DNA from: Promethearchaeota archaeon
GTDB lineage: Archaea > Asgardarchaeota > Lokiarchaeia > Sigyniarchaeales > SOKP01
Direction of reading: 5' to 3'
Assembly: GCA_048940445.1 (NCBI GenBank)
Contig: JBHLON010000002.1
Span: 96,001 to 160,000, forward strand
Length of the DNA stretch: 64,000 nt
Part shown: positions 1-64,000 of the stretch, piece by piece
Layout of the letters: the number at the start of each line of letters is the position of its first letter
How positions within the stretch are numbered: the first letter of the stretch is position 1
The notes under the pieces: model-generated
What the model saw: the letters and a program-made list of their open reading frames with translations, nothing else
Databases searched by the model: none
What the model was told of the DNA's origin: nothing
Position numbers and translations under genes: made by a program

Positions 1-41
1 ATTTTTATATAAAATGCACTTATCATCCTGATTTTGATTTT

Positions 42-740
42 ATGAATAACGATAAAATTAGTTGGGTTCGAGCTAGATATGTTGATTGGCCAAATTGTAT
101 TTTTAAAGTAAATTTTGAAGGATTAGACCTAAATTCTGAAATTATTAAAGTCAAGACATTGATCGAGAGTAGTAATTCTCCAAATGCGTGGACATTAGGT
201 CCATTATCAAAACCGCTTAATTTAGGTAGCAAATTAGAGGAAGTTGGTTTTACTAAGGTTTATCAGCAAGCAGGTATGGTTTTATACCTTCAAGATCTTA
301 ATAATCTGGAGTTGAAATCGAATGAATTGAAAGTAAAATTAGTAGATAGTTGGGGAATGCTACAGCAATGGTCAAACTTAGTTTCTCTTGTTTTTAATAT
401 CCGGATTGATCAAAATTTACTAAAATACTTATTAAACCAAACGGAAGCATTATTTTATATTGGATATTCTCATGGAATACCAGTTTCAACTCTATTATTA
501 TATCTGTCGTCAGGAGTAGCAGGATTACATGCGGTTTCCACTCATCCAGGATATAGGAACAAGGGTTTTGGTTTTTTAATAAGTGGAATAGCGTTAAAAG
601 AAGCTCTCAAGCTAGGTTATAAAGTTGGTGTTCTTCAAGCTTCTAAAATGGGAGAACGTATATATAAGAAATTAAGATTCAAAAAACAATGTGATATTTT
701 TTCTTATGAACTTCAAGGATTACCATTAAATGAAAGGTAA
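42..740 (+). CDS. GNAT family N-acetyltransferase (may be 5'-truncated by window edge)
   Basis: C-terminal GNAT motif A 'VSTHPGYRNKGFG' and 'LQASKMGERIYKKLRF'. Confidence 0.85.
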   Translation: MNNDKISWVRARYVDWPNCIFKVNFEGLDLNSEIIKVKTLIESSNSPNAWTLGPLSKPLNLGSKLEEVGFTKVYQQAGMVLYLQDLNNLELKSNELKVKLVDSWGMLQQWSNLVSLVFNIRIDQNLLKYLLNQTEALFYIGYSHGIPVSTLLLYLSSGVAGLHAVSTHPGYRNKGFGFLISGIALKEALKLGYKVGVLQASKMGERIYKKLRFKKQCDIFSYELQGLPLNER

Positions 741-1015
741 AAATAAGAAGAGTAATAAGTTAAACTTGTTGCTCCAAAAAGTTTATAAAATTACATTTAA
801 ACTAAAGCGAGTCAACTCAAGTAATAAACATAGGTTTATAGAATTTTAGACAAATTAGTGGATTTGATTATTTACAATTTCACAAAATATAAGCAAATTA
901 TATGCATTATATCTATAACATGACAAATAAGTATAAGTTTAAATATTATCTTAACACAATTTAGTATAACAGCTTTATAAAATGTTATCCAAAATTAATT
1001 TAAAAAAATAACTAG

Positions 1016-1414
1016 TTGGTAATTATGGCTTCAAAAGCAGGATCTATTTTAGCAGAGGTTGGTGTAATTATCTTATTGGCATCGACATTATTTATTATCC
1101 AAATGAACATGTATTTCGGCAATTGGCCTCCTTATGATTGGAAAAATTCTCTTTCATACATCATGACTTTTATATGGGGCGCTGGTGTAATATCAGGGAT
1201 AATTTTAGCAAATAGGGGAATCAAGGTGGGTAATTATCTCATATTATCATTCGGAACAGTTGCTTTGGTTGGTTCATTTATTCCCCTCGAAGTTCATGGT
1301 TTCCCTCCAATGTTTTTTAATATTATTCCTCTGAATCTAACATTTTACTATATTGATGTTATATTAATCATTATAGGTGGCATTCTCGCCGTTGCAATCA
1401 AAGGTAGAGACTAA
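1016..1414 (+). CDS. Small 4-TM membrane protein, paralog 1 (likely ATG at 1025)
   Basis: Hydrophobic segments; shares MA.K.G, IPLN..F..ID.ILIIIGG with 1625..2035. Confidence 0.7.
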   Translation: MVIMASKAGSILAEVGVIILLASTLFIIQMNMYFGNWPPYDWKNSLSYIMTFIWGAGVISGIILANRGIKVGNYLILSFGTVALVGSFIPLEVHGFPPMFFNIIPLNLTFYYIDVILIIIGGILAVAIKGRD

Positions 1415-1624
1415 AAAAAATAAATACTCTCTTTTTTTTTAAATATAGAGTAGTTATGAGATACATTAATTGAAAAGAATCTTAAATTAAAATTTTAAAC
1501 TTTAGACTCAATTCTATATTATAAAGTAGATAACTTTGTATAAGTTTAAATAGTATCTTATCACACATTTAAATATAACAATTTTGTAAAATGTAATCCA
1601 TTAAAATACCAAAAAAATAATTAG

Positions 1625-2035
1625 TTGGTAAATATGGCTGCGAAAACGGGAGCTGTTTTAGGTTTAGTTGGAGGATTAATATTAGCAGCACTAAACTTAA
1701 TTGCATTTCAAATTCTACCATGGGTTTTATCTCCCCCGCCCAACATCGTCATGGCTTACATCCTCAACTTTATAATTACTTTTATCTGGGTAGCTATTAC
1801 TGTGACGGGAGCTATTTTAGATTTAAGAGACATTTTCATTGGGAAATATATTATGTTGGCGGGTGGGATTCTAATCTTGATAGGTAAAATGATTCCAATA
1901 GCAACTTGTGGATCTCCACAAGCCTGCTTTCAATTACTACATTTCATTCCGTTAAATCGTTCTTTCTGGTTTATTGATGCTATCCTCATTATTATTGGTG
2001 GAATTACATCTATTGCTAAAGTAAAAGAAGCGTAA
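1625..2035 (+). CDS. Small 4-TM membrane protein, paralog 2
   Basis: Tandem paralog of 1016..1414 with duplicated upstream region. Confidence 0.7.
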   Translation: MVNMAAKTGAVLGLVGGLILAALNLIAFQILPWVLSPPPNIVMAYILNFIITFIWVAITVTGAILDLRDIFIGKYIMLAGGILILIGKMIPIATCGSPQACFQLLHFIPLNRSFWFIDAILIIIGGITSIAKVKEA

Positions 2036-2104
2036 AAAATATCAAAAATTTTTTTTTTTTATATTGACTTTTTATTCCTTTTTATGTAAATTAAAATGAA
2101 TATG

Positions 2105-2437
2105 AGACGAGTGATATATATACCCACCTTTTTGTAATATTTTTCGTCACCAAAAAATATTTGAGGCATCAAACTACGCGGCCTACCCAAAGCTCGCTCC
2201 AAGTGCCTCATCACTTTCATTTGGCCTTACACCAAGGTTTTTAGCTCGTTCCAACCATTCCTTTAAACAATTTCTTTGGCTTATATCCAAATCATTAATA
2301 TTTGTAAAAAGGCAGTGCCGTTTCAGTTCCTAAAATACGGTTCTCACCGTAGTAACTTTCATTACACCTTGCTTGGAGTGTGAGGTGAGGTTCCTCAGCA
2401 GGTCATACCTACCGTCAGCCTCATATATCACTCGTCT
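2105..2437 (-). ncRNA. rnpB: RNase P RNA, archaeal type
   Basis: GC-richer 333-nt island closed by a perfect 15-bp terminal helix (AGACGAGTGATATAT 2105-2119 / ATATATCACTCGTCT 2423-2437); minus strand has CR-I-like GAGGAACCUCACC, GGAACUGAAACGGC, AAGGCCAAAU and CR-V-like ACAAAAAGGUGGGUAU (P4 CUCACC/GGUGGG); TTTTATAG box about 25 nt upstream. Confidence 0.88.
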
Positions 2438-2490
2438 GTTTTCTTAATAGGAAAGATTACTATAAAAAATTTTTCTTAATTTTACCGCTC

Positions 2491-3684
2491 TCAAATATTA
2501 AGTGAAAAATTAATAAAATAATTATCAAACTTCATATCATATTTTGGTGTAATATTTTTTAGGGCTATAATAAATTTTTCACTTCTTAGATAATCAATAT
2601 ACTCTTTCTTGTAAAACCAGCCTTGAGGTAATTTAAATGTAAAATTCCATAATTTTGGGATTGAATTCTCTTTCCTATGAATTTTATTAGGAGAATATAA
2701 TACTTTATCGCAACATGTTTGCCAAAACTGAAATAACTTGGTATCTACTTTTTCATTATTTTTAATTGGATCTCTTTTGAAGGAAAATGATGCAAGTATC
2801 ATTAGGACAGGCAATGCATATTTAAATTGTATAAATGTATGTTTATCTTGTAATGATTTAGTAAAATTTTCCCAATTTGTACCACTATCTTTTAATCCAT
2901 CCTCCATAATAGTATAATATAATTGTTTCGTTAATTTTGGTTTAGTATTTACAAATTGGAATATTCTAAGAGCACAAGAAAGACGCCATTTAAAATTTTT
3001 TTTGTCTAGATTAGAAAGAGCGTTAAATAATGTAATTTTTCGTTCCTCCAATGGTAATGATTTGGTTTTATCAGCAATCTCAGTTAAATTTTGACGTATA
3101 GACTCATAATTATCAAAATAGTGATTAAAAATTTTGGCATAGTCATAACCTAAAATATCAATAATAGTAAAAGCAGTTAAAATTTGAAAGAAAATATGGT
3201 TATCTTCTTTAACTTGCCATAAATTTTCTAAATCAAGATCAGTAAAAATAGAACTTGCTCCATAGTAGCTTGATTCTCCAGTAAATATAGTTCCTGGGAG
3301 TAAATGGTATTTTATAGTTCCATATAAAACTGATTGCTGTTTTAAATTCAATTGCAGTTTAGAATACAGCTTAATTTGTTTGATCAAATCAGCGGATTCA
3401 AAATTATGCCATACTCTATTAAATGGTCTTCCAATATCATGAAATAAAAGTAAAAGAGGGAAAATATTTTTGTCATATTGAACAATTTCAATTAAAGTAT
3501 TCTTTAATAAATCTAAATTCTTTGATTTAACTTCAAGCCTAAGGTTTTCATTTAAAGCAGCGTAATAAATCCATAATGAGCGAAAAATATGTCTTAATGT
3601 CCTCAATGTTTCAGTTTGATTATACTCAAGACCGTTCTTTATAAGATACCCCCATTCAGGTAATCTCTTTACAATTTTATTCAT
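2491..3684 (-). CDS. HD-domain-like hypothetical protein
   Basis: 'LLLLFHDIGRP..WHNFESA' and later 'IKYH', 'TIIDI' resemble HD motifs; frame stays open to about 3790. Confidence 0.6.
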   Translation of the reverse strand: MNKIVKRLPEWGYLIKNGLEYNQTETLRTLRHIFRSLWIYYAALNENLRLEVKSKNLDLLKNTLIEIVQYDKNIFPLLLLFHDIGRPFNRVWHNFESADLIKQIKLYSKLQLNLKQQSVLYGTIKYHLLPGTIFTGESSYYGASSIFTDLDLENLWQVKEDNHIFFQILTAFTIIDILGYDYAKIFNHYFDNYESIRQNLTEIADKTKSLPLEERKITLFNALSNLDKKNFKWRLSCALRIFQFVNTKPKLTKQLYYTIMEDGLKDSGTNWENFTKSLQDKHTFIQFKYALPVLMILASFSFKRDPIKNNEKVDTKLFQFWQTCCDKVLYSPNKIHRKENSIPKLWNFTFKLPQGWFYKKEYIDYLRSEKFIIALKNITPKYDMKFDNYFINFSLNI

Positions 3685-3858
3685 TTGTAAGGAATTTAGT
3701 AAGTTTTCACCTGAAGAATCACAGAACTTTAAATCAATTTTTCCAAAGATTTCATTAAGATAGTCAAAAATGTTAATACTATATTTTCCTCTTTAATTTT
3801 GTTAAAGATAATACAAAAAAACTATTATTGAAGATAAAACTTTCTTTGTATATAATTC

Positions 3859-3966
3859 CTAATCTATTAAACTAAATGTTCCATCTTCAGCACCACATTT
3901 AGGACATTTCTTAGGGATTTCTTCCATTTCAAAGACTGCTTCGCATTTATCGCATTTCCAAGGCAT
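3859..3966 (-). CDS. 35-aa rubredoxin-like CxxC-x12-CxxC microprotein
   Basis: Manual translation MPWKCDKCEAVFEMEEIPKKCPKCGAEDGTFSLID*; W-K-C-x2-C and CPxCG motifs. Confidence 0.8.
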   Translation of the reverse strand: MPWKCDKCEAVFEMEEIPKKCPKCGAEDGTFSLID

Positions 3967-4085
3967 GATTAATTATCTTGTTATTTAGCAATCCTAATTA
4001 GCTTACAATACAGATACAAAAACATAATAAAAATTTATATTATTAAATTATATTTTTTTATCAGAATATATCAGAAATTTTTATA

Positions 4086-4910
4086 TTAAGACTCAGATAA
4101 GAGTTCTATTTCTTCTTTTGTTAATATAATATCTGCTGCTTCAACATTAGAAATCATGTGTTTTACTTGCTGTGCCTTAGGTATAGTGATCACATTTTTG
4201 TGGTTAATCAACCAAGCAATTGCTATTTGCTGAATCGTAGCATTATGACTCTTCGCGACTCTTTCAAGCCGTTCTCTTAAATCACCATTTATTTTTGTAT
4301 ATCCTCTGTGTGCTAATGGACTGTACGCTGTCATTATGATGTTATGTTCTTGATAATATGGAAGCGATTTGATTATATGTTTTTGAAATGTTAAATTTGC
4401 GTGTAGTTGATTATTAACTAGCTTGCTATCTTTCAGATAATCTTGGGCTTTAATAAATTGATCCACAGAAAAATTACTTACCCCAATATACCTTGTTTTT
4501 TCTTCTTTCAAAAGATCTTCCAGAACTGACATTTGTTTTTTGATCGAAATTAGACTTGATGGCCAATGTATCAAGTACAAATCTAGTTGTTTTATACCCA
4601 AATGTTTTAACGTCTTGTACGCAGCCTTTTTCATAGTTTTATATCTGAAGTGGATTGGAAATAATTTACTGGTTATGAATAAATCATCTCGGTTATATTC
4701 CTTAATAATTTCTCCTACTAATTTCTCAGATTTTCCCATTCCATAAAGTTCAGCTGTATCAATATGAGTTAAACCTAGTTCAATCCCCTTCCTTAAAGAT
4801 TCTTTCCATTCTTCATAAGAGGATTTAGATCCAAACCTCTTTACGCCCCACATTCCTTGACCGAGCACTGGAAGTTTTTCTCTATCCTCACCAATTTCAA
4901 TATATCTCAA
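4086..4910 (-). CDS. Aldo/keto reductase
   Basis: IDTAELYG, DLYLIHWP, IGVSNF, AYSPL motifs. Confidence 0.95.
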   Translation of the reverse strand: MRYIEIGEDREKLPVLGQGMWGVKRFGSKSSYEEWKESLRKGIELGLTHIDTAELYGMGKSEKLVGEIIKEYNRDDLFITSKLFPIHFRYKTMKKAAYKTLKHLGIKQLDLYLIHWPSSLISIKKQMSVLEDLLKEEKTRYIGVSNFSVDQFIKAQDYLKDSKLVNNQLHANLTFQKHIIKSLPYYQEHNIIMTAYSPLAHRGYTKINGDLRERLERVAKSHNATIQQIAIAWLINHKNVITIPKAQQVKHMISNVEAADIILTKEEIELLSES

Positions 4911-5066
4911 AAAGACTCACCTCAATTTACAGATAACTTAATTAAGATTATATTTTTAATTTCTTCAATTTATTGAAGATTTAAGGATTTAATTTAATTA
5001 AGAATTAAAATATCTCAGAGATCTTTATAATTTATAAAACTTTGAAGCAATTTTATTCAATAGTTT

Positions 5067-5594
5067 TTATATCATATTCAAAATTTTTTCAAATATCTCT
5101 TGTTGATTATTTAGATTCAATAGAAATAATTTTATACTAGGTAGGTTTAGAAGCTCACTTTTTATTGTATGTTTTAACTTTTGTCCGATTGTTGCTATTA
5201 TCCTTACTTTTGAATTGAACATTTTTTTTAAAAATGACAGAAATAGTTGAGAGTTCAATTCCATTTTTCCAATTTCATCAATTATAAGAAGATCAACGTT
5301 CTGTAAATTCCTGAAATTTAAATCTTTTAGATAAGTGTCAAATTCCTCAATAAATATGGAGTAATTTCCTAATCTATATTTTGTATCATAAACTCCTTTA
5401 CGAGCAAGGAGTGAAAACTCACCAGACTGAATGTCTTCGATATCAAAACCAAGTCTCTTCCCTTCTTTCTGTATCTCAGGTGTTAAAAACCCTGCTATAA
5501 CATAATTTTTTGATTTATAATAGGAAATTAATTTTTTTATCAATGTTGATTTTCCACATCTAGGAGGTCCAGTAATTAGGATCTTAGAATACAT
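5067..5594 (-). CDS. THEP1-family NTPase
   Basis: ITGPPRCGKST, GFxTxE, IIDEIGKME. Confidence 0.9.
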   Translation of the reverse strand: MYSKILITGPPRCGKSTLIKKLISYYKSKNYVIAGFLTPEIQKEGKRLGFDIEDIQSGEFSLLARKGVYDTKYRLGNYSIFIEEFDTYLKDLNFRNLQNVDLLIIDEIGKMELNSQLFLSFLKKMFNSKVRIIATIGQKLKHTIKSELLNLPSIKLFLLNLNNQQEIFEKILNMI

Positions 5595-5625
5595 AATGAA
5601 ATCATTTTGAACAAAATGGGAATTT

Positions 5626-6774
5626 CTAGCTTTTCTTCTTCGATAATTCCTGAAATTTCAACAATAGTTTCTTTTGTTCATCATTAATGTCTTTCGGAAT
5701 CTCTATCTTGACAACTACATATTGGTCACCTTTAGCTCTCCCTCTCAAATAAGGTACACCGTGATTTTTTATCCGAAATTCTGTTCCATATTGTGTTCCC
5801 GGTGGAATAGATAATTCTCTTTCAGTTAATCGATTATTTTTGTGATCAAGGGTGGGAACCTTTATTTTTCCCCCAGTTATAGCAGTTACTATATCAATGT
5901 TCATCGGAGTATAAAGATCATTACCGCGTCGTATAAAATTCTCGTTTCCATGAATTCTTATTCCTAAATATAGATCTCCAGGAATGGCATTTGTAGATGG
6001 AACATGACCAGCACCTTGTACTTTTAGATGTACACCTTCCTCTATACCTGCAGGAATGTCTACGTGAATAGTTTTAGTTTCTGGTACAACCTTTTTCCCA
6101 TTACACACCTTGCACTTCTTTCCGATTGCCTTCCCTGTTCCATTACAAACATTACATTCAGTAGTACGAATTATAGTACTAAAACCCTGTCTTGACATTG
6201 TTCTAACTTGACCAGTGCCCTCACAATTAGAACAATCTTTAATACTTGAAGGATCTTCAGCTCCGGTACCTTCACACGCGTCACATGGAGTATATCTCTG
6301 TATCTTGATATCTCTTTTTACTCCGAACATAGCTTCTTCAAAGGTAATCTCAACATGATCTTCAATATCTTGCCCTACCTCTCTTCGAGGTCGTGATCTA
6401 GGGCGAGTTCTCCCTCCAAAAAAACTTCCGAATCCAAAGTCATCATCACCAAATATACTTCCTCCTCCAAAAATAGATCTAAATATTTCATTAATTCCTG
6501 GAATACCTCCACTGAAAAAGTCACTCATATCGACATGTACTCCACTAAAACCAAATCGATCATAATTATTTCTCTTTTCGGGATCATTTAACACTTCATA
6601 AGCTTCTTGTAATTCAATAAATTTCTCTTTAGCTTTAGGATCTGTTTTATTAACATCTGGATGAAGCTTTCTTGCTAATCTTCGATATGCTAATTTGATA
6701 TCATCAGTACTAGCATCTTTAGATACACCCAATACCTCATAATAATCGCGTTTTTTTGAGGACACTACATTCAC
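5626..6774 (-). CDS. dnaJ: Chaperone DnaJ
   Basis: J domain with HPD, G/F region, four CxxCxGxG-type repeats. Confidence 0.97.
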
Positions 6775-7014
6775 TTAATTTATATCCGTGATCTTTTATA
6801 TTAAAACTGTCTTATATGGTTGCCAATTTAGTAAGTAAAATAAATTCTAACATATATTTTTTTGGGTCATCAAATATTAACAAAATCTGAACTAAATTTG
6901 TATCCCTTCTTTAGTTTCCATTAGAAATAGAGATCTATAAATAAACTACAATCAAAAATTGATATACGAATTTTTTAGTAAAAACAAATAAAAACTAATT
7001 AAAGTGTATATTTA

Positions 7015-7245
7015 ATGGCATGGACTCCACCAAGTAAATTTATCGTGGTATTAACCTTTCTTTTATGGATATTCGGACTCTTTATCCTTTTCGATCTCTC
7101 TGGTATTATTTGGTCTCCTCAACTATTACCCTCATTTTCGCTTTTCACATTTTCCCCAAACCAAACATGGATGCTAATTGCAATAATAATATTCTTTTTT
7201 ACTTGGTTTCTATTTTTTCTCGCAATAAAAGTGCGAGGTATATAA
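7015..7245 (+). CDS. Small 2-TM membrane protein
   Basis: 76 aa, MAWTPPS start, two hydrophobic helices, followed by T-rich tract. Confidence 0.65.
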   Translation: MAWTPPSKFIVVLTFLLWIFGLFILFDLSGIIWSPQLLPSFSLFTFSPNQTWMLIAIIIFFFTWFLFFLAIKVRGI

Positions 7246-7385
7246 TTTTAAAATTCTTTTTTTTTAATTAATACCTAAAAATTAAAAAATTGAAATAAGT
7301 TAAGATATGAAGAACATTAAGCTTCTTATCAAAAAATGATGTTATAAAAAGAAAGAATTCTATTAAATATTTTATTATATTGTTG

Positions 7386-9383
7386 CTAATCCTCGTCCCA
7401 ATCGACGTCCACAACTTTCTTTTTCTTATCTTCTTCTTCTTTTTTATATGTAGCGCCGCCTTCTCCAGTACCAGCTTCTCCTCCTGGTGGAGCTCCACCC
7501 ATACCTCCAGGTGGAACACCCCCCATACCACTTGCGGCTTTCTGTGCTTGCTCAGCTGCTTGTTGATATACTTGGTCTTGAGCTTGGGAAGCATAAATTC
7601 TTTGAGAAAAGCTATACATAGACTTTTGGAGATTTTCGATTCCTAATTTAATTCTACTTACATCATCTGTTTTGATGTCTTCCTCTAATGATTTAATAGC
7701 AGCTTCAATTTCCTTTTTCTCTTTTTCTTGGATTTTATCTTTATTATCATCCATTAACTTTCGTGTTTGATAGATCATCGAATCTGCGTTATTCTTTGCT
7801 TCAATTAGTTCACGTACTTTTTTATCGGCTTCCTCAAATTTTTCTGCATCTCTGACTTTCTGTTGAATTTCTTCTTCACTTAAACCTTTTGCTCCGGTCA
7901 CTGTAATACCTGTTTCTTTCCCTGTACCTAAATCTTTTGCTGTTACATGAACGATCCCATCAGCGTCAATTGAAAACTTTACCTCAATCTGAGGAATTCC
8001 TCGAGGCGCTGGAGGAATACCAGTTAAATGAAACATTCCTAATGAAATGTTATCCTTTGCCATTGCTCGTTCTCCTTGTAGTACATTAATAGTAACAGCA
8101 GGCTGATTATCTGCAGCAGTGCTAAAGATTTGATGTTTTTCTGTAGGAATGGTTGAATTCCTCTCTATCAATTTAGTAAATACTCCACCTAAAGTCTCTA
8201 CACCTAATGATAATGGAGTAACATCTAAAAGAAGAAGGTCTTCAACATCTCCTGCTATAATTCCACCTTGAATTGCAGCACCAATGGCTACACATTCCAT
8301 TGGGTCGACAGAATGCTCTGGTTCTTGCTTAAAGAATTTTTTAAAGCGTTCTTGAACAGATGGCATTCTTGTAGGACCTCCAACTAAAATAACCTTATCC
8401 ACATCATTAGCAGAAACTTTCGCATCTGATACTGCTCTTTGCATTATAGGATCTAACCTTTTTAATGTGGGTTCGATAAGTTGTTCTAATTTCGCTCGTG
8501 TTAATTCCATCTCCAAATGAACAGGATTTCCTCCTTTCTGTGTAATGTAAGGTAAATTTATTTGGGTTGATAATGTTGTAGATAACTCGATTTTTGCTTT
8601 TTCGGCAGCATCTTTAATTCTAATCATTGCTTTATTGTCCCCTTTTAGATCAATACTTTCCTTTTTTCTAAATTCTTCCTCGACCCAATCAATTATTGCG
8701 TTATCCATGTCTGTTCCTCCTAATTGAGTATCCCCGGCTGTCGAAAGAACCTCCACCACACCTTCACCATACTCCATGAGTGTTATATCGAAGGTTCCAC
8801 CACCCAAATCGAGTACACATATTTTAAGCAACTTATTTTTTGTATCCTTATCTAATCCGTAAGCTAGACAAGCTGCAGTAGGTTCATTAATCATACGTAC
8901 TACTTCTAAACCTGCAATCTCACCAGCATTCTTTGTTGCTGTCCTTTGAGCATCATTAAAATATGCTGGTACAGTAATAACTGCCTTTTTAACCTCCTCA
9001 CCTAAATATGCTGATGCGTCATTCTTGATCTTAGTGAGGATCATGGCACTAATTTCTTCGGGTGAAAACTCTTTCCACTCTTTTCCTACTTTCACCTTTG
9101 CCTTATATGAGAGCCCCATTTTACGTTTAATAGCCGTTATAGTACCATCTGGGTTGCTTACAGCTTGACGACGCGCTGGTTCTCCTACTATCTTTCGACC
9201 ATTTTCATCAAAAGCAACATAGGATGGAAATGCTTTACCTCCTAACGTACGACCTTCAGCAGCTGGAATAATTTCAGGTTTTCCAGTACCACCTAAAACA
9301 GCACATGCACTATTACTAGTGCCGAGATCTATACCGATGATCTTCTCCTTTTTCTTGGCTTTTTGAGCTTTTTCCTCACTCAT
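7386..9383 (-). CDS. dnaK: Chaperone DnaK (Hsp70)
   Basis: [39 protein letters not shown]. Confidence 0.98.
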
Positions 9384-9582
9384 GATAAAAGTTCACTTTC
9401 TAATTATTAATGTTTATAATTTATTTGCAAATAATTATTTTATTCTACATTATTTCTTATTAAGAATATAATTAATGGTAAAATTTTAATTTTTTTTATA
9501 ATGATCTATAAATCATATTTCTAAAAAAGTTTCATTTATATTGATCAAATTAAAACGTTTTGATACATGAAGGTTCATATTT

Positions 9583-10425
9583 ATGGTAGATAAAAAGAAA
9601 ATGGAGAGTAAGAAAGAGCAACCATCTCAATCTAATAACGAAGCTAAAGAAAAAGGTTCTGAGACTGAAGAATCAAATATTGTTGAGAAAAAAGATACTA
9701 AATTGATTGAAGGTGAAGAACCACGAAAATTAGAATACTTTTCTAAAGAGGAATTAGTAGAGAAACTTAACATGTTAGAGAAGGATATTAAAGAAAAAGA
9801 AAAATCTCTCTCTCAATTTCAAGCACAAGCAAAAGATTGGAAGGACAAGTATATGAGACTTCAAGCTGAATTTGAGAATGCTCATAAAAGATGGGAAAAA
9901 AATCGTCAGAACCTACATCTTCAATATACAGCATCGACGTTAAAGAGTTTCTTACCATTATATGATTCTTATAAGAAAGCACTCGAGGGGAATAATCCTC
10001 ATAAAGATATATTGAAAGGTTTTTATGATCAGTTTATGAATATTTTAAAATTTTATAAAGCTGAACCGATAAAAGTTAACATTGGCGATCCTTTCGATTA
10101 TAATTATCATGAAGCTGTAAGCACTATTGAAAAGAATGACGTTCCAAGTAATACAATTATAGACATTATTCAAGATGGATGGAAATTAGATAAAGAAGTT
10201 ATTCGATATGCTAAAGTGGTAATAGCCCGTGAACCTAAGCCTCCAGAACCAGAGCCAGAGCCAGAACCAGAGTTAGCACCGGAACAAGAAACAAAACAAG
10301 AACTAGAACAGGAACGAGAACTAAAACCTGAGGAAAAAAAAGAAGAAGGACAATCAGCTGAAAAAACAAGAGACAAAGAGAAAGATTCTGATTTTGGAGA
10401 AAACACACCGAAAGAAAACCATTAA
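9583..10425 (+). CDS. grpE: Nucleotide exchange factor GrpE
   Basis: RLQAEFEN, FDYNYHEA, GWKL...VIRYAKVV; divergent from dnaK. Confidence 0.93.
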   Translation: MVDKKKMESKKEQPSQSNNEAKEKGSETEESNIVEKKDTKLIEGEEPRKLEYFSKEELVEKLNMLEKDIKEKEKSLSQFQAQAKDWKDKYMRLQAEFENAHKRWEKNRQNLHLQYTASTLKSFLPLYDSYKKALEGNNPHKDILKGFYDQFMNILKFYKAEPIKVNIGDPFDYNYHEAVSTIEKNDVPSNTIIDIIQDGWKLDKEVIRYAKVVIAREPKPPEPEPEPEPELAPEQETKQELEQERELKPEEKKEEGQSAEKTRDKEKDSDFGENTPKENH

Positions 10426-10594
10426 AACCGTTCTTTTTTGGATCAAATTTATTTAATCATAATTATATTTTTTAAAATATAAAGAATTTCCTTGTTTTTT
10501 TACCAATTTTAATTATTCTTTATAGACTTCTTATTGCATATAATAAAAATCTATTTTTACTCATTTATACTCTTTCAGAATGTAAGGTGAAAAT

Positions 10595-11458
10595 ATGAAT
10601 AAAATTAGAAAGGTTAAATTAACTTTAAAAAGTCGTCCTACGATAGAAGGAGCTGGAGTAAGATTAAAGAGAGCGTTTGGATATGCTGATTCTTCATTAG
10701 ATCCATTTTTACTTTTAGATGATTTTCATTCGGATGATCCTAATGATTATATAGCAGGATTTCCGTGGCATCCACATCGTGGAATAGAAACCATAACGTA
10801 TATGCTTCATGGAAAAATTGAACATGGTGATAGTTTAGGCAATGGAGGAGTCATTGAAGAAGGAGATGTTCAGTGGATGACTGCTGGCTCTGGGATCATA
10901 CATCAAGAAATGCCAAAGCGAGATAACAGTAAGCCTCTTTTATGGGGGTTTCAACTTTGGGCTAACTTACCTGCGGCGCATAAGATGAGAGACCCTCGTT
11001 ATAGAGATATTAAAAAAAATCAAATTCCAGAAGTTAAAGCAGGGAACGGTGTAAAAGTTAAAATAATATGTGGAGAGATCAATGGAATAAAAGGACCCGT
11101 ACAGGACATCGTAACAGAACCAGAATACTTAGATGTACAAGTAGAAGCTCATTCTGAATTTAAACACTCAACTAAAAAGGAAAATAATGTAATTGCTTAT
11201 GTAATACAAGGTGAAGCTTATTTTGATGAAAGTAATGATAAACTGGTCGGAGCTGAAGGTTTAGTATTATATCAAGAGGGAGACGAAATCTTGATTAGAA
11301 CTGTAAATAACGGTGTTCGATTCCTCTTGATTTCTGGAAAACCATTGAGGGAACCGGTGGCTTGGCGAGGTCCTATTGTAATGAACACAGATGAAGAGTT
11401 AAAAATTGCATTTCGAGAATTTGAAAATGGAACATTTATTAAGCACCACACAAAATAA
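10595..11458 (+). CDS. Pirin family protein
   Basis: DPFLLLDDF, GFPWHPHRGIETITY, WMTAGSGIIHQE, GPIVMNT. Confidence 0.95.
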   Translation: MNKIRKVKLTLKSRPTIEGAGVRLKRAFGYADSSLDPFLLLDDFHSDDPNDYIAGFPWHPHRGIETITYMLHGKIEHGDSLGNGGVIEEGDVQWMTAGSGIIHQEMPKRDNSKPLLWGFQLWANLPAAHKMRDPRYRDIKKNQIPEVKAGNGVKVKIICGEINGIKGPVQDIVTEPEYLDVQVEAHSEFKHSTKKENNVIAYVIQGEAYFDESNDKLVGAEGLVLYQEGDEILIRTVNNGVRFLLISGKPLREPVAWRGPIVMNTDEELKIAFREFENGTFIKHHTK

Positions 11459-11469
11459 TGAATAGTTAA

Positions 11470-12135
11470 TTAGATATGATACGATGCAAAAAATATTAGA
11501 AATATACCAATAATTATTTCGAATAGAATCGCCGATAGCCCTCCTATTGATGATAGAATTTCATACACTTTGGAGGTAGGTATGATAATTTTTATCCCAT
11601 TAACAATACCAATGAAAATGCTAGTAATAATTCCCAACCATCCAATTGATGACCCTAAAATGATTGAAAATGCGAGTGTACCAATTGACCATGCAATCAT
11701 TGCATATGAAAATCTATTGCTTTTTCTTTGCAGAATGATATGATATGAATCAATCAATGGACTTTTTTCTGTACTACTGGTAACTGAGTATCTTTTTGCT
11801 ATATTGAGAAGCTTCAAGTAATCTTTTTCACTATAAACTTGGATTGAGCCTTCTGTTATTCGAAAGACAATCAATACGATTCCAAGTATTATATTATACG
11901 GACTAAAAACAATAAATAGCAATATAGCAAGTGTAATAACACTAAAGTGCTCTATAAGCGCTAAAACAACGCTCATTAGAAATTTTCTTGGACTATTGTT
12001 AAAGTCTAGCAGTTTAGCATCAGATTTAAAATGTTTTGACGTTGGTTCTAAAATATAGCCAAATGCAGCCATTACAACTTGCAAAGCCAAGATAAATAGA
12101 AAGAAAAAACCAGATAGCCTTGTCAATATAATCAT
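11470..12135 (-). CDS. Multi-TM membrane protein (DUF4386-like)
   Basis: About 6 TM segments; RLSG.F N-terminus, FRITE, GWLGI, FEIIIG. Confidence 0.6.
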   Translation of the reverse strand: MIILTRLSGFFFLFILALQVVMAAFGYILEPTSKHFKSDAKLLDFNNSPRKFLMSVVLALIEHFSVITLAILLFIVFSPYNIILGIVLIVFRITEGSIQVYSEKDYLKLLNIAKRYSVTSSTEKSPLIDSYHIILQRKSNRFSYAMIAWSIGTLAFSIILGSSIGWLGIITSIFIGIVNGIKIIIPTSKVYEILSSIGGLSAILFEIIIGIFLIFFASYHI

Positions 12136-12511
12136 AAAGAATCCACCGATTTATTCTACCCTAATCTATGAACCTCGAGGCAGCCATGTCTTTCAGAATC
12201 TATTGCTTTCATCATATAGATAATAGTCTATTTAAACTTATAAATGTAAATATTAATTCCATTTAAACTATGGCCGAAATGTTCATATGTACACCTTAGC
12301 CGAAGAATTACTATAACTATTGACTATATTGAACTTAACTGGTTTTTTCTTTTCAATAATGCCCACAATCACCCTTTATTCTAAGGATAACACCAGATTA
12401 TTTTCTAAAAGTTTCTAATTCCACTTTATAATCTAAAGCAACCTTGAAGATAATTAATTTTTTATACTGAAGATAAGATAATACTATTACTCAGGAAATT
12501 AAATAATCATT

Positions 12512-12691
12512 ATGTCTACTTGTAATTATTGCGGAAAAGAAATCGGTGACTTGCCTTTTAAATGTAAGAATTGCGGAAATCTATTTTGTTCCAAACATAG
12601 ATTACTTGAAAATCATGAATGTAAATTTGATTTTGAAGGTTCTATATTTAATGAAAATCAAAAACTAAAAGCTAAAAAACAAAGCAATTAA
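12512..12691 (+). CDS. AN1-type zinc finger microprotein (59 aa; possibly truncated)
   Basis: MSTCNYCGKEIGDLPFKCKNCGNLFCSKHRLLENHEC matches AN1 C-x2-C...FxCxxCxxxFCxxHRxxExHxC. Confidence 0.8.
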   Translation: MSTCNYCGKEIGDLPFKCKNCGNLFCSKHRLLENHECKFDFEGSIFNENQKLKAKKQSN

Positions 12692-12926
12692 ATTGGTTTT
12701 TATTGATTTTTAGGAAATTTTTTAAAGAGCTTGTTCCATGGGTCATCTATTTATGATTATTACTAATGTGGAGTTTAAAAAAAACACACTTAGAGAATAT
12801 ATAAGTAGAGATTTCATTAAAAGTAGTCAATTTAATATTAATACTTAAATTTAATATCATCTTACTTCTTTACAATTAATTTAATTAGCAATTGATATTC
12901 TATCATCTTTTTTAATAAATAGTGAG

Positions 12927-13202
12927 GTGTGTTATACGATGAAAAAATCAATTTTATCAATTATAACTCTAGTTTTTGCTTTAGTAACAGCTGTTTTTAT
13001 AGGTTTATGGTTGTATATAATTATATTTCCATTTTTTGATATGGCACAGTTGGCAGCAAATCTAGGATATTCGATACTTGATGCTGTTCCTGTCCCAGTT
13101 ATCCTTGCATATATCTTTTTAAATATCTATTTCATTTTAATGGCGGCATTTGGTATTATTACTTTGATATTAGCATTAATTACAAAAATCGTTAATCGTT
13201 AA
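12927..13202 (+). CDS. Small 2-TM membrane protein
   Basis: MKK plus hydrophobic helices; likely start 12939 after GAGGTG. Confidence 0.6.
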   Translation: MCYTMKKSILSIITLVFALVTAVFIGLWLYIIIFPFFDMAQLAANLGYSILDAVPVPVILAYIFLNIYFILMAAFGIITLILALITKIVNR

Positions 13203-13285
13203 GGGTATAATAGAAAGCTAAATTTTTTAATAATCTTTTTTTCTTCCACTTTTGCCACTTTTATCCTAAAAAAAAAGAAACAACC

Positions 13286-13413
13286 CTACTTAATTTTAAA
13301 CCGAAAAAGCCCTTAAATGGAGCAGTTGCTTGGAGGAGTCTTATCGTTATGAATAGAGATCAAGAGATAAGGATCGTATTTCGTGAATTTATTAATAATT
13401 TTATTAAGTACCA
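13286..13413 (+). pseudogene. Orphan 3' fragment of a pirin gene
   Basis: Translates KPLNGAVAWRSLIVMNRDQEIRIVFREFINNFIK vs intact KPLREPVAWRGPIVMNTDEELKIAFREFENGTFIK. Confidence 0.85.
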
Positions 13414-13513
13414 ATTATTAGATATAATCTAAAAAAATATTAGGTGCAATTCTTTTTAATTCGTAATAAATATTAATTATAAAATCAAAATAAATAGAGA
13501 AAAGTAATCGGAA

Positions 13514-13792
13514 ATGTCTGAAGAGCCTCAGTTCCCTGATATACCGGACTTTAAAGAACGTTCCGTTCTTTAACTGGACATTGGGGAAATAGATAGAAAA
13601 GATAGGTTCATTCAAAAGAAGACAACAGTTATTAAATGTAGAGAGTGCAAGGCAAGGATGGAACGCCCTTTCAAAGCAGGAGACTATACCTTTAAAACCC
13701 TAACTGATGAAGAATGTGAGAAATGTCGCAGTAAAATGTCAACTATAGAAGAGATCTATGCTGAATGGGTAGATCCTAAAAAGATCAAATAA
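13514..13792 (+). pseudogene. Archaeal double-CxxC zinc-ribbon protein with in-frame TAA at 13571-13573
   Basis: MSEEPQFPDIPDFKERSVL*LDIGEIDRKDRFIQKKTTVIKCRECKARMERPFKAGDYTFKTLTDEECEKCRSKMSTIEEIYAEWVDPKKIK. Confidence 0.7.
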
Positions 13793-13885
13793 AATTTGTT
13801 CTATAACAACATAATTAAATCTTTTTTATAGATTATATTTTTAATAATCTTCAATTATTTTAATTTCTATAGAAAGTGAATCTTT

Positions 13886-14992
13886 TTGACAGAGAAAGAA
13901 AATAGATATATAATCAATAATTTTCATGCAAAATCTTTGGAAGATAATCCGTTAAAAAGTCCTGTTGATCGAGACATTAATATATATCTGCCCCCTGATT
14001 ATTATAAAGACATTGATGTCAAATATCCTGTGATTTATTTTCTGCATGGATATTCTGGGAATAATTGGAGTTGGACAACCAACTTTAAAAATGCAAAAGA
14101 TATTGGATTTGATTTTAATGCTGCACCACCCAATATTTTAAACAAATTAGATATTGATCGCTTATTAACTTTTGAAAAGTTAGATGAATTAATTCAAAAA
14201 GGTGAATTAAAGCCATTTATATATGTTCAACCGGATGGAAGCTTAGAAATTCCAAACAAATTCAAACGCAGAGATTTGAGAGGAAAAATAATGACAAAGG
14301 GAAGTTTTTATGTTAATTCGCCCTCTGCTGGAAATTATATGAACTATATCATAAATGATGTAATAGATTTTGTGGATTCACATTACCGAAGCATTCCAGA
14401 TAAGAATCGTAGAGCTTTAATGGGGGGTTCTATGGGTGGTTATGGGGCACTATATTTAGCTCTCCATCATCCTGATAAATTTATTGCGGTATCATTATTA
14501 AGTCCAGGAAATGTTGGCAATCTTGATAGAATAAACTGGGAATTAAGAATTCCAATATATACAGAGCTTTTTGGTGAAAAAACGTCTGCTCAGATAGGTG
14601 ATTTCGCTTGGAAAGATATCATGGATACATATGACTTGATTTTTTCGAATGTTAATAGATTAATCCCTTCTATTAAGAGAGACGAAAATGGAAATATTAT
14701 AGGGTATAATAAAGAAGCATTTAATAATTGGCAACGAAATAATCTTCTTAATTTAATAGAAAAATATCCCGAATCTCTAAAGAAAGTTCATTTACAATTA
14801 AATTGTGAAAGAACTGATGAGTTTGGTCTTGCTGATGCGGCTATTCAGCTTCATGAGAAATTAATAGAAAAGAAAATTGAGCATGATTATGAGTTGTATT
14901 CTGACCCAAAAGCAGCTCTTACACCTCATATTTTAGGAATAGGATATCATATATTACCAGGAATTAAATTTTGCTTACAATTTATAGAATAG
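13886..14992 (+). CDS. Alpha/beta hydrolase, putative esterase
   Basis: IYLPPDY, YPVIYFLHG, GGSMGGYGA nucleophile elbow. Confidence 0.9.
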   Translation: MTEKENRYIINNFHAKSLEDNPLKSPVDRDINIYLPPDYYKDIDVKYPVIYFLHGYSGNNWSWTTNFKNAKDIGFDFNAAPPNILNKLDIDRLLTFEKLDELIQKGELKPFIYVQPDGSLEIPNKFKRRDLRGKIMTKGSFYVNSPSAGNYMNYIINDVIDFVDSHYRSIPDKNRRALMGGSMGGYGALYLALHHPDKFIAVSLLSPGNVGNLDRINWELRIPIYTELFGEKTSAQIGDFAWKDIMDTYDLIFSNVNRLIPSIKRDENGNIIGYNKEAFNNWQRNNLLNLIEKYPESLKKVHLQLNCERTDEFGLADAAIQLHEKLIEKKIEHDYELYSDPKAALTPHILGIGYHILPGIKFCLQFIE

Positions 14993-15017
14993 TTTAAATC
15001 ATAATAGGTTTTAAGAG

Positions 15018-15971
15018 ATGATACATGTAGAATCCAGGCTGCTTAGTCCAAAAGATTGTGACACTCTTGGCTATCTCACTGTATCTTCAAGAAAAGGAAC
15101 TATACTGGAATCAGACAGAAGTGCTGAGGAGATAGCAGCCAATATTGAAACTTTAGCTAAAAATCAAGATTATGAAATATTGATAGCATTGGATGAAAAT
15201 CAAGACATCATAGGATGGATTTATTATTATGTCGCTATTCCTCCGATGGCTTTTATTAACGGTTATTTACCAATTGCAGATCAAACTCGTGAATCTGGGA
15301 ATATTATTTTAGCATTAATTAACGCATCAAAGAGAAATATTATTGAACGAGAATATACTCGGTTAGAGATTAATAATGATTTTCCTACAGATGCGCATAA
15401 ACAAATGTCAGATAGACTTCTCAATTGGTATAAAAAATGTGACTTTCAGTTTGCAGCTGAAGAAGCTCATATGAAAACGGACCTCAGAAAAATTAGAATA
15501 CCAGAAAACAGTCTACCAAATGGTTATAGCCTCCAAAGTTTTTCTGAGATTTCTTATGATCAGCTAGAAATTGCTGGATTTCAAGCGCTTCAGAATAGTA
15601 ATGATGAATTATTTATTTCTATGAGTCAATCAGAACAAAAAGTTTCTCTTAAGTATTTCTTCGACAAGTCACGCAATTTTATTAAAGAAGCATCACTTGT
15701 TCTAGAGAAGGATGGTAGGGTAGTTGGTTTTGTAATCACTCGCGTGGATGATGATATAGCAGAGATCGGCCCATTTGACCTAATTCCAGAGGTTAGAGGG
15801 CACGGTCTTGGTAATTATTTGCTTGGATGTGCTTTAAAGAACATAAAAGATGCAGGATTTGTTAGTGTATCTCTTGATGTGTCTAAATCTAATATTCCCG
15901 CGAAAATGCTTTACAATCGATATGGCTTTGAAGAACTATACTCCAAACAATTTTATTTTTGGTCACCCTAA
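15018..15971 (+). CDS. Tandem-domain GNAT acetyltransferase
   Basis: PEVRGHGLG, NIPAKMLYNRYGF. Confidence 0.85.
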   Translation: MIHVESRLLSPKDCDTLGYLTVSSRKGTILESDRSAEEIAANIETLAKNQDYEILIALDENQDIIGWIYYYVAIPPMAFINGYLPIADQTRESGNIILALINASKRNIIEREYTRLEINNDFPTDAHKQMSDRLLNWYKKCDFQFAAEEAHMKTDLRKIRIPENSLPNGYSLQSFSEISYDQLEIAGFQALQNSNDELFISMSQSEQKVSLKYFFDKSRNFIKEASLVLEKDGRVVGFVITRVDDDIAEIGPFDLIPEVRGHGLGNYLLGCALKNIKDAGFVSVSLDVSKSNIPAKMLYNRYGFEELYSKQFYFWSP

Positions 15972-16039
15972 ATTGAGGCATCCAAATGGATGAGAATCTG
16001 ATAGTTAACTAAAAATATTAACTATTAATTTTATTATCT

Positions 16040-16561
16040 ATGCTGATTGGAAAAAATGTAAATTTGAGCATCATTGAAAAAACTGATTTACCTCTCCTTA
16101 AGGAATGGATAAATGAATGTAATATTGATGGAGAATTTGAGCCAATAAATCAATTAAGTTTAACAGATATAGAAAAAGAGTTTGAGGGTAATAAGGAAGG
16201 CCAATGGTTTTTTATAGAGAAGAAAGATAAAACTAAAATTGGTTATATTGCCCACTTTCTTTCGAAATCATGTAGAGCAATTGGTTATGCCATATTATTA
16301 AATGAAAGAGCTAAGGGTTATGGATCTGAAGCCGTCCAAATGATGGTAGATTATTTATTTCTATCAAAAAATATAGTAAGGATTCAAGCTGAAACACATC
16401 CCGAAAATTTAGCATCACAGAGAGTCTTAGTTAAATCTGGTTTTACAAAGGAAGGAATAGTCAGGAAAAGCTTCTTTAGCAGAGGAGTATGGCGTGACAC
16501 GGCTTTATACAGTCTCTTAAAGGAAGAATGGAAAGAACCCAAAATTATTACAAAACTATAG
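16040..16561 (+). CDS. RimJ/RimL-type GNAT acetyltransferase
   Basis: ERAKGYGSEA, ENLASQRVLVKSGFTKEG. Confidence 0.9.
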   Translation: MLIGKNVNLSIIEKTDLPLLKEWINECNIDGEFEPINQLSLTDIEKEFEGNKEGQWFFIEKKDKTKIGYIAHFLSKSCRAIGYAILLNERAKGYGSEAVQMMVDYLFLSKNIVRIQAETHPENLASQRVLVKSGFTKEGIVRKSFFSRGVWRDTALYSLLKEEWKEPKIITKL

Positions 16562-16582
16562 ATTTCGGATATGAGTTCCTAT

Positions 16583-16834
16583 TCAATCAATCCCAAGTAA
16601 TTTAATAATCAAATTTGTCATAGAATAGGGATCGAGGCTTTTATCCATCACTAAGTTAATATATTTCTCAATTTCGGAATTAGACGATAGTAACTTTTCT
16701 ACTTTTTTCGTTAATTTATGTTTTAAAATCTGTATTGTCTCTTTCTTTATTCTATCTTTAACATAACTTTCGATTAATCCCGTATCCTTTAAGAAAATTT
16801 TCTATTGGTTTGCTACTTCGAGAAATTCCTTGAA
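16583..16834 (-). pseudogene. Orphan 3' fragment of meaB (84 codons, one internal TAG)
   Basis: Translates FKEFLEVANQ*KIFLKDTGLIESYVKDRIKKETIQILKHKLTKKVEKLLSSNSEIEKYINLVMDKSLDPYSMTNLIIKLLGID*, matching the C-terminus of 19153..20145. Confidence 0.93.
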
Positions 16835-16929
16835 ATTTTATATACTATCCGAAATTAAGTTTTGTTTGCGGTTTATAAATTAGATAAAATCAAAAGAGCT
16901 CCTATAGATTAGATGATTTATGCACTCTT

Positions 16930-16993
16930 TTTATAGAAAAAGAATTTTATTGTTCGCAAAAGCTTCTTTAGTGGAAGAATATGGAGAGATAAA
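16930..16993 (+). pseudogene. Short orphan 3' fragment of the RimJ/RimL GNAT
   Basis: 16949-16993 = IVRKSFFSGRIWRDK vs intact IVRKSFFSRGVWRDT. Confidence 0.75.
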
Positions 16994-16995
16994 GG

Positions 16996-17037
16996 AAAGT
17001 GTCTACAGAGTTTACAAAAGTGTCTACAAAATTTTCA
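16996..17037. repeat. Tandem 21-bp direct repeat with core AAAGTGTCTACA
   Basis: aaagtgtctacagagtttaca / aaagtgtctacaaaattttca, followed by a TATA-like tattaaata. Confidence 0.6.
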
Positions 17038-17185
17038 AAAGTATTAAATATCAAAATATGATCCATAAGCTTTGATCATCTTCGATCCAATTCAATGTTT
17101 TATTTAGCGAAATTCAAAATTTTCTATGTTTAGAAGATTGAATTAGATAATTTTTTGTTTAGATGATCAATTTAAGAAAAAAAAG

Positions 17186-18058
17186 ATGTTGAAAATGAAT
17201 AGTTCTAAGACAAGAAAATTAGCTCTAGTAGTAATTGTAGTGACTTTAGTGTTCTGCTTCATACCAGTAGTTCAAGGAACAAAAACTTCAAACAAAAGTA
17301 TAACTATTTTACCAATAGAAGATTGGCTTATGGGTAATCCATTAGGTGCTGGTCCCGGGTATCTTGATCCGGATTCTATGTTGTCTCAACGATGTTTAGG
17401 TACGGTAGCAGATGCTGAATCATATGAAGGATATGTTGTTGAAAAGATACTGAATGATGGGTCACGCCATTACACAGTGAATATAGAAGTAAAAGGTGTA
17501 CCAATGGCTGTACTCGATTGGATTGCCGGAGAATGGATATTTGTAGGAATGATGGATTTTAGATATACAGCTAAATTTATCCTTGAAGAAGAAATACCTG
17601 GAGGAGAAATTTTGGATTGGGATTATGGAGATTTTGTTCTTGATGAAAATGGAAATCCGGCACCACTTATAGTACCTATTATGCCTACTGTTCCTGCAGG
17701 TAATAGGAATATGGATGGGTGGTACCTTCCATCATGGTGGATTCTTTACTTTTATCAGTACGAAATTGGGGGTTACTTTGAATGGATGGAATTTAAATCT
17801 CAAGCTTCCGGCAACTTTATAGAGCCAGGATGGTACCCCTCTCCAACTGGACCTTCTCCGGTTCTACTTGAAGAAGGAAATGTCATGGTCCATCAAATAG
17901 CAATTTACGGTTATAATCTTCCGTTGAATAATCCCAATGTGAATCAATATACCTCATGGTCTGTTCCAGAGGGTGTGCTTTACGATGGTGGACCTCTAGT
18001 ACAATCTCCTTTGTTAATGCCTGAAATGTGGCCTGTAGAGTACGTTAAATTCTATTGA
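17186..18058 (+). CDS. Secreted acidic hypothetical protein
   Basis: N-terminal signal peptide (RK plus hydrophobic core, VQG cleavage); Pro/Trp/Gly rich. Confidence 0.75.
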   Translation: MLKMNSSKTRKLALVVIVVTLVFCFIPVVQGTKTSNKSITILPIEDWLMGNPLGAGPGYLDPDSMLSQRCLGTVADAESYEGYVVEKILNDGSRHYTVNIEVKGVPMAVLDWIAGEWIFVGMMDFRYTAKFILEEEIPGGEILDWDYGDFVLDENGNPAPLIVPIMPTVPAGNRNMDGWYLPSWWILYFYQYEIGGYFEWMEFKSQASGNFIEPGWYPSPTGPSPVLLEEGNVMVHQIAIYGYNLPLNNPNVNQYTSWSVPEGVLYDGGPLVQSPLLMPEMWPVEYVKFY

Positions 18059-18340
18059 TTTATCTAAATGTAATCAAAATACGATTAAACAAAAATAATA
18101 ACTTTCAATATAGTATATAGAATGCGGAGGAAAAAGTTTAGATAATTGGCTTCTCGAATGACCACACCTAAACTAATATTCCCCCAATCTATATATCTTT
18201 TTTTTTTTAATAAATATTGGGTCATAAGCGAAATTTTTTAGAAATAATTATGAAAAATCATGCATATAACTCTTTTTTATCTAAAATTAGAATTTTTGTA
18301 ATAGAAGATTTTTTGGGGTAATTAAATCAGTTTAAGAAAC

Positions 18341-19003
18341 TTATTCTTGAGTATTATATGAAACAAGCCAAAAATATTTAAAAAGTTTTATCTTAAAATT
18401 TTTAATTTTACTACCAAGAGTTTCGAGAATTTCTTGTTGAGTAGGAAAATTTTTCAACACTTCATATTCTCGACCATCTTCTAATTTCCTTATCTGATAA
18501 GTATTTCCATCATTATCAATTCGAATTATTGGCGTAGAGCTTTTCTTCACACGGCGATTATCAACAAAAACAACAAGAGCATCAGATTGAAGTTTTGACT
18601 GAAATAAGGTAAGAAATCCTTTTAATTTGGATTTTAATACATGAGACCACCAAAAACCAGCAAAACCTGCAGAAAAATTATTCTGAATTTTGTTTAATGA
18701 ATAAACATCATCTTGAACAAAGATTACCTTATCTGAAGGAATTTCGCGGCTTTTGGCAATTTGAAGAACTTTATTATTTATATCAACAGCAGTGATAAAT
18801 TTTGAGACAGATGCAATTGTTTTAGTCCAATAACCAGTTCCACATGCAACCTCAAGTACTATATGACCACTCAGCAGATTTTTTAGCAATTTATGAAGCT
18901 TTTTAATATCCTTTTGGCGTTCAGGTCTCAAATACGTCTTATCATATTCATATGCTCTATCTGCATAATACTGCTCGATATCTTTATCAATTTTTCTTGA
19001 CAT
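18341..19003 (-). CDS. Class I SAM-dependent methyltransferase
   Basis: VLEVACGTGYWT, AVDIN, GFWWSHV. Confidence 0.9.
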   Translation of the reverse strand: MSRKIDKDIEQYYADRAYEYDKTYLRPERQKDIKKLHKLLKNLLSGHIVLEVACGTGYWTKTIASVSKFITAVDINNKVLQIAKSREIPSDKVIFVQDDVYSLNKIQNNFSAGFAGFWWSHVLKSKLKGFLTLFQSKLQSDALVVFVDNRRVKKSSTPIIRIDNDGNTYQIRKLEDGREYEVLKNFPTQQEILETLGSKIKNFKIKLFKYFWLVSYNTQE

Positions 19004-19152
19004 TTATATGCAATTTTAGGTTAACTATTATTATATACTATTACCTAATCATATTTTATATTGAAATGAAAAATTTTCTAATTTTAGGGTATAACCTATT
19101 TTTTTTTAATAAATTTTTAGAAATAATCTCCCTAAAGGAAAAAAAGTTTGAA

Positions 19153-20145
19153 TTAATCGATTCCAAGTAGTTTTATTATAAGATTTGCCATAGAATAAGG
19201 ATCTAAGCTTTTGTCCATAACTAAATTAATATAGTTATTAATTTCAGAATTAGAAGAAAGCAACTTTTCTACTTTTTTTGTTAATTTATGTTTTAAAATC
19301 TGCAGTGTCTCATTCTTTATCCTATTTTTGGCATAACTATCAATTATCCCAGTATCTTTTAAGAAAGCTTTGTGTAGGTTTACCATTTCAAGAAATTGGT
19401 TAAATCCCTCCTCTGTTTTTGAATTCACTTTCACAATCTTTGGAGTCCACTGGCGGATTTTGGTATATTCTTTGGATAAATCTTGATCATCAAATTTAAA
19501 ACTAGATTCTAATTCTAACATTTGTGAAATCTCAGCTACTTTTTGGTCTGCTCCTGGAAGATCCATTTTATTAACTACAAAAATATCTGTGATTTCCATT
19601 ATTCCTGCTTTTATAGCTTGAATATCATCTCCTACTTCTGGCTGAAGTAACACAGCTACAGTTTGAGCAGACTTAAATATGTCTACTTCAGATTGACCCA
19701 CTCCTACAGTCTCCACAATAATAATATCTGATCCATAAACATCTAAGATTTTAATAACATCTTCAGTGGCTCTCGCCAATCCTCCTAATTGGCCTCTATT
19801 TGCCATGCTTCTAATGAACACATTATTCAAATTAAAATGTTCTTTCATTCTGATGCGATCCCCTAGTATTGCTCCTCCTGTAAGAGGAGATGTTGGATCG
19901 ACACAAATTATCCCGATTTTATTTCCTTGTTCTACAAGAATTTTAGTTAGAGTTGAAATAAAAGTAGATTTTCCGCTGCCTGGTGCTCCAGTTACCCCAA
20001 GAATATAACTATTTCCTGTGTATTTATATATTGAATTAATAATCTGCTCAGCAGCAATGATGTTATTCTCAACGATCGTAATTAAACGAGCTGCAGCTCG
20101 GGGGTCTTTGTTTATAAGCCTTTCGATTAGGTTTGAATAATCCAT
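19153..20145 (-). CDS. meaB: MeaB/ArgK GTPase chaperone for B12 mutase
   Basis: GAPGSGKST, VDPTSP..GGAILGDRIRM, ETVGVGQSE, NKMD. Confidence 0.95.
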   Translation of the reverse strand: MDYSNLIERLINKDPRAAARLITIVENNIIAAEQIINSIYKYTGNSYILGVTGAPGSGKSTFISTLTKILVEQGNKIGIICVDPTSPLTGGAILGDRIRMKEHFNLNNVFIRSMANRGQLGGLARATEDVIKILDVYGSDIIIVETVGVGQSEVDIFKSAQTVAVLLQPEVGDDIQAIKAGIMEITDIFVVNKMDLPGADQKVAEISQMLELESSFKFDDQDLSKEYTKIRQWTPKIVKVNSKTEEGFNQFLEMVNLHKAFLKDTGIIDSYAKNRIKNETLQILKHKLTKKVEKLLSSNSEINNYINLVMDKSLDPYSMANLIIKLLGID

Positions 20146-20152
20146 CTATGGT

Positions 20153-20554
20153 TTATCTCTTAAGGTTATTCTTTACAAATTCTACAATTGTTTTTAATTC
20201 AGTACCAGGTCCATGAAAACCCTTCAGTCCATGCTTTTCTAAGAAAGGTTTATCCTCATCGGGAATAATCCCTCCTACAGCAACAAGAACATCATCTATT
20301 CCTTTTTCTTTTAATTTTTCCATTATAACTGGACATAGAGCATTATGAGCTCCTGATAACATACTTAACATAACTGCATCAGGATCCTCCTGTACAACTG
20401 TATTTACAATATCATCAGGTGTTTGATGTAATCCAGTATAAATTACTTCCATTCCTGCATCTCGTAATGCGCGAGCTAAGACTTTAGCCCCCCGATCATG
20501 TCCATCCAATCCTGGCTTACAAACAAGAACCTTTATCTTTCTTTTCTCAGTCAT
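20153..20554 (-). CDS. Acyl-CoA mutase small cobalamin-binding subunit
   Basis: KPGLDGHDRG (DxHxxG), SMLSGAH, GGIIP; start at MTEKRK. Confidence 0.95.
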   Translation of the reverse strand: MTEKRKIKVLVCKPGLDGHDRGAKVLARALRDAGMEVIYTGLHQTPDDIVNTVVQEDPDAVMLSMLSGAHNALCPVIMEKLKEKGIDDVLVAVGGIIPDEDKPFLEKHGLKGFHGPGTELKTIVEFVKNNLKR

Positions 20555-20568
20555 TTTAAAATCTCTCC

Positions 20569-22203
20569 TCAAAAAATTGAGTCTTCTTGATATATTCCAA
20601 ATACTTCTTTTAAAGTTTCAATTATTTCACCAATTGAAACAGATTCTCTTACAGCATCAATAATATATGGCATTAAATTTTCAGTACCTTGTGCTGCTTT
20701 TTTAAGACTTTCTAATTTTTCTTGAACCTTCTCATTGTCTCTTTCTTGCTTTAATTTCTTTAACTTTCTTATTTGCTCTTTAGCTACCTGTTCATCAATC
20801 TTTAATAGGGGTGTAGAACAAGGTTCTCTGAAAGTCACATCATTAACTCCTACGATAATTCTTTCCTTCTTTTCCACTTCTTTTTGATATTTGTATGACG
20901 CATTTGCAATTTCTTTTTGGAAGAAATTTGCCTTAATAGCAGGAATTACTCCTCCTAACTCATCAATCCTCTGGAAATAATTTTCAGCTTCCTCTTCCAT
21001 TTTATTAGTAAGCCATTCAACATAATAACTCCCCGCAAGTGGATCCACGGTATCAGCTACTCCCGATTCGTGAGCGATAATTTGCTGTGTTCGCAATGCA
21101 ATTTTAGCTGCTTTTTCAGTTGGTAGACATAATGCTTCATCAAAAGAATTGGTATGTAACGACTGAGTACCTCCAAAAACTGCTGCTAAGGCTTGAAGTG
21201 TAACTCTAGCTATATTATTTTCAGGCTCTTGTGCTGTAAGTGAAACACCTGCAGTTTGAGTATGGAATCTGAGTCTCATTGATTCTGGATTTTTAGCATT
21301 ATATTTATTTTTCAAATGTTTAGCCCAGATCCTTCTAGCAGCTCTATATTTTGCTACTTCTTCAAAAAAATTATTATGAGAATTAAAGAAAAAGGATAAT
21401 CTTGGAGCAAAATCATCAACATTCAATCCTCTCTCCATTGCGGCTTCAACATAAGCGAAACCATCTGCCAATGTAAATGCTAATTCTTGAACAGCAGTTG
21501 AACCTGCTTCTCGAATATGGTAACCACTAATAGATATAGTATACCATTGTGGTACATACTTAGTGCAATATTCTATCGTGTCTATAATGAGTCTCATGGA
21601 CGGCTCAGGTGGAAAAATCCATGATTTTTGAGCAATATATTCTTTTAATATATCATTTTGAATTGTTCCTCTCAACTGATCCGGTTTATGCCCTTGTCTT
21701 TCAGCAGTTACTATATATAATGCTAATAGAATCGCAGCAGGGCCATTGATTGTCATAGAAGTGCTAATCTTGGAAAGATCTATTCCATCAAATAACATTT
21801 CCATATCCTTTATGGTATCAATACTTACACCTTCCTTCCCTATCTCTCCAAGCGCTTTTTCATCTGTTGCTTCAATACCATATATGGTATGTAAACTGAA
21901 AGCAACGCTTAATCCTGTTTGACCATGTTCTAATAAAAATTTATAGCGCTTATTTGTTTGTTCAGCATTCCCAAATCCCGCAAACTGTCTCATGGTCCAA
22001 AGGCGTCCACGATACATATTTTTATATACTCCACGGGTGAAAGGATATTTTCCGGGCTCTCCTAAATCAAGAACATAATTTAAATCTTTTATATCTTCAG
22101 GAGTATATAATCTCTTAATTTCGATGTCAGAAAGATTTCGGAACTTTTCTTTTCGTTCTCCTTTGGTCGGTTTTAATGTTTTTTGTTCATCTATTTCTGT
22201 CAT
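20569..22203 (-). CDS. B12-dependent acyl-CoA mutase large subunit (isobutyryl-CoA mutase-like)
   Basis: PFTRGVY..MYRGRLWTMRQFAGF, QNDILKEYIAQ, ISGYHIREAG, QSLHTNSFDEA. Confidence 0.93.
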   Translation of the reverse strand: MTEIDEQKTLKPTKGERKEKFRNLSDIEIKRLYTPEDIKDLNYVLDLGEPGKYPFTRGVYKNMYRGRLWTMRQFAGFGNAEQTNKRYKFLLEHGQTGLSVAFSLHTIYGIEATDEKALGEIGKEGVSIDTIKDMEMLFDGIDLSKISTSMTINGPAAILLALYIVTAERQGHKPDQLRGTIQNDILKEYIAQKSWIFPPEPSMRLIIDTIEYCTKYVPQWYTISISGYHIREAGSTAVQELAFTLADGFAYVEAAMERGLNVDDFAPRLSFFFNSHNNFFEEVAKYRAARRIWAKHLKNKYNAKNPESMRLRFHTQTAGVSLTAQEPENNIARVTLQALAAVFGGTQSLHTNSFDEALCLPTEKAAKIALRTQQIIAHESGVADTVDPLAGSYYVEWLTNKMEEEAENYFQRIDELGGVIPAIKANFFQKEIANASYKYQKEVEKKERIIVGVNDVTFREPCSTPLLKIDEQVAKEQIRKLKKLKQERDNEKVQEKLESLKKAAQGTENLMPYIIDAVRESVSIGEIIETLKEVFGIYQEDSIF

Positions 22204-22352
22204 GATAATATGCCTATTTAATCAATAATCTTAAAAATTTCTCTAAATCTCTTTAAAGATATTTAACTACAAGTTTGATAATAAAATAAATTTATTAACT
22301 TTTTTTATAAAATTAGCTCTAAATTAATTTTTTTTTCTAAAGAGTGTTTGTT

Positions 22353-23489
22353 TTATGAAATTTTATACGCTTCATTTATAGCTGAACATCCCCCGCATTT
22401 TACACAACCAGCTTTATTCTCTAACGGATTAACACCATATTCTTTCATTAATTTAGCAGCTTTCTTGTAAATCTTGACTAAAATTAAATGATCAGTGAGC
22501 GGCAATCTTCTACCTCCTGGAATGGATCTTACGGGTGTAATAAGTGGTATAATTCCTATTGAAATAATCTCTTCTAACCCTCTTATTAATTTATTATAAT
22601 CTTCTCCGAATCCAGTTAAAATAAATGTCTCAACTTGGTTATTTCCAAAAATTTGATGTGCATATTCCCAATTTTTCTTAAAAACCTTATATGGAATACG
22701 ATATTTACCAGGAGTTATTTTCTTTCTAATATCTTCATCAAGTACTTCTAAATGGATCCCTATTGTATCCGCTCCCGCTTCTTTTAGCTGTTTAATATAC
22801 GTTGAATCTTCTATTGGTTCGATTTGAACATGGAGCGGAAGTTTTGGATAATTTTTCTTAATCTCTTGCAATAATTTAATATAACGATTAGCACCTTTAT
22901 CTTCAGTTTCATCTGTACCACTTGTTAAAGTCATATGAGTACATCTTCCCTCTTTCTGAGCAGCTTTTATGACCTCAATCATTTGCTGAGGATTTTTTTC
23001 CAGAATTGTAGCATTTGAATGTAAACTTACTTCAATACCACAAAATGCACAACCTTCTCCACAAGCCCAATATATGCATCTTTGATATATTGTACTGGCT
23101 AAACAATCTAATCCATGGACTAACGCTATCTTTTTCATTGGGATTCCATCAGATGTAACATATTCCGGATTGTAATATTTTGGATTAGGAACTAATCTCA
23201 TTTTACTAAAAGAATTATTTGTTTTAGTATCGAAAATTTCAAAATACCCCTCATCATATTCTCCCAATAATAAATTAGTCCTACTTTTATTATCCCAAAG
23301 AGCGACATTTACTAAAACTCCATTTTCAAATAAGAAATAACGCCCCCCAGATGGACCCGCTCCTCCTTTTCGACCAAAATCGATTTCGATCCCTTGTTCT
23401 TGATACTCTCGAATTCGACTTTTATCAAGATACAATCCCTTACATAATAACTCCGTTTTTTTTACAAACGCAGAATAATCATCAATCAT
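22353..23489 (-). CDS. Radical SAM protein (MSMEG_0568-like)
   Basis: CGEGCAFC (CxxxCxxC), RKGGAGP N-terminal motif, C-terminal AGCVKCGGCS. Confidence 0.85.
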   Translation of the reverse strand: MIDDYSAFVKKTELLCKGLYLDKSRIREYQEQGIEIDFGRKGGAGPSGGRYFLFENGVLVNVALWDNKSRTNLLLGEYDEGYFEIFDTKTNNSFSKMRLVPNPKYYNPEYVTSDGIPMKKIALVHGLDCLASTIYQRCIYWACGEGCAFCGIEVSLHSNATILEKNPQQMIEVIKAAQKEGRCTHMTLTSGTDETEDKGANRYIKLLQEIKKNYPKLPLHVQIEPIEDSTYIKQLKEAGADTIGIHLEVLDEDIRKKITPGKYRIPYKVFKKNWEYAHQIFGNNQVETFILTGFGEDYNKLIRGLEEIISIGIIPLITPVRSIPGGRRLPLTDHLILVKIYKKAAKLMKEYGVNPLENKAGCVKCGGCSAINEAYKIS

Positions 23490-23666
23490 ACCATTGAAAT
23501 TAGGTGATTAGAATCCTAATTTAATAAAATTTTTTAATTAGCCTTCATGAAATTTATTTATTACAAGGATTATAAGGATAATTCTTATTAATTGTAAAAT
23601 TTATACTTTTAAAAGTTATATTAAAATTAAAAGCAAATTTTAAAAAAATTATCAGGTGTATTTAAT

Positions 23667-24293
23667 TTGGCACATAAGAGACCTTGGCGTTGTTATTCTA
23701 AGTGGACAAGACGCCCATTTCAACATAAGCGAAGTAAAAATCACCGAAGGGAATATGCACGTGGAGGAAGCCAATCAAAAATCGTTAGATTTTGGGGAGG
23801 CAACAAAGATATTGATTGGAAGGATTGGGAGCTAGTAGTTGGATTAAAATGTGACGCTCAAGTACAGATTTCCTCAAATGCACTTGAAGCGATTAGAGTA
23901 ACCATTAATGGTGCCTTACAAAAATTTTTAGGGAGAACGAATTATAGACTTCGAATGCGTCCTAAGCCTTTTCAGAAATATCGTGAAAACCGTATGTTGG
24001 CATTCGCAGGGGCGGATCGCGTTCAATCAGGCATGAGAAACAGCTTTGGACGTTCTACAGGCGTATGTGCGCGAATTCGGGCCGGTTCTGTGATTTGCGA
24101 TGTTGGTACTCATTTAAGAAACCTCCCTTTAATCCGAGAACGATTAAGAATCGCAAGTATGAAAGTACCTTGTTCCTGTTCGATAGTGATTTTGAGCTAT
24201 AAGGCTCCAGAATTTTTCAAAAAAGCTGGGTTACCTCTATACGATGATAAGAATCGAAAAGAAGTTCCTCTCTATGAACTTGCTTTTACATAA
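23667..24293 (+). CDS. rpl10e: 50S ribosomal protein uL16 (L10e), TTG start
   Basis: RPWRCY, QISSNALEAIR, RENRMLAFAGADRVQSGMRNSFG. Confidence 0.95.
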   Translation: MAHKRPWRCYSKWTRRPFQHKRSKNHRREYARGGSQSKIVRFWGGNKDIDWKDWELVVGLKCDAQVQISSNALEAIRVTINGALQKFLGRTNYRLRMRPKPFQKYRENRMLAFAGADRVQSGMRNSFGRSTGVCARIRAGSVICDVGTHLRNLPLIRERLRIASMKVPCSCSIVILSYKAPEFFKKAGLPLYDDKNRKEVPLYELAFT

Positions 24294-24435
24294 ATTGAAT
24301 TAAATTATTTGAAATTTACTTTACACAATTTCTTTTAATAAGAATTATTAATAGAAGTTAAACGACAACTTTTTAATAATTTAAGTTCTCTAATATTATA
24401 ACTTAAAATAAGTAATTGTAGTTTACCAGTAGAAC

Positions 24436-25785
24436 TTGAAAAATCTTGTACCTTTTTTCAATCCTAAAAGTGTGTTAATCATTGGGGTTTCCAGAAAGGC
24501 TCTTTCTTTCAGTTATACGGTCTTAAAAAATTTACTAGAAATCTTTTATCAAGGAAAGCTTTACATATTAAACCCAAACGCAAGTGAAATTTTGGGACTT
24601 CAGGCATATCATTCATTTGAAGAACTTCCAGAAGTACCTGAACTAGCAGTGATTGTTTTAGGTAAAAATATTTTAGAGATTGTTGAAAAGTTAGGTAAAA
24701 TGGGAGTAAAATATGTTGCTATTCAAACTGAATTAAAACCCGGCACAAATATCTCTGATATAACTCTAAAATTGCATGAGATTTGTGAAAAATATAATAT
24801 TACTTATTTAGGGCCTTCTATGTTAGGAGTCATTAATTTTATTGATAATTTTACGACTTCTATTATTCCAGTTAGACAACATATTATGCGGGAGAATAAG
24901 AATGTTAAAGAAGGATTAAGTTTTATTGCTCAAAGTGGAGGTCTAGCAGGAGCAATGGGTTGGTGGACACCATCCCAAAAGTTACCAATTTCGAAAGTCA
25001 TTCATTTGGGAAAAGGGTTTCATATTGATGAGGCAGATATTCTTGACTTTTTCTTAAATGACAGAACAACCAAGGTAATTTCCTTATTCCTTAGAGAAAT
25101 AAAAGAGGAATTAATTGAAGCAGTAAGACGAGTGTCTGGTTTTAAACCGGTACTCTTTTTTCATGTAGGTAAAGACGAAGAAAAAGTAATTAAGATGAAA
25201 CAAGCTGGAGGAATTGAAGTAATTAATTATATAGAACTTTTTGAGATTGCTAAAATATTTTTATGGTGTCCTGAACCAAAAGGTCCAAGATTAGGGCTTA
25301 TTGGGCCCTCCTCGGGAGCAATACATTTGATAGTTAGAGAGATGAGAAAACAAAACCTATCTTTAGCTCAACCTAGTGAAGAATCCAGGAAAGTAATATT
25401 AGATAAAGTGGGAGGTTCAACTTGTGCTTTTGGTAATCCTGTTGATTTTTGGCCCCCTGAAAAGTTTATTGGTATAAAAATATGTGGGATTTACAATACA
25501 GCTTCACAAGCATTATTAGAAGATTCTGCGGTCAATGGTTTAATTTTAGCTTTAGAATTTTTTATTGAAATAGAATTTGATATTGGGATATATTCTTCAT
25601 TAAAATCTAAATTTCCAGATAAACCAATCATAATTATTCTTATTCAGGCAGAGCATGAAGGAGCAAAGCGTTTAATAAAGACTGCAAATGAATTAAAGAT
25701 TCCAGTCTTCGAAAATGAAATAGAACGAGCAGTAAGGGGATATAAACTTCTTTATGATTGGCATTCGAAAATAAAAAAGAAATAG
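24436..25785 (+). CDS. CoA-binding protein, ADP-forming acyl-CoA synthetase alpha-like
   Basis: FFNPKSVLIIGVS, LGPSMLG, IAQSGG, GNPVD. Confidence 0.8.
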   Translation: MKNLVPFFNPKSVLIIGVSRKALSFSYTVLKNLLEIFYQGKLYILNPNASEILGLQAYHSFEELPEVPELAVIVLGKNILEIVEKLGKMGVKYVAIQTELKPGTNISDITLKLHEICEKYNITYLGPSMLGVINFIDNFTTSIIPVRQHIMRENKNVKEGLSFIAQSGGLAGAMGWWTPSQKLPISKVIHLGKGFHIDEADILDFFLNDRTTKVISLFLREIKEELIEAVRRVSGFKPVLFFHVGKDEEKVIKMKQAGGIEVINYIELFEIAKIFLWCPEPKGPRLGLIGPSSGAIHLIVREMRKQNLSLAQPSEESRKVILDKVGGSTCAFGNPVDFWPPEKFIGIKICGIYNTASQALLEDSAVNGLILALEFFIEIEFDIGIYSSLKSKFPDKPIIIILIQAEHEGAKRLIKTANELKIPVFENEIERAVRGYKLLYDWHSKIKKK

Positions 25786-25787
25786 TT

Positions 25788-27041
25788 TTAGCTAAAAAAT
25801 ATATCTTTTAATTCATTGGGTACTTCAGTATCTTCATCCATTAGAGAGACGGCGTAAACAGTTTCTCCACATTTACATTCTGTTCCTTCAAATAAGTAAT
25901 ACTTAAATTCGTTTTTCCAGTTACAGATTTGCACGCTTCTAATATATGTTAATTCCCCACATAAACAATAGATTCCTTTATCTTTAGAGTAGTCTGGGAT
26001 TATCTCATTAAAAGGGCGATGCGCTTCTGAAAATTCAGAATCATTTAACATTTGATTTATCTCATTCGCAAGTATATCTCTTAAAGTAGGAATAAAACTA
26101 GTTATAACTCCATCCTTGGCTTTAACTTCGGTTAGTACTATAAAGTTTTTCTCTGCTTTTTGTTGGGGGAGTATAGGTTGCTCATATTGTTGTAGTCTTT
26201 CTGGGATCTGAAATGGGGCCATCCCTTCTGGATATTCAAATGAAAAATAAAATTGAGTAACTCCTCTGAAAGTTCGTTGATTAATAAGGCTCAAATTTTC
26301 ATAATCTCTACTATATAGTCCAAATTTTATCAATTGTAGTGGAACTTTTAATTCCAGAAGCTTAGCTCTAATGTTATTTAAAATTTCATTTACAAAACTC
26401 TTTAAAATCATAATGTCATTCCGATTTTGAGTAAAAATCTCATTTTTATTTTCTTCTTTAAATCTCAACCATTTTTTTAAATAAGAACTCCTAACAAACT
26501 GAGGTACTATACAAAAAATGCATAATATAGGAAATAAAAATAGATAAAAATCTCCTATATTTGGGATAAACATTAGTACTGTAATTGCAGCAAGGAGAGG
26601 TAACGTTAAAATTAAATTAATATTCCTTAATCGCTTGTCTACTGAGTTCTTTATTCCTTTATTAAAAGCAGTTTCCTCAGCTTTAGCTTTGAGTCTATAA
26701 ATAGTTTCTAATATCTTATTATGATCATAACTTAACTTTAATAATTTATCTTCTTCAGTTCCTTGTTCTGATTTATCTATTTTGTTAGTTAATCTTTTAA
26801 CGTATTGTTCGAGATTACGATCTTTATATATGAAGTCTAAGGTTTCTTCAACAAAATAATCAAGAAATCTAGCAATAAATAATTTGTCCTCAATATCTTG
26901 AATGTCTTCTGGCTTCAATCCTAATTCTTCTTGAATCATTTGACCCTGGGTTTTTTTCGATGACTTTTTCCATCTTGATTTTTTTTCTTTTTTTTCAGAA
27001 GTATCTTTTTCTCTACTTTCATTCATTTCGGTTTCATTCAT
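25788..27041 (-). CDS. Hypothetical protein with 2 TM helices and C-terminal CxC...CxC
   Basis: 417-aa ORF, hydrophobic hairpin, CLCG and CKCG. Confidence 0.65.
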   Translation of the reverse strand: MNETEMNESREKDTSEKKEKKSRWKKSSKKTQGQMIQEELGLKPEDIQDIEDKLFIARFLDYFVEETLDFIYKDRNLEQYVKRLTNKIDKSEQGTEEDKLLKLSYDHNKILETIYRLKAKAEETAFNKGIKNSVDKRLRNINLILTLPLLAAITVLMFIPNIGDFYLFLFPILCIFCIVPQFVRSSYLKKWLRFKEENKNEIFTQNRNDIMILKSFVNEILNNIRAKLLELKVPLQLIKFGLYSRDYENLSLINQRTFRGVTQFYFSFEYPEGMAPFQIPERLQQYEQPILPQQKAEKNFIVLTEVKAKDGVITSFIPTLRDILANEINQMLNDSEFSEAHRPFNEIIPDYSKDKGIYCLCGELTYIRSVQICNWKNEFKYYLFEGTECKCGETVYAVSLMDEDTEVPNELKDIFFS

Positions 27042-27169
27042 AATTCTTAAAAAAGCATATCTAACCTAATAATTAGTTAATAATGGTTGTAAAATAATTA
27101 ACTTTATGAATTTTTTGTTGAAGAATAATAATTTTGTCTTTTTCTCAAAATTAAAAGTTTAAATAATTC

Positions 27170-28030
27170 TTGAATAGTGTAATAATTGTGAGCAAAACGA
27201 TAAATTTGACTACAAAGATTTTATTAAAAGATTTAAAGTTTCCAGAAGCATTAAGATGGTATGATAACAAATTATGGTTTTCTGATATGGAAACTCGTAA
27301 AATAACTTCTGTTGATATGAAAGGAACAGCAAAGTCCATAATTGAAATACCTAATCGACCATCTGGCTTAGGATGGCTACCTGATGGAAGCCTTCTAGTG
27401 GTTTCTATGGAAGACCGTAAATTACTTCAGCTTGAATCAGGGATTATTAAAGAATTTATGGATTTAAGTGGATTTGCAACTTATCCTTTAAACGATATGG
27501 TGGTTAATGAACAAGGATATGCATATATTGGACATTTTGGGTTTGATTATATTAACAACCAACCTTTTGTACCTGCTACGATTATAATGGTTACTTCTGA
27601 AAGAAAGACTAAGATTGTGGCTAAAAATATGTCATTTCCAAACGGTATGGTTATTACTCCTGATGGTAAAACACTTATTGTGGCAGAGACTCTTTCAGCT
27701 CGATTAACAGCCTTTGACATCAGAAATGACGGAACTCTTAATAATCGGCGATTATGGGCGAATCTAAAATCAATACCCCCCGATGGAATCTGTCTTGATG
27801 AGAAAGGAGCTGTTTGGGTTGCTGCACCAGGGAAACATAAAGCAGTACGTGTTCTTGAAGGAGGAGAGATAACTCATGCCGTAAATGTAAAGAATGATGC
27901 CTATGCTTGCATGCTAGGAGGACCAAATCTGACAACTTTATTCATTGCAACATCAAGAAGTCATCAGATAAGAGAAAAAGGTCAGATCGAATATGTAGAA
28001 GTTGAGGTGCCAAAGGCAGGTTTTCCATAA
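27170..28030 (+). CDS. SMP-30/gluconolactonase family, paralog 1
   Basis: FPEALRW, LNDMVV, FPNGM, PDGICLD. Confidence 0.92.
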   Translation: MNSVIIVSKTINLTTKILLKDLKFPEALRWYDNKLWFSDMETRKITSVDMKGTAKSIIEIPNRPSGLGWLPDGSLLVVSMEDRKLLQLESGIIKEFMDLSGFATYPLNDMVVNEQGYAYIGHFGFDYINNQPFVPATIIMVTSERKTKIVAKNMSFPNGMVITPDGKTLIVAETLSARLTAFDIRNDGTLNNRRLWANLKSIPPDGICLDEKGAVWVAAPGKHKAVRVLEGGEITHAVNVKNDAYACMLGGPNLTTLFIATSRSHQIREKGQIEYVEVEVPKAGFP

Positions 28031-28238
28031 AATCAGTTTTGCTTAAATGCTTATAATAAATGTTAAGTTTTTAAATCTCTATTTTAATCGGCTTTTTCTT
28101 TTTCAGTTATTCCTTTTTTCTCTCAGGCTTATCTTTTTTAAGTTGTGTTCATAACTTTATGAATCTTTTTATTGAAAATTAATAAATTTACATTTTATAG
28201 TTGAAAACTATTTATAATTTTTATATAAAATATCAATT

Positions 28239-29075
28239 ATGAGTAAAACTAAAAGGTTAACTACAAAAATCCTACTTACTGATTTAAAATTTCCAGAAGG
28301 ACCAAGATGGCACGATGGCAAACTTTGGTTCTCTGATATGGAAGATTGCAAAGTAATAATTGTTGATATGAAAGGAAATAAACAAATAGCATTTGACGTG
28401 CCAAATAAACCATCTGGTTTAGGATGGTTGCCTGATGGAAGACTATTGGTGGCCTCTATGAAAGATCGTAAACTTTTCCGACAAAATTTAAAAGGACTAG
28501 AAGAAGTAGCTGATTTGAGCAAGTTAGCAACTTTTGATTTGAATGACATGGTCGTAGATAAGCAAGGACGTGCTTATATTGGAAATTTTGGTTTTGATTA
28601 TCTTAACCACCAACCTTATGTACCTGCTAATATTGTCATGGTATCTCCTGATGAAACTGTTAAGGTAGTGGCAGAAGATATGGCCTTCCCAAATGGCATG
28701 ATTATCACCCCTGATGATAAGACTCTTATTGTAGCAGAAACTTTTTCAGCTAGACTAACAGCTTTTAATATCAGAAATGATGGAACTCTTAAGAATAGGC
28801 AAATATGGGCAAATCTGAAATCTATTCCACCTGATGGAATTTGTCTTGATGAAGAAGGAGGAATTTGGGTTGCTGCTCCAGGACGGCATAGGACTGTAAG
28901 AGTTCTCGAAGGTGGAGAAATAACACATGTTGTAAAGGTGCAGAATGATGCTTATGCCTGTATGTTAGGTGGACCAGATCTTACAACATTATTTATAGCA
29001 ACTGCAGCTTATACCAGAGATAAAGGGCAGATTGAATATGTAGAAGTCAACGTACCAAAAGCTGGGCTTCCGTAA
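28239..29075 (+). CDS. SMP-30/gluconolactonase family, paralog 2
   Basis: FPEGPRW, LNDMVVD, FPNGM, PDGICLD; close tandem paralog. Confidence 0.92.
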   Translation: MSKTKRLTTKILLTDLKFPEGPRWHDGKLWFSDMEDCKVIIVDMKGNKQIAFDVPNKPSGLGWLPDGRLLVASMKDRKLFRQNLKGLEEVADLSKLATFDLNDMVVDKQGRAYIGNFGFDYLNHQPYVPANIVMVSPDETVKVVAEDMAFPNGMIITPDDKTLIVAETFSARLTAFNIRNDGTLKNRQIWANLKSIPPDGICLDEEGGIWVAAPGRHRTVRVLEGGEITHVVKVQNDAYACMLGGPDLTTLFIATAAYTRDKGQIEYVEVNVPKAGLP

Positions 29076-29226
29076 CTATTTCCAAAAGTGACTAATCATT
29101 TTAGATGGTTAAAAAATATGTAGATTGACATTTTTATCAAAATGTCTCTTTATCGCATAAATATAAAAACATAATTCAACATCTACTTATAAACTACTTA
29201 ATTTATTTAAAAAAGTGTTAAGGGAT

Positions 29227-31647
29227 ATGAAATCAAAAAATAACAAGTTAGAATCATTAACATTTATTCTTTTTTTCATGATCTCGATGGCTTCTATGAC
29301 TAATTTTATCTTCAATGTTAAAGCTAATTCATACATTCCAGAAGAAAATGAATATAATGGCTGGTACTAGGCAATCAAAGAGGGAGACCAAATTTATTTT
29401 GAAACAGAGTTTATTGTGACTAATTATACCACATCCGAAGTAGAATTAATGTTTAAAGATATATGGATTTATAATATTACGGCTATTGGGAATGTTACTA
29501 TCGATTGGTTAGGAATAAACTCATTTTCTCAGGTAAATGCAACACAATGCTATTATAATACCACATCAGGCGAGCTAGTAGCATATGATGCTCCATCAGA
29601 GTTTGCTCTATTTGGGTATAATAGTTCTGATCCAATAACATATCGATATCGCGCAGGAAATATGGGTATACCTTTAGTATTGCCTCTGAATAGTTCAAGT
29701 GTAGAGGTTGATATTTTGGACGATATTATAAATGAAACTATGTATTATCCAGCCTCTGAAATGGGCGTTTTTAATCAATTCGATTATTATGAATCTGATC
29801 CCGTTCAAAATAGGATTTCATTCTCTAATTCTACAGATGGCTATTTTTCAGAAGCATACTACTATGATAATGGGACTTTGAGAAGTGGAACCGCCTTTTT
29901 AATGGTTCAAATAGGCAGCGGTCCGATGTTAATAAATGCAAATTTTAGAAGAGTATTTGATTACAACATAACAGATCAAGTAGAATGGGGCGTTGATGTT
30001 GGTGATACTCTCTATTACGATTGGTATGAGGGTTATGATTGGGGCGGAGATGCGGATGATTATAGGATGAATATTGTGGATATTTCTGAAGAAATGCTTG
30101 AAAAATCTAAAAATACTTTTAGTGATAACCTAGTTTACATGACATACCAAGTAGTATATGCAGACATATATGCTTGGAATGGAGTCAGTTATGAACTTGT
30201 GGAATCTAATTATGAAATTGGATTTGCTAATAATTTCTATCCATTATATTTTGATGAATTAAACTTTGAGGCTGGATTTTACGCATTTCTTTATCCTAAT
30301 AATTTTGCCATGGAAGACTATGAATTTACGTTAAATAATCATACTCTAAATATATTTCAATTTGTTGTGGATGAGATCTCCTTTTCACAAAATACATTTT
30401 TTGAAACCCTTATTAGAAATTCTACAAGTAATGACTTCATAAAAATCACTTTTGATAAATCGACGGGAATAATTCAATCGAACTTAATGATCTTTGATGA
30501 TTATATATCGTTTATTGAAGTAAAACAACAAAGTCTAGTAGATTGGTCTGTTAATGTAGGGGATGTTTTATATTATAAACAAAATGGTGATTATGTAGCT
30601 GAACAGAGAATAAATATAACTGGTAGTTACACTTTATTCGTGAATATGAGTGAATATTATGACCAATTGAGTTCAATGGGAATCTCATTGACCTTTCCCT
30701 CTTCTCAACCGGAATTGCAATTCTTTTCGTATATTGAGGCTGATTTTGAAGAGTGGGATCCAATTGCAGAATCGTGGCATTATACTGGGAATGATCCTTT
30801 TGCTATTGCAAATATATATTGGCCAATTTCTCCAATTCAGTTCGAATTTGGTCCTCCCTTATTGATGCCTGAAAATACTGATAGCTCCGAACTTATGGAA
30901 CTCTTTAGCGTATATGGTACTGTTTATGATGATATTACCTACGGTCACGGATATGTTATCCTTAAAAATTCTACTTTAGATAGATCATTGAATTATTACT
31001 TTGATGAGGCTTCAGGAAGAGTTACTATGATGTATGGATGGATGACCTCACCAATTCCAGGAGAAGACTGGTCTTATATGTCAATTTATCCGATGTTTCA
31101 TAGAGCTTGTCCAGTTGGTTCTAATTCATTTCAACCACAATCTGATTTCCCAATGAGCATATCAGTTGATATAGAATTTAATGTGAATGTATCTGGTTAT
31201 GGTGTTGAATATATCTACTCCATGTTTCCTTATAACCCTACTAATGATTCTTTACCTCAAGGAACTGCTTTAGCTTATTTTGATCAATTACTTATTAATT
31301 ATACTTACATTGATGGCAATATTTCCATGACAATTACTCTTCCGTCTTCTATAGATCTCAATTCAGCAACGTTATATATTTTTGCGTGGAATATGAGTGG
31401 CACTGAAGATTGGGATACTCCCCCACCAGAATTCTATGATACTATTGTCTATGATTACATTGCGAATAGATTTACCATTCAAATTCCTCCTTGGGGAGCG
31501 TGGCCACTAATCTCCGCTATTTCATATAGTGGCGGTGAAGGAGGAGAACTACCTGGAGAAATACCTGGATACAATCCTATTTTCCTTCTCATTGGAATAA
31601 TAGGCATATCAACGATTTTCATGATAAAAAAAAAGAGAACTAAATAA
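29227..31647 (+). CDS. Large cell-surface glycoprotein with Loki-CTERM-type tail; in-frame TAG at 29368-29370
   Basis: Signal peptide from ATG 29227 in frame with ORF 29416; repeats W.V.VGD.LYY; many N-x-S/T sequons; C-terminus IPGYN-TM-KKKRTK. Confidence 0.8.
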
Positions 31648-31832
31648 TTCTAAATTTTTTTATTTTTTTGTTTTAAAGCTTAATAATTTATTAAACTCAT
31701 TTTAAACTATTTTGCCAAAAATAATAGAATTCATTAGTAATCCCATATTTTATTAAGAAACGTTTTAAATAGTAATTCTTATTTAATATAATTAATATAA
31801 CAAGAAAATTATTCATAAAGGAAGGAAGAAAA

Positions 31833-32060
31833 ATGGATAAAGAAAAAGTAAAGCAAGTTATTGAAAAAATTAGGCCTCAGTTGCAAGCTGATGGCGGAGA
31901 TGTTGAAATCGTTGAAATTACTGACGACGGTATAGTTAAAGTACGATTACAAGGAACATGTGCTGGCTGTCCATATAGTCAGCAAACACTTTCAATGGGA
32001 ATCGAAAGAGCTGTGAAACAATTTGTTCCTGATGTAAAAGCTGTGCAGAATGTAATGTAA
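31833..32060 (+). CDS. NifU-like (Nfu) domain protein
   Basis: IRPQLQADGGDVE, VRLQGTCAGCP. Confidence 0.93.
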   Translation: MDKEKVKQVIEKIRPQLQADGGDVEIVEITDDGIVKVRLQGTCAGCPYSQQTLSMGIERAVKQFVPDVKAVQNVM

Positions 32061-32341
32061 ATCTCCTTAATTTTTTTAGTTTCATTAATTCCTAATCATT
32101 TTATGCCTGATAAATATTGGGAAATTTTTCGGGACGCTTAATTTATTTAAATTTTCCAAATTTGATGTTATATTTTTAAGCTCTATTATTTGAAAAACAG
32201 AAAAAATAAAAATTTAAGCTACTTCGATATTGTATCGAATTTATCCTTTTCAGCAAGCAAAACTTATAAAATATCGAAAATTAGAAGCTTTAAGTCTTCA
32301 ATAAATTAATAAAGAAATAGGAAAAAAAAGAGAAATAGCCG

Positions 32342-33637
32342 ATGATTGAATATGATGTTATTATTGTAGGAGCAGGATGCGCTGGTCCAGCAGCTGCTAA
32401 AAAAGCAGCTGAATTAGGATTAAAGGTTTTACTTCTTGAAAAAGCGCAAATTCCTGGAGAAAAAAATGTATCTGGCACTTGTCTAAATGGAGCTGCGTTG
32501 ATTATTCCTGATTTGCACTATTTAGTGGAAGGTCCTATTGAAAGAGTAATAAGGGAAATGAGAACATATCATATCAATAAGGATCGAACAACTATTTTTC
32601 ATGAAATTCCTTCGGAAGGAATCTTACTTCTTTCTATTCGCAGAGATCAATTCGATGCTTGGCATACTGAAAAAGCTAAGGAAGCAGGAGCAGATGTCAA
32701 ACTCTCAACATCCGTAGTTGACATTATTGAAGAAGATGATTATGTAAAAGGTGTTATAACTGATGGTGGGGAAAAATTCTATTCTAAAGTAGTAATTGAT
32801 GCAGGAGGAGTAAATTCTATTGTAGGAAGGAAAGCAGGTTTAATACCAAAAAGAAAAGGCAAAAATATGATTTTGTATACAACTCTCTGTGTCCATTTAG
32901 GCAAAAACGTTGTCGATGAACGATTCGGAGAGTGCATTGAGTATTATCTTTCACCAGGAATTCAGTATAAAGCATGGCCTTGGATTTTTCCTAAAAAGGA
33001 AACAGTAACTCTTGGAACAGGCGGATATATGGATGAAAATTTAATAAATGATGATTTTCCAAATGTAAATAAATATATGGAAAATTTTCTGAATTTACCA
33101 GTAGTAAAGAAAAAATTACAGGGTGGAAAAATAGTAGCGTGGGGATTACATTTAGAATATGATGATGTGCTAGAAAAAAGAGTAAAAAATGGATTAATCC
33201 TTACAGGGGAAGCGGGAGGTTTTGTCATACCTTTCTTAGGTGAAGGAATGCCCGAAGCCTTTTTTACTGGAATTTATGCCGCTCAATCCGTGGCGAATGC
33301 TATAAAAACTAACGATTTTTCGGAAGACAATTTATCTAAAACGTATCAAGATTTAATTTCCAGTAATTTCTTTATGCAAGCTTTTCATCATATTGGTGCT
33401 GTAAATAAAGAAACAGCATTAAGTAAATCTGATGAAGAAATTACAAAAATGATGCAAAATGTCATTATGGGTGGTGGATTTATTTCCAACGCAATACATA
33501 GTAAATGGATGAAAGGAGTTGAAGATCAAGATATGGAACTTCTCCAGGAAGCTTATGATTTGCTAGAGCTAATTCAACCTTACGCGAATGTAGATCCTGA
33601 TTTTGAAAATTTATATAACGAGAGGGGTAGAAAATGA
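32342..33637 (+). CDS. FixC/geranylgeranyl-reductase-like flavoprotein
   Basis: VGAGCAG, LLEKAQIPGEKNVSG, RRDQFDAW, GEAGGFV. Confidence 0.85.
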   Translation: MIEYDVIIVGAGCAGPAAAKKAAELGLKVLLLEKAQIPGEKNVSGTCLNGAALIIPDLHYLVEGPIERVIREMRTYHINKDRTTIFHEIPSEGILLLSIRRDQFDAWHTEKAKEAGADVKLSTSVVDIIEEDDYVKGVITDGGEKFYSKVVIDAGGVNSIVGRKAGLIPKRKGKNMILYTTLCVHLGKNVVDERFGECIEYYLSPGIQYKAWPWIFPKKETVTLGTGGYMDENLINDDFPNVNKYMENFLNLPVVKKKLQGGKIVAWGLHLEYDDVLEKRVKNGLILTGEAGGFVIPFLGEGMPEAFFTGIYAAQSVANAIKTNDFSEDNLSKTYQDLISSNFFMQAFHHIGAVNKETALSKSDEEITKMMQNVIMGGGFISNAIHSKWMKGVEDQDMELLQEAYDLLELIQPYANVDPDFENLYNERGRK

Positions 33638-33894
33638 AAATTGAAATGAATGTTGATTATTATGCAGGAGATGCAGGAGAATTTATAAGAGTTGATGAAC
33701 AAAAATGTACTGGATGTGGTGATTGTGCTAAATTTTGTACCAGAGATGTATGGGAACCAGATGGGGAAATCTATCGCCCTAAAAATCTGAAACTATGTGT
33801 TGAGTGCGGTGCATGTTGGAATGTATGTGCTGATGATGCAGTTGTATTTGAGGAACCGAAAGGAGGAACTGGAGTTCGCTTCAGTTATGGATAA
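33634..33894 (+). CDS. FixX-like ferredoxin
   Basis: CTGCGDC...C, CVECGAC...C, PKGGTGVRFSYG; ATGA overlap with upstream gene. Confidence 0.9.
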   Translation: MKIEMNVDYYAGDAGEFIRVDEQKCTGCGDCAKFCTRDVWEPDGEIYRPKNLKLCVECGACWNVCADDAVVFEEPKGGTGVRFSYG

Positions 33895-33899
33895 AATAT

Positions 33900-34262
33900 T
33901 TGGTGATCGAAATGGTAAATCGAGATGAACTGATGAAAATTTTAGATGATCAACGAAAAAAGTATACTCACAAAGATGTAGCACGGCATTTTAAGGGCTG
34001 GAATAAAACACTCCAGTATTATTTTACTGATATTGAAGAATACTATGTGATTGAATTAGTTGATGGAATTCCTAAAGAAGTTGTGAAAAAAAAGCTGGAA
34101 AATCCTGATATTATGTATTCCATGAGCACAGAAACATTCATAGCCCTCAATAAAGGTGAAATAACTGGATTCAAATTATATCAACAGGGAAAATTGAAAA
34201 TAAAGGCTACCATGGCAGAAATAATGAAATTACAAAAACTTGATAAATTACAAATTGAATAA
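33900..34262 (+). CDS. SCP2 sterol/lipid-binding domain protein
   Basis: PDIMYSMSTETFIAL..GEI....YQQGKLKIK pattern. Confidence 0.8.
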   Translation: MVIEMVNRDELMKILDDQRKKYTHKDVARHFKGWNKTLQYYFTDIEEYYVIELVDGIPKEVVKKKLENPDIMYSMSTETFIALNKGEITGFKLYQQGKLKIKATMAEIMKLQKLDKLQIE

Positions 34263-34461
34263 CATGAATCCTTACTAAAATTAACTCCACATTTAAATTG
34301 GATTATTAAAATCAATCTTAAAGCATAATTTCATAATAGATTGCTTTATTTTTAGATTTTGTAATGTAATTACTTATAAATTAAAAATCAAAGATTAATT
34401 ATTCAAATTAGTTATAAAAATATTAAATTCCAATAAGTTGAACTTAAAAATTTAGCCAATT

Positions 34462-34839
34462 ATGGAGCCTAAAGAATTCACAGAGGATTTAAGTAAAGTT
34501 CAAAAACTAATGTCTCAGGAAATGTACAAAGACGCTCTCATATTGCTCGAAAAACTAAAAAAGATAGAACAGCAAGGAGACTTTAATTATAATTTAACTC
34601 ATAAATTATATCAATTAGATTCTAATGCTCGATCACTTTATAATCAACAAAAGATCCTGGATTTAATTTCTGAGGTTTCTCAAAATCAAAAGTCAATACT
34701 TATTACTGATCTTAAAAAACAATTGAAAGAAAAAGAAGAAATTGATTTAGACGAGCCCAATTTAAGGAGAGAAATAGAAATCCTTATTTTACGTGAGCTT
34801 TTATTTTGCAAAATTGAGGGAGATAGATTAACCTTTTAA
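34462..34839 (+). CDS. Helical plus winged-helix (PCI-like) small protein
   Basis: C-terminus EIEILILRELLFCKIEGDRLTF resembles PCI winged-helix end. Confidence 0.5.
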   Translation: MEPKEFTEDLSKVQKLMSQEMYKDALILLEKLKKIEQQGDFNYNLTHKLYQLDSNARSLYNQQKILDLISEVSQNQKSILITDLKKQLKEKEEIDLDEPNLRREIEILILRELLFCKIEGDRLTF

Positions 34840-34917
34840 TAATTTAGTTATGAACAAATTCTAGGGTTTTATAAATTTCTATGTAGAATTACTATAAAAC
34901 AAAATTATCATCTCAAA

Positions 34918-35523
34918 ATGATAATAAATTCATTAGAGCGGACTATACAGCTTAAAATCTGCTATTATGGTCCTGCGATGTCCGGGAAAACAACTACACT
35001 TAAGTCTTTGTTTAATCATTTTGGAAAAAAGAAGTTAGTCCAGAGCATAGAAACTTCACACGATAAGGCAAAAAGAAGAACTTTATTTTTTGATTACGGA
35101 ACAATAATCTTTCAAAACCAAGAATGGACATTAAAGTTACATATTTACTCAACTACAGGCCAAGATTTTTATATTGTGACTAGACCTATTACATTACGGG
35201 GTATCGATGCCTTCATTTTTGTGGCAGATTCTCAAAGAACTGTATATGATCGAAATTTGTTATCTTGGAATGAGTTATCTACATATTTTGGAGAACAAAT
35301 TAATTCTATTCCTAAAGTTATTGCATTTAATAAACAAGATTTACCCGAAAAATTCAATTCCAATATATTTTTACATCAGATTGATTATTATAAATTTTCA
35401 AATATTGATGTTAAAAAAACGATTGCGATCAATGGTGAAGGTGTTTTGGACTCTTTTGAGGAACTTATAAGTTTAATCTTTAAAAATATGTATAAAAGTC
35501 AACTCGTATCAGTATTTCAATAA
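34918..35523 (+). CDS. MglA-like small GTPase
   Basis: KICYYGPAMSGKTT, RTLFFD, TTGQDFY, VADSQ, NKQDL. Confidence 0.9.
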   Translation: MIINSLERTIQLKICYYGPAMSGKTTTLKSLFNHFGKKKLVQSIETSHDKAKRRTLFFDYGTIIFQNQEWTLKLHIYSTTGQDFYIVTRPITLRGIDAFIFVADSQRTVYDRNLLSWNELSTYFGEQINSIPKVIAFNKQDLPEKFNSNIFLHQIDYYKFSNIDVKKTIAINGEGVLDSFEELISLIFKNMYKSQLVSVFQ

Positions 35524-35577
35524 TTTTTGTTCATTTTTATTTTTTGTAAAAACATGAAGAATTAGAATATTTTTTAT

Positions 35578-36390
35578 TTAAATTCTTAAAGTTTCTGGAT
35601 TAACCGTCTCAGTTTTTCCAAAAGTTGGTATAATCCACATATACATTACATATTCTAATTTTTTATAGAAAGGTCTGGCAAAGTTGCTATGTCCAAGATT
35701 TCCAGGGAAAAAAACCCCATCACCGTTAGTTAAATCCTTACAAACTGTATCCCCTTCTCGACTAATTAAGTATTGAGTGATCCCGTATTTTATGTGATCA
35801 ATACACATAATATATATTTCTGGATGTTCCGGATGGATATGTGGGTAAACCTTAACATCATTATCTTCATCCTGCTCAAGATTGACACTAGTTATGACTC
35901 CGCGTCTAAGTGATTTATTAGGAATATTTGTAAACCCAGACATAAAAAAAGAATTTCGAAACGCAGTCCATACAGTTCTATATGTTGTAATATTTCCTTT
36001 AGAACCAAACTCTCCTCTTGCTACAAATTCTTCTGGACTAAATGATTTAATTTCTAAATTGAAGTTAGTATTTTGGTCAGTTTTATATCTATATAAGCAT
36101 AATTTACATTTTTCAGAGATTTTAGAATTAGTTTTCATAAGAATATTAATTTCTGGTGGTAATAGAAAAAAATCGAATTGCTTTAAGCTATAAGTTTTAT
36201 TTTTAGATACCAAACTAATGTTTCCAGATAACAAGCATCCATTAAGAACTTCCTGAGGACTTGTAATAATGGTGGCATCCTTCTTCAGATAAAAATATTC
36301 TATTAAAGAATCATCTAAATTTCTTTCAATGATACTTTCTTTAGGATCTTCAAAAAAATATGAAAGCATTTCTGTTTTAGATATTAGCAT
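35578..36390 (-). CDS. Bicupin protein (KduI/IolB-like)
   Basis: YPHIHPEHPEIY and GH cupin metal motif. Confidence 0.55.
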   Translation of the reverse strand: MLISKTEMLSYFFEDPKESIIERNLDDSLIEYFYLKKDATIITSPQEVLNGCLLSGNISLVSKNKTYSLKQFDFFLLPPEINILMKTNSKISEKCKLCLYRYKTDQNTNFNLEIKSFSPEEFVARGEFGSKGNITTYRTVWTAFRNSFFMSGFTNIPNKSLRRGVITSVNLEQDEDNDVKVYPHIHPEHPEIYIMCIDHIKYGITQYLISREGDTVCKDLTNGDGVFFPGNLGHSNFARPFYKKLEYVMYMWIIPTFGKTETVNPETLRI

Positions 36391-36417
36391 AATTTTGTAG
36401 TATTAATTCCTTAATGA

Positions 36418-37626
36418 TTAAAAAAAGCCAGAAGACACATGAGATTGTAATCGTATTATTTTTTGGCTATTATCTTCTAATATAGTGATAAGAGCTGAAA
36501 TATCTTGTTTTGATTCAAAAATTACCTCTTTTTCTTCATTAGGCTTCCAAGTATTAAAACCCGTTAAAGTAGGAGCTGTTTCAAAAAGACCTTCTTGCAA
36601 TCCCGAGACTTTCACAGTAACACCTTTAAGATTATCCTTTGATATATTCTTGATTCTTATTTTATATTTTTCTAGATCAGAGTCTATTGATGTTACCTTA
36701 TAAGTTTTCTGAAACTTAGAAGAAATTCCATCAAATAAAGAAGGAGCAGCGGACGGGGTTCCAGAGAATAAATCTGCTTCTTTCTTATCTTCTCTAGTTG
36801 ATTTTGAAACAATAGTAATTGGTAGTTCAAAACTTATTGGTTCACGTCCATGTTCAGATTTCATCTTTCCAATAATCAATAATGAATATTGAGTATAATC
36901 TCCAAATTTAAATCCCCAAAATTCTTTTTCAGTTGGTTCCCACAAATAGTTATGAGAAGGTTCTGCAACTTCTGGAACTTTTAATAGTAAAAAACCCTTT
37001 TCAACATTAGAAGTTTTAGCATCCCCTGCAATAGCGGGAGGTAATTCTTCTACCTTTCTACAAGTTTGGCCATACGCATCACAATAACAAATTAGATTAG
37101 ATTTTTGTAAAAGTCTTATCTCAATGTGTTTCAATAGTTCAGATGTAAAACTTACTTTAATTGTTTCACCTGGTTTAAACACATCTTTAGTTAGAAGAAC
37201 GTTAAGACCAGAAATTGAAAACGAGATTGGGTTAGGTTGTTTTTTCTGAGTAACAGAGTTTCGTGATTTTATTTCCACTTTTTGAGTTTTATTAACGACT
37301 AAATCATTATCAGGATCTGTGGGATGTGGCTGCCTCATTATTAATTTGAGCTCATATTCTAAATTACGATTCTTGATTGTTGGTACTACATTAGTTTTTA
37401 TTAATAAAGAACGCTCTCTAGTGTATTTTCCAGCCTCAAAGTGCCCCTTTGAGAAGATTTCCTCCGTTGAAATCTGTAATTCTTTTAAACATGGTGGTTG
37501 TGTAATTAATTTAATTCCAGCCCAGAGAATTGAAGTGTCTTCTTCAAATTTGAAATTAGTTCTTACGTTTAGTTTATCTCCAATAAAAACAGAACCGTTG
37601 TTTAAATCTTGGAGCTCTAATTTCAT
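36418..37626 (-). CDS. Arrestin-fold-like protein
   Basis: Two beta-sandwich-like halves (VFIGDKLNV...AGKY...VVPT...LEYEL; KDVFKPGETIKV...ELPITIV). Confidence 0.5.
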   Translation of the reverse strand: MKLELQDLNNGSVFIGDKLNVRTNFKFEEDTSILWAGIKLITQPPCLKELQISTEEIFSKGHFEAGKYTRERSLLIKTNVVPTIKNRNLEYELKLIMRQPHPTDPDNDLVVNKTQKVEIKSRNSVTQKKQPNPISFSISGLNVLLTKDVFKPGETIKVSFTSELLKHIEIRLLQKSNLICYCDAYGQTCRKVEELPPAIAGDAKTSNVEKGFLLLKVPEVAEPSHNYLWEPTEKEFWGFKFGDYTQYSLLIIGKMKSEHGREPISFELPITIVSKSTREDKKEADLFSGTPSAAPSLFDGISSKFQKTYKVTSIDSDLEKYKIRIKNISKDNLKGVTVKVSGLQEGLFETAPTLTGFNTWKPNEEKEVIFESKQDISALITILEDNSQKIIRLQSHVSSGFF

Positions 37627-37804
37627 AATTTTAATTAGCTAATTAGATTTTATGAAATTTACTATATTATAATCAATAGTTGAATTTTATTAATATATAT
37701 TATTAATTGCTAAAAATAATAGATATTCTGCTTTTATTATTTATTTCCTGTCTCATTTTTAGAAAGATAAATAGTGAATAGAGTACTTTATCACTTAATA
37801 AAAA

Positions 37805-38533
37805 ATGATTAGAATACAAGCTAGAATTAAAGTGAAACAGCTCTCAAATAAAGCAATATTATTCGATTTAGATGGAACTTTGATAGATGTAAACCTAAAA
37901 AAATTTATTCCAAGTTACTTAAAGCTCTTAGCAGAAAGTATTTCCCATTTAATTCCTCCAAATAAAGTTATTACTAAAATTCTTAAAGTTTCAGAAGAAA
38001 TTAATAACAATAACGGGAAAGTTACTAACCAAGAAATATTTTTTGAGAAATTTTTTCCAATAGATGGTTTTGATAAAGACAAGATACAACCATTATTTGA
38101 TGATTTTTATAAAACCAAATTTTCAGAATTGCGCCAATATACACGTAAGAAGCCCGAAGCACGATTCCTAATGAAAGCAGCATTTGCTAAGGGATATAAA
38201 GTAGTTATTGCGACAACACCTGTTCTTCCATTGTCAGCTATTCAACAGAGACTTGATTGGGCTGAAGTTGGAGATTTTGAATATGATTTGATTACTACAA
38301 TAGAAAACTCTCGAGCAAATAAGCCAAATCCAGTTTACTATAAGCAAATTGTGGATTATTTAGGAATTTCTCCTGAAGATTGCTTGATGGTTGGTGATGA
38401 AGATAAAGATATGGTTGCTAAAACTATTGGATGTCAAACTTTCCTAGTTTATAGTGTTAATACAGATGTAAATTTAAAAACTCCAAAACCTAATTATACT
38501 GGAACTTTAAAAGATTTAATTAAAATCCTTTAA
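37805..38533 (+). CDS. HAD family hydrolase
   Basis: LFDLDGTL, KPNP, MVGD. Confidence 0.92.
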   Translation: MIRIQARIKVKQLSNKAILFDLDGTLIDVNLKKFIPSYLKLLAESISHLIPPNKVITKILKVSEEINNNNGKVTNQEIFFEKFFPIDGFDKDKIQPLFDDFYKTKFSELRQYTRKKPEARFLMKAAFAKGYKVVIATTPVLPLSAIQQRLDWAEVGDFEYDLITTIENSRANKPNPVYYKQIVDYLGISPEDCLMVGDEDKDMVAKTIGCQTFLVYSVNTDVNLKTPKPNYTGTLKDLIKIL

Positions 38534-38575
38534 GTTTTTCATAAATTAATTTTATCTTATTAAAAAAAGAGATAA

Positions 38576-38731
38576 TTATTTAGAATAACTTGCATTTCCT
38601 AATTTTTTAATATTTTCTTTATTAGAAGAATCGAAGAGATGTTCATCATTATTTTCAAGCTTAGATTTTACGCAATCTTCACAATATTTTAACCAAATTT
38701 CAGAATCTTTTTCAGATTTGCGATTACTCAT
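38576..38731 (-). CDS. Possible 51-aa microprotein with CxxC
   Basis: MSNRKSEKDSEIWLKYCEDCVKSK...; ATG start, fills intergenic gap. Confidence 0.35.
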   Translation of the reverse strand: MSNRKSEKDSEIWLKYCEDCVKSKLENNDEHLFDSSNKENIKKLGNASYSK

Positions 38732-38970
38732 GATATTTACCGTAATCAAGATAATTAGTAAATCTCATTCTTCTAACATTGTTTTTTAGTTAAAAAGTTT
38801 TTTAAAATGATATAATATCCATGAATATGTGACAAAAATTTTCAAAAAGAAATAGATTTAAATAGATTTAATAGTAATATTACTGAAATCGGAAGATTGA
38901 AGAGAATTTTTATTGAGAAATTAAGGAGGGAGAGAGAGAGGTTATAAAAAGTAAAAATAGTTTTTCTATT

Positions 38971-39555
38971 CTAAAATTTCCAAGTTACCATGTCATCATC
39001 ATATTCTTCAAACTTAAGCCCCTTAATAAAAGAATAGGAAATTGGATTCTTCTTATATACTTTACATCTCAGTTCCTTAACTCCTCGTTCTTTGAAATAT
39101 TGCCAAGCTGTCAAAGCGATTAATGTACCTAATCCTTTATGTTGCAATTCAGGAATAACTCCTAATCCTGCGATGACACCGAATTCATTGTTTTCTCCAG
39201 AAAAATATATAAGAGCAAATCCACTCTCAATAGATTCTAGATAAGCTATTAAAAATATAATATCGGGATCCTCCATCATCTCAATTAAATTTTGTTCATT
39301 TAGGGTATGATAAGGCATTGGAGTAGAATACCATGCTTGTTTATATAGCTTTACAATACTTTTGATATCTTCTTTGTTAGCCTCTTTAACTTCGTAGTTT
39401 GCATTATCCTGATTTGCTCTTTGTCTTAAATTTTTCTCAAAATCCTCTGTAATTGCATCGACAAGAAGTCTCATCTGAATATAATCAGATTCACTTTTCA
39501 AACTATCTTCCACATTAGAAGCGATTCTATTAATGAAGTTTCTAAACCATTCCAT
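38971..39555 (-). CDS. GNAT acetyltransferase
   Basis: GVIPELQHKGLGT. Confidence 0.88.
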   Translation of the reverse strand: MEWFRNFINRIASNVEDSLKSESDYIQMRLLVDAITEDFEKNLRQRANQDNANYEVKEANKEDIKSIVKLYKQAWYSTPMPYHTLNEQNLIEMMEDPDIIFLIAYLESIESGFALIYFSGENNEFGVIAGLGVIPELQHKGLGTLIALTAWQYFKERGVKELRCKVYKKNPISYSFIKGLKFEEYDDDMVTWKF

Positions 39556-39604
39556 AATCAGATTACAATCTACAATTCGAAAAATTAATATGATATAATA
39601 TTAA

Positions 39605-39635
39605 AATTTGAATGACTCATAAATTCATTCAAATT
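39605..39635. promoter_or_regulatory. 11-bp inverted repeat, candidate operator
   Basis: AATTTGAATGA-n9-TCATTCAAATT, 50 nt upstream of the GNAT start. Confidence 0.35.
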
Positions 39636-40098
39636 GAATGATTATGTTTATATATGACTTTTCAATATAAATTTTTTCTTTGTATTTTCTAAATATATCA
39701 CATTCCTTATATTGCAAACGATATATAAGAAGGAAATATAATCATCAGACTCCCCTAAGTATTCAAATTTTTTTATTCTATGCAAGGACCGAAGATTAAA
39801 GAAAAGAACTACTAGACTTCATTATTAATTTATTCAAAGAAATTTTAAGAATGCGTGGGGGCTCTGGAGGATCCAGTGTTGCGGATAAAGCACTATTTAG
39901 AAGGTGTGATGCTGTAACAATGTAAGAGATATTATCTCAATACTAATTGAATAAATTATCCCCAATTAAAAAATAATGTTACTAGTTTTATCAGAGACGG
40001 ACGCTTTATTCAAGAATCTAAACCATCAGGGATTATACAAGAAGTAATTAGACCTAATGAAAGAATTTATAATATATAAAAAAGAAAAAAATTAATAA

Positions 40099-40929
40099 TT
40101 ATTTTTCATACAAAGCTGAACCACACGTTCCACAATATCTCCCCCCTTTTTCAAGCTCTGCTCCGCAATGTGGACAAAAATTCATAGATGGTGTTGTTTC
40201 TGGAGTTGAGCTATATGGAGTTGTATAGGAAGGGGGTGGAACAGGTTTGGGTGGTTTTGGAGCCTCAGGTATTACGGGAGGAACAGGCTGCTTTTTAAAT
40301 GTTGGAGCCCTTTCAGCGAGAGTAGATAATTTGAAATATCCAACTATATACATAATGTAACCTATTATGATGGGAACTAGTAAAAATCCGAGAGCCCATA
40401 ATAAAGCAGCTGAACTTAAAGTGCTTACTCCTTCATTAACACGAAGATAAGCTCCTGGAGGAAATTCATCTTTACTCATATAGAAATAACTTTTAAGATT
40501 CTCCCATCCACCTTTTTCAATAGCACATCCGATAATCATAAGAATAAATCCGGGAACCAAACTAGTTAGAATTACTGGAGTAACAACAAGGGAAAAAGGA
40601 AATGGAATGATGTAATAAGAGTAATAATAAGAAGGTCCCATGAAGTAACGATAAGCCATAATTGCACCTGCGATATTAACGAAAATGAGTCCTATAAATT
40701 TAATTATCGCTGCTGCTAGATATTTTGAGCTAAAACTGCTTAGATATGGGTCTCTTTGTTGTTGGTTTATCTTTTTGATATGACTAATTGCACTACATAT
40801 GAAAATTAAAAGAATGATATTAGCAATAAAGGCAAAATATGGTATGATAATAAAGATACTGAAAATGGCTACAATTCGAATATTCTTCCCGAAGTTATAC
40901 CAATTCGATGGTAAATCATTATATGACAT
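40099..40929 (-). CDS. Membrane protein with C-terminal zinc ribbon, paralog 1
   Basis: TM helices, Pro-rich linker, FCPHCG...YCGTCG. Confidence 0.8.
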   Translation of the reverse strand: MSYNDLPSNWYNFGKNIRIVAIFSIFIIIPYFAFIANIILLIFICSAISHIKKINQQQRDPYLSSFSSKYLAAAIIKFIGLIFVNIAGAIMAYRYFMGPSYYYSYYIIPFPFSLVVTPVILTSLVPGFILMIIGCAIEKGGWENLKSYFYMSKDEFPPGAYLRVNEGVSTLSSAALLWALGFLLVPIIIGYIMYIVGYFKLSTLAERAPTFKKQPVPPVIPEAPKPPKPVPPPSYTTPYSSTPETTPSMNFCPHCGAELEKGGRYCGTCGSALYEK

Positions 40930-41057
40930 TTATTTAAACCTACTAAATTATATATGCCTTTATGGATAATTACACTAAAATAATTTATATATTTTTAGTA
41001 GACCAATTTTTTAATTCATCCTTTTTGAAAATATACAATTGAAAATTAGAAAAAAAA

Positions 41058-41882
41058 TTAGTTCTTTTTTAATGAAGAACCACAAGCTCCACAAAATCTC
41101 GCATCTACTTGAACTTCCTCTCCACAAATAGGGCAGAATTTAGCTGAATTTATCGGAATCTTTTCTGATATGCTTTCAGATGTTAATTGTTGTTCAGTTT
41201 CGGGTTTAGGAGGAATTTTCACTTTTAAGACGTCTTTAGATTGATGAATTTCTGCTAGACGATAAAATGATGCTAATTTAAAGTATCCTACTGCCTGAAA
41301 AATAAGACCAATAAAGACAGTGATAACAAGAAATGCCAAAGCTAACAAGAGAGCGCCAGTACGAGACTTCTCTGCACCTTCTATTAATTCTCCATAGACG
41401 GATTGAGGTACTAAATTAGAGTTTTGTTGTAAAAAAGATACGAAAATGTTCCAAGCACTCATTTCAGTTGAAGAACCTACAATTATAAGAATATAACCAA
41501 TAACTATAGCAATTACAGCTCCAATTATAAAACCTGTTGAAGGTGTAAAATACAACCAAGGAATTCCACCAAATAATCTATTTCGAATAAAGATAATGAT
41601 TGGAATCATTAAGCTACTAATTGTGCAAATGATCATTCCAATTACTCTAACTAAGATTCCACTAAGTAATTTTCCTCGAAACTCATCAAGAATAGGATTC
41701 TTTAGGCTCTTATTGATATCTCTAAGATCTGCTGATATTAAAATTATAACTATGAATGTAATTACCATACCTAAAATAGAGATATAAGGAAAAATGCTAA
41801 GAATAGCAGCAATGCCTAAGATTCGCATATACCTACCAAAATCATAAAATATACTTATATTCTTCTCTGCTGACATACTCAT
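41058..41882 (-). CDS. Membrane protein with C-terminal zinc ribbon, paralog 2
   Basis: Shares FG..R, GYFKL with paralog 1; FCPICG...FCGACG. Confidence 0.8.
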   Translation of the reverse strand: MSMSAEKNISIFYDFGRYMRILGIAAILSIFPYISILGMVITFIVIILISADLRDINKSLKNPILDEFRGKLLSGILVRVIGMIICTISSLMIPIIIFIRNRLFGGIPWLYFTPSTGFIIGAVIAIVIGYILIIVGSSTEMSAWNIFVSFLQQNSNLVPQSVYGELIEGAEKSRTGALLLALAFLVITVFIGLIFQAVGYFKLASFYRLAEIHQSKDVLKVKIPPKPETEQQLTSESISEKIPINSAKFCPICGEEVQVDARFCGACGSSLKKN

Positions 41883-41997
41883 TCACTTATAAATATTATT
41901 AAAGTTTAGCTAGAAATGGAATCTAATATATAAATAATTTTAGTAGGCTGATTTTTGATATATCTTCAAATAATACAAACCAGAGATACAGTAATTA

Positions 41998-43212
41998 TTA
42001 ACTAAATAAATCTGATTTATCTATTCCTTTGGCAGTTTTTTTCATAATTTTAGAGGTAGCTTTGATAAAATCCTCATTATTAATTATCTCTGAATCTCTT
42101 CTGATGGCAAACATTCCAGCTTCAGTACAGATTGATTTTATATCTGCTCCAGTACCATCTTCAGTTAAATTAATCAATTCTTTGAAATTAACATTCTTAT
42201 CAATATTCAGAAATCTTGTATGAATTTTGAAAATGTCAGCCCTTGAAGCGTCATTGGGTATAGGTAATTCTATAATTCTATCGAATCTTCCAGGTCTTAA
42301 TAAAGCGCGATCTAAAATGTCAATCCGATTTGTTGCCCCAATAAATTTAACATTCCCTCTAAGATTGAATCCGTCTAGTTCACTTAATAATTGCATTAAA
42401 GTTCTTTGAACTTCGCGATCTCCAGAAGTAGCATCTTCCATCCTTTCGGCGGCGATTGCATCTAATTCATCAATAAATAGAATTGTAGGAGCTTTTTTTC
42501 TCGCTAAAGTAAAAATTTCTCTTACATAGCGAGCACCCTCACCAATAAACTTTTGTACTAATTCTGAAGCAATAACTCTTATAAATGTCGCTTTAGTCTC
42601 ATGAGCAACTGCTTTTGCTAGTAAAGTTTTACCCGTACCCGGAGGACCATGAAGAAGTACACCTTTTGGAGGATCAATGCCAACCTTCTGGAATAATTCT
42701 GGTTTTAACAAGGGTAATTCTACTGTTTCTCTTACTTCTTGTATTTGTTCATCTAAACCACCTACATCATTGTAGGATACATCTGGTATCGTGTCAGCTA
42801 ATTCCATCCCTCTAATAAATGGATCTAAATGAGTAGGCAATATTTCCATAACAGAATAAGTATTTTGATTTAATGCTACATTTAATCCAGGAGTAAGATT
42901 TTCTTCCCTTACTTTTTTACTTGTATTTACAACAAAACTAGAACCAGTGGAAATATTTATAATTACTCTCTCCTTTCTCTCATCCAATACATCAATAATA
43001 GTACCTGTAATCAAAGGAGCCTCTCTTAGATGCCCCATTTCATTTCTTAAAGTATTTAAGTCATGTTCTAATTTCAAGCATTCTGTTTTTAGAGTTCGTC
43101 TTTCACTTTCAAGATCCTTTATTCTTTTCTCCAAATGGTTAATGTAGTTAGTGAGGTATTCCTCATCTTTCATATCTTTCCTTCTTCTTTGGTCACTACC
43201 TGATGATTGCAT
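41998..43212 (-). CDS. pan: Proteasome-activating nucleotidase
   Basis: Coiled coil plus OB fold, GPPGTGKTL, SELVQKFIGEG, DREVQRT, ALLRPGRFDR; C-terminus LFS. Confidence 0.95.
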   Translation of the reverse strand: MQSSGSDQRRRKDMKDEEYLTNYINHLEKRIKDLESERRTLKTECLKLEHDLNTLRNEMGHLREAPLITGTIIDVLDERKERVIINISTGSSFVVNTSKKVREENLTPGLNVALNQNTYSVMEILPTHLDPFIRGMELADTIPDVSYNDVGGLDEQIQEVRETVELPLLKPELFQKVGIDPPKGVLLHGPPGTGKTLLAKAVAHETKATFIRVIASELVQKFIGEGARYVREIFTLARKKAPTILFIDELDAIAAERMEDATSGDREVQRTLMQLLSELDGFNLRGNVKFIGATNRIDILDRALLRPGRFDRIIELPIPNDASRADIFKIHTRFLNIDKNVNFKELINLTEDGTGADIKSICTEAGMFAIRRDSEIINNEDFIKATSKIMKKTAKGIDKSDLFS

Positions 43213-43494
43213 GAAAAAATAAGATAAATTTATGTTATTATCTGCTTCTTATAGAATTATTGTAACTATTTATTCTTTTTTTATTGCTTTTAAAATATCT
43301 AAATAAACTTTACTGATAAAAAGAAAGTTTTTTTCTTAGATATGAAAATTATTATTAATTAAAATTTGCATAATTATATATAATAAATTCCAATCTAGGA
43401 TTGAGTTTTAAAGAAAAGATCGAATTATTAGTAAAAGTCGTTATATGAATAAATATGACCTAATGAATAAAATAAATTTATAAAATTGATTTAA

Positions 43495-44127
43495 ATGGTT
43501 AATTATAAATCTGTAGTTAATCGCTTACAAAAACACTATAAGGATGCTGAATCAGTAGCTATTATCAATAATAAAGGTAAATTGATGTATTCAACTAAAA
43601 AATGGAATATTAAGGGTGATATTAATAATTTATTGGGAGCTTGGGCTAGTAGCTCTGCACAATCAGTTACTGTAAATTCCATCCGTTATTCTATAGTTCA
43701 AATGGAACCAGAACGTTTCATTGCCACAAATCGGCATAAAAGAGGGCATTTGATTGGGGCCTCCTCCCCAGATGGAGAATTTTATATGATTGCTCATATA
43801 ACTCCTAAAGCTAAGGGCTGGTTTCACTTAGCCTATCCTGCTGTAGCTAGAGCAGCTGCAATGTTAAAAAAAGGTTTAACATCAGAATTTATTGATACAG
43901 AAATTGATTTATCTAAAGATGAAGAATCCAAAATTTCTGGCAATGTTTCAACCAACTATATTGTTAATCCTACTTTAAAAGCAGAGATAGAAAGCTTTTT
44001 GCAATGGATTAAAGACCCCAATGGGTTAAAAGGCTATATTTCGTATTATCTGCAATTAAATGAGCCCTATTATATTTCTAAGCTCGCTGAGATTTACACA
44101 GAATTATATCGTATTTTTTATTCATAG
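43495..44127 (+). CDS. Profilin-like domain with C-terminal helical extension
   Basis: AIINNKGKLMYSTKKWNI..DI and SVTVNSIRYSIV....ERFIATN..KRGHLI parallel Lokiarchaeal profilin motifs. Confidence 0.75.
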   Translation: MVNYKSVVNRLQKHYKDAESVAIINNKGKLMYSTKKWNIKGDINNLLGAWASSSAQSVTVNSIRYSIVQMEPERFIATNRHKRGHLIGASSPDGEFYMIAHITPKAKGWFHLAYPAVARAAAMLKKGLTSEFIDTEIDLSKDEESKISGNVSTNYIVNPTLKAEIESFLQWIKDPNGLKGYISYYLQLNEPYYISKLAEIYTELYRIFYS

Positions 44128-44214
44128 AATTTTTTCTTATTCAAAAATATTAGGGAATTTTTTATAGAAATAAACAAGAATTATTTAAAGTGCTACTTTC
44201 AATTCTTGTATAAA

Positions 44215-45123
44215 TTAATCTGTATGTGCAGAAATAATTAAATCTGCAAATAATTTCATATCATTTAATAGAGTATTTAACTTATCTTGGGAATCTCTAT
44301 CTAAATCTTTTGTCTTCATGATTAAAACTGAGATAATATATTTGAAAATATGAAGCTCCACTTCTTTCCCTTCATCATTTCTACCTCTAAATATAGCGGA
44401 ATCTGACATAAAAATATTTTCTCTTACAGTATTACAAGCATTTATGAAGTCTCTTAAGTCTCCTCTTAATGTTAGGCCACTACTTACCCCTTGAACATTA
44501 TGTACTATAACGTTACCAGAAACATCAGAAATAATTACTTTTGCTTTAATCTCTTCTAATTGTTCTTCTGCCTTTTCAACATGTGATTTTAGTTCAGTAT
44601 AGCTTGAAATTAATATGTCTCTAAAGGTTTTGGCTAATTCGTCTTGAAGGTAAATACTAGTAAGCTTATAATCAAAATCGTATTCCTTAAACATATCTAG
44701 AAAAATCTCTTTTGCTTTCTTGACATTTGTATCGAGTAGCTCTTTTTGATAATTTTCTGTATCATACTTGTGAAGGAAAAGAAATATTTTTGGTTTTTCA
44801 TTACTTTTGCGATATATATCCAATAATCCATTGAAATAGTCCTTTGCTTGCATAAAATCTTTAGGTGAATGCAAATCAACAACAGGAATGAGAATATCTG
44901 TACCCCTTATCACATCTGGTTTATCCATATATTCCCTTCGATACTGTTCTTGTCCACCAAAATCAAAAATCCCAACCTGTAAACCTAAGAATGGATGTCT
45001 TCTAGTTTCATATAATATGGTGGGACTCAAACTCTTTGTCTCTTCTGCACTCTTTTCAGCAAAAGCAACTGAATAAAGGCTTGTTTTACCACATCCACTC
45101 AATCCAACTAAACTTATTTTCAA
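44215..45123 (-). CDS. Rag/Gtr1-like small GTPase with C-terminal roadblock/longin-like domain
   Basis: GLSGCGKTS, PT switch I, DFGGQ, HKYD (Rag-type HKxD G4), TSIY. Confidence 0.8.
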   Translation of the reverse strand: MKISLVGLSGCGKTSLYSVAFAEKSAEETKSLSPTILYETRRHPFLGLQVGIFDFGGQEQYRREYMDKPDVIRGTDILIPVVDLHSPKDFMQAKDYFNGLLDIYRKSNEKPKIFLFLHKYDTENYQKELLDTNVKKAKEIFLDMFKEYDFDYKLTSIYLQDELAKTFRDILISSYTELKSHVEKAEEQLEEIKAKVIISDVSGNVIVHNVQGVSSGLTLRGDLRDFINACNTVRENIFMSDSAIFRGRNDEGKEVELHIFKYIISVLIMKTKDLDRDSQDKLNTLLNDMKLFADLIISAHTD

Positions 45124-45211
45124 GGAAACACACTTTTTTATAAGTTCTTTACTGTTTTCTTTTTTTATATAATTAATTATTTCATTTAATCTTTTATTAA
45201 ATTAGATAGTT

Positions 45212-46711
45212 TTATTTTTCTTCTTTTGGTGTTAATTTGAAGGTTCTTGAAAAGATTTTACCAAATTCATCTGTAAAAGCTTCAACTAAAATATTCCCAT
45301 ATACAACTTTTCCATCTTTCTCTTCAAGAGGATATCCAATTTCTATAGTTTCGAAGGGGAATAATTCTTTAATTGTAGTAACCCATGGTCGTTTCTCAAA
45401 TAATTCCTCTAAAGTTACAATTCTAATTTTTGCATCCTCCAAGACATAACCAATAGTATTTGTAATAGAAATGTTTAAAATTTTATTTTCCTCATCAATA
45501 TCTTTAGAAACGCTCATAAACTTTTTACTTCCGAGGGTGGGGGTTACGTCCATTTGGTCAGTTTCTGGTTTAGTTTCAATTCTAGGCTCTTCTTCTACCA
45601 TATCTTTTACTATGAAAACTTTCCGTTTTTGAACTGTATACTGGGATACTTTCTTTAATTTTGCTAAAAATAAGACTGAATTTAAATTGATTGCGTTGAA
45701 TGAATCTATTTTAATATATCCTTTTTTGGCAGCGTCCTCGACTATTTCCGCCCCTAAACCAGACCTTGCAAATACAGTATTCTTATTGGGACCACTACCA
45801 ACAGAACCTACGGATATATCTGCTTTCTCAGAAGTCAAATCTACACAAAAATTGCAACTCGAAGATTTAAATTTATCTAACTCCTTTATCGTATAAGATT
45901 TTACCGGTTCACTCTCAGGATCGTAATATAAGTGGAATTTGCCTTTGCTAATATCCATTTTCTTCACTTTTGAGAGATCTATTCCGTCTTTTTCAAAAAA
46001 AGGATAAAGAGCTTCTGGAGAAAAAGAATCCATACAAAATATTCCAATAGTAAAAATATGGGCTCTCATAAAATATTTTAACATTCCTGCAGGAGAATTC
46101 ATCATTTTGTATACCGCATCAATATTACAAGGAGTGCCTACAAACGCTATTGAATTGAACCCTTGCCGGATAGCTTCCATTAATGCCTCAACCGTTTGAG
46201 AGTGACAATAAATGGAACCACTTGCTTTTATTGCATCATCTTTATTTGTAACTATTTGAGCTACGGGATGCCATGGTTTCTTTGGATCTTTCATAGTGAC
46301 AATTGCAGCATCAATTAAGTGCTCATCAAATAAGTAGGCGAGAAGTGAAGTGACAGTGCCACCATCTTGGGCACCTATAACTTCAGGTATATTGGTATTT
46401 GCCACATAACCATTTTTAAATTCGCCCATTAATTGAATAGGATCCGTAATCGTACGTGGACATTGATTATAACAGATTCCACACCCTGTACATTTACCGA
46501 TTAATTTTGGCTGACTTGTTGTATAATCCCATTCAAGAACAGGGCATACAGCAGCACAAGTGCCACATTCTGTACAGATTCCTGCACGGATTATTTCTTT
46601 CATCAGCATTCCATAGGAATCTTTTTTGCCTTCAAGCTTTTTTTGAATATAATCAAATGAATATTCATATTGGGACGATTTTTGGTTTTCTCCAGTTTTA
46701 TTCTCAGTCAT
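45212..46711 (-). CDS. FrhB/FdhB family F420-binding subunit with C-terminal extension
   Basis: Two 4Fe-4S motifs, QDGGTVT, VGTPC, GIFCM, ADISVGSVG. Confidence 0.9.
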   Translation of the reverse strand: MTENKTGENQKSSQYEYSFDYIQKKLEGKKDSYGMLMKEIIRAGICTECGTCAAVCPVLEWDYTTSQPKLIGKCTGCGICYNQCPRTITDPIQLMGEFKNGYVANTNIPEVIGAQDGGTVTSLLAYLFDEHLIDAAIVTMKDPKKPWHPVAQIVTNKDDAIKASGSIYCHSQTVEALMEAIRQGFNSIAFVGTPCNIDAVYKMMNSPAGMLKYFMRAHIFTIGIFCMDSFSPEALYPFFEKDGIDLSKVKKMDISKGKFHLYYDPESEPVKSYTIKELDKFKSSSCNFCVDLTSEKADISVGSVGSGPNKNTVFARSGLGAEIVEDAAKKGYIKIDSFNAINLNSVLFLAKLKKVSQYTVQKRKVFIVKDMVEEEPRIETKPETDQMDVTPTLGSKKFMSVSKDIDEENKILNISITNTIGYVLEDAKIRIVTLEELFEKRPWVTTIKELFPFETIEIGYPLEEKDGKVVYGNILVEAFTDEFGKIFSRTFKLTPKEEK

Positions 46712-46881
46712 AGTAATTTGAGATATTATAATTTAAGGTCTATGTAAAAAAAAATGGATGAATGAAAATAAAATTTATTAATTAATTTAATAGATTTAGA
46801 AGAGATTAGTCCTAATTTTAATAAAAAGAATTAACTGTAAACCATTTTAAGTTTAAATTGGAGATAAAATCAAAAAAGATG

Positions 46882-48480
46882 CTAGGATTTTTCTAATTCC
46901 AGCTTTTCTTCAATTCTTTTTATTGCATTCGAAGCATAGATTCTCACAACGCGGTGGAAATCATTTATTCTTCTCATTAACGCATCTAAAGCCTTTTCAC
47001 CTCCAAAAGTCTCTAGAAATTTGATAAGACTTAATTTCACCTTAAAATCCTCATTCTCATTAACTTTCAAATATTCAATTAAAGTTGCGAGATTTTTGTT
47101 TAATATACGTTTTAAATCCGTAGGTTCATCTTTTAATTTATACCAATTCCTATGAAAGATGTTAAAAATTGCATCTACGGCTACCTTTTTGATTAGCCAA
47201 TAAACTTCTTTATTATCTAATAAGTTTATTAATTCTTCAAGCGGTTTGAGATTTCCAATCTTTCCAAGAGCAATTATTGAATTTTTCTTTATTTCCAAAT
47301 TTCTTTCATGCAATAAATTAAGTAGAGGGTTCACAAAATCCTCCTTGCCTAATTCACCAAATAGAAATGCAACACTTTCTTTAATTGTATCATTATCTTT
47401 TTCCAAATATGAATAAAGATGGTCATACGTCGCATTTTTATTATTTAAATAAATATTTTTAACAGCATCTAAAATAAAAAGTCTCATATCTAAATCAGTA
47501 TATTCAAAGCTTACATCTTCAATGTCTAAAACACCTAAGAGATCAGGAACTGCTGATTCATCTCCGATTTCCCCCAATGCCTTAATTGAGGCTATACTGA
47601 CTTCATTATAGATATTATCTAGATTTGTGATTAGTAAATCTACAGCATCTATTAATTTTAACTTCCCACTTAGTTTAATGGCATTTTGCTTAACTATAAA
47701 ATCATCTATAAGGATAAGTTTAATAATGTCATCCTTTATCTCGGGCTTAATTAACTTCGAAATAGTTAGTATTGCATCCATTAATTCAGAATCTTCTTCT
47801 TTTAAAATCCGTGTTATTTCATCCAATAATACATGCTTATTCGTAATCAAATCTGAAATCAAATCTGGATATTTCTGTTTTAAATAACTAACTTCTTCAA
47901 GTGAAAAACCTACAGTAGATAATTCAGCACCAATTAGCTTTATTATTTCAGTATTATGCTCATCTGAGAATTTCCTTTCTTTCAACGACTTTAATAAGAT
48001 TTTAATCAATTTTTCAGGATTAAGAGTAATTAGTTGGGTTTTTATAAAATCCTTAAGAGAATTGAAAGAAGTATCTAACTCTTTGATAAATAATAGAATT
48101 TCCTCTTCATCAAATTTAATTTTTGTAATTGCTTTTAATACTGAGATTTTTAGCTCAAGATTATCTGATTTCTCTTCCAAAATCCACTTCAAAGGTTTCA
48201 ACGCCTTATCGTATTTTAATTTACCTAAAGCTTTAGCAGCTTCGCATTTAGTCTCAATTCCTTCTTCAGAAATCAGTATATTTTCTAAAGTAGTAAAACA
48301 TTCTTTCTTTAAAGTAGGAGCTTCCTTACCCAATAAACCTAAATACTTTATTGCACTCCTTCTTTTGCTTCCATCTTTTTCAGTATCAATGATCTCTCTT
48401 AAAATCTTAATAGAATTATCAATTCCGAGCTCTTCTCTTCTCTGAAATATCTCTTCAGGAGGTGGTTTTTGGTCTAGCAT
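46882..48480 (-). CDS. HEAT-repeat protein
   Basis: Repeated AAKALGKL / IKALGEIGD / IIALGKIG units. Confidence 0.88.
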   Translation of the reverse strand: MLDQKPPPEEIFQRREELGIDNSIKILREIIDTEKDGSKRRSAIKYLGLLGKEAPTLKKECFTTLENILISEEGIETKCEAAKALGKLKYDKALKPLKWILEEKSDNLELKISVLKAITKIKFDEEEILLFIKELDTSFNSLKDFIKTQLITLNPEKLIKILLKSLKERKFSDEHNTEIIKLIGAELSTVGFSLEEVSYLKQKYPDLISDLITNKHVLLDEITRILKEEDSELMDAILTISKLIKPEIKDDIIKLILIDDFIVKQNAIKLSGKLKLIDAVDLLITNLDNIYNEVSIASIKALGEIGDESAVPDLLGVLDIEDVSFEYTDLDMRLFILDAVKNIYLNNKNATYDHLYSYLEKDNDTIKESVAFLFGELGKEDFVNPLLNLLHERNLEIKKNSIIALGKIGNLKPLEELINLLDNKEVYWLIKKVAVDAIFNIFHRNWYKLKDEPTDLKRILNKNLATLIEYLKVNENEDFKVKLSLIKFLETFGGEKALDALMRRINDFHRVVRIYASNAIKRIEEKLELEKS

Positions 48481-48701
48481 TATAGGCTGCTTTTTTATTA
48501 AAAAAGCCTATTTTTTTTTTAATTATTATGATTTTAGGTCATTCCTTTATAAAAATATTTTCAAATTAATTAAAAAGTCTCAATAAATTGAATAGAAAAA
48601 AATAACTATTAAAGCCCAAATTCAAAACTTTTTATTAATTAACTTTTTATTTGTTTGATCTTTAAAATATTAAAAATTTTAATCTAAATTGGGGACTCAC
48701 A

Positions 48702-49445
48702 ATGCAAGTTTGGTTAACATTGAGAAAATCAATAAACAAAATCAGAGCAGTATTATATGATTTTGCAACAAACTTTAAGGTTGTGAAAGTAACTGCTATG
48801 ATCGTAATGATTGGATATATTTCTTTACTTATAATAGGAGTTATTGTCGCAGCATTTTTGGATCCAGATGGATATACTATCTGGAACAACTGGATTTCTG
48901 ATCTCGGATCACATAATGATACACCTGCTCCATATTTGTATGATATAGCGTGTATTCTTGCGGGTTCTATGACTATTCCGCTCACATATTATATGGAGAA
49001 GTCGCTTGCACCATTACCAAAGAGAAGACAATTAAGAGAACAACATTATTCTCGATTACGATTTCGATTGGGGAGTTTTGCTTTCCTAGCTAGTATTATA
49101 GGGAATTTTGCCTATATTGGTGTAGGTATCTTTAGTGCAGATCGTGATTACGACTTTTTAAAAGTGATGGGAATGGGACCGCATGGAATTATGTCATTAC
49201 TAGCATTTGGTGGATTTACCTTTGGAGCATTTTTCATGGGATGGTTAATAATTTTCTACAATTCAAAAATCCCTAAAGTATTAGGGATCTATGGAATATT
49301 TGGACCATTGACGGTAACTATTTTAAATCTAATTTATGGTACTCCATTCTTAGAATGGATGCTACTTTTTTCAATATTGGCTTGGATCATCCCTCTTGCG
49401 CTAATTATATTAATGAAACCAGATTTAATTCCAAGAAAATATTAA
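48702..49445 (+). CDS. DUF998-like membrane protein
   Basis: GY....NWISDLG, GVGIF, H...S..AF. Confidence 0.7.
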   Translation: MQVWLTLRKSINKIRAVLYDFATNFKVVKVTAMIVMIGYISLLIIGVIVAAFLDPDGYTIWNNWISDLGSHNDTPAPYLYDIACILAGSMTIPLTYYMEKSLAPLPKRRQLREQHYSRLRFRLGSFAFLASIIGNFAYIGVGIFSADRDYDFLKVMGMGPHGIMSLLAFGGFTFGAFFMGWLIIFYNSKIPKVLGIYGIFGPLTVTILNLIYGTPFLEWMLLFSILAWIIPLALIILMKPDLIPRKY

Positions 49446-49456
49446 AAATTTTTTTT

Positions 49457-50137
49457 TTAATTATATTTTCCAAAAAAGAAACCCATTGCAAGATTTCGTG
49501 CATTCTTCAGATGTTTATTCACCGTAGCTTCCTTTATTTTAAAATGTGAAGCGATTTCCATGGATGAAATTTTTTTAGGATTTCTAAAATATCCTTCTTT
49601 TGCTGCATAACTAGCGATTTCTTTCTGTCTTTTTGTAAAATGTGGGAATGGAATAATAGATCTCCAGATTGATTCGTCGAACTCGTCGATTTTATCCAAA
49701 TCGCTCATTCCAACAATTTTAAAATCATCAGTATAAGAAGATAAAGTGTTGAATAAATTTTTAACATAATCTTCATGGGAAATTACAGTAAGCAAAACTA
49801 ACTCGCTTGATACATGAATAGGAAAGAGAAATGCCCATGGACCGGAATCTATTATTGGAAAAAAGCCAGAAGTCCTGCTCTGATCTAAAATGCAAATCAA
49901 CTCTGTTCCAGATTGACTTAAAATCTGAAATATCTTAGGTTTAAAGTACTCTCTTATGAATGTTTTAAAATCAATATTTACATTACGTTTGAAGCGAATC
50001 TTTTGCAAAGCAAAAAAGTGAGTTTGATCATACTGGAATGCGTTTAAAATTTCTACAAATTCAACTTTATCAAATAAATCTCCAAACCCTATTTGTTCTA
50101 CAAATTTACCAGGGATTTGTAGTCTCACTATTTTCAT
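49457..50137 (-). CDS. Transcription regulator with HTH_10 (Bat-type) domain
   Basis: FTKRQKEI...A..EGYF..PKKISS.EIA..F.I...TV..HLK.A. Confidence 0.88.
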   Translation of the reverse strand: MKIVRLQIPGKFVEQIGFGDLFDKVEFVEILNAFQYDQTHFFALQKIRFKRNVNIDFKTFIREYFKPKIFQILSQSGTELICILDQSRTSGFFPIIDSGPWAFLFPIHVSSELVLLTVISHEDYVKNLFNTLSSYTDDFKIVGMSDLDKIDEFDESIWRSIIPFPHFTKRQKEIASYAAKEGYFRNPKKISSMEIASHFKIKEATVNKHLKNARNLAMGFFFGKYN

Positions 50138-50309
50138 TTTTAATTAAAAAACTTCTAATATATTCCCCTTATTTCATAAAATTAGATCATAGTTTTTATA
50201 GGTTGCGATTGCTACCATTTAACTCTTTAGATATTAATAATTATAATAGAATAGGGGTTTTGTTTTGATATTGTCCTTTAATTTATCATATTAAAAGGAG
50301 GCAAACATT

Positions 50310-51452
50310 TTGAAAATTTTAATAACAGGAGCATTTGGTAATGTGGGATTAAGTACTTTAAGAGAATTAATTAAGAAAGATCATAACGTTAGAGTAATTG
50401 AAATAAAAAATAAAAAGAATAAGAAATTAGCAAAAGAATTTAAAAGTAAAGTTGAAATCATATGGGGAGACCTTAGAGACTATAATGATGTTGAAAAAGC
50501 TATAGCAGGACAAGATCTGGTAATCCATCTAGCAGCTATCATCCCTCCATTAGCAGATCATAATCTTGAATTAGCAAGAGCCGTAAATGTTGGAGCAACT
50601 AAAAACATTTTAAATGCCATTAAAAAGCAAGACAAACAAATAAAACTAATTTTTACCTCTTCAATCGCAGTATATGGTGATAGGAGAATGAATCCAATGA
50701 TTAATGTTAAGGACCATCTAAATCCAAGTCTTGGAGACTTTTATGCTCTCACTAAGATACTAGCTGAAAAGGCTATTAGAGAATCTGGTATAACCTTTGC
50801 AATTTTTAGATTAACATATATCACCTCAATTAATAAACTTGACATGGATCCTTTAATGTTTCATATGCCTTTGGATACAAGTATAGAAATTTGTGACACT
50901 AAAGATGTTGGTTTGGCATTATCAAATGCGGTTGATTGTAATCAAATATGGGGTGAAACATTTCATATAGCCGGAGGGATGAGATGTAGAACTACTTATA
51001 GAGAATATCTTAATATGATGATGCAAATCTTTGGATTAGGAGAAAATTTTTTACCTGAACAAGCTTTTGCTAAGAAAGATTTCCACTGTGGTTATATGGA
51101 TACAGAAAAGTCTCAAAGTCTTTTAAAATATCAAAATCATACACTGGAAGATTATTTTAATGAAGTGGTAGAAAAGTTTGGTGTTAAAAAACATTTACTA
51201 AAAATTTTTAAAAAAACAGTTAAATTTCACTTACTAAAAAGTTCAGAACCATATCGCAGATTTAAATTCTTTAAGAGTAGATCAGGAGCTTTTACTGTAT
51301 CCGAAAATAAGTTTATAAGAAAATTGCTCTCTACTAACTATGAGAAGATTGATCTCCTTGAAACTAGAATTATTCAGTTAGAAAAATTAATTCATGAGAC
51401 AATTCAAAATGATAAAAAAGCAAAATTATTTGCACAAATTGAAAATATATAA
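50310..51452 (+). CDS. NAD-dependent epimerase/dehydratase (extended SDR)
   Basis: ITGAFGNVG, HLAA, SSIAVYG, YALTK. Confidence 0.92.
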   Translation: MKILITGAFGNVGLSTLRELIKKDHNVRVIEIKNKKNKKLAKEFKSKVEIIWGDLRDYNDVEKAIAGQDLVIHLAAIIPPLADHNLELARAVNVGATKNILNAIKKQDKQIKLIFTSSIAVYGDRRMNPMINVKDHLNPSLGDFYALTKILAEKAIRESGITFAIFRLTYITSINKLDMDPLMFHMPLDTSIEICDTKDVGLALSNAVDCNQIWGETFHIAGGMRCRTTYREYLNMMMQIFGLGENFLPEQAFAKKDFHCGYMDTEKSQSLLKYQNHTLEDYFNEVVEKFGVKKHLLKIFKKTVKFHLLKSSEPYRRFKFFKSRSGAFTVSENKFIRKLLSTNYEKIDLLETRIIQLEKLIHETIQNDKKAKLFAQIENI

Positions 51453-51499
51453 AGAATGTGTATACGATTATATAGCTAAATAGAATTAAATAAAGAGCT

Positions 51500-52177
51500 T
51501 TATATGAGTATATAAGCAGGATTATATGATGTAACTATTCTATAGAAAAAGTTTGTAATAAATACAGCTAATCCTAAAATCCCCACAACCATAATGTTTT
51601 TATCCTTGTATTTAATTCCATGAATTATCAATAGGACAAAACCATTTAATCGAATGATAACCAAAGTAACAATTATAGGTAAATAAATTAAACTCAAAAA
51701 GGGGCTATAACCATAAAGAATGCTAATAATACTTAACGTATTTCCATTTAAAAAGATTATCCCAATTCCATAAGAAGTCATCCAAAGAATCCCTGCAATC
51801 ATAAGAAGAGCATTGTACTCTTTCTTATTTCGCTTACCATAAATATAAAAAAAGACCCCATAGGCTATAAAAAATGGTAGAGTCAAGAGAAGACCTATAA
51901 AAATCATATAACTAATTATTATAAATTTCTCAAATCCCACCTCAAAAGAGCCCGAGATTGCCGGAAAAACCAAGGGTAATAAACTAAAAGTAAGAATTAA
52001 AATAGCTGAAACCCTTAATAAACTTGATGATTGTATCGCTTCTTTCCTATACTTATGAGCTCTAAATAGAAAAATTGAAATAACAATAGCAAAATTAGCA
52101 GAGATTATCAATGGTATGGCAATATAAAGAAAAGAAAATAAATTGAGATACTGAAGATAATTAAATGTAATCGTCAA
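51500..52177 (-). CDS. Multi-TM membrane protein
   Basis: About 6 hydrophobic segments. Confidence 0.6.
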   Translation of the reverse strand: MTITFNYLQYLNLFSFLYIAIPLIISANFAIVISIFLFRAHKYRKEAIQSSSLLRVSAILILTFSLLPLVFPAISGSFEVGFEKFIIISYMIFIGLLLTLPFFIAYGVFFYIYGKRNKKEYNALLMIAGILWMTSYGIGIIFLNGNTLSIISILYGYSPFLSLIYLPIIVTLVIIRLNGFVLLIIHGIKYKDKNIMVVGILGLAVFITNFFYRIVTSYNPAYILI

Positions 52178-52566
52178 TTAAAAGACCTTTTAAATTTTAA
52201 ATATTTGTCTGGATTTAAACAATTTAAATATAAGAAAAATTGTATTAAAAGCTTTTTTATATATTAGTTAAATCCAATTATTTTTTAGTCTTATACTATT
52301 TAATTTCTCAATCAAATAACAAATGGTTTTCGAAATAGGATAAAACTATCTATTTCATCAACTTAATTTCCAGATTTAATTTATAACGTTAAATAACAAA
52401 TTATTTAAATAAATACAACATAAACATTAACATAATTATATAAAAAATGAGCTTCTCGATATTTAATGTATTTTAAATATCGGATGTTTACCATTTTCAA
52501 TATATAAAAAAGCTGAGTAAAGATATAGACATAATTGTTAATCAAGAGGTGGATGTGTAAGAAAAG

Positions 52567-54510
52567 ATGGAAAAATCTGATAATCAAAGAATTGGATACT
52601 ATGCTTGTCAGTGAGGTATAAATATTCGTGGAAAAATTGATTGCAATAAGTTAGTGGAGTACGCTAAAGATTTAGATGGAGTTATCGTTGCTAAACAGCA
52701 CAGTTTTCTTTGCACTGAGAGTGGTCAAAATGAAATTATTGGGGATATAAAAGAAAAAAAATTAAATCGCATTGTAGTTTCTGCTTGAACTCCACGTACT
52801 CATGAACCAGTTTATAGAGGATCGATTGCAAAGACAGATTTAAATCCTTATTACTTTCAGATGGTAAATGTGCGTGAACATTGCTCTTGGTGTACAGAAA
52901 GTAATGAAGAGGCATTAGATAAAGCTAAAATCTTGGTAAAGAGTGGTATCGAACGAGGAAAACTACTTGAAGTTGTACCCATTAGAACTGTGCCTGTAGA
53001 AAAAGCCACCCTGGTGGTGGGTGGAGGAATAGCAGGGATGAATGCGGCTCTGGATCTCGCCAATCAAGGAATTAAAGTGTATTTGGTTGATAAAAACACA
53101 ACTATAGGAGGACGAATGGCGCAATTAGACAGAACATTTCCAACTGATGACTGTGCGATATGAATCTGTGGACCTAAGATGCTTGAAGTAAATCGAAATG
53201 AAAATATTGAGATTCTTAGCTATTCAGAAGTGAAAAAAGTAGAAGGTTATGTTGGTAATTATGAAATAACTGTTGAAAAGAAACCTCGTTATATAAATCC
53301 AGAAACTTGTAACGGATGTGGGGCTTGCGCAGAAGTATGTCCTACTTATACCAATAATTACTTTGATGAATATCTAGGAGCAAGAAAAACAATTGATATT
53401 GCTTTTGGTCAAGCAGTCCCTTTTTTATATGATATTCATAGGGAGACTTGTGTAGAATGCTTTAATTGTGTCGATGCATGTGAGCTTGATGCAATAGATT
53501 TCAGCCAAATACCAGAAGAAGTCAAATTTAAAGTTGGAACTATTATCATTGCTACTGGTTGGGATATATACGAGCCATTCGGAGAATATGGCTATGGAGA
53601 ATATGCTAATGTGATCACACAATCTCAACTCGAAAGAATGCTAGCTCCAAATGGACCATTAGAAGGACACGTCCAGAGAATTTCTGATAATAAAAAACTA
53701 AAGGAGATAGTTTTCATTCAATGCGTCGGAAGTCGAGAAACCGAAAGAACCTACTGTAGTGGTGTGTGTTGTATGCTTGCTTTAAAAAATGGAAAATTAC
53801 TTAAAGAAGAATTTCCTGATGCTAATATTACTATCTGCTATATTGATATAAGAACTAATGAGAAAGGTTTTGAAGAATATTACCAACGAGCTAAGGATTC
53901 TGATATTCGAATGATTCGTGGTAAAGTTGGTGAGATTACAGAAGATCCTGAGACTAAAAATGTTAAAATACGCGTTTATTCATCATTAACAGATGAAATA
54001 ATTAATATTGATGCAGATTTAGTAGTTTTATCAACAGCAGCATTACCATCTAAAGGGACTCAACAAATTGCCAAAGTTTTAAACTTAGATGTTGATAAGA
54101 ATGGATTTCTGACCGAATCCCACTTTGGTTTGATGCCACAAGAAACAAAAACTAAAGGTATTTTTATAGCTGGATTTGCCCAAGGACCTAAAGACATTGC
54201 TTATTCAGTTTCACAAGCTAGAGCTGCTGCAAGTAAGGTTGCAGAACTGACTTCTACCGGTGAAATTGACTTAGAGTTAATTATAGCCGAGGTAGATAAA
54301 GATTCCTGTATTTCTTGTAGAAGATGCGAAAAAGAATGTCCAAAAGGTGCAATAAAGATCGTAGAAGATGAGGGTGCAATTGTTGATGAAATAAATTGTG
54401 ATGGTTGCGGTATATGCGCTACTTGTTGCCCTACACGAGCAATTGATATACGATATTATAGGGATCATCAGTTATATGCTGAAATTGAAGCTCTATTAGG
54501 AGGTGTTTAA
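52567..54510 (+). CDS. hdrA: Heterodisulfide reductase subunit A, selenoprotein with 3 Sec (647 aa)
   Basis: One frame from ATG 52567 to TAA 54510 with TGA at 52612, 52786, 53161, each at a conserved Cys: ACQUG (ICHCG), SAUTPRTHE (ASCTPRTHE), DCAIUI (DCSLCI) in the paralog at 58958. Confidence 0.93.
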
Positions 54511-54514
54511 ATAA

Positions 54515-54958
54515 ATGGACACAAATTTCAATATATTGATGTTTGCTTGTTTAAAATGAGGTTATGGTGCTGCAGATTTAGCAGGAGTGTCTCGATTAAA
54601 ATATACACCGTCTGTTAAAATAGTAAAAATTAGGTGTACTGGACGGATTGATGTGAAACATATCTTATATGCGATTAAGTCTGGAGCTGATGGTGTAATG
54701 ATAGTTGGATGACGACCAGATGAATGTCAATTTAAGTACGGTAATTTTAAAGCACAAACTCATGTTGATTTGGCCAACAGAATATTAGAACGTAGAGGAT
54801 TTGGAAACCAGAGAATAAATCAATATTGGTTAAGTAGCGCTGAATCAGAAAAATTAGTTAAAAGTGTTGAAGATGCAGTAGAAAAGGTACAACGTATGGG
54901 TAAAAACCCAATCCACGATATAAAATCTAAAAAAAAGAAAGCAAGCATTGCCTCTTAG
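54515..54958 (+). CDS. mvhD: MvhD/VhuD [2Fe-2S] subunit, selenoprotein with 2 Sec (147 aa)
   Basis: MDTNFNILMFACLKUGYGAADLAG...RCTGRID...GADGVMIVGURPDEC; TGA at 54557 and 54710 align to CNWC and GCHIGDC cysteines of paralog 62055. Confidence 0.93.
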
Positions 54959-54998
54959 AATGACTCTTATAAATAAATCTTCGTTATAAGATGACTAA
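54955..54998 (+). promoter_or_regulatory. Eukaryote-like SECIS element
   Basis: UUAG-A-AUGAC-UCUUAUAA-[AUAAAUCUUCG]-UUAUAAGA-UGA-CUAA: AUGA/GA core, perfect 8-bp upper stem, AAA in loop. Confidence 0.85.
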
Positions 54999-55063
54999 CC
55001 ATGTGTTGGTAAAGGAGGTATTAATAAAATTAAATTATTAAAAACTAAAATAATTGTAAAAGT

Positions 55064-56569
55064 ATGGTTCAGGTAGTGAATGAGAAATCATTCAGTGGAA
55101 TTTCTCCAAAGAATTTAATGGAAGCAACTTATAAAGCATCTGAAAATTTCCAAATTAGAGCCTTTTATGAATCTAAAGAAGAAATCTTAAAGGCATCTAA
55201 ATACTCAGAAAATGAATTTTATGAGATATACGATGCTATGCTAGATGCGGAGACGGAAAGAAAAATAGTATTAGAGGGGCTTAGAGGTAATAAACCTTTA
55301 TTTTTAGAAGAAATAGTGAAAATTGTAACCGAATTTCCAGCAAATAATGTTATTCGAGATATAATCTATTTAAAAGAGCAAGGATATATTGAGGAACAAA
55401 TTGAAGTTAAAACTAAAGTAGTTATAAAAAAAATAAAAGGAGTAGAAAAAGAGGTAGAAGAAAAAGAATACTTTTATAGGTATCAAGTAAGAAAAGTACC
55501 TGATAAGTTCGTTGAAAATTATTTTGAACCTGTTTCAATAGTATTCGAATCAGAAGTATGTTGTCAATGTGGTTGGTGTAGTAGCATTTGTCCCGTAAAT
55601 GCAATAAACGTGACAGCAGATCTACTTGAAATTGATGAAGAAAAATGCATGAAATGTGGTTTATGTTTTTCAGTCTGTCCTCGGACTTTTTCAATTGATC
55701 AAGTTTATAAAACAATCAAACAATTAGATAAAAATCTTAAGTGGTCAGCTAAAATCGGAGCTTATGTCAATGCCTATTCAGGAGCAACAACTAAAGAACA
55801 AATAAAAAAAGTAAAACAAGATGGAGGTGTCGTCACTTCACTATTAGAGTATCTGTTAGAGAACAATTTAGTAGATGCAATAATTGCTGTCAAACATTCT
55901 AAGGATTTATGGAGACCAGAACCAATAATAGTTGAAAAAGTTAGTGATCTTTATAAAACGGGTGGTACTAAGTATGCTAATGCTGCTACATTATCAATTA
56001 TTCAGATGGCTAAAAATTATGAAAGAATAGCAGTGGTGGGAGTTCCTTGTATGATGAAAGCAATTGAAAAAGGCACTCTTTTTCCAAGTGGATTGCCATT
56101 CTTTAAAAATATTAAATTTAGAATTGGATTATTTTGCATGGAATCCTTTCCCTATGATGGAGTAGTGCAACTAACGAAAGAAAAATTTGATAAGGATATT
56201 AACCAATTAACTAAAATGAATATTGATAGTGGGAAATTTATTATTAATTTGAATTCTGGAGAAGAGTTAAAGGTAGATTTGAAAGAAGTCAAATCATATG
56301 CTCGCAATAATTGTCATTATTGTGAAGATTTAACCTCTGATTATGCTGATATTTCGGTTGGCTCCATAGGTTCTCAAGGAGGTTGGTCTTCTGTAATTAC
56401 ACGTTCTAAGCAAGGAGATCAAATTTATCAAGGTGCAATAAGAGCTGGTTTAATAGAATCTCAAAGTTTAAAGGATGTTAAACCAGGCTTAGGTCTTTTG
56501 GAGCGAATTGCGGGAAGTAAAAGGAAAAATTGTAAGGTAATTGAACTTAAAAAGGAAAAAATATTATGA
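55064..56569 (+). CDS. FrhB/FdhB family protein with N-terminal extension
   Basis: CCQCGWCSSICP, CMKCGLCFSVCP, QDGGVVT, VGVPC, GLFCM, ADISVGSIG. Confidence 0.9.
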   Translation: MVQVVNEKSFSGISPKNLMEATYKASENFQIRAFYESKEEILKASKYSENEFYEIYDAMLDAETERKIVLEGLRGNKPLFLEEIVKIVTEFPANNVIRDIIYLKEQGYIEEQIEVKTKVVIKKIKGVEKEVEEKEYFYRYQVRKVPDKFVENYFEPVSIVFESEVCCQCGWCSSICPVNAINVTADLLEIDEEKCMKCGLCFSVCPRTFSIDQVYKTIKQLDKNLKWSAKIGAYVNAYSGATTKEQIKKVKQDGGVVTSLLEYLLENNLVDAIIAVKHSKDLWRPEPIIVEKVSDLYKTGGTKYANAATLSIIQMAKNYERIAVVGVPCMMKAIEKGTLFPSGLPFFKNIKFRIGLFCMESFPYDGVVQLTKEKFDKDINQLTKMNIDSGKFIINLNSGEELKVDLKEVKSYARNNCHYCEDLTSDYADISVGSIGSQGGWSSVITRSKQGDQIYQGAIRAGLIESQSLKDVKPGLGLLERIAGSKRKNCKVIELKKEKIL

Positions 56570-57678
56570 GTTCAAAAACATTCGAGGACTTGATTAAAGA
56601 AGTTCATGAAAAGGGTATCTGTCAAGAATGTGGAGGTTGTGTGTCATTCTGCTCATCAGCAGAATATAACGTCATAGGCTTATTGGATCCCTATAAACCT
56701 CCAAAATACATTAATAAAGATAAGTGCCTTGAATGTGGAATCTGTTATTATATTTGTCCTCAAACACATATACTAGATAGTGATTTAAATAACATATACA
56801 ATTTTTCAGATTTCTCTTCAACTCCTATTGGATACTATGAAGATATATATTCTTGTCAAGCTACAGATCCGGAGTTTTTAAAGTTTGGAACAGATGGAGG
56901 GGTTGTTAACTCAATTATAAATTTCTTGATTGAAAAAAAAATGATAAATGGTGCCATAGTCTCGAAAACTGATGCTCCATTTTCCAGAGAGGCAACATTT
57001 GCAGATAGCAAATATGATTTATTAAAAGCTTCAGGTGCAAAATTAGATGTAACCCCACAATTAAATGAAATACAAAAGTTTTGCACATATACTCACTCGA
57101 TCCCTAAATTAAATCATTATAAATTTAAGAAATTAGCGATAGTTGGCACTCCATGTCAAATTTATACCATAAGATGTATGCAAGATTTAGGAGTCACTCC
57201 TTCAGAAAACATTGAAATTTGTCTTGGTTTATTTTGCTATGAAAACTTTTTTTTTGAGAAATTTCAAATTGAGAAGTTTGAAAAAGATTTTAATATAAAA
57301 TTTAATGATATTGTGAAGATAAATATTAAGGAAGATGTAATTTTTAAAATAAAAAGTGAGGGCCCTTCAGAGAAAATCGTCCATATTCCTTTTAATCATT
57401 TGAATGACTATATGCGTCCAGCATGTAATGCCTGTAATGATTTTACTAATATCTATGCGGATATATCATTTGGAGGATTAGGGTCTCCGGATAAATATAC
57501 TACTGTAATAACACGAACAAAAAGAGGAAAAGAGATTTTTTCAAAAATCATCGATGAAGGAATAATTTTAAGCAAAGAAATGGATCCTCCAAAAAAAAAG
57601 AAAATGTTAGATTTAATAATTGAATATTCAAAATCTAAAGTATTACGTAAAGAGAGATTTATGCAGAAATTAAATTAA
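56566..57678 (+). CDS. FrhB/FdhB family protein
   Basis: CQECGGC, CLECGIC, DGGVV, VGTPCQ, GLFC, ADISFGG. Confidence 0.9.
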   Translation: MSSKTFEDLIKEVHEKGICQECGGCVSFCSSAEYNVIGLLDPYKPPKYINKDKCLECGICYYICPQTHILDSDLNNIYNFSDFSSTPIGYYEDIYSCQATDPEFLKFGTDGGVVNSIINFLIEKKMINGAIVSKTDAPFSREATFADSKYDLLKASGAKLDVTPQLNEIQKFCTYTHSIPKLNHYKFKKLAIVGTPCQIYTIRCMQDLGVTPSENIEICLGLFCYENFFFEKFQIEKFEKDFNIKFNDIVKINIKEDVIFKIKSEGPSEKIVHIPFNHLNDYMRPACNACNDFTNIYADISFGGLGSPDKYTTVITRTKRGKEIFSKIIDEGIILSKEMDPPKKKKMLDLIIEYSKSKVLRKERFMQKLN

Positions 57679-57726
57679 AGAGGGAGAGATATAACAGAAT
57701 CAAAAAGAGACCTTGAAAGGAAAAAA

Positions 57727-58953
57727 ATGTTCGGTGATACATTAGACTATTTGGATAAAGTTTATGAATCTAATCTAAGGAATTTATTAAAAAAATGCTA
57801 TCAATGTGGACGTTGTAGTGGTGTTTGTCAATTAAGCAAAGTTCAAAAATTTCCACCAAGTAGGATTATACAGTTAATCTTAGAAGGATTTGAAGATAAA
57901 GTATTGAATTCAGGTGTTTTATGGGATTGCCTTACGTGTAATCAATGTTTAAAAGATTGTCCAGAGAAAATCAACTTTGCAGATATTGTTAGAATAGCAA
58001 GGTATAAAATGAGGCATGAAACAAACCAAAAATCTGATGAATTTATTGCTCATAAGGGGATTTACACTACAATAGCAGAAATGATGAGTAGACCATACAT
58101 AACTCCAGAGAGATCGCTAGAGTGGATACCAAAAGATTGTAGTGTGTTAGAAAAAGGAGAACTCCTATATTATGTAGGATGTTTACCTTTTTATGAATAT
58201 GAATTTGAAGATTCAAATAATATAGCTAAGTGTACATTACAACTTCTATGCCAAATCGAACAAAAACCAATAGTAGTTTTAAAAGAGGAGAGTTGTTGTG
58301 GTCACGATATTTACTGGGGACAGGGGAAATTAAAGACATTTATTAAATTAGCAAAGAAAAATTTGGAAAAATTTGAGAAAGCGGGAGTTTCTAAGATAGT
58401 TACTGCTTGTGCAGAATGTTATCGTACTCTAAAAATTGATTATTCTAATATTTTTGAGAATTTCTCAACTAGGTTTGAAGTACAGCACATTATTGAATAT
58501 ATTTATGATAAATGGAAAGAAAATGAAATAGCTTTTAAGGGACCAAACAAAAAAGATAAAGATACAATATTTACCTATCATGATCCTTGTAGGTTGAGTA
58601 GATTTTTACCCGAAGAGGATAATTTAACAAAAAAAGTTAGAGAAATTTTCGATGAATTAACAAGATTAGGATTTAATTTTAAGGAAATGAAACATAATAA
58701 AGAAAATTCTCTCTGTTGTGGAGTTAATTCCTGGATGAACTGCAATGAAAAATCTAAAGCACTTAGATATAAACGTATGTTAGAAGCAAAATCAGCAGCT
58801 CCTTTAATGGTGACTTCATGTCCGAAATGTGAGATTCATTTTAAATGTCTTCAGAACGATTTCGAAGATATAGAAGATATTAAAATCTTGGATTTTTCAG
58901 AGTTTATTATAAATCATGTTGAAATGATTGACAACTTGAATAGCGAGGAATAA
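57727..58953 (+). CDS. HdrD-like Fe-S oxidoreductase (HdrC domain plus two CCG domains)
   Basis: CYQCGRCSGVC, CLTCNQCLKDCP, ESCCG, YHDPCRL, LCCG, SCPKC. Confidence 0.88.
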   Translation: MFGDTLDYLDKVYESNLRNLLKKCYQCGRCSGVCQLSKVQKFPPSRIIQLILEGFEDKVLNSGVLWDCLTCNQCLKDCPEKINFADIVRIARYKMRHETNQKSDEFIAHKGIYTTIAEMMSRPYITPERSLEWIPKDCSVLEKGELLYYVGCLPFYEYEFEDSNNIAKCTLQLLCQIEQKPIVVLKEESCCGHDIYWGQGKLKTFIKLAKKNLEKFEKAGVSKIVTACAECYRTLKIDYSNIFENFSTRFEVQHIIEYIYDKWKENEIAFKGPNKKDKDTIFTYHDPCRLSRFLPEEDNLTKKVREIFDELTRLGFNFKEMKHNKENSLCCGVNSWMNCNEKSKALRYKRMLEAKSAAPLMVTSCPKCEIHFKCLQNDFEDIEDIKILDFSEFIINHVEMIDNLNSEE

Positions 58954-58957
58954 CAGA

Positions 58958-61900
58958 ATGGAAGGATCTGTCTTAGTAATAGGTGGGGGTATCGCAGGAA
59001 TTCAAACCTCATTAGATTTAACGGAATTGGGATTTAAAGTTTACTTAGTGGAAAGAAATCCTTCAATCGGAGGTCGTATGGCTCAACTTGATAAAACTTT
59101 TCCTACAAATGATTGTAGTCTTTGTATCTTAGCACCAAAGATGGTAGAAGTCTTTAGAAATCCAAACATAGAACTTATGACATATCATGAAGTATTAAAT
59201 GTATCTGGAACAGTCGGAGACTTTAAAGTTAAGATTCTGAAAAAGCCAAGATATATAGATGAAACCAAATGTAAGGGTTGTGGCGATTGTTCTCAGCGTT
59301 GTCCGAAGATTGAAGTCCCGAATTTATTCGATATGAAATTAGGTAAAAGGAAATCTATATACATCCCTTTTCCACAAGCTGTACCTCCTATATATTTAAT
59401 TGATCCTGAAATCTGTCTTAAATTAACTAAAGGAGTTTGTGGTGTATGTGAGAAAGTATGTAAAGCTGAAGCAATCGATTATGAACAACAGCCTCGGGAA
59501 TTTGAGATTAAAGTAGGAGCAATTGTAGTTGCTACGGGATTTGATATGCCAGCAGAACAAATAACCTCCCGGTGGGGGTATCAATATAAAAATGTTATTA
59601 GTGCTTTAGAATATGAAAGAATATTATGTGCTTCAGGTCCATTTGGTGGTCATATATTACGGCCAAGTGATGAAACTGAGCCTGAGAGGATTGCTTTCAT
59701 ACAATGTGCTGGTTCACGAGATTTACATGAAAATATTCCTTACTGTTCAAGCGTTTGTTGTATGTACACCGCAAAGGAAGCTATTATCACCAAAGAACAT
59801 TCAGAAAAAGCTAAATGTTTTGTGTTTAGGCACGATATAAGAGCTTATGGTAAGAATTTCTATGAATTCACCCAGAGGGCACAAGATGAATATGGTGTAC
59901 AATATTTTCAGACCAAAGTTAGTAAAGTCGAAGAAGATCCTAGCAATAATGATTTAATCATTCACTATGAAGATTTAAAAACGGGAAAATTTAATAATTT
60001 CAGGAGCAATTTAGTAGTATTAGCAACACCATTAGTTCCATCAAAGGGTACAATTGAAATGGGAAAAATTTTAGGTGTTAAACTAGATAAATATAACTTC
60101 TTTAAGGAAAGCTCATATTTTAATAAATCACTCTCATCTAAAGAGGGAATATTTTTAAGCGGTTTTTGTCAGGGACCAATGGATATTCCAGAAACTGTGG
60201 CAGATGCAAGTGGAGTAGCATCTCAAATTGCTTCACTATTAAATTCTGTTAAATTTAAAGCCATAAGGGAAAAAGTTAGAGAGAAATCTGAGATCGAGGT
60301 TAAAATTTCTGATGAACCTCGAATTGGGGTTCTAATATGTCATTGTGGAATAAATATTGGTAAATATATTGATGTTTCCGGTGTTGTTGAATATGTGAAA
60401 ACATTACCGTTTGTAGCTCACTGTGAGTCTAATCTATACTCTTGTTCAAGTGATTCTCAAGCAAGAATTAAAGAAATGATTGAAGAATATAACTTAAATA
60501 GGTTTATTGTTGCTTCCTGTACACCCCGAACTCATGAAGCTCTATTCCAAGAAACTTGTCAAGAAGCAGGTTTGAATAAATATTTATTCGAAATGGTAAA
60601 CATTCGAGATCAATGTTCTTGGGTTCATATGAATGAATATGAATTTGCTACTGAAAAAGCTAAAGATTTAATTAGAATGGCCATTGCAAAAGCACGTTTA
60701 TTAAAACCTCTTAACGAAGCGCGATTAGATATAACTCCAACAGCCTTAATAATTGGTGCTGGAGTTTCTGGTATGACTGCGGCTTTAAATATTTCTAAAC
60801 AGGGATTTAAAGTTTTTTTAGTAGAGAAAGAAAAGAAGTTAGGCGGAATTTTAAATAACTTAAATATTTTATATCCTGTTCATGAGGATGCATCAACGTT
60901 TTTAGATGCTATAAGTAGGGATGTAAAGAGCAGCAAAAATATTGAACTATTTTTAGACTCCCAAATTAAAAGTATCAAAGGTTATATTGGTAATTATGAT
61001 GTTTCAATCATCGATTCAAAACAGAAAGTCCATGAATTAAAGATTGGAACGATTATCGTGGCAACTGGTGCCCAAGAATTAAAACCAAATGGGATTTTTC
61101 AATATAGCGAGAAAAATGAAAACGTAATAACTCAACTTGAATTAGAAGAAAAGTTGAAAAGTAAAGATTCATCATGGTTAGATGAAATTGAAAGAGTAAC
61201 AGTTATTTTATGTGTAAACGCAAGACAAAAAGAAGGAATCACTTATTGTTCTAACATTTGTTGTGGGGTAAGTATTAAAAATCTAAGTCTATTAAAAGAA
61301 TTAAAACCTGAGATTGAGATTGTTGTTCTTTATAGAGATCTACAAATGGCTAAAAAAGAATTTGAAGAATATTATCGTGAGCGTAGGAAGAACGCGATAT
61401 TTCTTAGATATAGTTTAGAACGGTTGCCAAAAATCGATAAAATAAGTAATAAACCAGAAAAATACAAAATAAGTTTATTTGATACTAATTTGCAAGAGGA
61501 TCTTAGTTTTGATACAGATTTAGTCATACTAGCAACTCCTATGATTCCCAATAACAACCTAACAGAATTGGCGAAAATGCTCAAGGTGCCTTTAGATAAA
61601 AATGGATTTTTTTTAGAAGCACATGTAAAACTTCGACCTTTAGATTTTGCTACTGACGGAATATTTTTAAGTGGCTGTGCTCAATGGCCGAAAAATGTGC
61701 AAGATTCAATTGCTCAAGCAAATGGTGCTGCAGGAAGGGCTAGTAGATTTTTAAGTGCAAAAACAATAACAACTTCTGGTTTAATAGCTGAAGTAAACCC
61801 AGACAGATGCATAGGATGTGGAAAATGTGAATCTGTTTGTCCATATAACGCGATTGAGATTAAAGAAGCACTTATGGAGTTTGAGGAAGTCAGCATAAAA

Positions 61901-62041
61901 GTAGCAAAATCGTTTATAAATTCAGCTTTATGTAAAGGATGTGGTACATGTGCGGCTACTTGCCCTAATGGTGCTATCTCAGTTAAACATTATGATTTTG
62001 ATCAAATTTATGCAATGATCGAATCTTATCTACTAGAATAA
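58958..62041 (+). CDS. hdrA: Large Cys-type HdrA with two FAD-binding modules
   Basis: GGGIAG, MAQLDKTFPTNDC, YCSSVCC, internal ICHCG / ASCTPRTHE / NIRDQCSW, second GAGVSG, C-terminal ferredoxin. Confidence 0.93.
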   Translation: MEGSVLVIGGGIAGIQTSLDLTELGFKVYLVERNPSIGGRMAQLDKTFPTNDCSLCILAPKMVEVFRNPNIELMTYHEVLNVSGTVGDFKVKILKKPRYIDETKCKGCGDCSQRCPKIEVPNLFDMKLGKRKSIYIPFPQAVPPIYLIDPEICLKLTKGVCGVCEKVCKAEAIDYEQQPREFEIKVGAIVVATGFDMPAEQITSRWGYQYKNVISALEYERILCASGPFGGHILRPSDETEPERIAFIQCAGSRDLHENIPYCSSVCCMYTAKEAIITKEHSEKAKCFVFRHDIRAYGKNFYEFTQRAQDEYGVQYFQTKVSKVEEDPSNNDLIIHYEDLKTGKFNNFRSNLVVLATPLVPSKGTIEMGKILGVKLDKYNFFKESSYFNKSLSSKEGIFLSGFCQGPMDIPETVADASGVASQIASLLNSVKFKAIREKVREKSEIEVKISDEPRIGVLICHCGINIGKYIDVSGVVEYVKTLPFVAHCESNLYSCSSDSQARIKEMIEEYNLNRFIVASCTPRTHEALFQETCQEAGLNKYLFEMVNIRDQCSWVHMNEYEFATEKAKDLIRMAIAKARLLKPLNEARLDITPTALIIGAGVSGMTAALNISKQGFKVFLVEKEKKLGGILNNLNILYPVHEDASTFLDAISRDVKSSKNIELFLDSQIKSIKGYIGNYDVSIIDSKQKVHELKIGTIIVATGAQELKPNGIFQYSEKNENVITQLELEEKLKSKDSSWLDEIERVTVILCVNARQKEGITYCSNICCGVSIKNLSLLKELKPEIEIVVLYRDLQMAKKEFEEYYRERRKNAIFLRYSLERLPKIDKISNKPEKYKISLFDTNLQEDLSFDTDLVILATPMIPNNNLTELAKMLKVPLDKNGFFLEAHVKLRPLDFATDGIFLSGCAQWPKNVQDSIAQANGAAGRASRFLSAKTITTSGLIAEVNPDRCIGCGKCESVCPYNAIEIKEALMEFEEVSIKVAKSFINSALCKGCGTCAATCPNGAISVKHYDFDQIYAMIESYLLE

Positions 62042-62054
62042 AAGGAGAGCTTAT

Positions 62055-62498
62055 ATGCCAAGAACTACAACAAAAGTAAAACCTAAAGTTAAACAATTTA
62101 ACCCTGAAATCTTGGTATTTTGTTGTAATTGGTGCAGTTATGCAGGAGCAGATTTAGCTGGAGTCTCAAGGTTCCAATACCCTCCCAATATGAGGATTGT
62201 AAGGGTTATGTGTTCTGGAAGAGTGGATCCTGCATTTGTCATAAAAGCTTTAAAAGAAGGTGCTGATGGTGTCTTAATAACAGGATGTCATATTGGAGAT
62301 TGTCATTATATTTCAGGAAATGAGTATGCAAGAGAAAGATTCGGTAGGTTACATGAGGTTATTATAAAACAATTAGGGATAAATGAGAAAAGAGTTCGGT
62401 TGGAATGGGTCAGTGCTTCCGAAGGCAAAAGATTTGCTGAATTAATCACAGAATTTACAAACGAGATTAAAGAGTTAGGACCTCTTAAAGTCTTATAA
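62055..62498 (+). CDS. mvhD: MvhD [2Fe-2S] subunit, Cys type
   Basis: FCCNWCSYAGAD, VMCSGRV, GCHIGDCHY, WVSASEG. Confidence 0.95.
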   Translation: MPRTTTKVKPKVKQFNPEILVFCCNWCSYAGADLAGVSRFQYPPNMRIVRVMCSGRVDPAFVIKALKEGADGVLITGCHIGDCHYISGNEYARERFGRLHEVIIKQLGINEKRVRLEWVSASEGKRFAELITEFTNEIKELGPLKVL

Positions 62499-62534
62499 TT
62501 TGTTGAACTTTTCTTAATTACAAATAATTTTTCT

Positions 62535-62562
62535 GCTCTTTTTTGATAAAAAAGAGCTTTTT
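62535..62562 (+). terminator. Hairpin plus T tract after the hdr/mvh cluster
   Basis: GCTCTTTTTT-GAT-AAAAAAGAGC perfect 10-bp inverted repeat followed by TTTTT. Confidence 0.5.
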
Positions 62563-62667
62563 GAGGATAAAATTTAAATAATAACATATCTATTTTGTAC
62601 ACAACAAGGCTTTTTTGATAACAAAAAGAAAAATTTATAAATATTAGTTATACGAATTTAAAAAAGA

Positions 62668-63645
62668 GTGAGACTAATTTCTATAAATGAAAGGACTCAT
62701 GCAAAAAAAGTCTGCGATAAAAAGAATGAAAATAGAATTTTTAATGAAAATCTACAATTCATTTATAATGATATGCAAATTCAACAACTTGGATTAAGTA
62801 AAGAATTGCTTAGAGAGAAACAAATAGAATATGAAAAAGAAACAGGTAAAAATACTGTATGGGATGGAAGGATTACAAAGACCTTTTACAGATATTTAAC
62901 TGGTCAAAAAATATATGAACGCTCAAAAGAGAGAATTTCTTTGTATATTTCTCAACAAAAGAAGAGAAAATGGCATAAATTTATAGAAAACAATGAAAGT
63001 ATTGCCTCCCTTTCAAAATTAATCAGGATTGGTGTTGATTATTTCATAAAGAACCATTTAAATTCATTCTTATACGAATCTAATACGGATAATAAAGATT
63101 TATCAAATGTTCTGCTTGATGTGAAAGAATCTCTTACAACAATTAAAGGATTTTCACAATTAGTACTAAAAGAATATAAAGAAGAACTAGATAATCAAGT
63201 AGGAAATGCAATTGAAAAGATACATGAACAATGTCAGTTACTCGAATCAAAAATTTCAAATAGTAAAGCAAGAAAAAATATTGATGTTTTATTGATTGAA
63301 GATAATCCACAAACAGTCCATCTTTTCGAAGAAATTTTTAAAAACAAAGGCTATTCATATAAAACTGCTACAACAGGTCAAGGAGGATTAAATGAATTGA
63401 AAGTATCAATACCAAAAGTAGTATTATTAGATGTAATGTTGCCAGATATTAAAGGTTGGGAAGTATGTAAACAGATTAAAAAAAATAATAATTTAAAGCA
63501 CATACCTGTTTTCTATGAGACTGTTATACCTGAAGAGATAGTAAAAAGTAAAATTGAGGAAACGAGCGTAGATGGATACATCTCAAAACCTTTTGATATA
63601 TCGGTTATTATTGAACTATTAGACTCTATAATCTTATCTAATTAA
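62668..63645 (+). CDS. Response regulator: RHH-like, degenerate HisKA-like and receiver domains
   Basis: VLLIEDN, VVLLDVMLPD, ISKPF; SLTTIKGFSQL; KERISLYIS...LSKLIR. Confidence 0.8.
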   Translation: MRLISINERTHAKKVCDKKNENRIFNENLQFIYNDMQIQQLGLSKELLREKQIEYEKETGKNTVWDGRITKTFYRYLTGQKIYERSKERISLYISQQKKRKWHKFIENNESIASLSKLIRIGVDYFIKNHLNSFLYESNTDNKDLSNVLLDVKESLTTIKGFSQLVLKEYKEELDNQVGNAIEKIHEQCQLLESKISNSKARKNIDVLLIEDNPQTVHLFEEIFKNKGYSYKTATTGQGGLNELKVSIPKVVLLDVMLPDIKGWEVCKQIKKNNNLKHIPVFYETVIPEEIVKSKIEETSVDGYISKPFDISVIIELLDSIILSN

Positions 63646-63693
63646 AGGATGATTTCCTTTAAAAATGATATAAACTTACTTTTTTAGTCTTTT

Positions 63694-63826
63694 ATTAAGC
63701 AACTTGGTATTAATAAAAAAGAGTGAGGTTAGAATGGGTTTCTGCTTCAGAAGGAAAACGATTTGCTGATTTGATTACAGATTTTACAAATCAATTAAAG
63801 AATTAGGACCATTAAAAGTACTCTAA
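63694..63826 (+). pseudogene. Orphan 3' fragment of mvhD with two 1-nt deletions
   Basis: IKQLGINK/RVRLEWVSASEGKRFADLITDFTNQ/KELGPLKVL* vs intact IKQLGINEKRVRLEWVSASEGKRFAELITEFTNEIKELGPLKVL*. Confidence 0.93.
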
Positions 63827-64000
63827 TTCTAAAAAATTTAGTTTAAAGAATTAAGCTCTTTATACTCCTTTGTCTTTTTGAATAATATTCAAAATAAGAT
63901 AATAGATTCTTCATGATAAGAATGAAATGTTAAAGCAGACTTTACAATTTAACAAAAGACTCAGTAGTTAAACGCCTATTCGAATTCTTCAATTTTAGTT

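Follow-up and report, generated by a model that had tools for sequence, protein, structure and literature searches.

Orphan 3' gene tails in a Loki-type Asgard genome as probable scars of additive transfer between congeneric species

How does an ordinary, intact gene come to lie upstream of a diverged copy of its own 3' end, with other genes in between? A preliminary description of the 64,000-nucleotide stretch of DNA analyzed here (the window) had listed such tails for pirin, meaB and mvhD. All three were recovered by tblastn, downstream of the parent gene and on its strand, at 1.85 kb (pirin), 2.3 kb (meaB) and 1.2 kb (mvhD). Values for dN/dS between live and orphan tails, which had been predicted to be well under 1, are 0.13, 0.12 and 0.03, respectively, and the AGT versus TCT serine codons that were said to distinguish the two mvhD tails are present. 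No integrase or transposase, both described as absent from the window, was detected by Pfam in the 40 of ~55 window ORFs scanned. Throughout this Loki-type Asgard genome, ~20 ordinary genes appear to carry spliced-in ends from related species, each accompanied by one or several added genes, with the former end left further downstream.

The mvhD locus is the one site among those studied for which a donor-like genome was found. The intact gene (62055..62498, + strand; identified by Pfam and by comparison with relatives) is a hybrid, and its product is closest among named relatives to MvhD of Promethearchaeota (Lokiarchaeia), at 88-90% identity. DNA upstream of the switch is 82-96% like that of genome G017, the live tail from 62359 is 99% like that of G046, a distant congener, and the change from one to the other falls inside mvhD, in the zone 62262-62359. 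At third codon positions, the end of hdrA matches G017 at 382/513 sites versus 258/508 for G046, and the live mvhD tail matches G046 at 45/47 sites versus 22/44 for G017. The donor-derived tract (62359..63692, +) consists of the new mvhD tail, intergenic DNA and a cargo gene with its 3' flank. This gene (62668..63645, +) encodes a 325-aa protein with a C-terminal response-regulator receiver, is identical to its G046 counterpart at 284/326 third positions, and comes after mvhD in G046, G053 and G055, each of which is without an orphan tail. The orphan (63691..63826, +) carries two 1-nt deletions and shows an identity of 0.92 to G017 and 0.78 to G046; tblastn finds a copy of mvhD aa 112-147 at 63717-63823 (86% amino acid identity), and DNA homology extends from 63691. 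An AU test rejected a clade uniting the live and orphan tails (p 4e-5). The live mvhD tail and cargo are of donor origin, the orphan is native, and the right join is sharp and non-homologous. At this locus the earlier proposal is borne out: a related lineage supplied a new tail with its cargo and stranded the old tail, with no integrase involved.

At the right join (63685-63692), the donor-type flank, taken from G053, matches up to 63692 and the native orphan runs from 63691; the 2 exactly shared nucleotides (~8 imperfect) are counted from proxy genomes in AT-rich DNA. Since the switch lies inside the gene and the right join shares 2 bases, one end of the event was resolved within homologous sequence and the other was illegitimate. 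Donor identity and the orphan begin at the same codon, and almost no recipient DNA was lost. Orphans of mvhD in two other Asgard MAGs have different cargo and different start points, so that the orphan starts at a different codon in each of the three events.

The preliminary description had left the route open between circle integration and homology-facilitated illegitimate recombination (HFIR). In the former, as proposed for rhs, donor tail and cargo are closed into a circle that is taken in through a single crossover within the tail, so that the orphan is predicted to begin donor-like and to end native. At mvhD, and also at the UPF0047 site discussed below, the orphan is native from the first informative bases, where the live gene is foreign; the plain single-crossover circle is therefore disfavoured at mvhD. 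Moreover, 16/18 pairs show no excess identical run. The C65 pair would suit a circle: it shares an identical central tract of 97 nt (0/5000 shuffles), the 5' part of its orphan has a 33-nt insert in common with the cargo-bearing G018 that the live gene lacks, like the empty-site G017, and the 3' flank of the orphan is 0.85 identical to G017. The beta-CASP pair, with an identical run of 40 nt (p 0.02), would also suit it, but later gene conversion between repeats explains both tracts equally well. Across all sites we consider circle integration unlikely.

Pirin (10595..11458, +; Pfam Pirin and Pirin_C) is intact. Its cargo comprises a DUF4386 membrane protein gene (11470..12135, −; Pfam) that also comes after pirin in G017, what remains of the 5' part of an AN1 zinc-finger gene (12512..12688, +) that is intact (273 aa) at the pirin site of G017, and a 91-aa hydrophobic ORF without a Pfam match (12927..13202, +). 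The orphan tail (13307..13414, +; aa 249-285, tblastn 59% amino acid identity, E 5e-8) is followed by a small zinc-ribbon gene (13514..13792, +), the ancestral downstream neighbour of pirin. When compared with the DNA after pirin in empty-site relatives, the 3' flank of the orphan gives identities of 0.60-0.69 versus 0.34-0.45 for that of the live gene, and it is these flanks that suggest the direction of replacement at pirin. A search of 41 congeners revealed no contiguous close donor for the cargo of either pirin or meaB.

The meaB locus is more complex. Intact meaB (19153..20145, −; Pfam) is 90-98% like G017 over its last ~180 nt and 54 nt beyond the stop codon. Its orphan tail (16583..16837, −; aa 247-330 with one premature TAG; tblastn 80%, 16837-16586) is fused back-to-back, cut end to cut end, with an orphan esterase tail (16834..16883, +; last ~16 codons, homology continuing to ~16922) that the preliminary description had overlooked. 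The intact esterase gene, whose 3' end is the one duplicated (13886..14992, +; Pfam), precedes two GNAT genes (15018-15971 and 16040-16561, +; Pfam); in G019 the second GNAT gene abuts the end of meaB. A GNAT tail had also been described, and a piece of the second GNAT gene does exist (16940..16990, +), but it covers only aa 137-153 of 173 and is heavily decayed (E 0.017), with faint homology beyond. As a whole, the locus consists of two homologous segments in tandem, joined illegitimately once, a structure that a circle would give as well. The tail tree did not reject a clade of live and orphan meaB.

Between the meaB tails lies a cargo gene for a 290-aa protein with a hydrophobic N-terminus and no Pfam match (17186..18058, +). 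Its homologue in G054 is likewise flanked by the end of a gene on one side and a 77-nt duplicate of this end on the other. A 105-nt non-coding element (18114..18218, no strand assigned) is 96% identical to G017 and has three further copies in the genome; it has no Rfam match, and an Rfam search of 9000-21000 gave no significant match. The adjoining methyltransferase unit (18203..19115, −; gene at 18341-19003) is bounded by terminal inverted repeats that are imperfect, has an AT-rich 13-mer in duplicate, and forms a separate mobile layer, probably a later one.

Empty sites in relatives, which had been anticipated, were found at seven loci: pirin (G018, G021, G053, G043, G042, G056 and G016), meaB-GNAT (G019), mvhD (G019, G018 and G045), UPF0047 (six genomes), C65, beta-CASP and Zn-dehydrogenase. 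The old downstream neighbour stays beside the orphan tail. For the C96, C98 and C35 sites, no clean donor-plus-empty pair was present among the relatives.

The census covered Asgard genomes. Note that the initial version used only intergenic DNA and could undercount 5' remnants; scans of ORF-bearing fragments and, independently, of peptide ends agreed with it. For the present genome, the polarity count from ORF-bearing fragments gave 15 tails downstream versus 1 head upstream. The peptide-end scan gave 21 downstream same-strand tails versus 4 upstream heads (binomial p 9e-4), with 0 tail-downstream matches in its shuffled-pair null. Equal numbers of 5' remnants, which had been named as the mark of plain decayed duplicates, are not seen; tails far exceed heads. 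Pooled tail pairs have a pS of 0.47 and a pN of 0.14 (dN/dS 0.21), with mismatch frequencies of 0.16, 0.13 and 0.34 at codon positions 1, 2 and 3, a divergence of the coding type, and the orphans bear stops and frameshifts. Scars affect about 0.6% of genes, and the 18 target genes, which include those for pirin, MeaB, MvhD, GlnA, thiolase and a P-type ATPase, are unrelated. Same-strand genes downstream start at least 90 nt past the orphan in 12/12 cases, compared with 49% at a distance of at least 80 nt genome-wide; convergent downstream genes are not enriched (6/18 sites versus 41%). Cargo mostly terminates in intergenic DNA, within ~250 nt of the orphan.

These data make it highly improbable that the tails are decayed tandem duplicates or co-assembly chimeras. 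The assembly does consist of 139 contigs, and distant pairs of low identity (small genes on C44, C42, C4 and C119) may be paralogue remnants. Set against this are the dN/dS ratio, the polarity, the orphan stops and frameshifts, and the origin of the live mvhD tail in a different lineage from its orphan. Moreover, k-mer overlap should be unable to produce a join that shares 2 bases. A one-contig (closed) genome from another family contains three such sites in 400 kb, which argues that the pattern is not an assembly artefact. In the closed genome G032, 0 tails were found among 309 genes sampled, and the order thus does not show the pattern uniformly.

The preferred reading, which we regard as likely, is that the tails are scars of additive gene transfer from congeneric species, produced by the host's own recombination, which resolves one end by homology and the other illegitimately. 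A donor fragment spanning the 3' portion of a gene common to both species, together with the genes that follow it, would pair with the recipient copy, and a crossover within the gene would bring in the donor tail and cargo. The far donor end would then be rejoined into the recipient gene at a few shared bases, and the recipient would thereby keep its old tail and every gene downstream. Homologous pairing would presumably depend on RadA, and the second end on end-joining; passages in PMC12281630 and PMC7521656 document microhomology end-joining in archaea. The trigger may often be a double-strand break in the gene tail, since donor identity and orphan start coincide at mvhD and the switch between live and orphan tails falls at the same codon at UPF0047. 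The excess of tails over heads would be explained most simply by selection, as the target gene keeps its own promoter and the next gene keeps its own too. Counting against the model, random donor ends would be expected to cut genes more often than the cargo boundaries show. The identical runs in the C65 (97 nt) and beta-CASP (40 nt) pairs are not predicted by it.

In HFIR, the other end is joined at a microhomology of a few nucleotides. As presented in passages of PMC5361080, HFIR occurs in Acinetobacter, Streptococcus pneumoniae and Pseudomonas stutzeri, and shares with our sites one homologous anchor, a non-homologous other end, the lack of a dedicated recombinase and the addition of foreign genes. 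Those passages treat it as a rare event of bacteria capable of natural transformation, whereas here the scars reach the frequency given above and no ComEC or DprA (PF03772 or PF02481) match was found in the 93%-complete genome. In addition, the donor here is only ~70-75% alike upstream, and the mvhD event cost the recipient almost no DNA.

Insertion of the e14 prophage in icd of E. coli, which leaves icdC (PMC13626634), produces the same end layout: intact gene, insert and pseudogene copy of the 3' end, with the end replaced and the old one displaced, as at mvhD. The tails could accordingly be read as decayed integrase islands that replaced the target 3' end and left their cargo behind. The e14/icd system depends on an integrase together with a fixed att site; here both are absent. 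The single tyrosine recombinase of the genome (PF00589, C134:82786, 13 kb outside the window) is at 0/18 sites, and no serine recombinase appeared in the cargo scans. Orphan starts lack an identical core and break points vary; the longest identical runs at the window loci, 9-23 nt, are not above chance as an att-like core. The targets are unrelated to one another, and the mvhD donor genomes have the cargo and no second tail. With no recombinase at the sites, no att core and unrelated targets, this reading is largely refuted and appears extremely improbable.

In rhs C-terminal displacement and in T6SS effector-immunity arrays, for which circles or HFIR have been proposed (PMC2935791; PMC5361080), a laterally gained end likewise pushes the old end downstream. 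In those systems a single toxin family varies its tail as the payload and builds arrays; at our sites it is the genes following a conserved tail that form the payload, and many unrelated targets usually have one orphan each. A polymorphic toxin tip with an immunity gene is not among our targets. The architecture is known (icd/icdC, rhs displacement, mORFs and HFIR) and is not special to Asgard archaea, for which the preliminary description had suggested it as an integrase-free route to cassettes. New here are the census, the polarity and a donor resolved at the base level.

Accessory genes of patchy distribution abound in Asgard genomes. Keyword-matched passages of PMC8813620 and PMC11529989 describe integrase, transposon and viral elements, and those passages make no mention of tail scars. 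The tails offer a countable, datable record of gene gain without an integrase. They indicate that species with no more than ~70-75% identity in the neighbouring genes can still recombine homologously, and that core genes here can be two-species hybrids, which affects trees built from them.

Some breaks may be made by the cargo itself. At the UPF0047 site (C49, outside the window), an intact 456-aa LAGLIDADG ORF (PF14528, E 5e-8, above cut-off) lies between the tails. The orphan has an identity of 0.90 to G017 and the live tail 0.72; the live tail is foreign and the displaced tail native. This putative endonuclease is probably the break-maker at its site. The anatomy, LAGLIDADG ORF included, matches that of the mORFs (mobile endonuclease ORFs) with foreign C-termini in the mitochondria of Allomyces (atp6) and Glomus (atp6, atp9, cox2 and nad3), in which the native C-terminus is displaced ~1 kb downstream of the live foreign one (PMC3630166). 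Unlike mORFs, most of the sites, including all three in the window, hold genes of metabolism or regulation and lack a nuclease.

It is very unlikely that all sites are the remains of such homing-endonuclease elements, with the nuclease later swapped for other cargo. No nuclease family was found in the cargo at any of the three window loci or in the cargo scanned at other sites, and no nuclease is among the best 25 of 45 families listed for 31 variable genes. In 29 loci of the genus, the 1.5 kb that follow mvhD contain no relative of the C49 ORF; the donor-type genomes have a response regulator as cargo there, and orphan starts differ among the three mvhD events.

One-sided copying is known from fungal mitochondrial mORFs and from plant one-sided invasion. 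A tentative and rather doubtful extension is that Lokiarchaeia gain additional genes in large part through break-induced copying of this kind, as one of their main routes. A double-strand break in the last 20-150 codons of a gene, made at some sites by free-standing LAGLIDADG endonucleases, would lead to copying of a tail and downstream genes from another species, followed by end-joining to the broken end; the process would act across a whole archaeal chromosome, with no transformation genes or integrases involved. The UPF0047 element provides an opening to the biochemistry of homing by a putative free-standing archaeal endonuclease. The same ORF (60% identity) occurs with an orphan tail of the same gene in the distant G050, the six closer relatives being empty, and in G010 a further LAGLIDADG ORF separates a gene from its tail.

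Displaced 3′ ends (orphan tails) of three genes were located in the window (C134:96001–160000) of the source genome (3.64 Mb in 139 contigs, 30% GC; nearest named relatives Promethearchaeota). The pirin (residues 249–285; 13307–13414), meaB (residues 247–330; 16837–16586) and mvhD (63691–63826) tails lie where a preliminary description had placed them, on the parent's strand and 1.2–2.3 kb downstream of it, and the displacement is real. Values for dN/dS (Nei-Gojobori) were 0.13, 0.12 and 0.03, respectively, in agreement with the claim that each pair diverged while both tails were coding.

Donor and recipient were resolved at mvhD. DNA upstream of the gene matches the recipient-like congener G017 at 82–96% and the donor-type G046 at 58–83%, while two positions of 62359–62501 differ from G046. 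Cargo and the gene occupying that place in G046 are 86–97% alike, and G046, G053 and G055 carry this cargo after mvhD with no second tail. Donor-type DNA stops at 63692, the orphan (92% like G017) starts at 63691, and an AU test rejected grouping of the live tail with the orphan (p = 4e-5). As had been proposed, related-lineage DNA here supplied a new tail and cargo and stranded the old tail. The left end is thus a crossover inside mvhD, and at the right end donor-type and native DNA are joined over two exact shared bases. A double crossover was rejected, as it would have deleted the recipient's two following genes, both of which are kept. Of the two routes suggested earlier, illegitimate recombination with one homologous end fits; single-crossover circle integration fits less well than break repair at the orphan-start codon would, because donor identity begins at that same codon.

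Empty sites, lacking both cargo and orphan, were found in relatives for mvhD (the same next gene follows in G019, G018 and G045), pirin, meaB-GNAT and four sites outside the window (C65, beta-CASP, Zn-dehydrogenase and UPF0047). A small zinc-ribbon gene directly follows pirin in seven relatives and follows the orphan in the window; likewise, the orphan's 3′ flank resembles post-pirin DNA of empty-site relatives, whereas the live gene's flank does not. In G017 no orphan is present and a similar array (DUF4386, AN1 finger) follows pirin, at 77% identity; there is therefore no close donor among the sampled genomes. The zinc-ribbon gene (13514–13792) carries a hairpin-forming insert of ∼30 nt (13551–13580) that includes an in-frame stop and looks like a tRNA-type mini-intron; it is absent in G017, G018 and G021, and the G047 gene is split at the same point. 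The pirin-meaB interval (10595–20145; loci L031–L040, L093–L103) ranges from about 0.3 to >7 kb among 20 congeners and is a hotspot of replacement, lying between two convergent genes that are conserved.

The meaB locus comprises two diverged tandem copies of an esterase-end-to-meaB-end segment, joined illegitimately once, and the meaB orphan shows the same GNAT-meaB junction as G019. An esterase tail had been overlooked: the gene's last 16 codons are repeated at 16834–16883, its cut end adjoining that of the meaB orphan. The “GNAT tail” described earlier at this locus is GNAT-derived but is a weak internal remnant (residues 137–153), not a tail; the second GNAT pair was mostly lost later. Because the live meaB end and flank are 90–98% like G017 and the orphan resembles it about as closely as the gene's 5′ part does, sequence comparison weakly favors meaB as the gene replaced. 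The mirror reading, with the esterase replaced, is also plausible, and the meaB tail tree favored neither a live-orphan clade nor the alternative. A methyltransferase unit (18203–19115) lacks a transposase and is bounded by terminal inverted repeats that are imperfect and have the core GGTTATA. It is 91–94% identical at unrelated loci in distant congeners (G019, G013, G002, G024, G044) and is a separate unit, probably a non-autonomous transposon that carries a passenger gene. A 105-nt non-coding element (18114–18218), without an Rfam match, has copies on contigs C78, C101 and C110 and in many congeners, often following homologues of the window's 290-aa gene (17186–18058).

Genome-wide counts used a strict tblastn census (15 kb range, contig ends left out, short ORFs permitted) and, independently, a scan of gene ends (30 residues each; score 55, shuffled pairs as null). 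The census gave fifteen 3′ pieces and one 5′ piece downstream on the same strand; one 5′, one 3′ and two internal pieces upstream; and none on the opposite strand within 15 kb. The scan gave 21 tails downstream and 6 upstream, 4 heads upstream and 7 downstream, 1 opposite-strand piece, and no shuffled pair at score 55. In both, upstream 5′-end remnants are fewer than downstream 3′ tails (1 vs 15 in the census; 4 vs 21 in the scan, p = 9e-4), and that the copies are plain duplicates or assembly chimeras is highly improbable. This polarity is probably due to selection. Same-strand downstream genes begin at least 90 nt past the orphan in 12 of 12 cases (genome-wide, 49% at ≥80 nt); surviving events therefore leave operons uncut. 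For 18 pooled pairs, pS was 0.47 and pN 0.14 (ratio 0.21). Among them are a few pairs, far apart and of low identity, that may be left over from paralogues. The target genes are mutually unrelated (GlnA, thiolase, P-type ATPase, radical SAM, beta-CASP, UPF0047, others), and cargo is chiefly enzymes, regulators and surface proteins.

In 400-kb samples, gene-cargo-tail sites numbered 3 per 306 genes in a one-contig genome of another family, 1 per 324 in G017 and 0 per 309 in another closed genome. Further sites occur at L099:4233–4349 (G057), L347:2605–2681 (G054), L359:3853–3950, where the cargo resembles a small antitoxin and PIN-like pair, and L375:5312–5390. Remnants at L089:12526–12645 (G017) and L033:5595–5708 (G012), 3′ ends without the 5′ part or an adjoining intact copy, are deletion-type scars of the same polarity. 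Tandem pairs at 27170–29075 (gluconolactonase-like, 69% aa) and at 1016–2035 and 40099–41882 (42% and 30%) were rejected as tail events, being full-length paralogues.

We consider it probable that the scars arose when the host recombined in DNA from congeners, homologously at one end and illegitimately at the other, with breaks as a possible trigger. ComEC and DprA had no match in the source genome. The claim of an integrase-free process held: the genome's single tyrosine recombinase lies at none of the sites, and comparison of tail pairs found no identical core where the orphans begin. In two further Asgard MAGs, mvhD orphans occur with other cargo and start points, which counts against a fixed site; integrase islands are highly improbable. 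Circle integration, at a minority of sites or all, is unlikely. It would account for identical internal tracts at two sites (97 and 40 nt) and for an insert that the first part of the C65 orphan shares with a cargo-bearing relative, as a crossover inside the duplicate, but later conversion would fit either observation as well.

Nuclease elements as the cause of every site are distinctly improbable, though the UPF0047 site on C49 has an intact free-standing LAGLIDADG ORF (30336–31706; L115:4337–5707) behind the gene. The same ORF and orphan layout is found in distant G050, and a further such ORF site is present in G010. Such an ORF lies between UPF0047 and a displaced tail in L115 and L124, from two distant species. 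The 57-nt UPF0047 orphan scores 0.90 to G017 and the live tail 0.72, so the orphan is the native end; the ORF is a candidate archaeal homing element of the mORF type (mobile endonuclease ORF with C-terminal replacement).

The layout of gene, insert and displaced 3′ copy has precedents in icd/icdC (PMC13626634), in the displacement seen in rhs and T6SS genes (PMC2935791, PMC5361080), in fungal mitochondrial mORFs (PMC3630166), whose anatomy the UPF0047 site shares, and in homology-facilitated illegitimate recombination. The tail-scar sites operate like the last of these and, in one case, like an mORF. The sites are neither integrase elements nor rhs systems. What the source genome newly contributes is a tally of such scars across the genome together with their polarity, one event whose donor and recipient are resolved to the base, and a member that carries an endonuclease.

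In a deacetylase-like gene of G018 (L104:2950–2985; L185), the DFDLH motif is interrupted by a 33-nt insert that contains a hairpin and a stop codon; a decayed copy is present in the source-genome orphan and none in G017 or G045, making it a candidate polymorphic mini-intron. The hdrA and mvhD-like genes at 52576–54901 were rejected as pseudogenes because their in-frame TGA codons are kept in relatives; these codons are predicted to encode selenocysteine. A Gtr1/RagA-like small GTPase, of a eukaryotic-signature family, is encoded at 44215–45123.

Follow-up and report, generated by a model that had tools for sequence, protein, structure and literature searches.

The analyzed stretch of DNA (hereinafter, the window) is 64,000 nt long and comes from the genome of a Promethearchaeota archaeon. 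The hdrA gene, which encodes an HdrA-type FAD/Fe-S flavoprotein, occupies positions 52567–54510 of the plus strand and has 647 codons and a TAA stop. With TGA read as selenocysteine (Sec, U), the frame stays open up to the TAA without frameshifts; codons 16, 74 and 199 are its sole internal stops, all of them TGA. Codons 16 (52612–52614, motif C14-Q-U16-G) and 74 (52786–52788, motif S-A-U74-T-P) fall on invariant cysteine positions of the N-terminal domain, and codon 199 (53161–53163, motif C196-A-I-U199) is the canonical Sec site of HdrA. The strand opposite the gene contains no open frame. In the list of ORFs obtained with translation table 11 the gene is represented by three pieces, two ending at 52788 and 53163 and the third spanning 53179–54510. 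Both parts of the sequence-only reading, that is, three in-frame TGA codons with no frameshift and an HdrA hidden as three broken ORFs, were borne out by these translations, the table 11 ORFs breaking exactly at the TGA codons.

The read-through protein aligns end to end with solved HdrA chains: 9sfi_A (E-value 2.6e-203, residues 7–645) and 5odc_A (E-value 3.7e-197), with 8rvu and 7bkb also matched at full length. U199 aligns to the residue denoted by 'X' (Sec197) in M. maripaludis HdrA 9sfi_A and to Cys197 of M. thermolithotrophicus HdrA 5odc_A, and residues 14, 16, 49 and 74 align to the N-domain residues Cys11, Cys13, Cys46 and Cys71 (M. thermolithotrophicus numbering). Pfam identifies the Rossmann/FAD domain and two ferredoxin dicluster (4Fe-4S) regions. 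The complete set of domains (the N-domain, the TrxR-like FAD domain, the inserted and the C-terminal ferredoxin domains) is collinear with that of solved HdrA proteins. Cysteines are found at positions 14, 49, 196, 248–258, 295–305, 386/397/401/402, 581–591 and 611–621. Together with the TGA codons at 16, 74 and 199 they make up the cluster cysteines of HdrA, namely the four N-domain cysteines, the CxxC pair, four CxxCxxCxxxC motifs and the C..C...CC motif. The best NCBIfam models are HdrA2 and HdrA, all of them scoring below the equivalog cut-offs (775 bits vs 1100 for NF040770, 601 vs 1300, and 596 vs 1400), and hence the equivalog level for the methanogen CoB-CoM heterodisulfide reductase HdrA/HdrA2 was not reached. 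Judging from these sequence comparisons, the product is HdrA in its fold and family, and the NCBIfam scores do not imply a methanogen-type substrate.

The next gene, separated from the hdrA stop codon by 4 nt, encodes a [2Fe-2S] subunit of the vhuD/mvhD type (54515–54958, plus strand, 147 codons, TAG stop; the product matches Pfam FlpD with E-value 1.4e-42). Its Sec codons 15 (54557–54559) and 66 (54710–54712) align to both 'X' residues of the solved M. maripaludis VhuD 9sfi_K, and TGA is present at both sites in all 76 orthologous vhuD loci (pattern C*C*C). One nucleotide separates the vhuD stop codon from a plus-strand hairpin at 54960–54994, placed right after the hdrA-vhuD pair, that corresponds to the eukaryote-like, type I lokiSECIS. 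The AUGA core (54960–54963) is followed by the 9-nt stem arms 54964–54972 and 54984–54992, which form eight pairs and one C.U, by the 11-nt loop AUAAAUCUUCG between them (54973–54983, as read from the sequence) and by GA at 54993–54994. The hairpin possesses all features of the lokiSECIS shape, i.e. AUGA...GA, a 9-bp stem, an 11-nt A-rich loop and a position after the last ORF (Mariotti 2016, PMC4989117).

In all 75 orthologous loci with enough flanking sequence, the SECIS motif lies 433–481 nt 3' of the hdrA stop codon. In the alignment of 74 copies, 94% of stem cells are paired and eight of the nine pairs feature compensatory changes; this level was reached in none of 500 shuffles, and slid controls yielded 40–57% pairing, the observed pairing being inflated since the loci were picked by a structure-aware scan. 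Rfam searches of the whole window (gathering thresholds) and of the region 54850–55100 (E-value mode) produced no SECIS family and only a chance snoRNA match, Rfam being a collection without a lokiSECIS model. A loose genome-wide scan for the motif, which is useful only in combination with the position and the A-rich loop, yielded 57 matches vs 25–36 in shuffled sequences, and no other match inside hdrA-vhuD. Two further Sec-type hdrA-vhuD pairs exist in the genome (contigs C84 and C100). In each of them HdrA has U16 and U199, vhuD has two Sec codons, and the same SECIS motif is found right after vhuD. Similar hairpins with AUGA, a 9-bp stem, an A-rich 11-nt loop and GA(AA) were also observed at C28:308, C44:27779, C63:16977, C80:6126, C52:1032 and C47:25031; they may mark other selenoprotein genes, e.g. 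VhuU and PrxL.

Directly behind the SECIS, two FrhB/FdhB-like genes are located on the plus strand (55064–57678), the first of which encodes an N-terminal extension of approximately 150 aa and a ferredoxin domain. They are followed on the same strand by an HdrC/B-like gene with CCG domains, a fused double hdrA, a second mvhD and a response regulator. No gene for a hydrogenase large subunit or a formate dehydrogenase catalytic subunit was found near hdrA-vhuD in the window. Elsewhere in the window, the archaeal RNase P RNA is encoded at 2109–2433 on the minus strand (RF00373, 122 bits).

The fused HdrA-HdrA protein (58958–62041, plus strand, 1027 aa) is a Cys-only paralog and served as the comparison partner. 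Module 1 has no N-domain and retains cysteines at the equivalents of positions 196 and 199; the internal N-domain has cysteines at the equivalents of 14, 16, 49 and 74; in module 2, which follows the internal N-domain, the pair is absent and positions 196 and 199 are occupied by D and T. The earlier observation that the TGA sites are cysteines in the neighboring paralog thus stands for all equivalent positions, but these are split between two modules, the second of which has D/T at 196/199. This arrangement fits the complementary heterodimer in one chain described for ANME (Chadwick 2022). Fusions resembling this one are found on contigs C47, C13, C131 and C60. Roughly ten Cys-only HdrA copies are encoded elsewhere in the genome, and an HdrA-like module at C13:12005–13303 contains one in-frame stop in the tblastn match.

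Conservation of the TGA codons was assessed in 80 orthologous loci obtained by a scan of species-representative genomes, with protein identity of 77–94% across the whole length. Where the phylum is assigned, these loci belong to Promethearchaeota or other Asgard archaea; the remaining minority carry no label beyond 'uncultured archaeon'. Codon 16 is TGA in all 80 loci covering this position, and codons 74 and 199 are TGA in all 81 sequences, the window included. C14 and C196 are cysteines throughout. At position 49, the orthologs divide into 55 with TGA, 17 with TGT and eight with TGC, so that 25 of them have a cysteine codon, as in the window. In most orthologs, three of the four N-domain cysteine positions are therefore Sec. 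The hdrA stop codon is TAA or TAG, and never TGA, in all 78 loci where the stop lies inside the fetched DNA. Positions 14, 16, 49 and 74 are occupied by Cys or TGA in all N-domain matches in the genome (13 besides the copy in the window) and by Cys in all solved HdrA. In five or six orthologs, the second or third cysteine of a ferredoxin CxxCxxCxxxC motif is replaced by a fifth TGA, at position 301 (L059, L061, L092), 298 (L088) or 614 (L073, L101), which would place Sec at textbook [4Fe-4S] ligand positions.

In these alignments, in-frame TGA codons coincide with cysteines of homologs and TGA alternates with TGT/TGC among orthologs, a Cys/TGA pattern that is far beyond chance. Lack of TGA conservation had been named in the sequence-only reading as an observation that would disprove Sec, and a UGA/Cys alternation in orthologs as a check; the former is contradicted by TGA at 16, 74 and 199 in every covering locus, and the latter is seen at position 49. 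The same data bear on the possibility that the three TGA codons are nonsense mutations, either real ones in a pseudogene or artefacts of sequencing or assembly, as suggested by the three fragments under table 11. This possibility is negligible and was rejected because of the conservation of the TGA codons: the same three codons are present in 80 independently assembled genomes at 77–94% identity over the full length and with no other stops, and the genome has the SECIS and complete Sec machinery.

The host genome is a metagenome-assembled genome of 3.64 Mb in 139 contigs, 93% complete. It encodes SepSecS (482 bits, above the curated cut-off), PSTK (a full-length match to the model, with M. jannaschii PSTK as the nearest solved relative), EFsec (the nearest solved relative being the archaeal SelB 4ac9, E-value 1.8e-85) and SelD, which itself contains Sec, having one in-frame TGA. 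Neither RF01852 nor ARAGORN called a tRNA-Sec in the unmodified genome. A weak Rfam match (23.6 bits) beside SepSecS could be extended to a 157-nt gene on the minus strand at C61:61702–61858 (L025:1467–1623), which precedes SepSecS by 70 nt. The gene features a 9-bp acceptor stem (GGCCCUUGA/UCAAGGGCC), the G discriminator, encoded CCA, the UCA anticodon and a long variable arm, as well as two insertions, putative introns, of approximately 34 nt in the D-arm and approximately 30 nt in the T-loop. After both were removed in silico, ARAGORN called tRNA-SeC(tca), and manual pairing of the spliced D-arm allows for a 7-bp stem and a 4-nt loop, as expected of archaeal tRNA-Sec. Apparently, it is because of the two introns that the standard tools miss this gene. 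A 31-nt T-loop intron was reported for the tRNA-Sec of Lokiarchaeota, and it was the only intron in that report (Mariotti 2016, PMC4989117). ARAGORN finds only 10–13 tRNA genes in the 3.64 Mb at 93% completeness, which suggests that many tRNAs have non-canonical introns or are unassembled.

Absence of the Sec machinery, the other finding that was to speak against selenocysteine, is refuted by the presence of tRNA-Sec, EFsec, PSTK, SepSecS and SelD in the genome. Genome-wide reassignment of TGA, e.g. to Trp or Gly, can be invoked on the basis of the in-frame TGA codons themselves, but it is extremely improbable: the in-frame TGA codons align solely to Cys, and a dedicated UCA tRNA with the tRNA-Sec architecture lies beside SepSecS. 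It was rejected given that TGA is an ordinary stop in this genome, terminating 227 of 1487 long frames elsewhere. On the strength of the sequence data, the TGA codons in hdrA are almost certainly genuine Sec codons.

The locus closely resembles systems that have been described before. In Lokiarchaeota, HdrA has up to four Sec at five positions, including N-terminal sites; hdrA and vhuD form an obligatory tandem, in which as many as six UGA codons, spread across some 2 kb, depend on one shared lokiSECIS; and hdrA terminates with TAA or TAG (Mariotti 2016, PMC4989117). The selenoproteome of Asgard archaea published in 2024 comprises 1439 selenoproteins, with HdrA and FrhD/VhuD as the most abundant families (PMC11227280). 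Three-Sec HdrA of Asgard archaea is thus already published, in 2016 (PMC4989117) and 2024 (PMC11227280). The earlier statement that Sec in methanogen HdrA and multi-Sec proteins of Lokiarchaeota are known is correct but understated, as multi-Sec HdrA itself was published in 2016. The pair studied here shares with the Lokiarchaeota tandems several Sec in HdrA, one of which is invariably at the canonical site near residue 200, a two-Sec vhuD directly downstream, a single hairpin with AUGA, a 9-bp stem, an 11-nt loop and GA after vhuD, and TAA/TAG at the end of hdrA. The genomes also share a tRNA-Sec with the T-loop intron and an EFsec gene located a few kb from tRNA-Sec. The differences, none of them fundamental, are that the apical loop of the SECIS here begins with AUAAA instead of AAAAA and that there is an apparent second tRNA-Sec intron in the D-arm.

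With the HdrA-VhuD of methanogens the pair shares approximately 50% identity over the full length, the domain order, Sec at CxxU and both Sec sites of VhuD. In contrast, methanogens have cysteines at all four N-domain positions, whereas the Asgard protein has two Sec, and most orthologs three. Moreover, the SECIS of methanogens is of the archaeal type, the Asgard host is no methanogen, and the NCBIfam equivalog cut-offs are not reached here. Another related system is BamE/BamF of class II benzoyl-CoA reductase (BCRII), where an HdrA-like bifurcating subunit is likewise accompanied by an MvhD-like adaptor, Sec19 of which matches U15 of VhuD (bioRxiv 10.64898/2026.04.10.717634), and where the cluster of the N-domain type nears the CxxC pair in one conformational state. 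BamE/BamF, however, are bacterial and have tungsten-enzyme partners, and Sec in their HdrA-like N-domain is not reported.

Taken as a whole, hdrA-vhuD is very probably a two-gene selenoprotein unit of the Loki-type Asgard kind encoding a bifurcating HdrA. Both genes are presumably transcribed into one mRNA, in which five UGA codons (three in hdrA and two in vhuD; the most distant one lies 2.35 kb 5' of the SECIS) are presumably decoded as selenocysteine. The decoding would employ tRNA-Sec and the archaeal EFsec and would be directed by the single lokiSECIS after vhuD. The predicted product is a flavin-based electron-bifurcating HdrA with an N-terminal cluster domain, a TrxR-like FAD domain with CxxU, and two ferredoxin domains.

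The AlphaFold model of the N-domain (pLDDT 85.7) superimposes on the N-domain of 5odc_A with TM 0.90. Residues 14, 16, 49 and 74 are located in the model at the C-terminal ends of β-strands 1–3, and in this fold the C-terminal ends of the strands are the usual cofactor edge. According to the structural literature, the N-domain of HdrA carries the [4Fe-4S] cluster HA3 (A3), a 'shuttle' cluster on a mobile arm that receives the low-potential electron. For the ligands of HA3 we relied on a secondary account of the crystal structure, in which the cluster is ligated by N-domain cysteines, their number being unstated, and by Cys197 from the TrxR domain of the partner protomer (Chadwick 2022). Cys197 of solved HdrA is the position of U199. 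In the cryo-EM map of M. maripaludis, a density resembling a selenosulfur bridge is present at Sec197; in that of M. marburgensis, the Cys202/Cys205 pair is accompanied by an unknown ligand; and in BCRII, the distance between the equivalent cluster and the Cys pair falls to about 3.5 Å (bioRxiv 10.64898/2026.04.10.717634).

The adaptor subunit provides a further comparison. In recent structures of MvhD, Cys16 is an additional, redox-active cysteine that resides beside the [2Fe-2S] cluster and is not its ligand. In BamF this position is occupied by Sec19, for which a selenenylsulfide intermediate was proposed (bioRxiv 10.64898/2026.04.10.717634). VhuD U15 equals MvhD Cys16, and VhuD U66 equals MvhD Cys67; since the former is a non-ligand, we infer that U66 would be a ligand of the [2Fe-2S] cluster. 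By eye, the local motifs are alike, A-C-x-U-G in HdrA and A-C-x-x-U-G in VhuD. The hhalign comparison of the HdrA N-domain with VhuD is weak (E-value 0.002, probability 13%) and pairs C49 with C41 and U74 with U66; the BLASTP match is not significant (E-value 2). A Foldseek search with the N-domain model retrieves MvhD chains with E-values of about 1e-2 and TM 0.48, and a wide search with VIA-align retrieved only generic flavodoxin-like folds. With homology this weak, the equivalence of the HdrA N-domain and MvhD is a lead, under which HdrA position 16 may correspond to MvhD Cys16 and BamF Sec19.

All Sec residues of HdrA would belong to one functional site, formed by HA3 of the mobile N-domain and by the partner protomer's CxxC/U pair, which would contact or ligate this cluster; the convergence on HA3 is indicated by the fused paralogs, whose modules complement each other, one having the CxxC pair and the other the N-domain. 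We favor the reading that the N-domain contributes three ligands to HA3. If so, at least one of U16 and U74 ligates HA3, and in four-Sec orthologs at least two Sec are ligands. U74 is probably the likelier ligand of the two, and U16 may be a selenol near the cluster. Under this assignment, U74 would be the homologue of VhuD U66; U199 would be the selenol of the redox-active C196/U199 pair, approaching or ligating HA3 of the other protomer; and U16 would either complete the ligand set as its fourth member or, like MvhD Cys16 and BamF Sec19, lie next to the cluster as a selenol that does not bind it. The earlier proposal of ligation of the N-terminal cluster by both U16 and U74 is plausible, both residues belonging to the four invariant cysteine positions of the HA3 domain, but position 16 may match the non-ligand Cys16 of MvhD. 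We regard the chances as about even that HA3 is coordinated, in one state or another, by two or more Se atoms. Somewhat below that we place a broader proposal, offered tentatively: every Cys-to-Sec change (at 16, 49 and 74 in the N-domain and at 199 in the partner protomer) would target the coordination sphere of one cluster. The outcome would be a naturally occurring cubane bound by two to four selenolates, and selection would have acted on its changed potential or on the lability of its ligands.

Alternatively, the Sec residues could take no part in Fe-S ligation and instead form, as redox-active selenols, part of a thiol/selenol relay that links the flavin, CxxU and the clusters by chemistry similar to that of ferredoxin:thioredoxin reductase, the cluster being all-sulfur or bound by other residues. 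The bridge-like density at Sec197 in M. maripaludis and the ligand held by Cys202/Cys205 in M. marburgensis agree with such a relay, as do the description of MvhD Cys16 as a non-ligand and the selenenylsulfide intermediate proposed for Sec19 of BamF at that very residue (bioRxiv 10.64898/2026.04.10.717634). The extra Sec were also considered as extra catalytic residues in 2016, before HdrA structures were available, with all sites but the most C-terminal one held not to be cluster ligands (Mariotti 2016, PMC4989117). For the N-domain sites the latter statement looks doubtful, as it predates the structures. Moreover, the N-domain has only four conserved cysteine positions for one [4Fe-4S] cluster, and with Sec at three of the four in most orthologs, complete ligation could dispense with Se only if non-Cys ligands took part; TGA at canonical CxxCxxCxxxC ligand positions is also seen in some orthologs. 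Given these observations, we consider the relay unlikely, though clearly less so than the readings dismissed above, and retain ligation of iron–sulfur clusters by Sec as a reasonable hypothesis. The accompanying remark that Se-rich coordination is biochemically untested appears correct within the literature searched.

For annotation, the consequence is that gene callers cut hdrA into three pieces, split vhuD and miss the intron-containing tRNA-Sec; as a result, metagenome-assembled genomes of Asgard archaea seem to be devoid of intact HdrA and of Sec decoding. What is added here to the earlier papers is interpretive, namely the doubt about the 2016 statement on the N-terminal sites. In addition, the structures published since 2017 put all lineage-extra Sec residues around one cluster, located where electrons leave the bifurcating flavin, a point that seemingly has not been drawn out in the literature searched. 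If the Sec residues are indeed ligands, these proteins would be a natural test case for the chemistry of selenolate-ligated [4Fe-4S] clusters, and this would bear on the electron path from the flavin via the Cys/Sec pair to the HA3 cluster.
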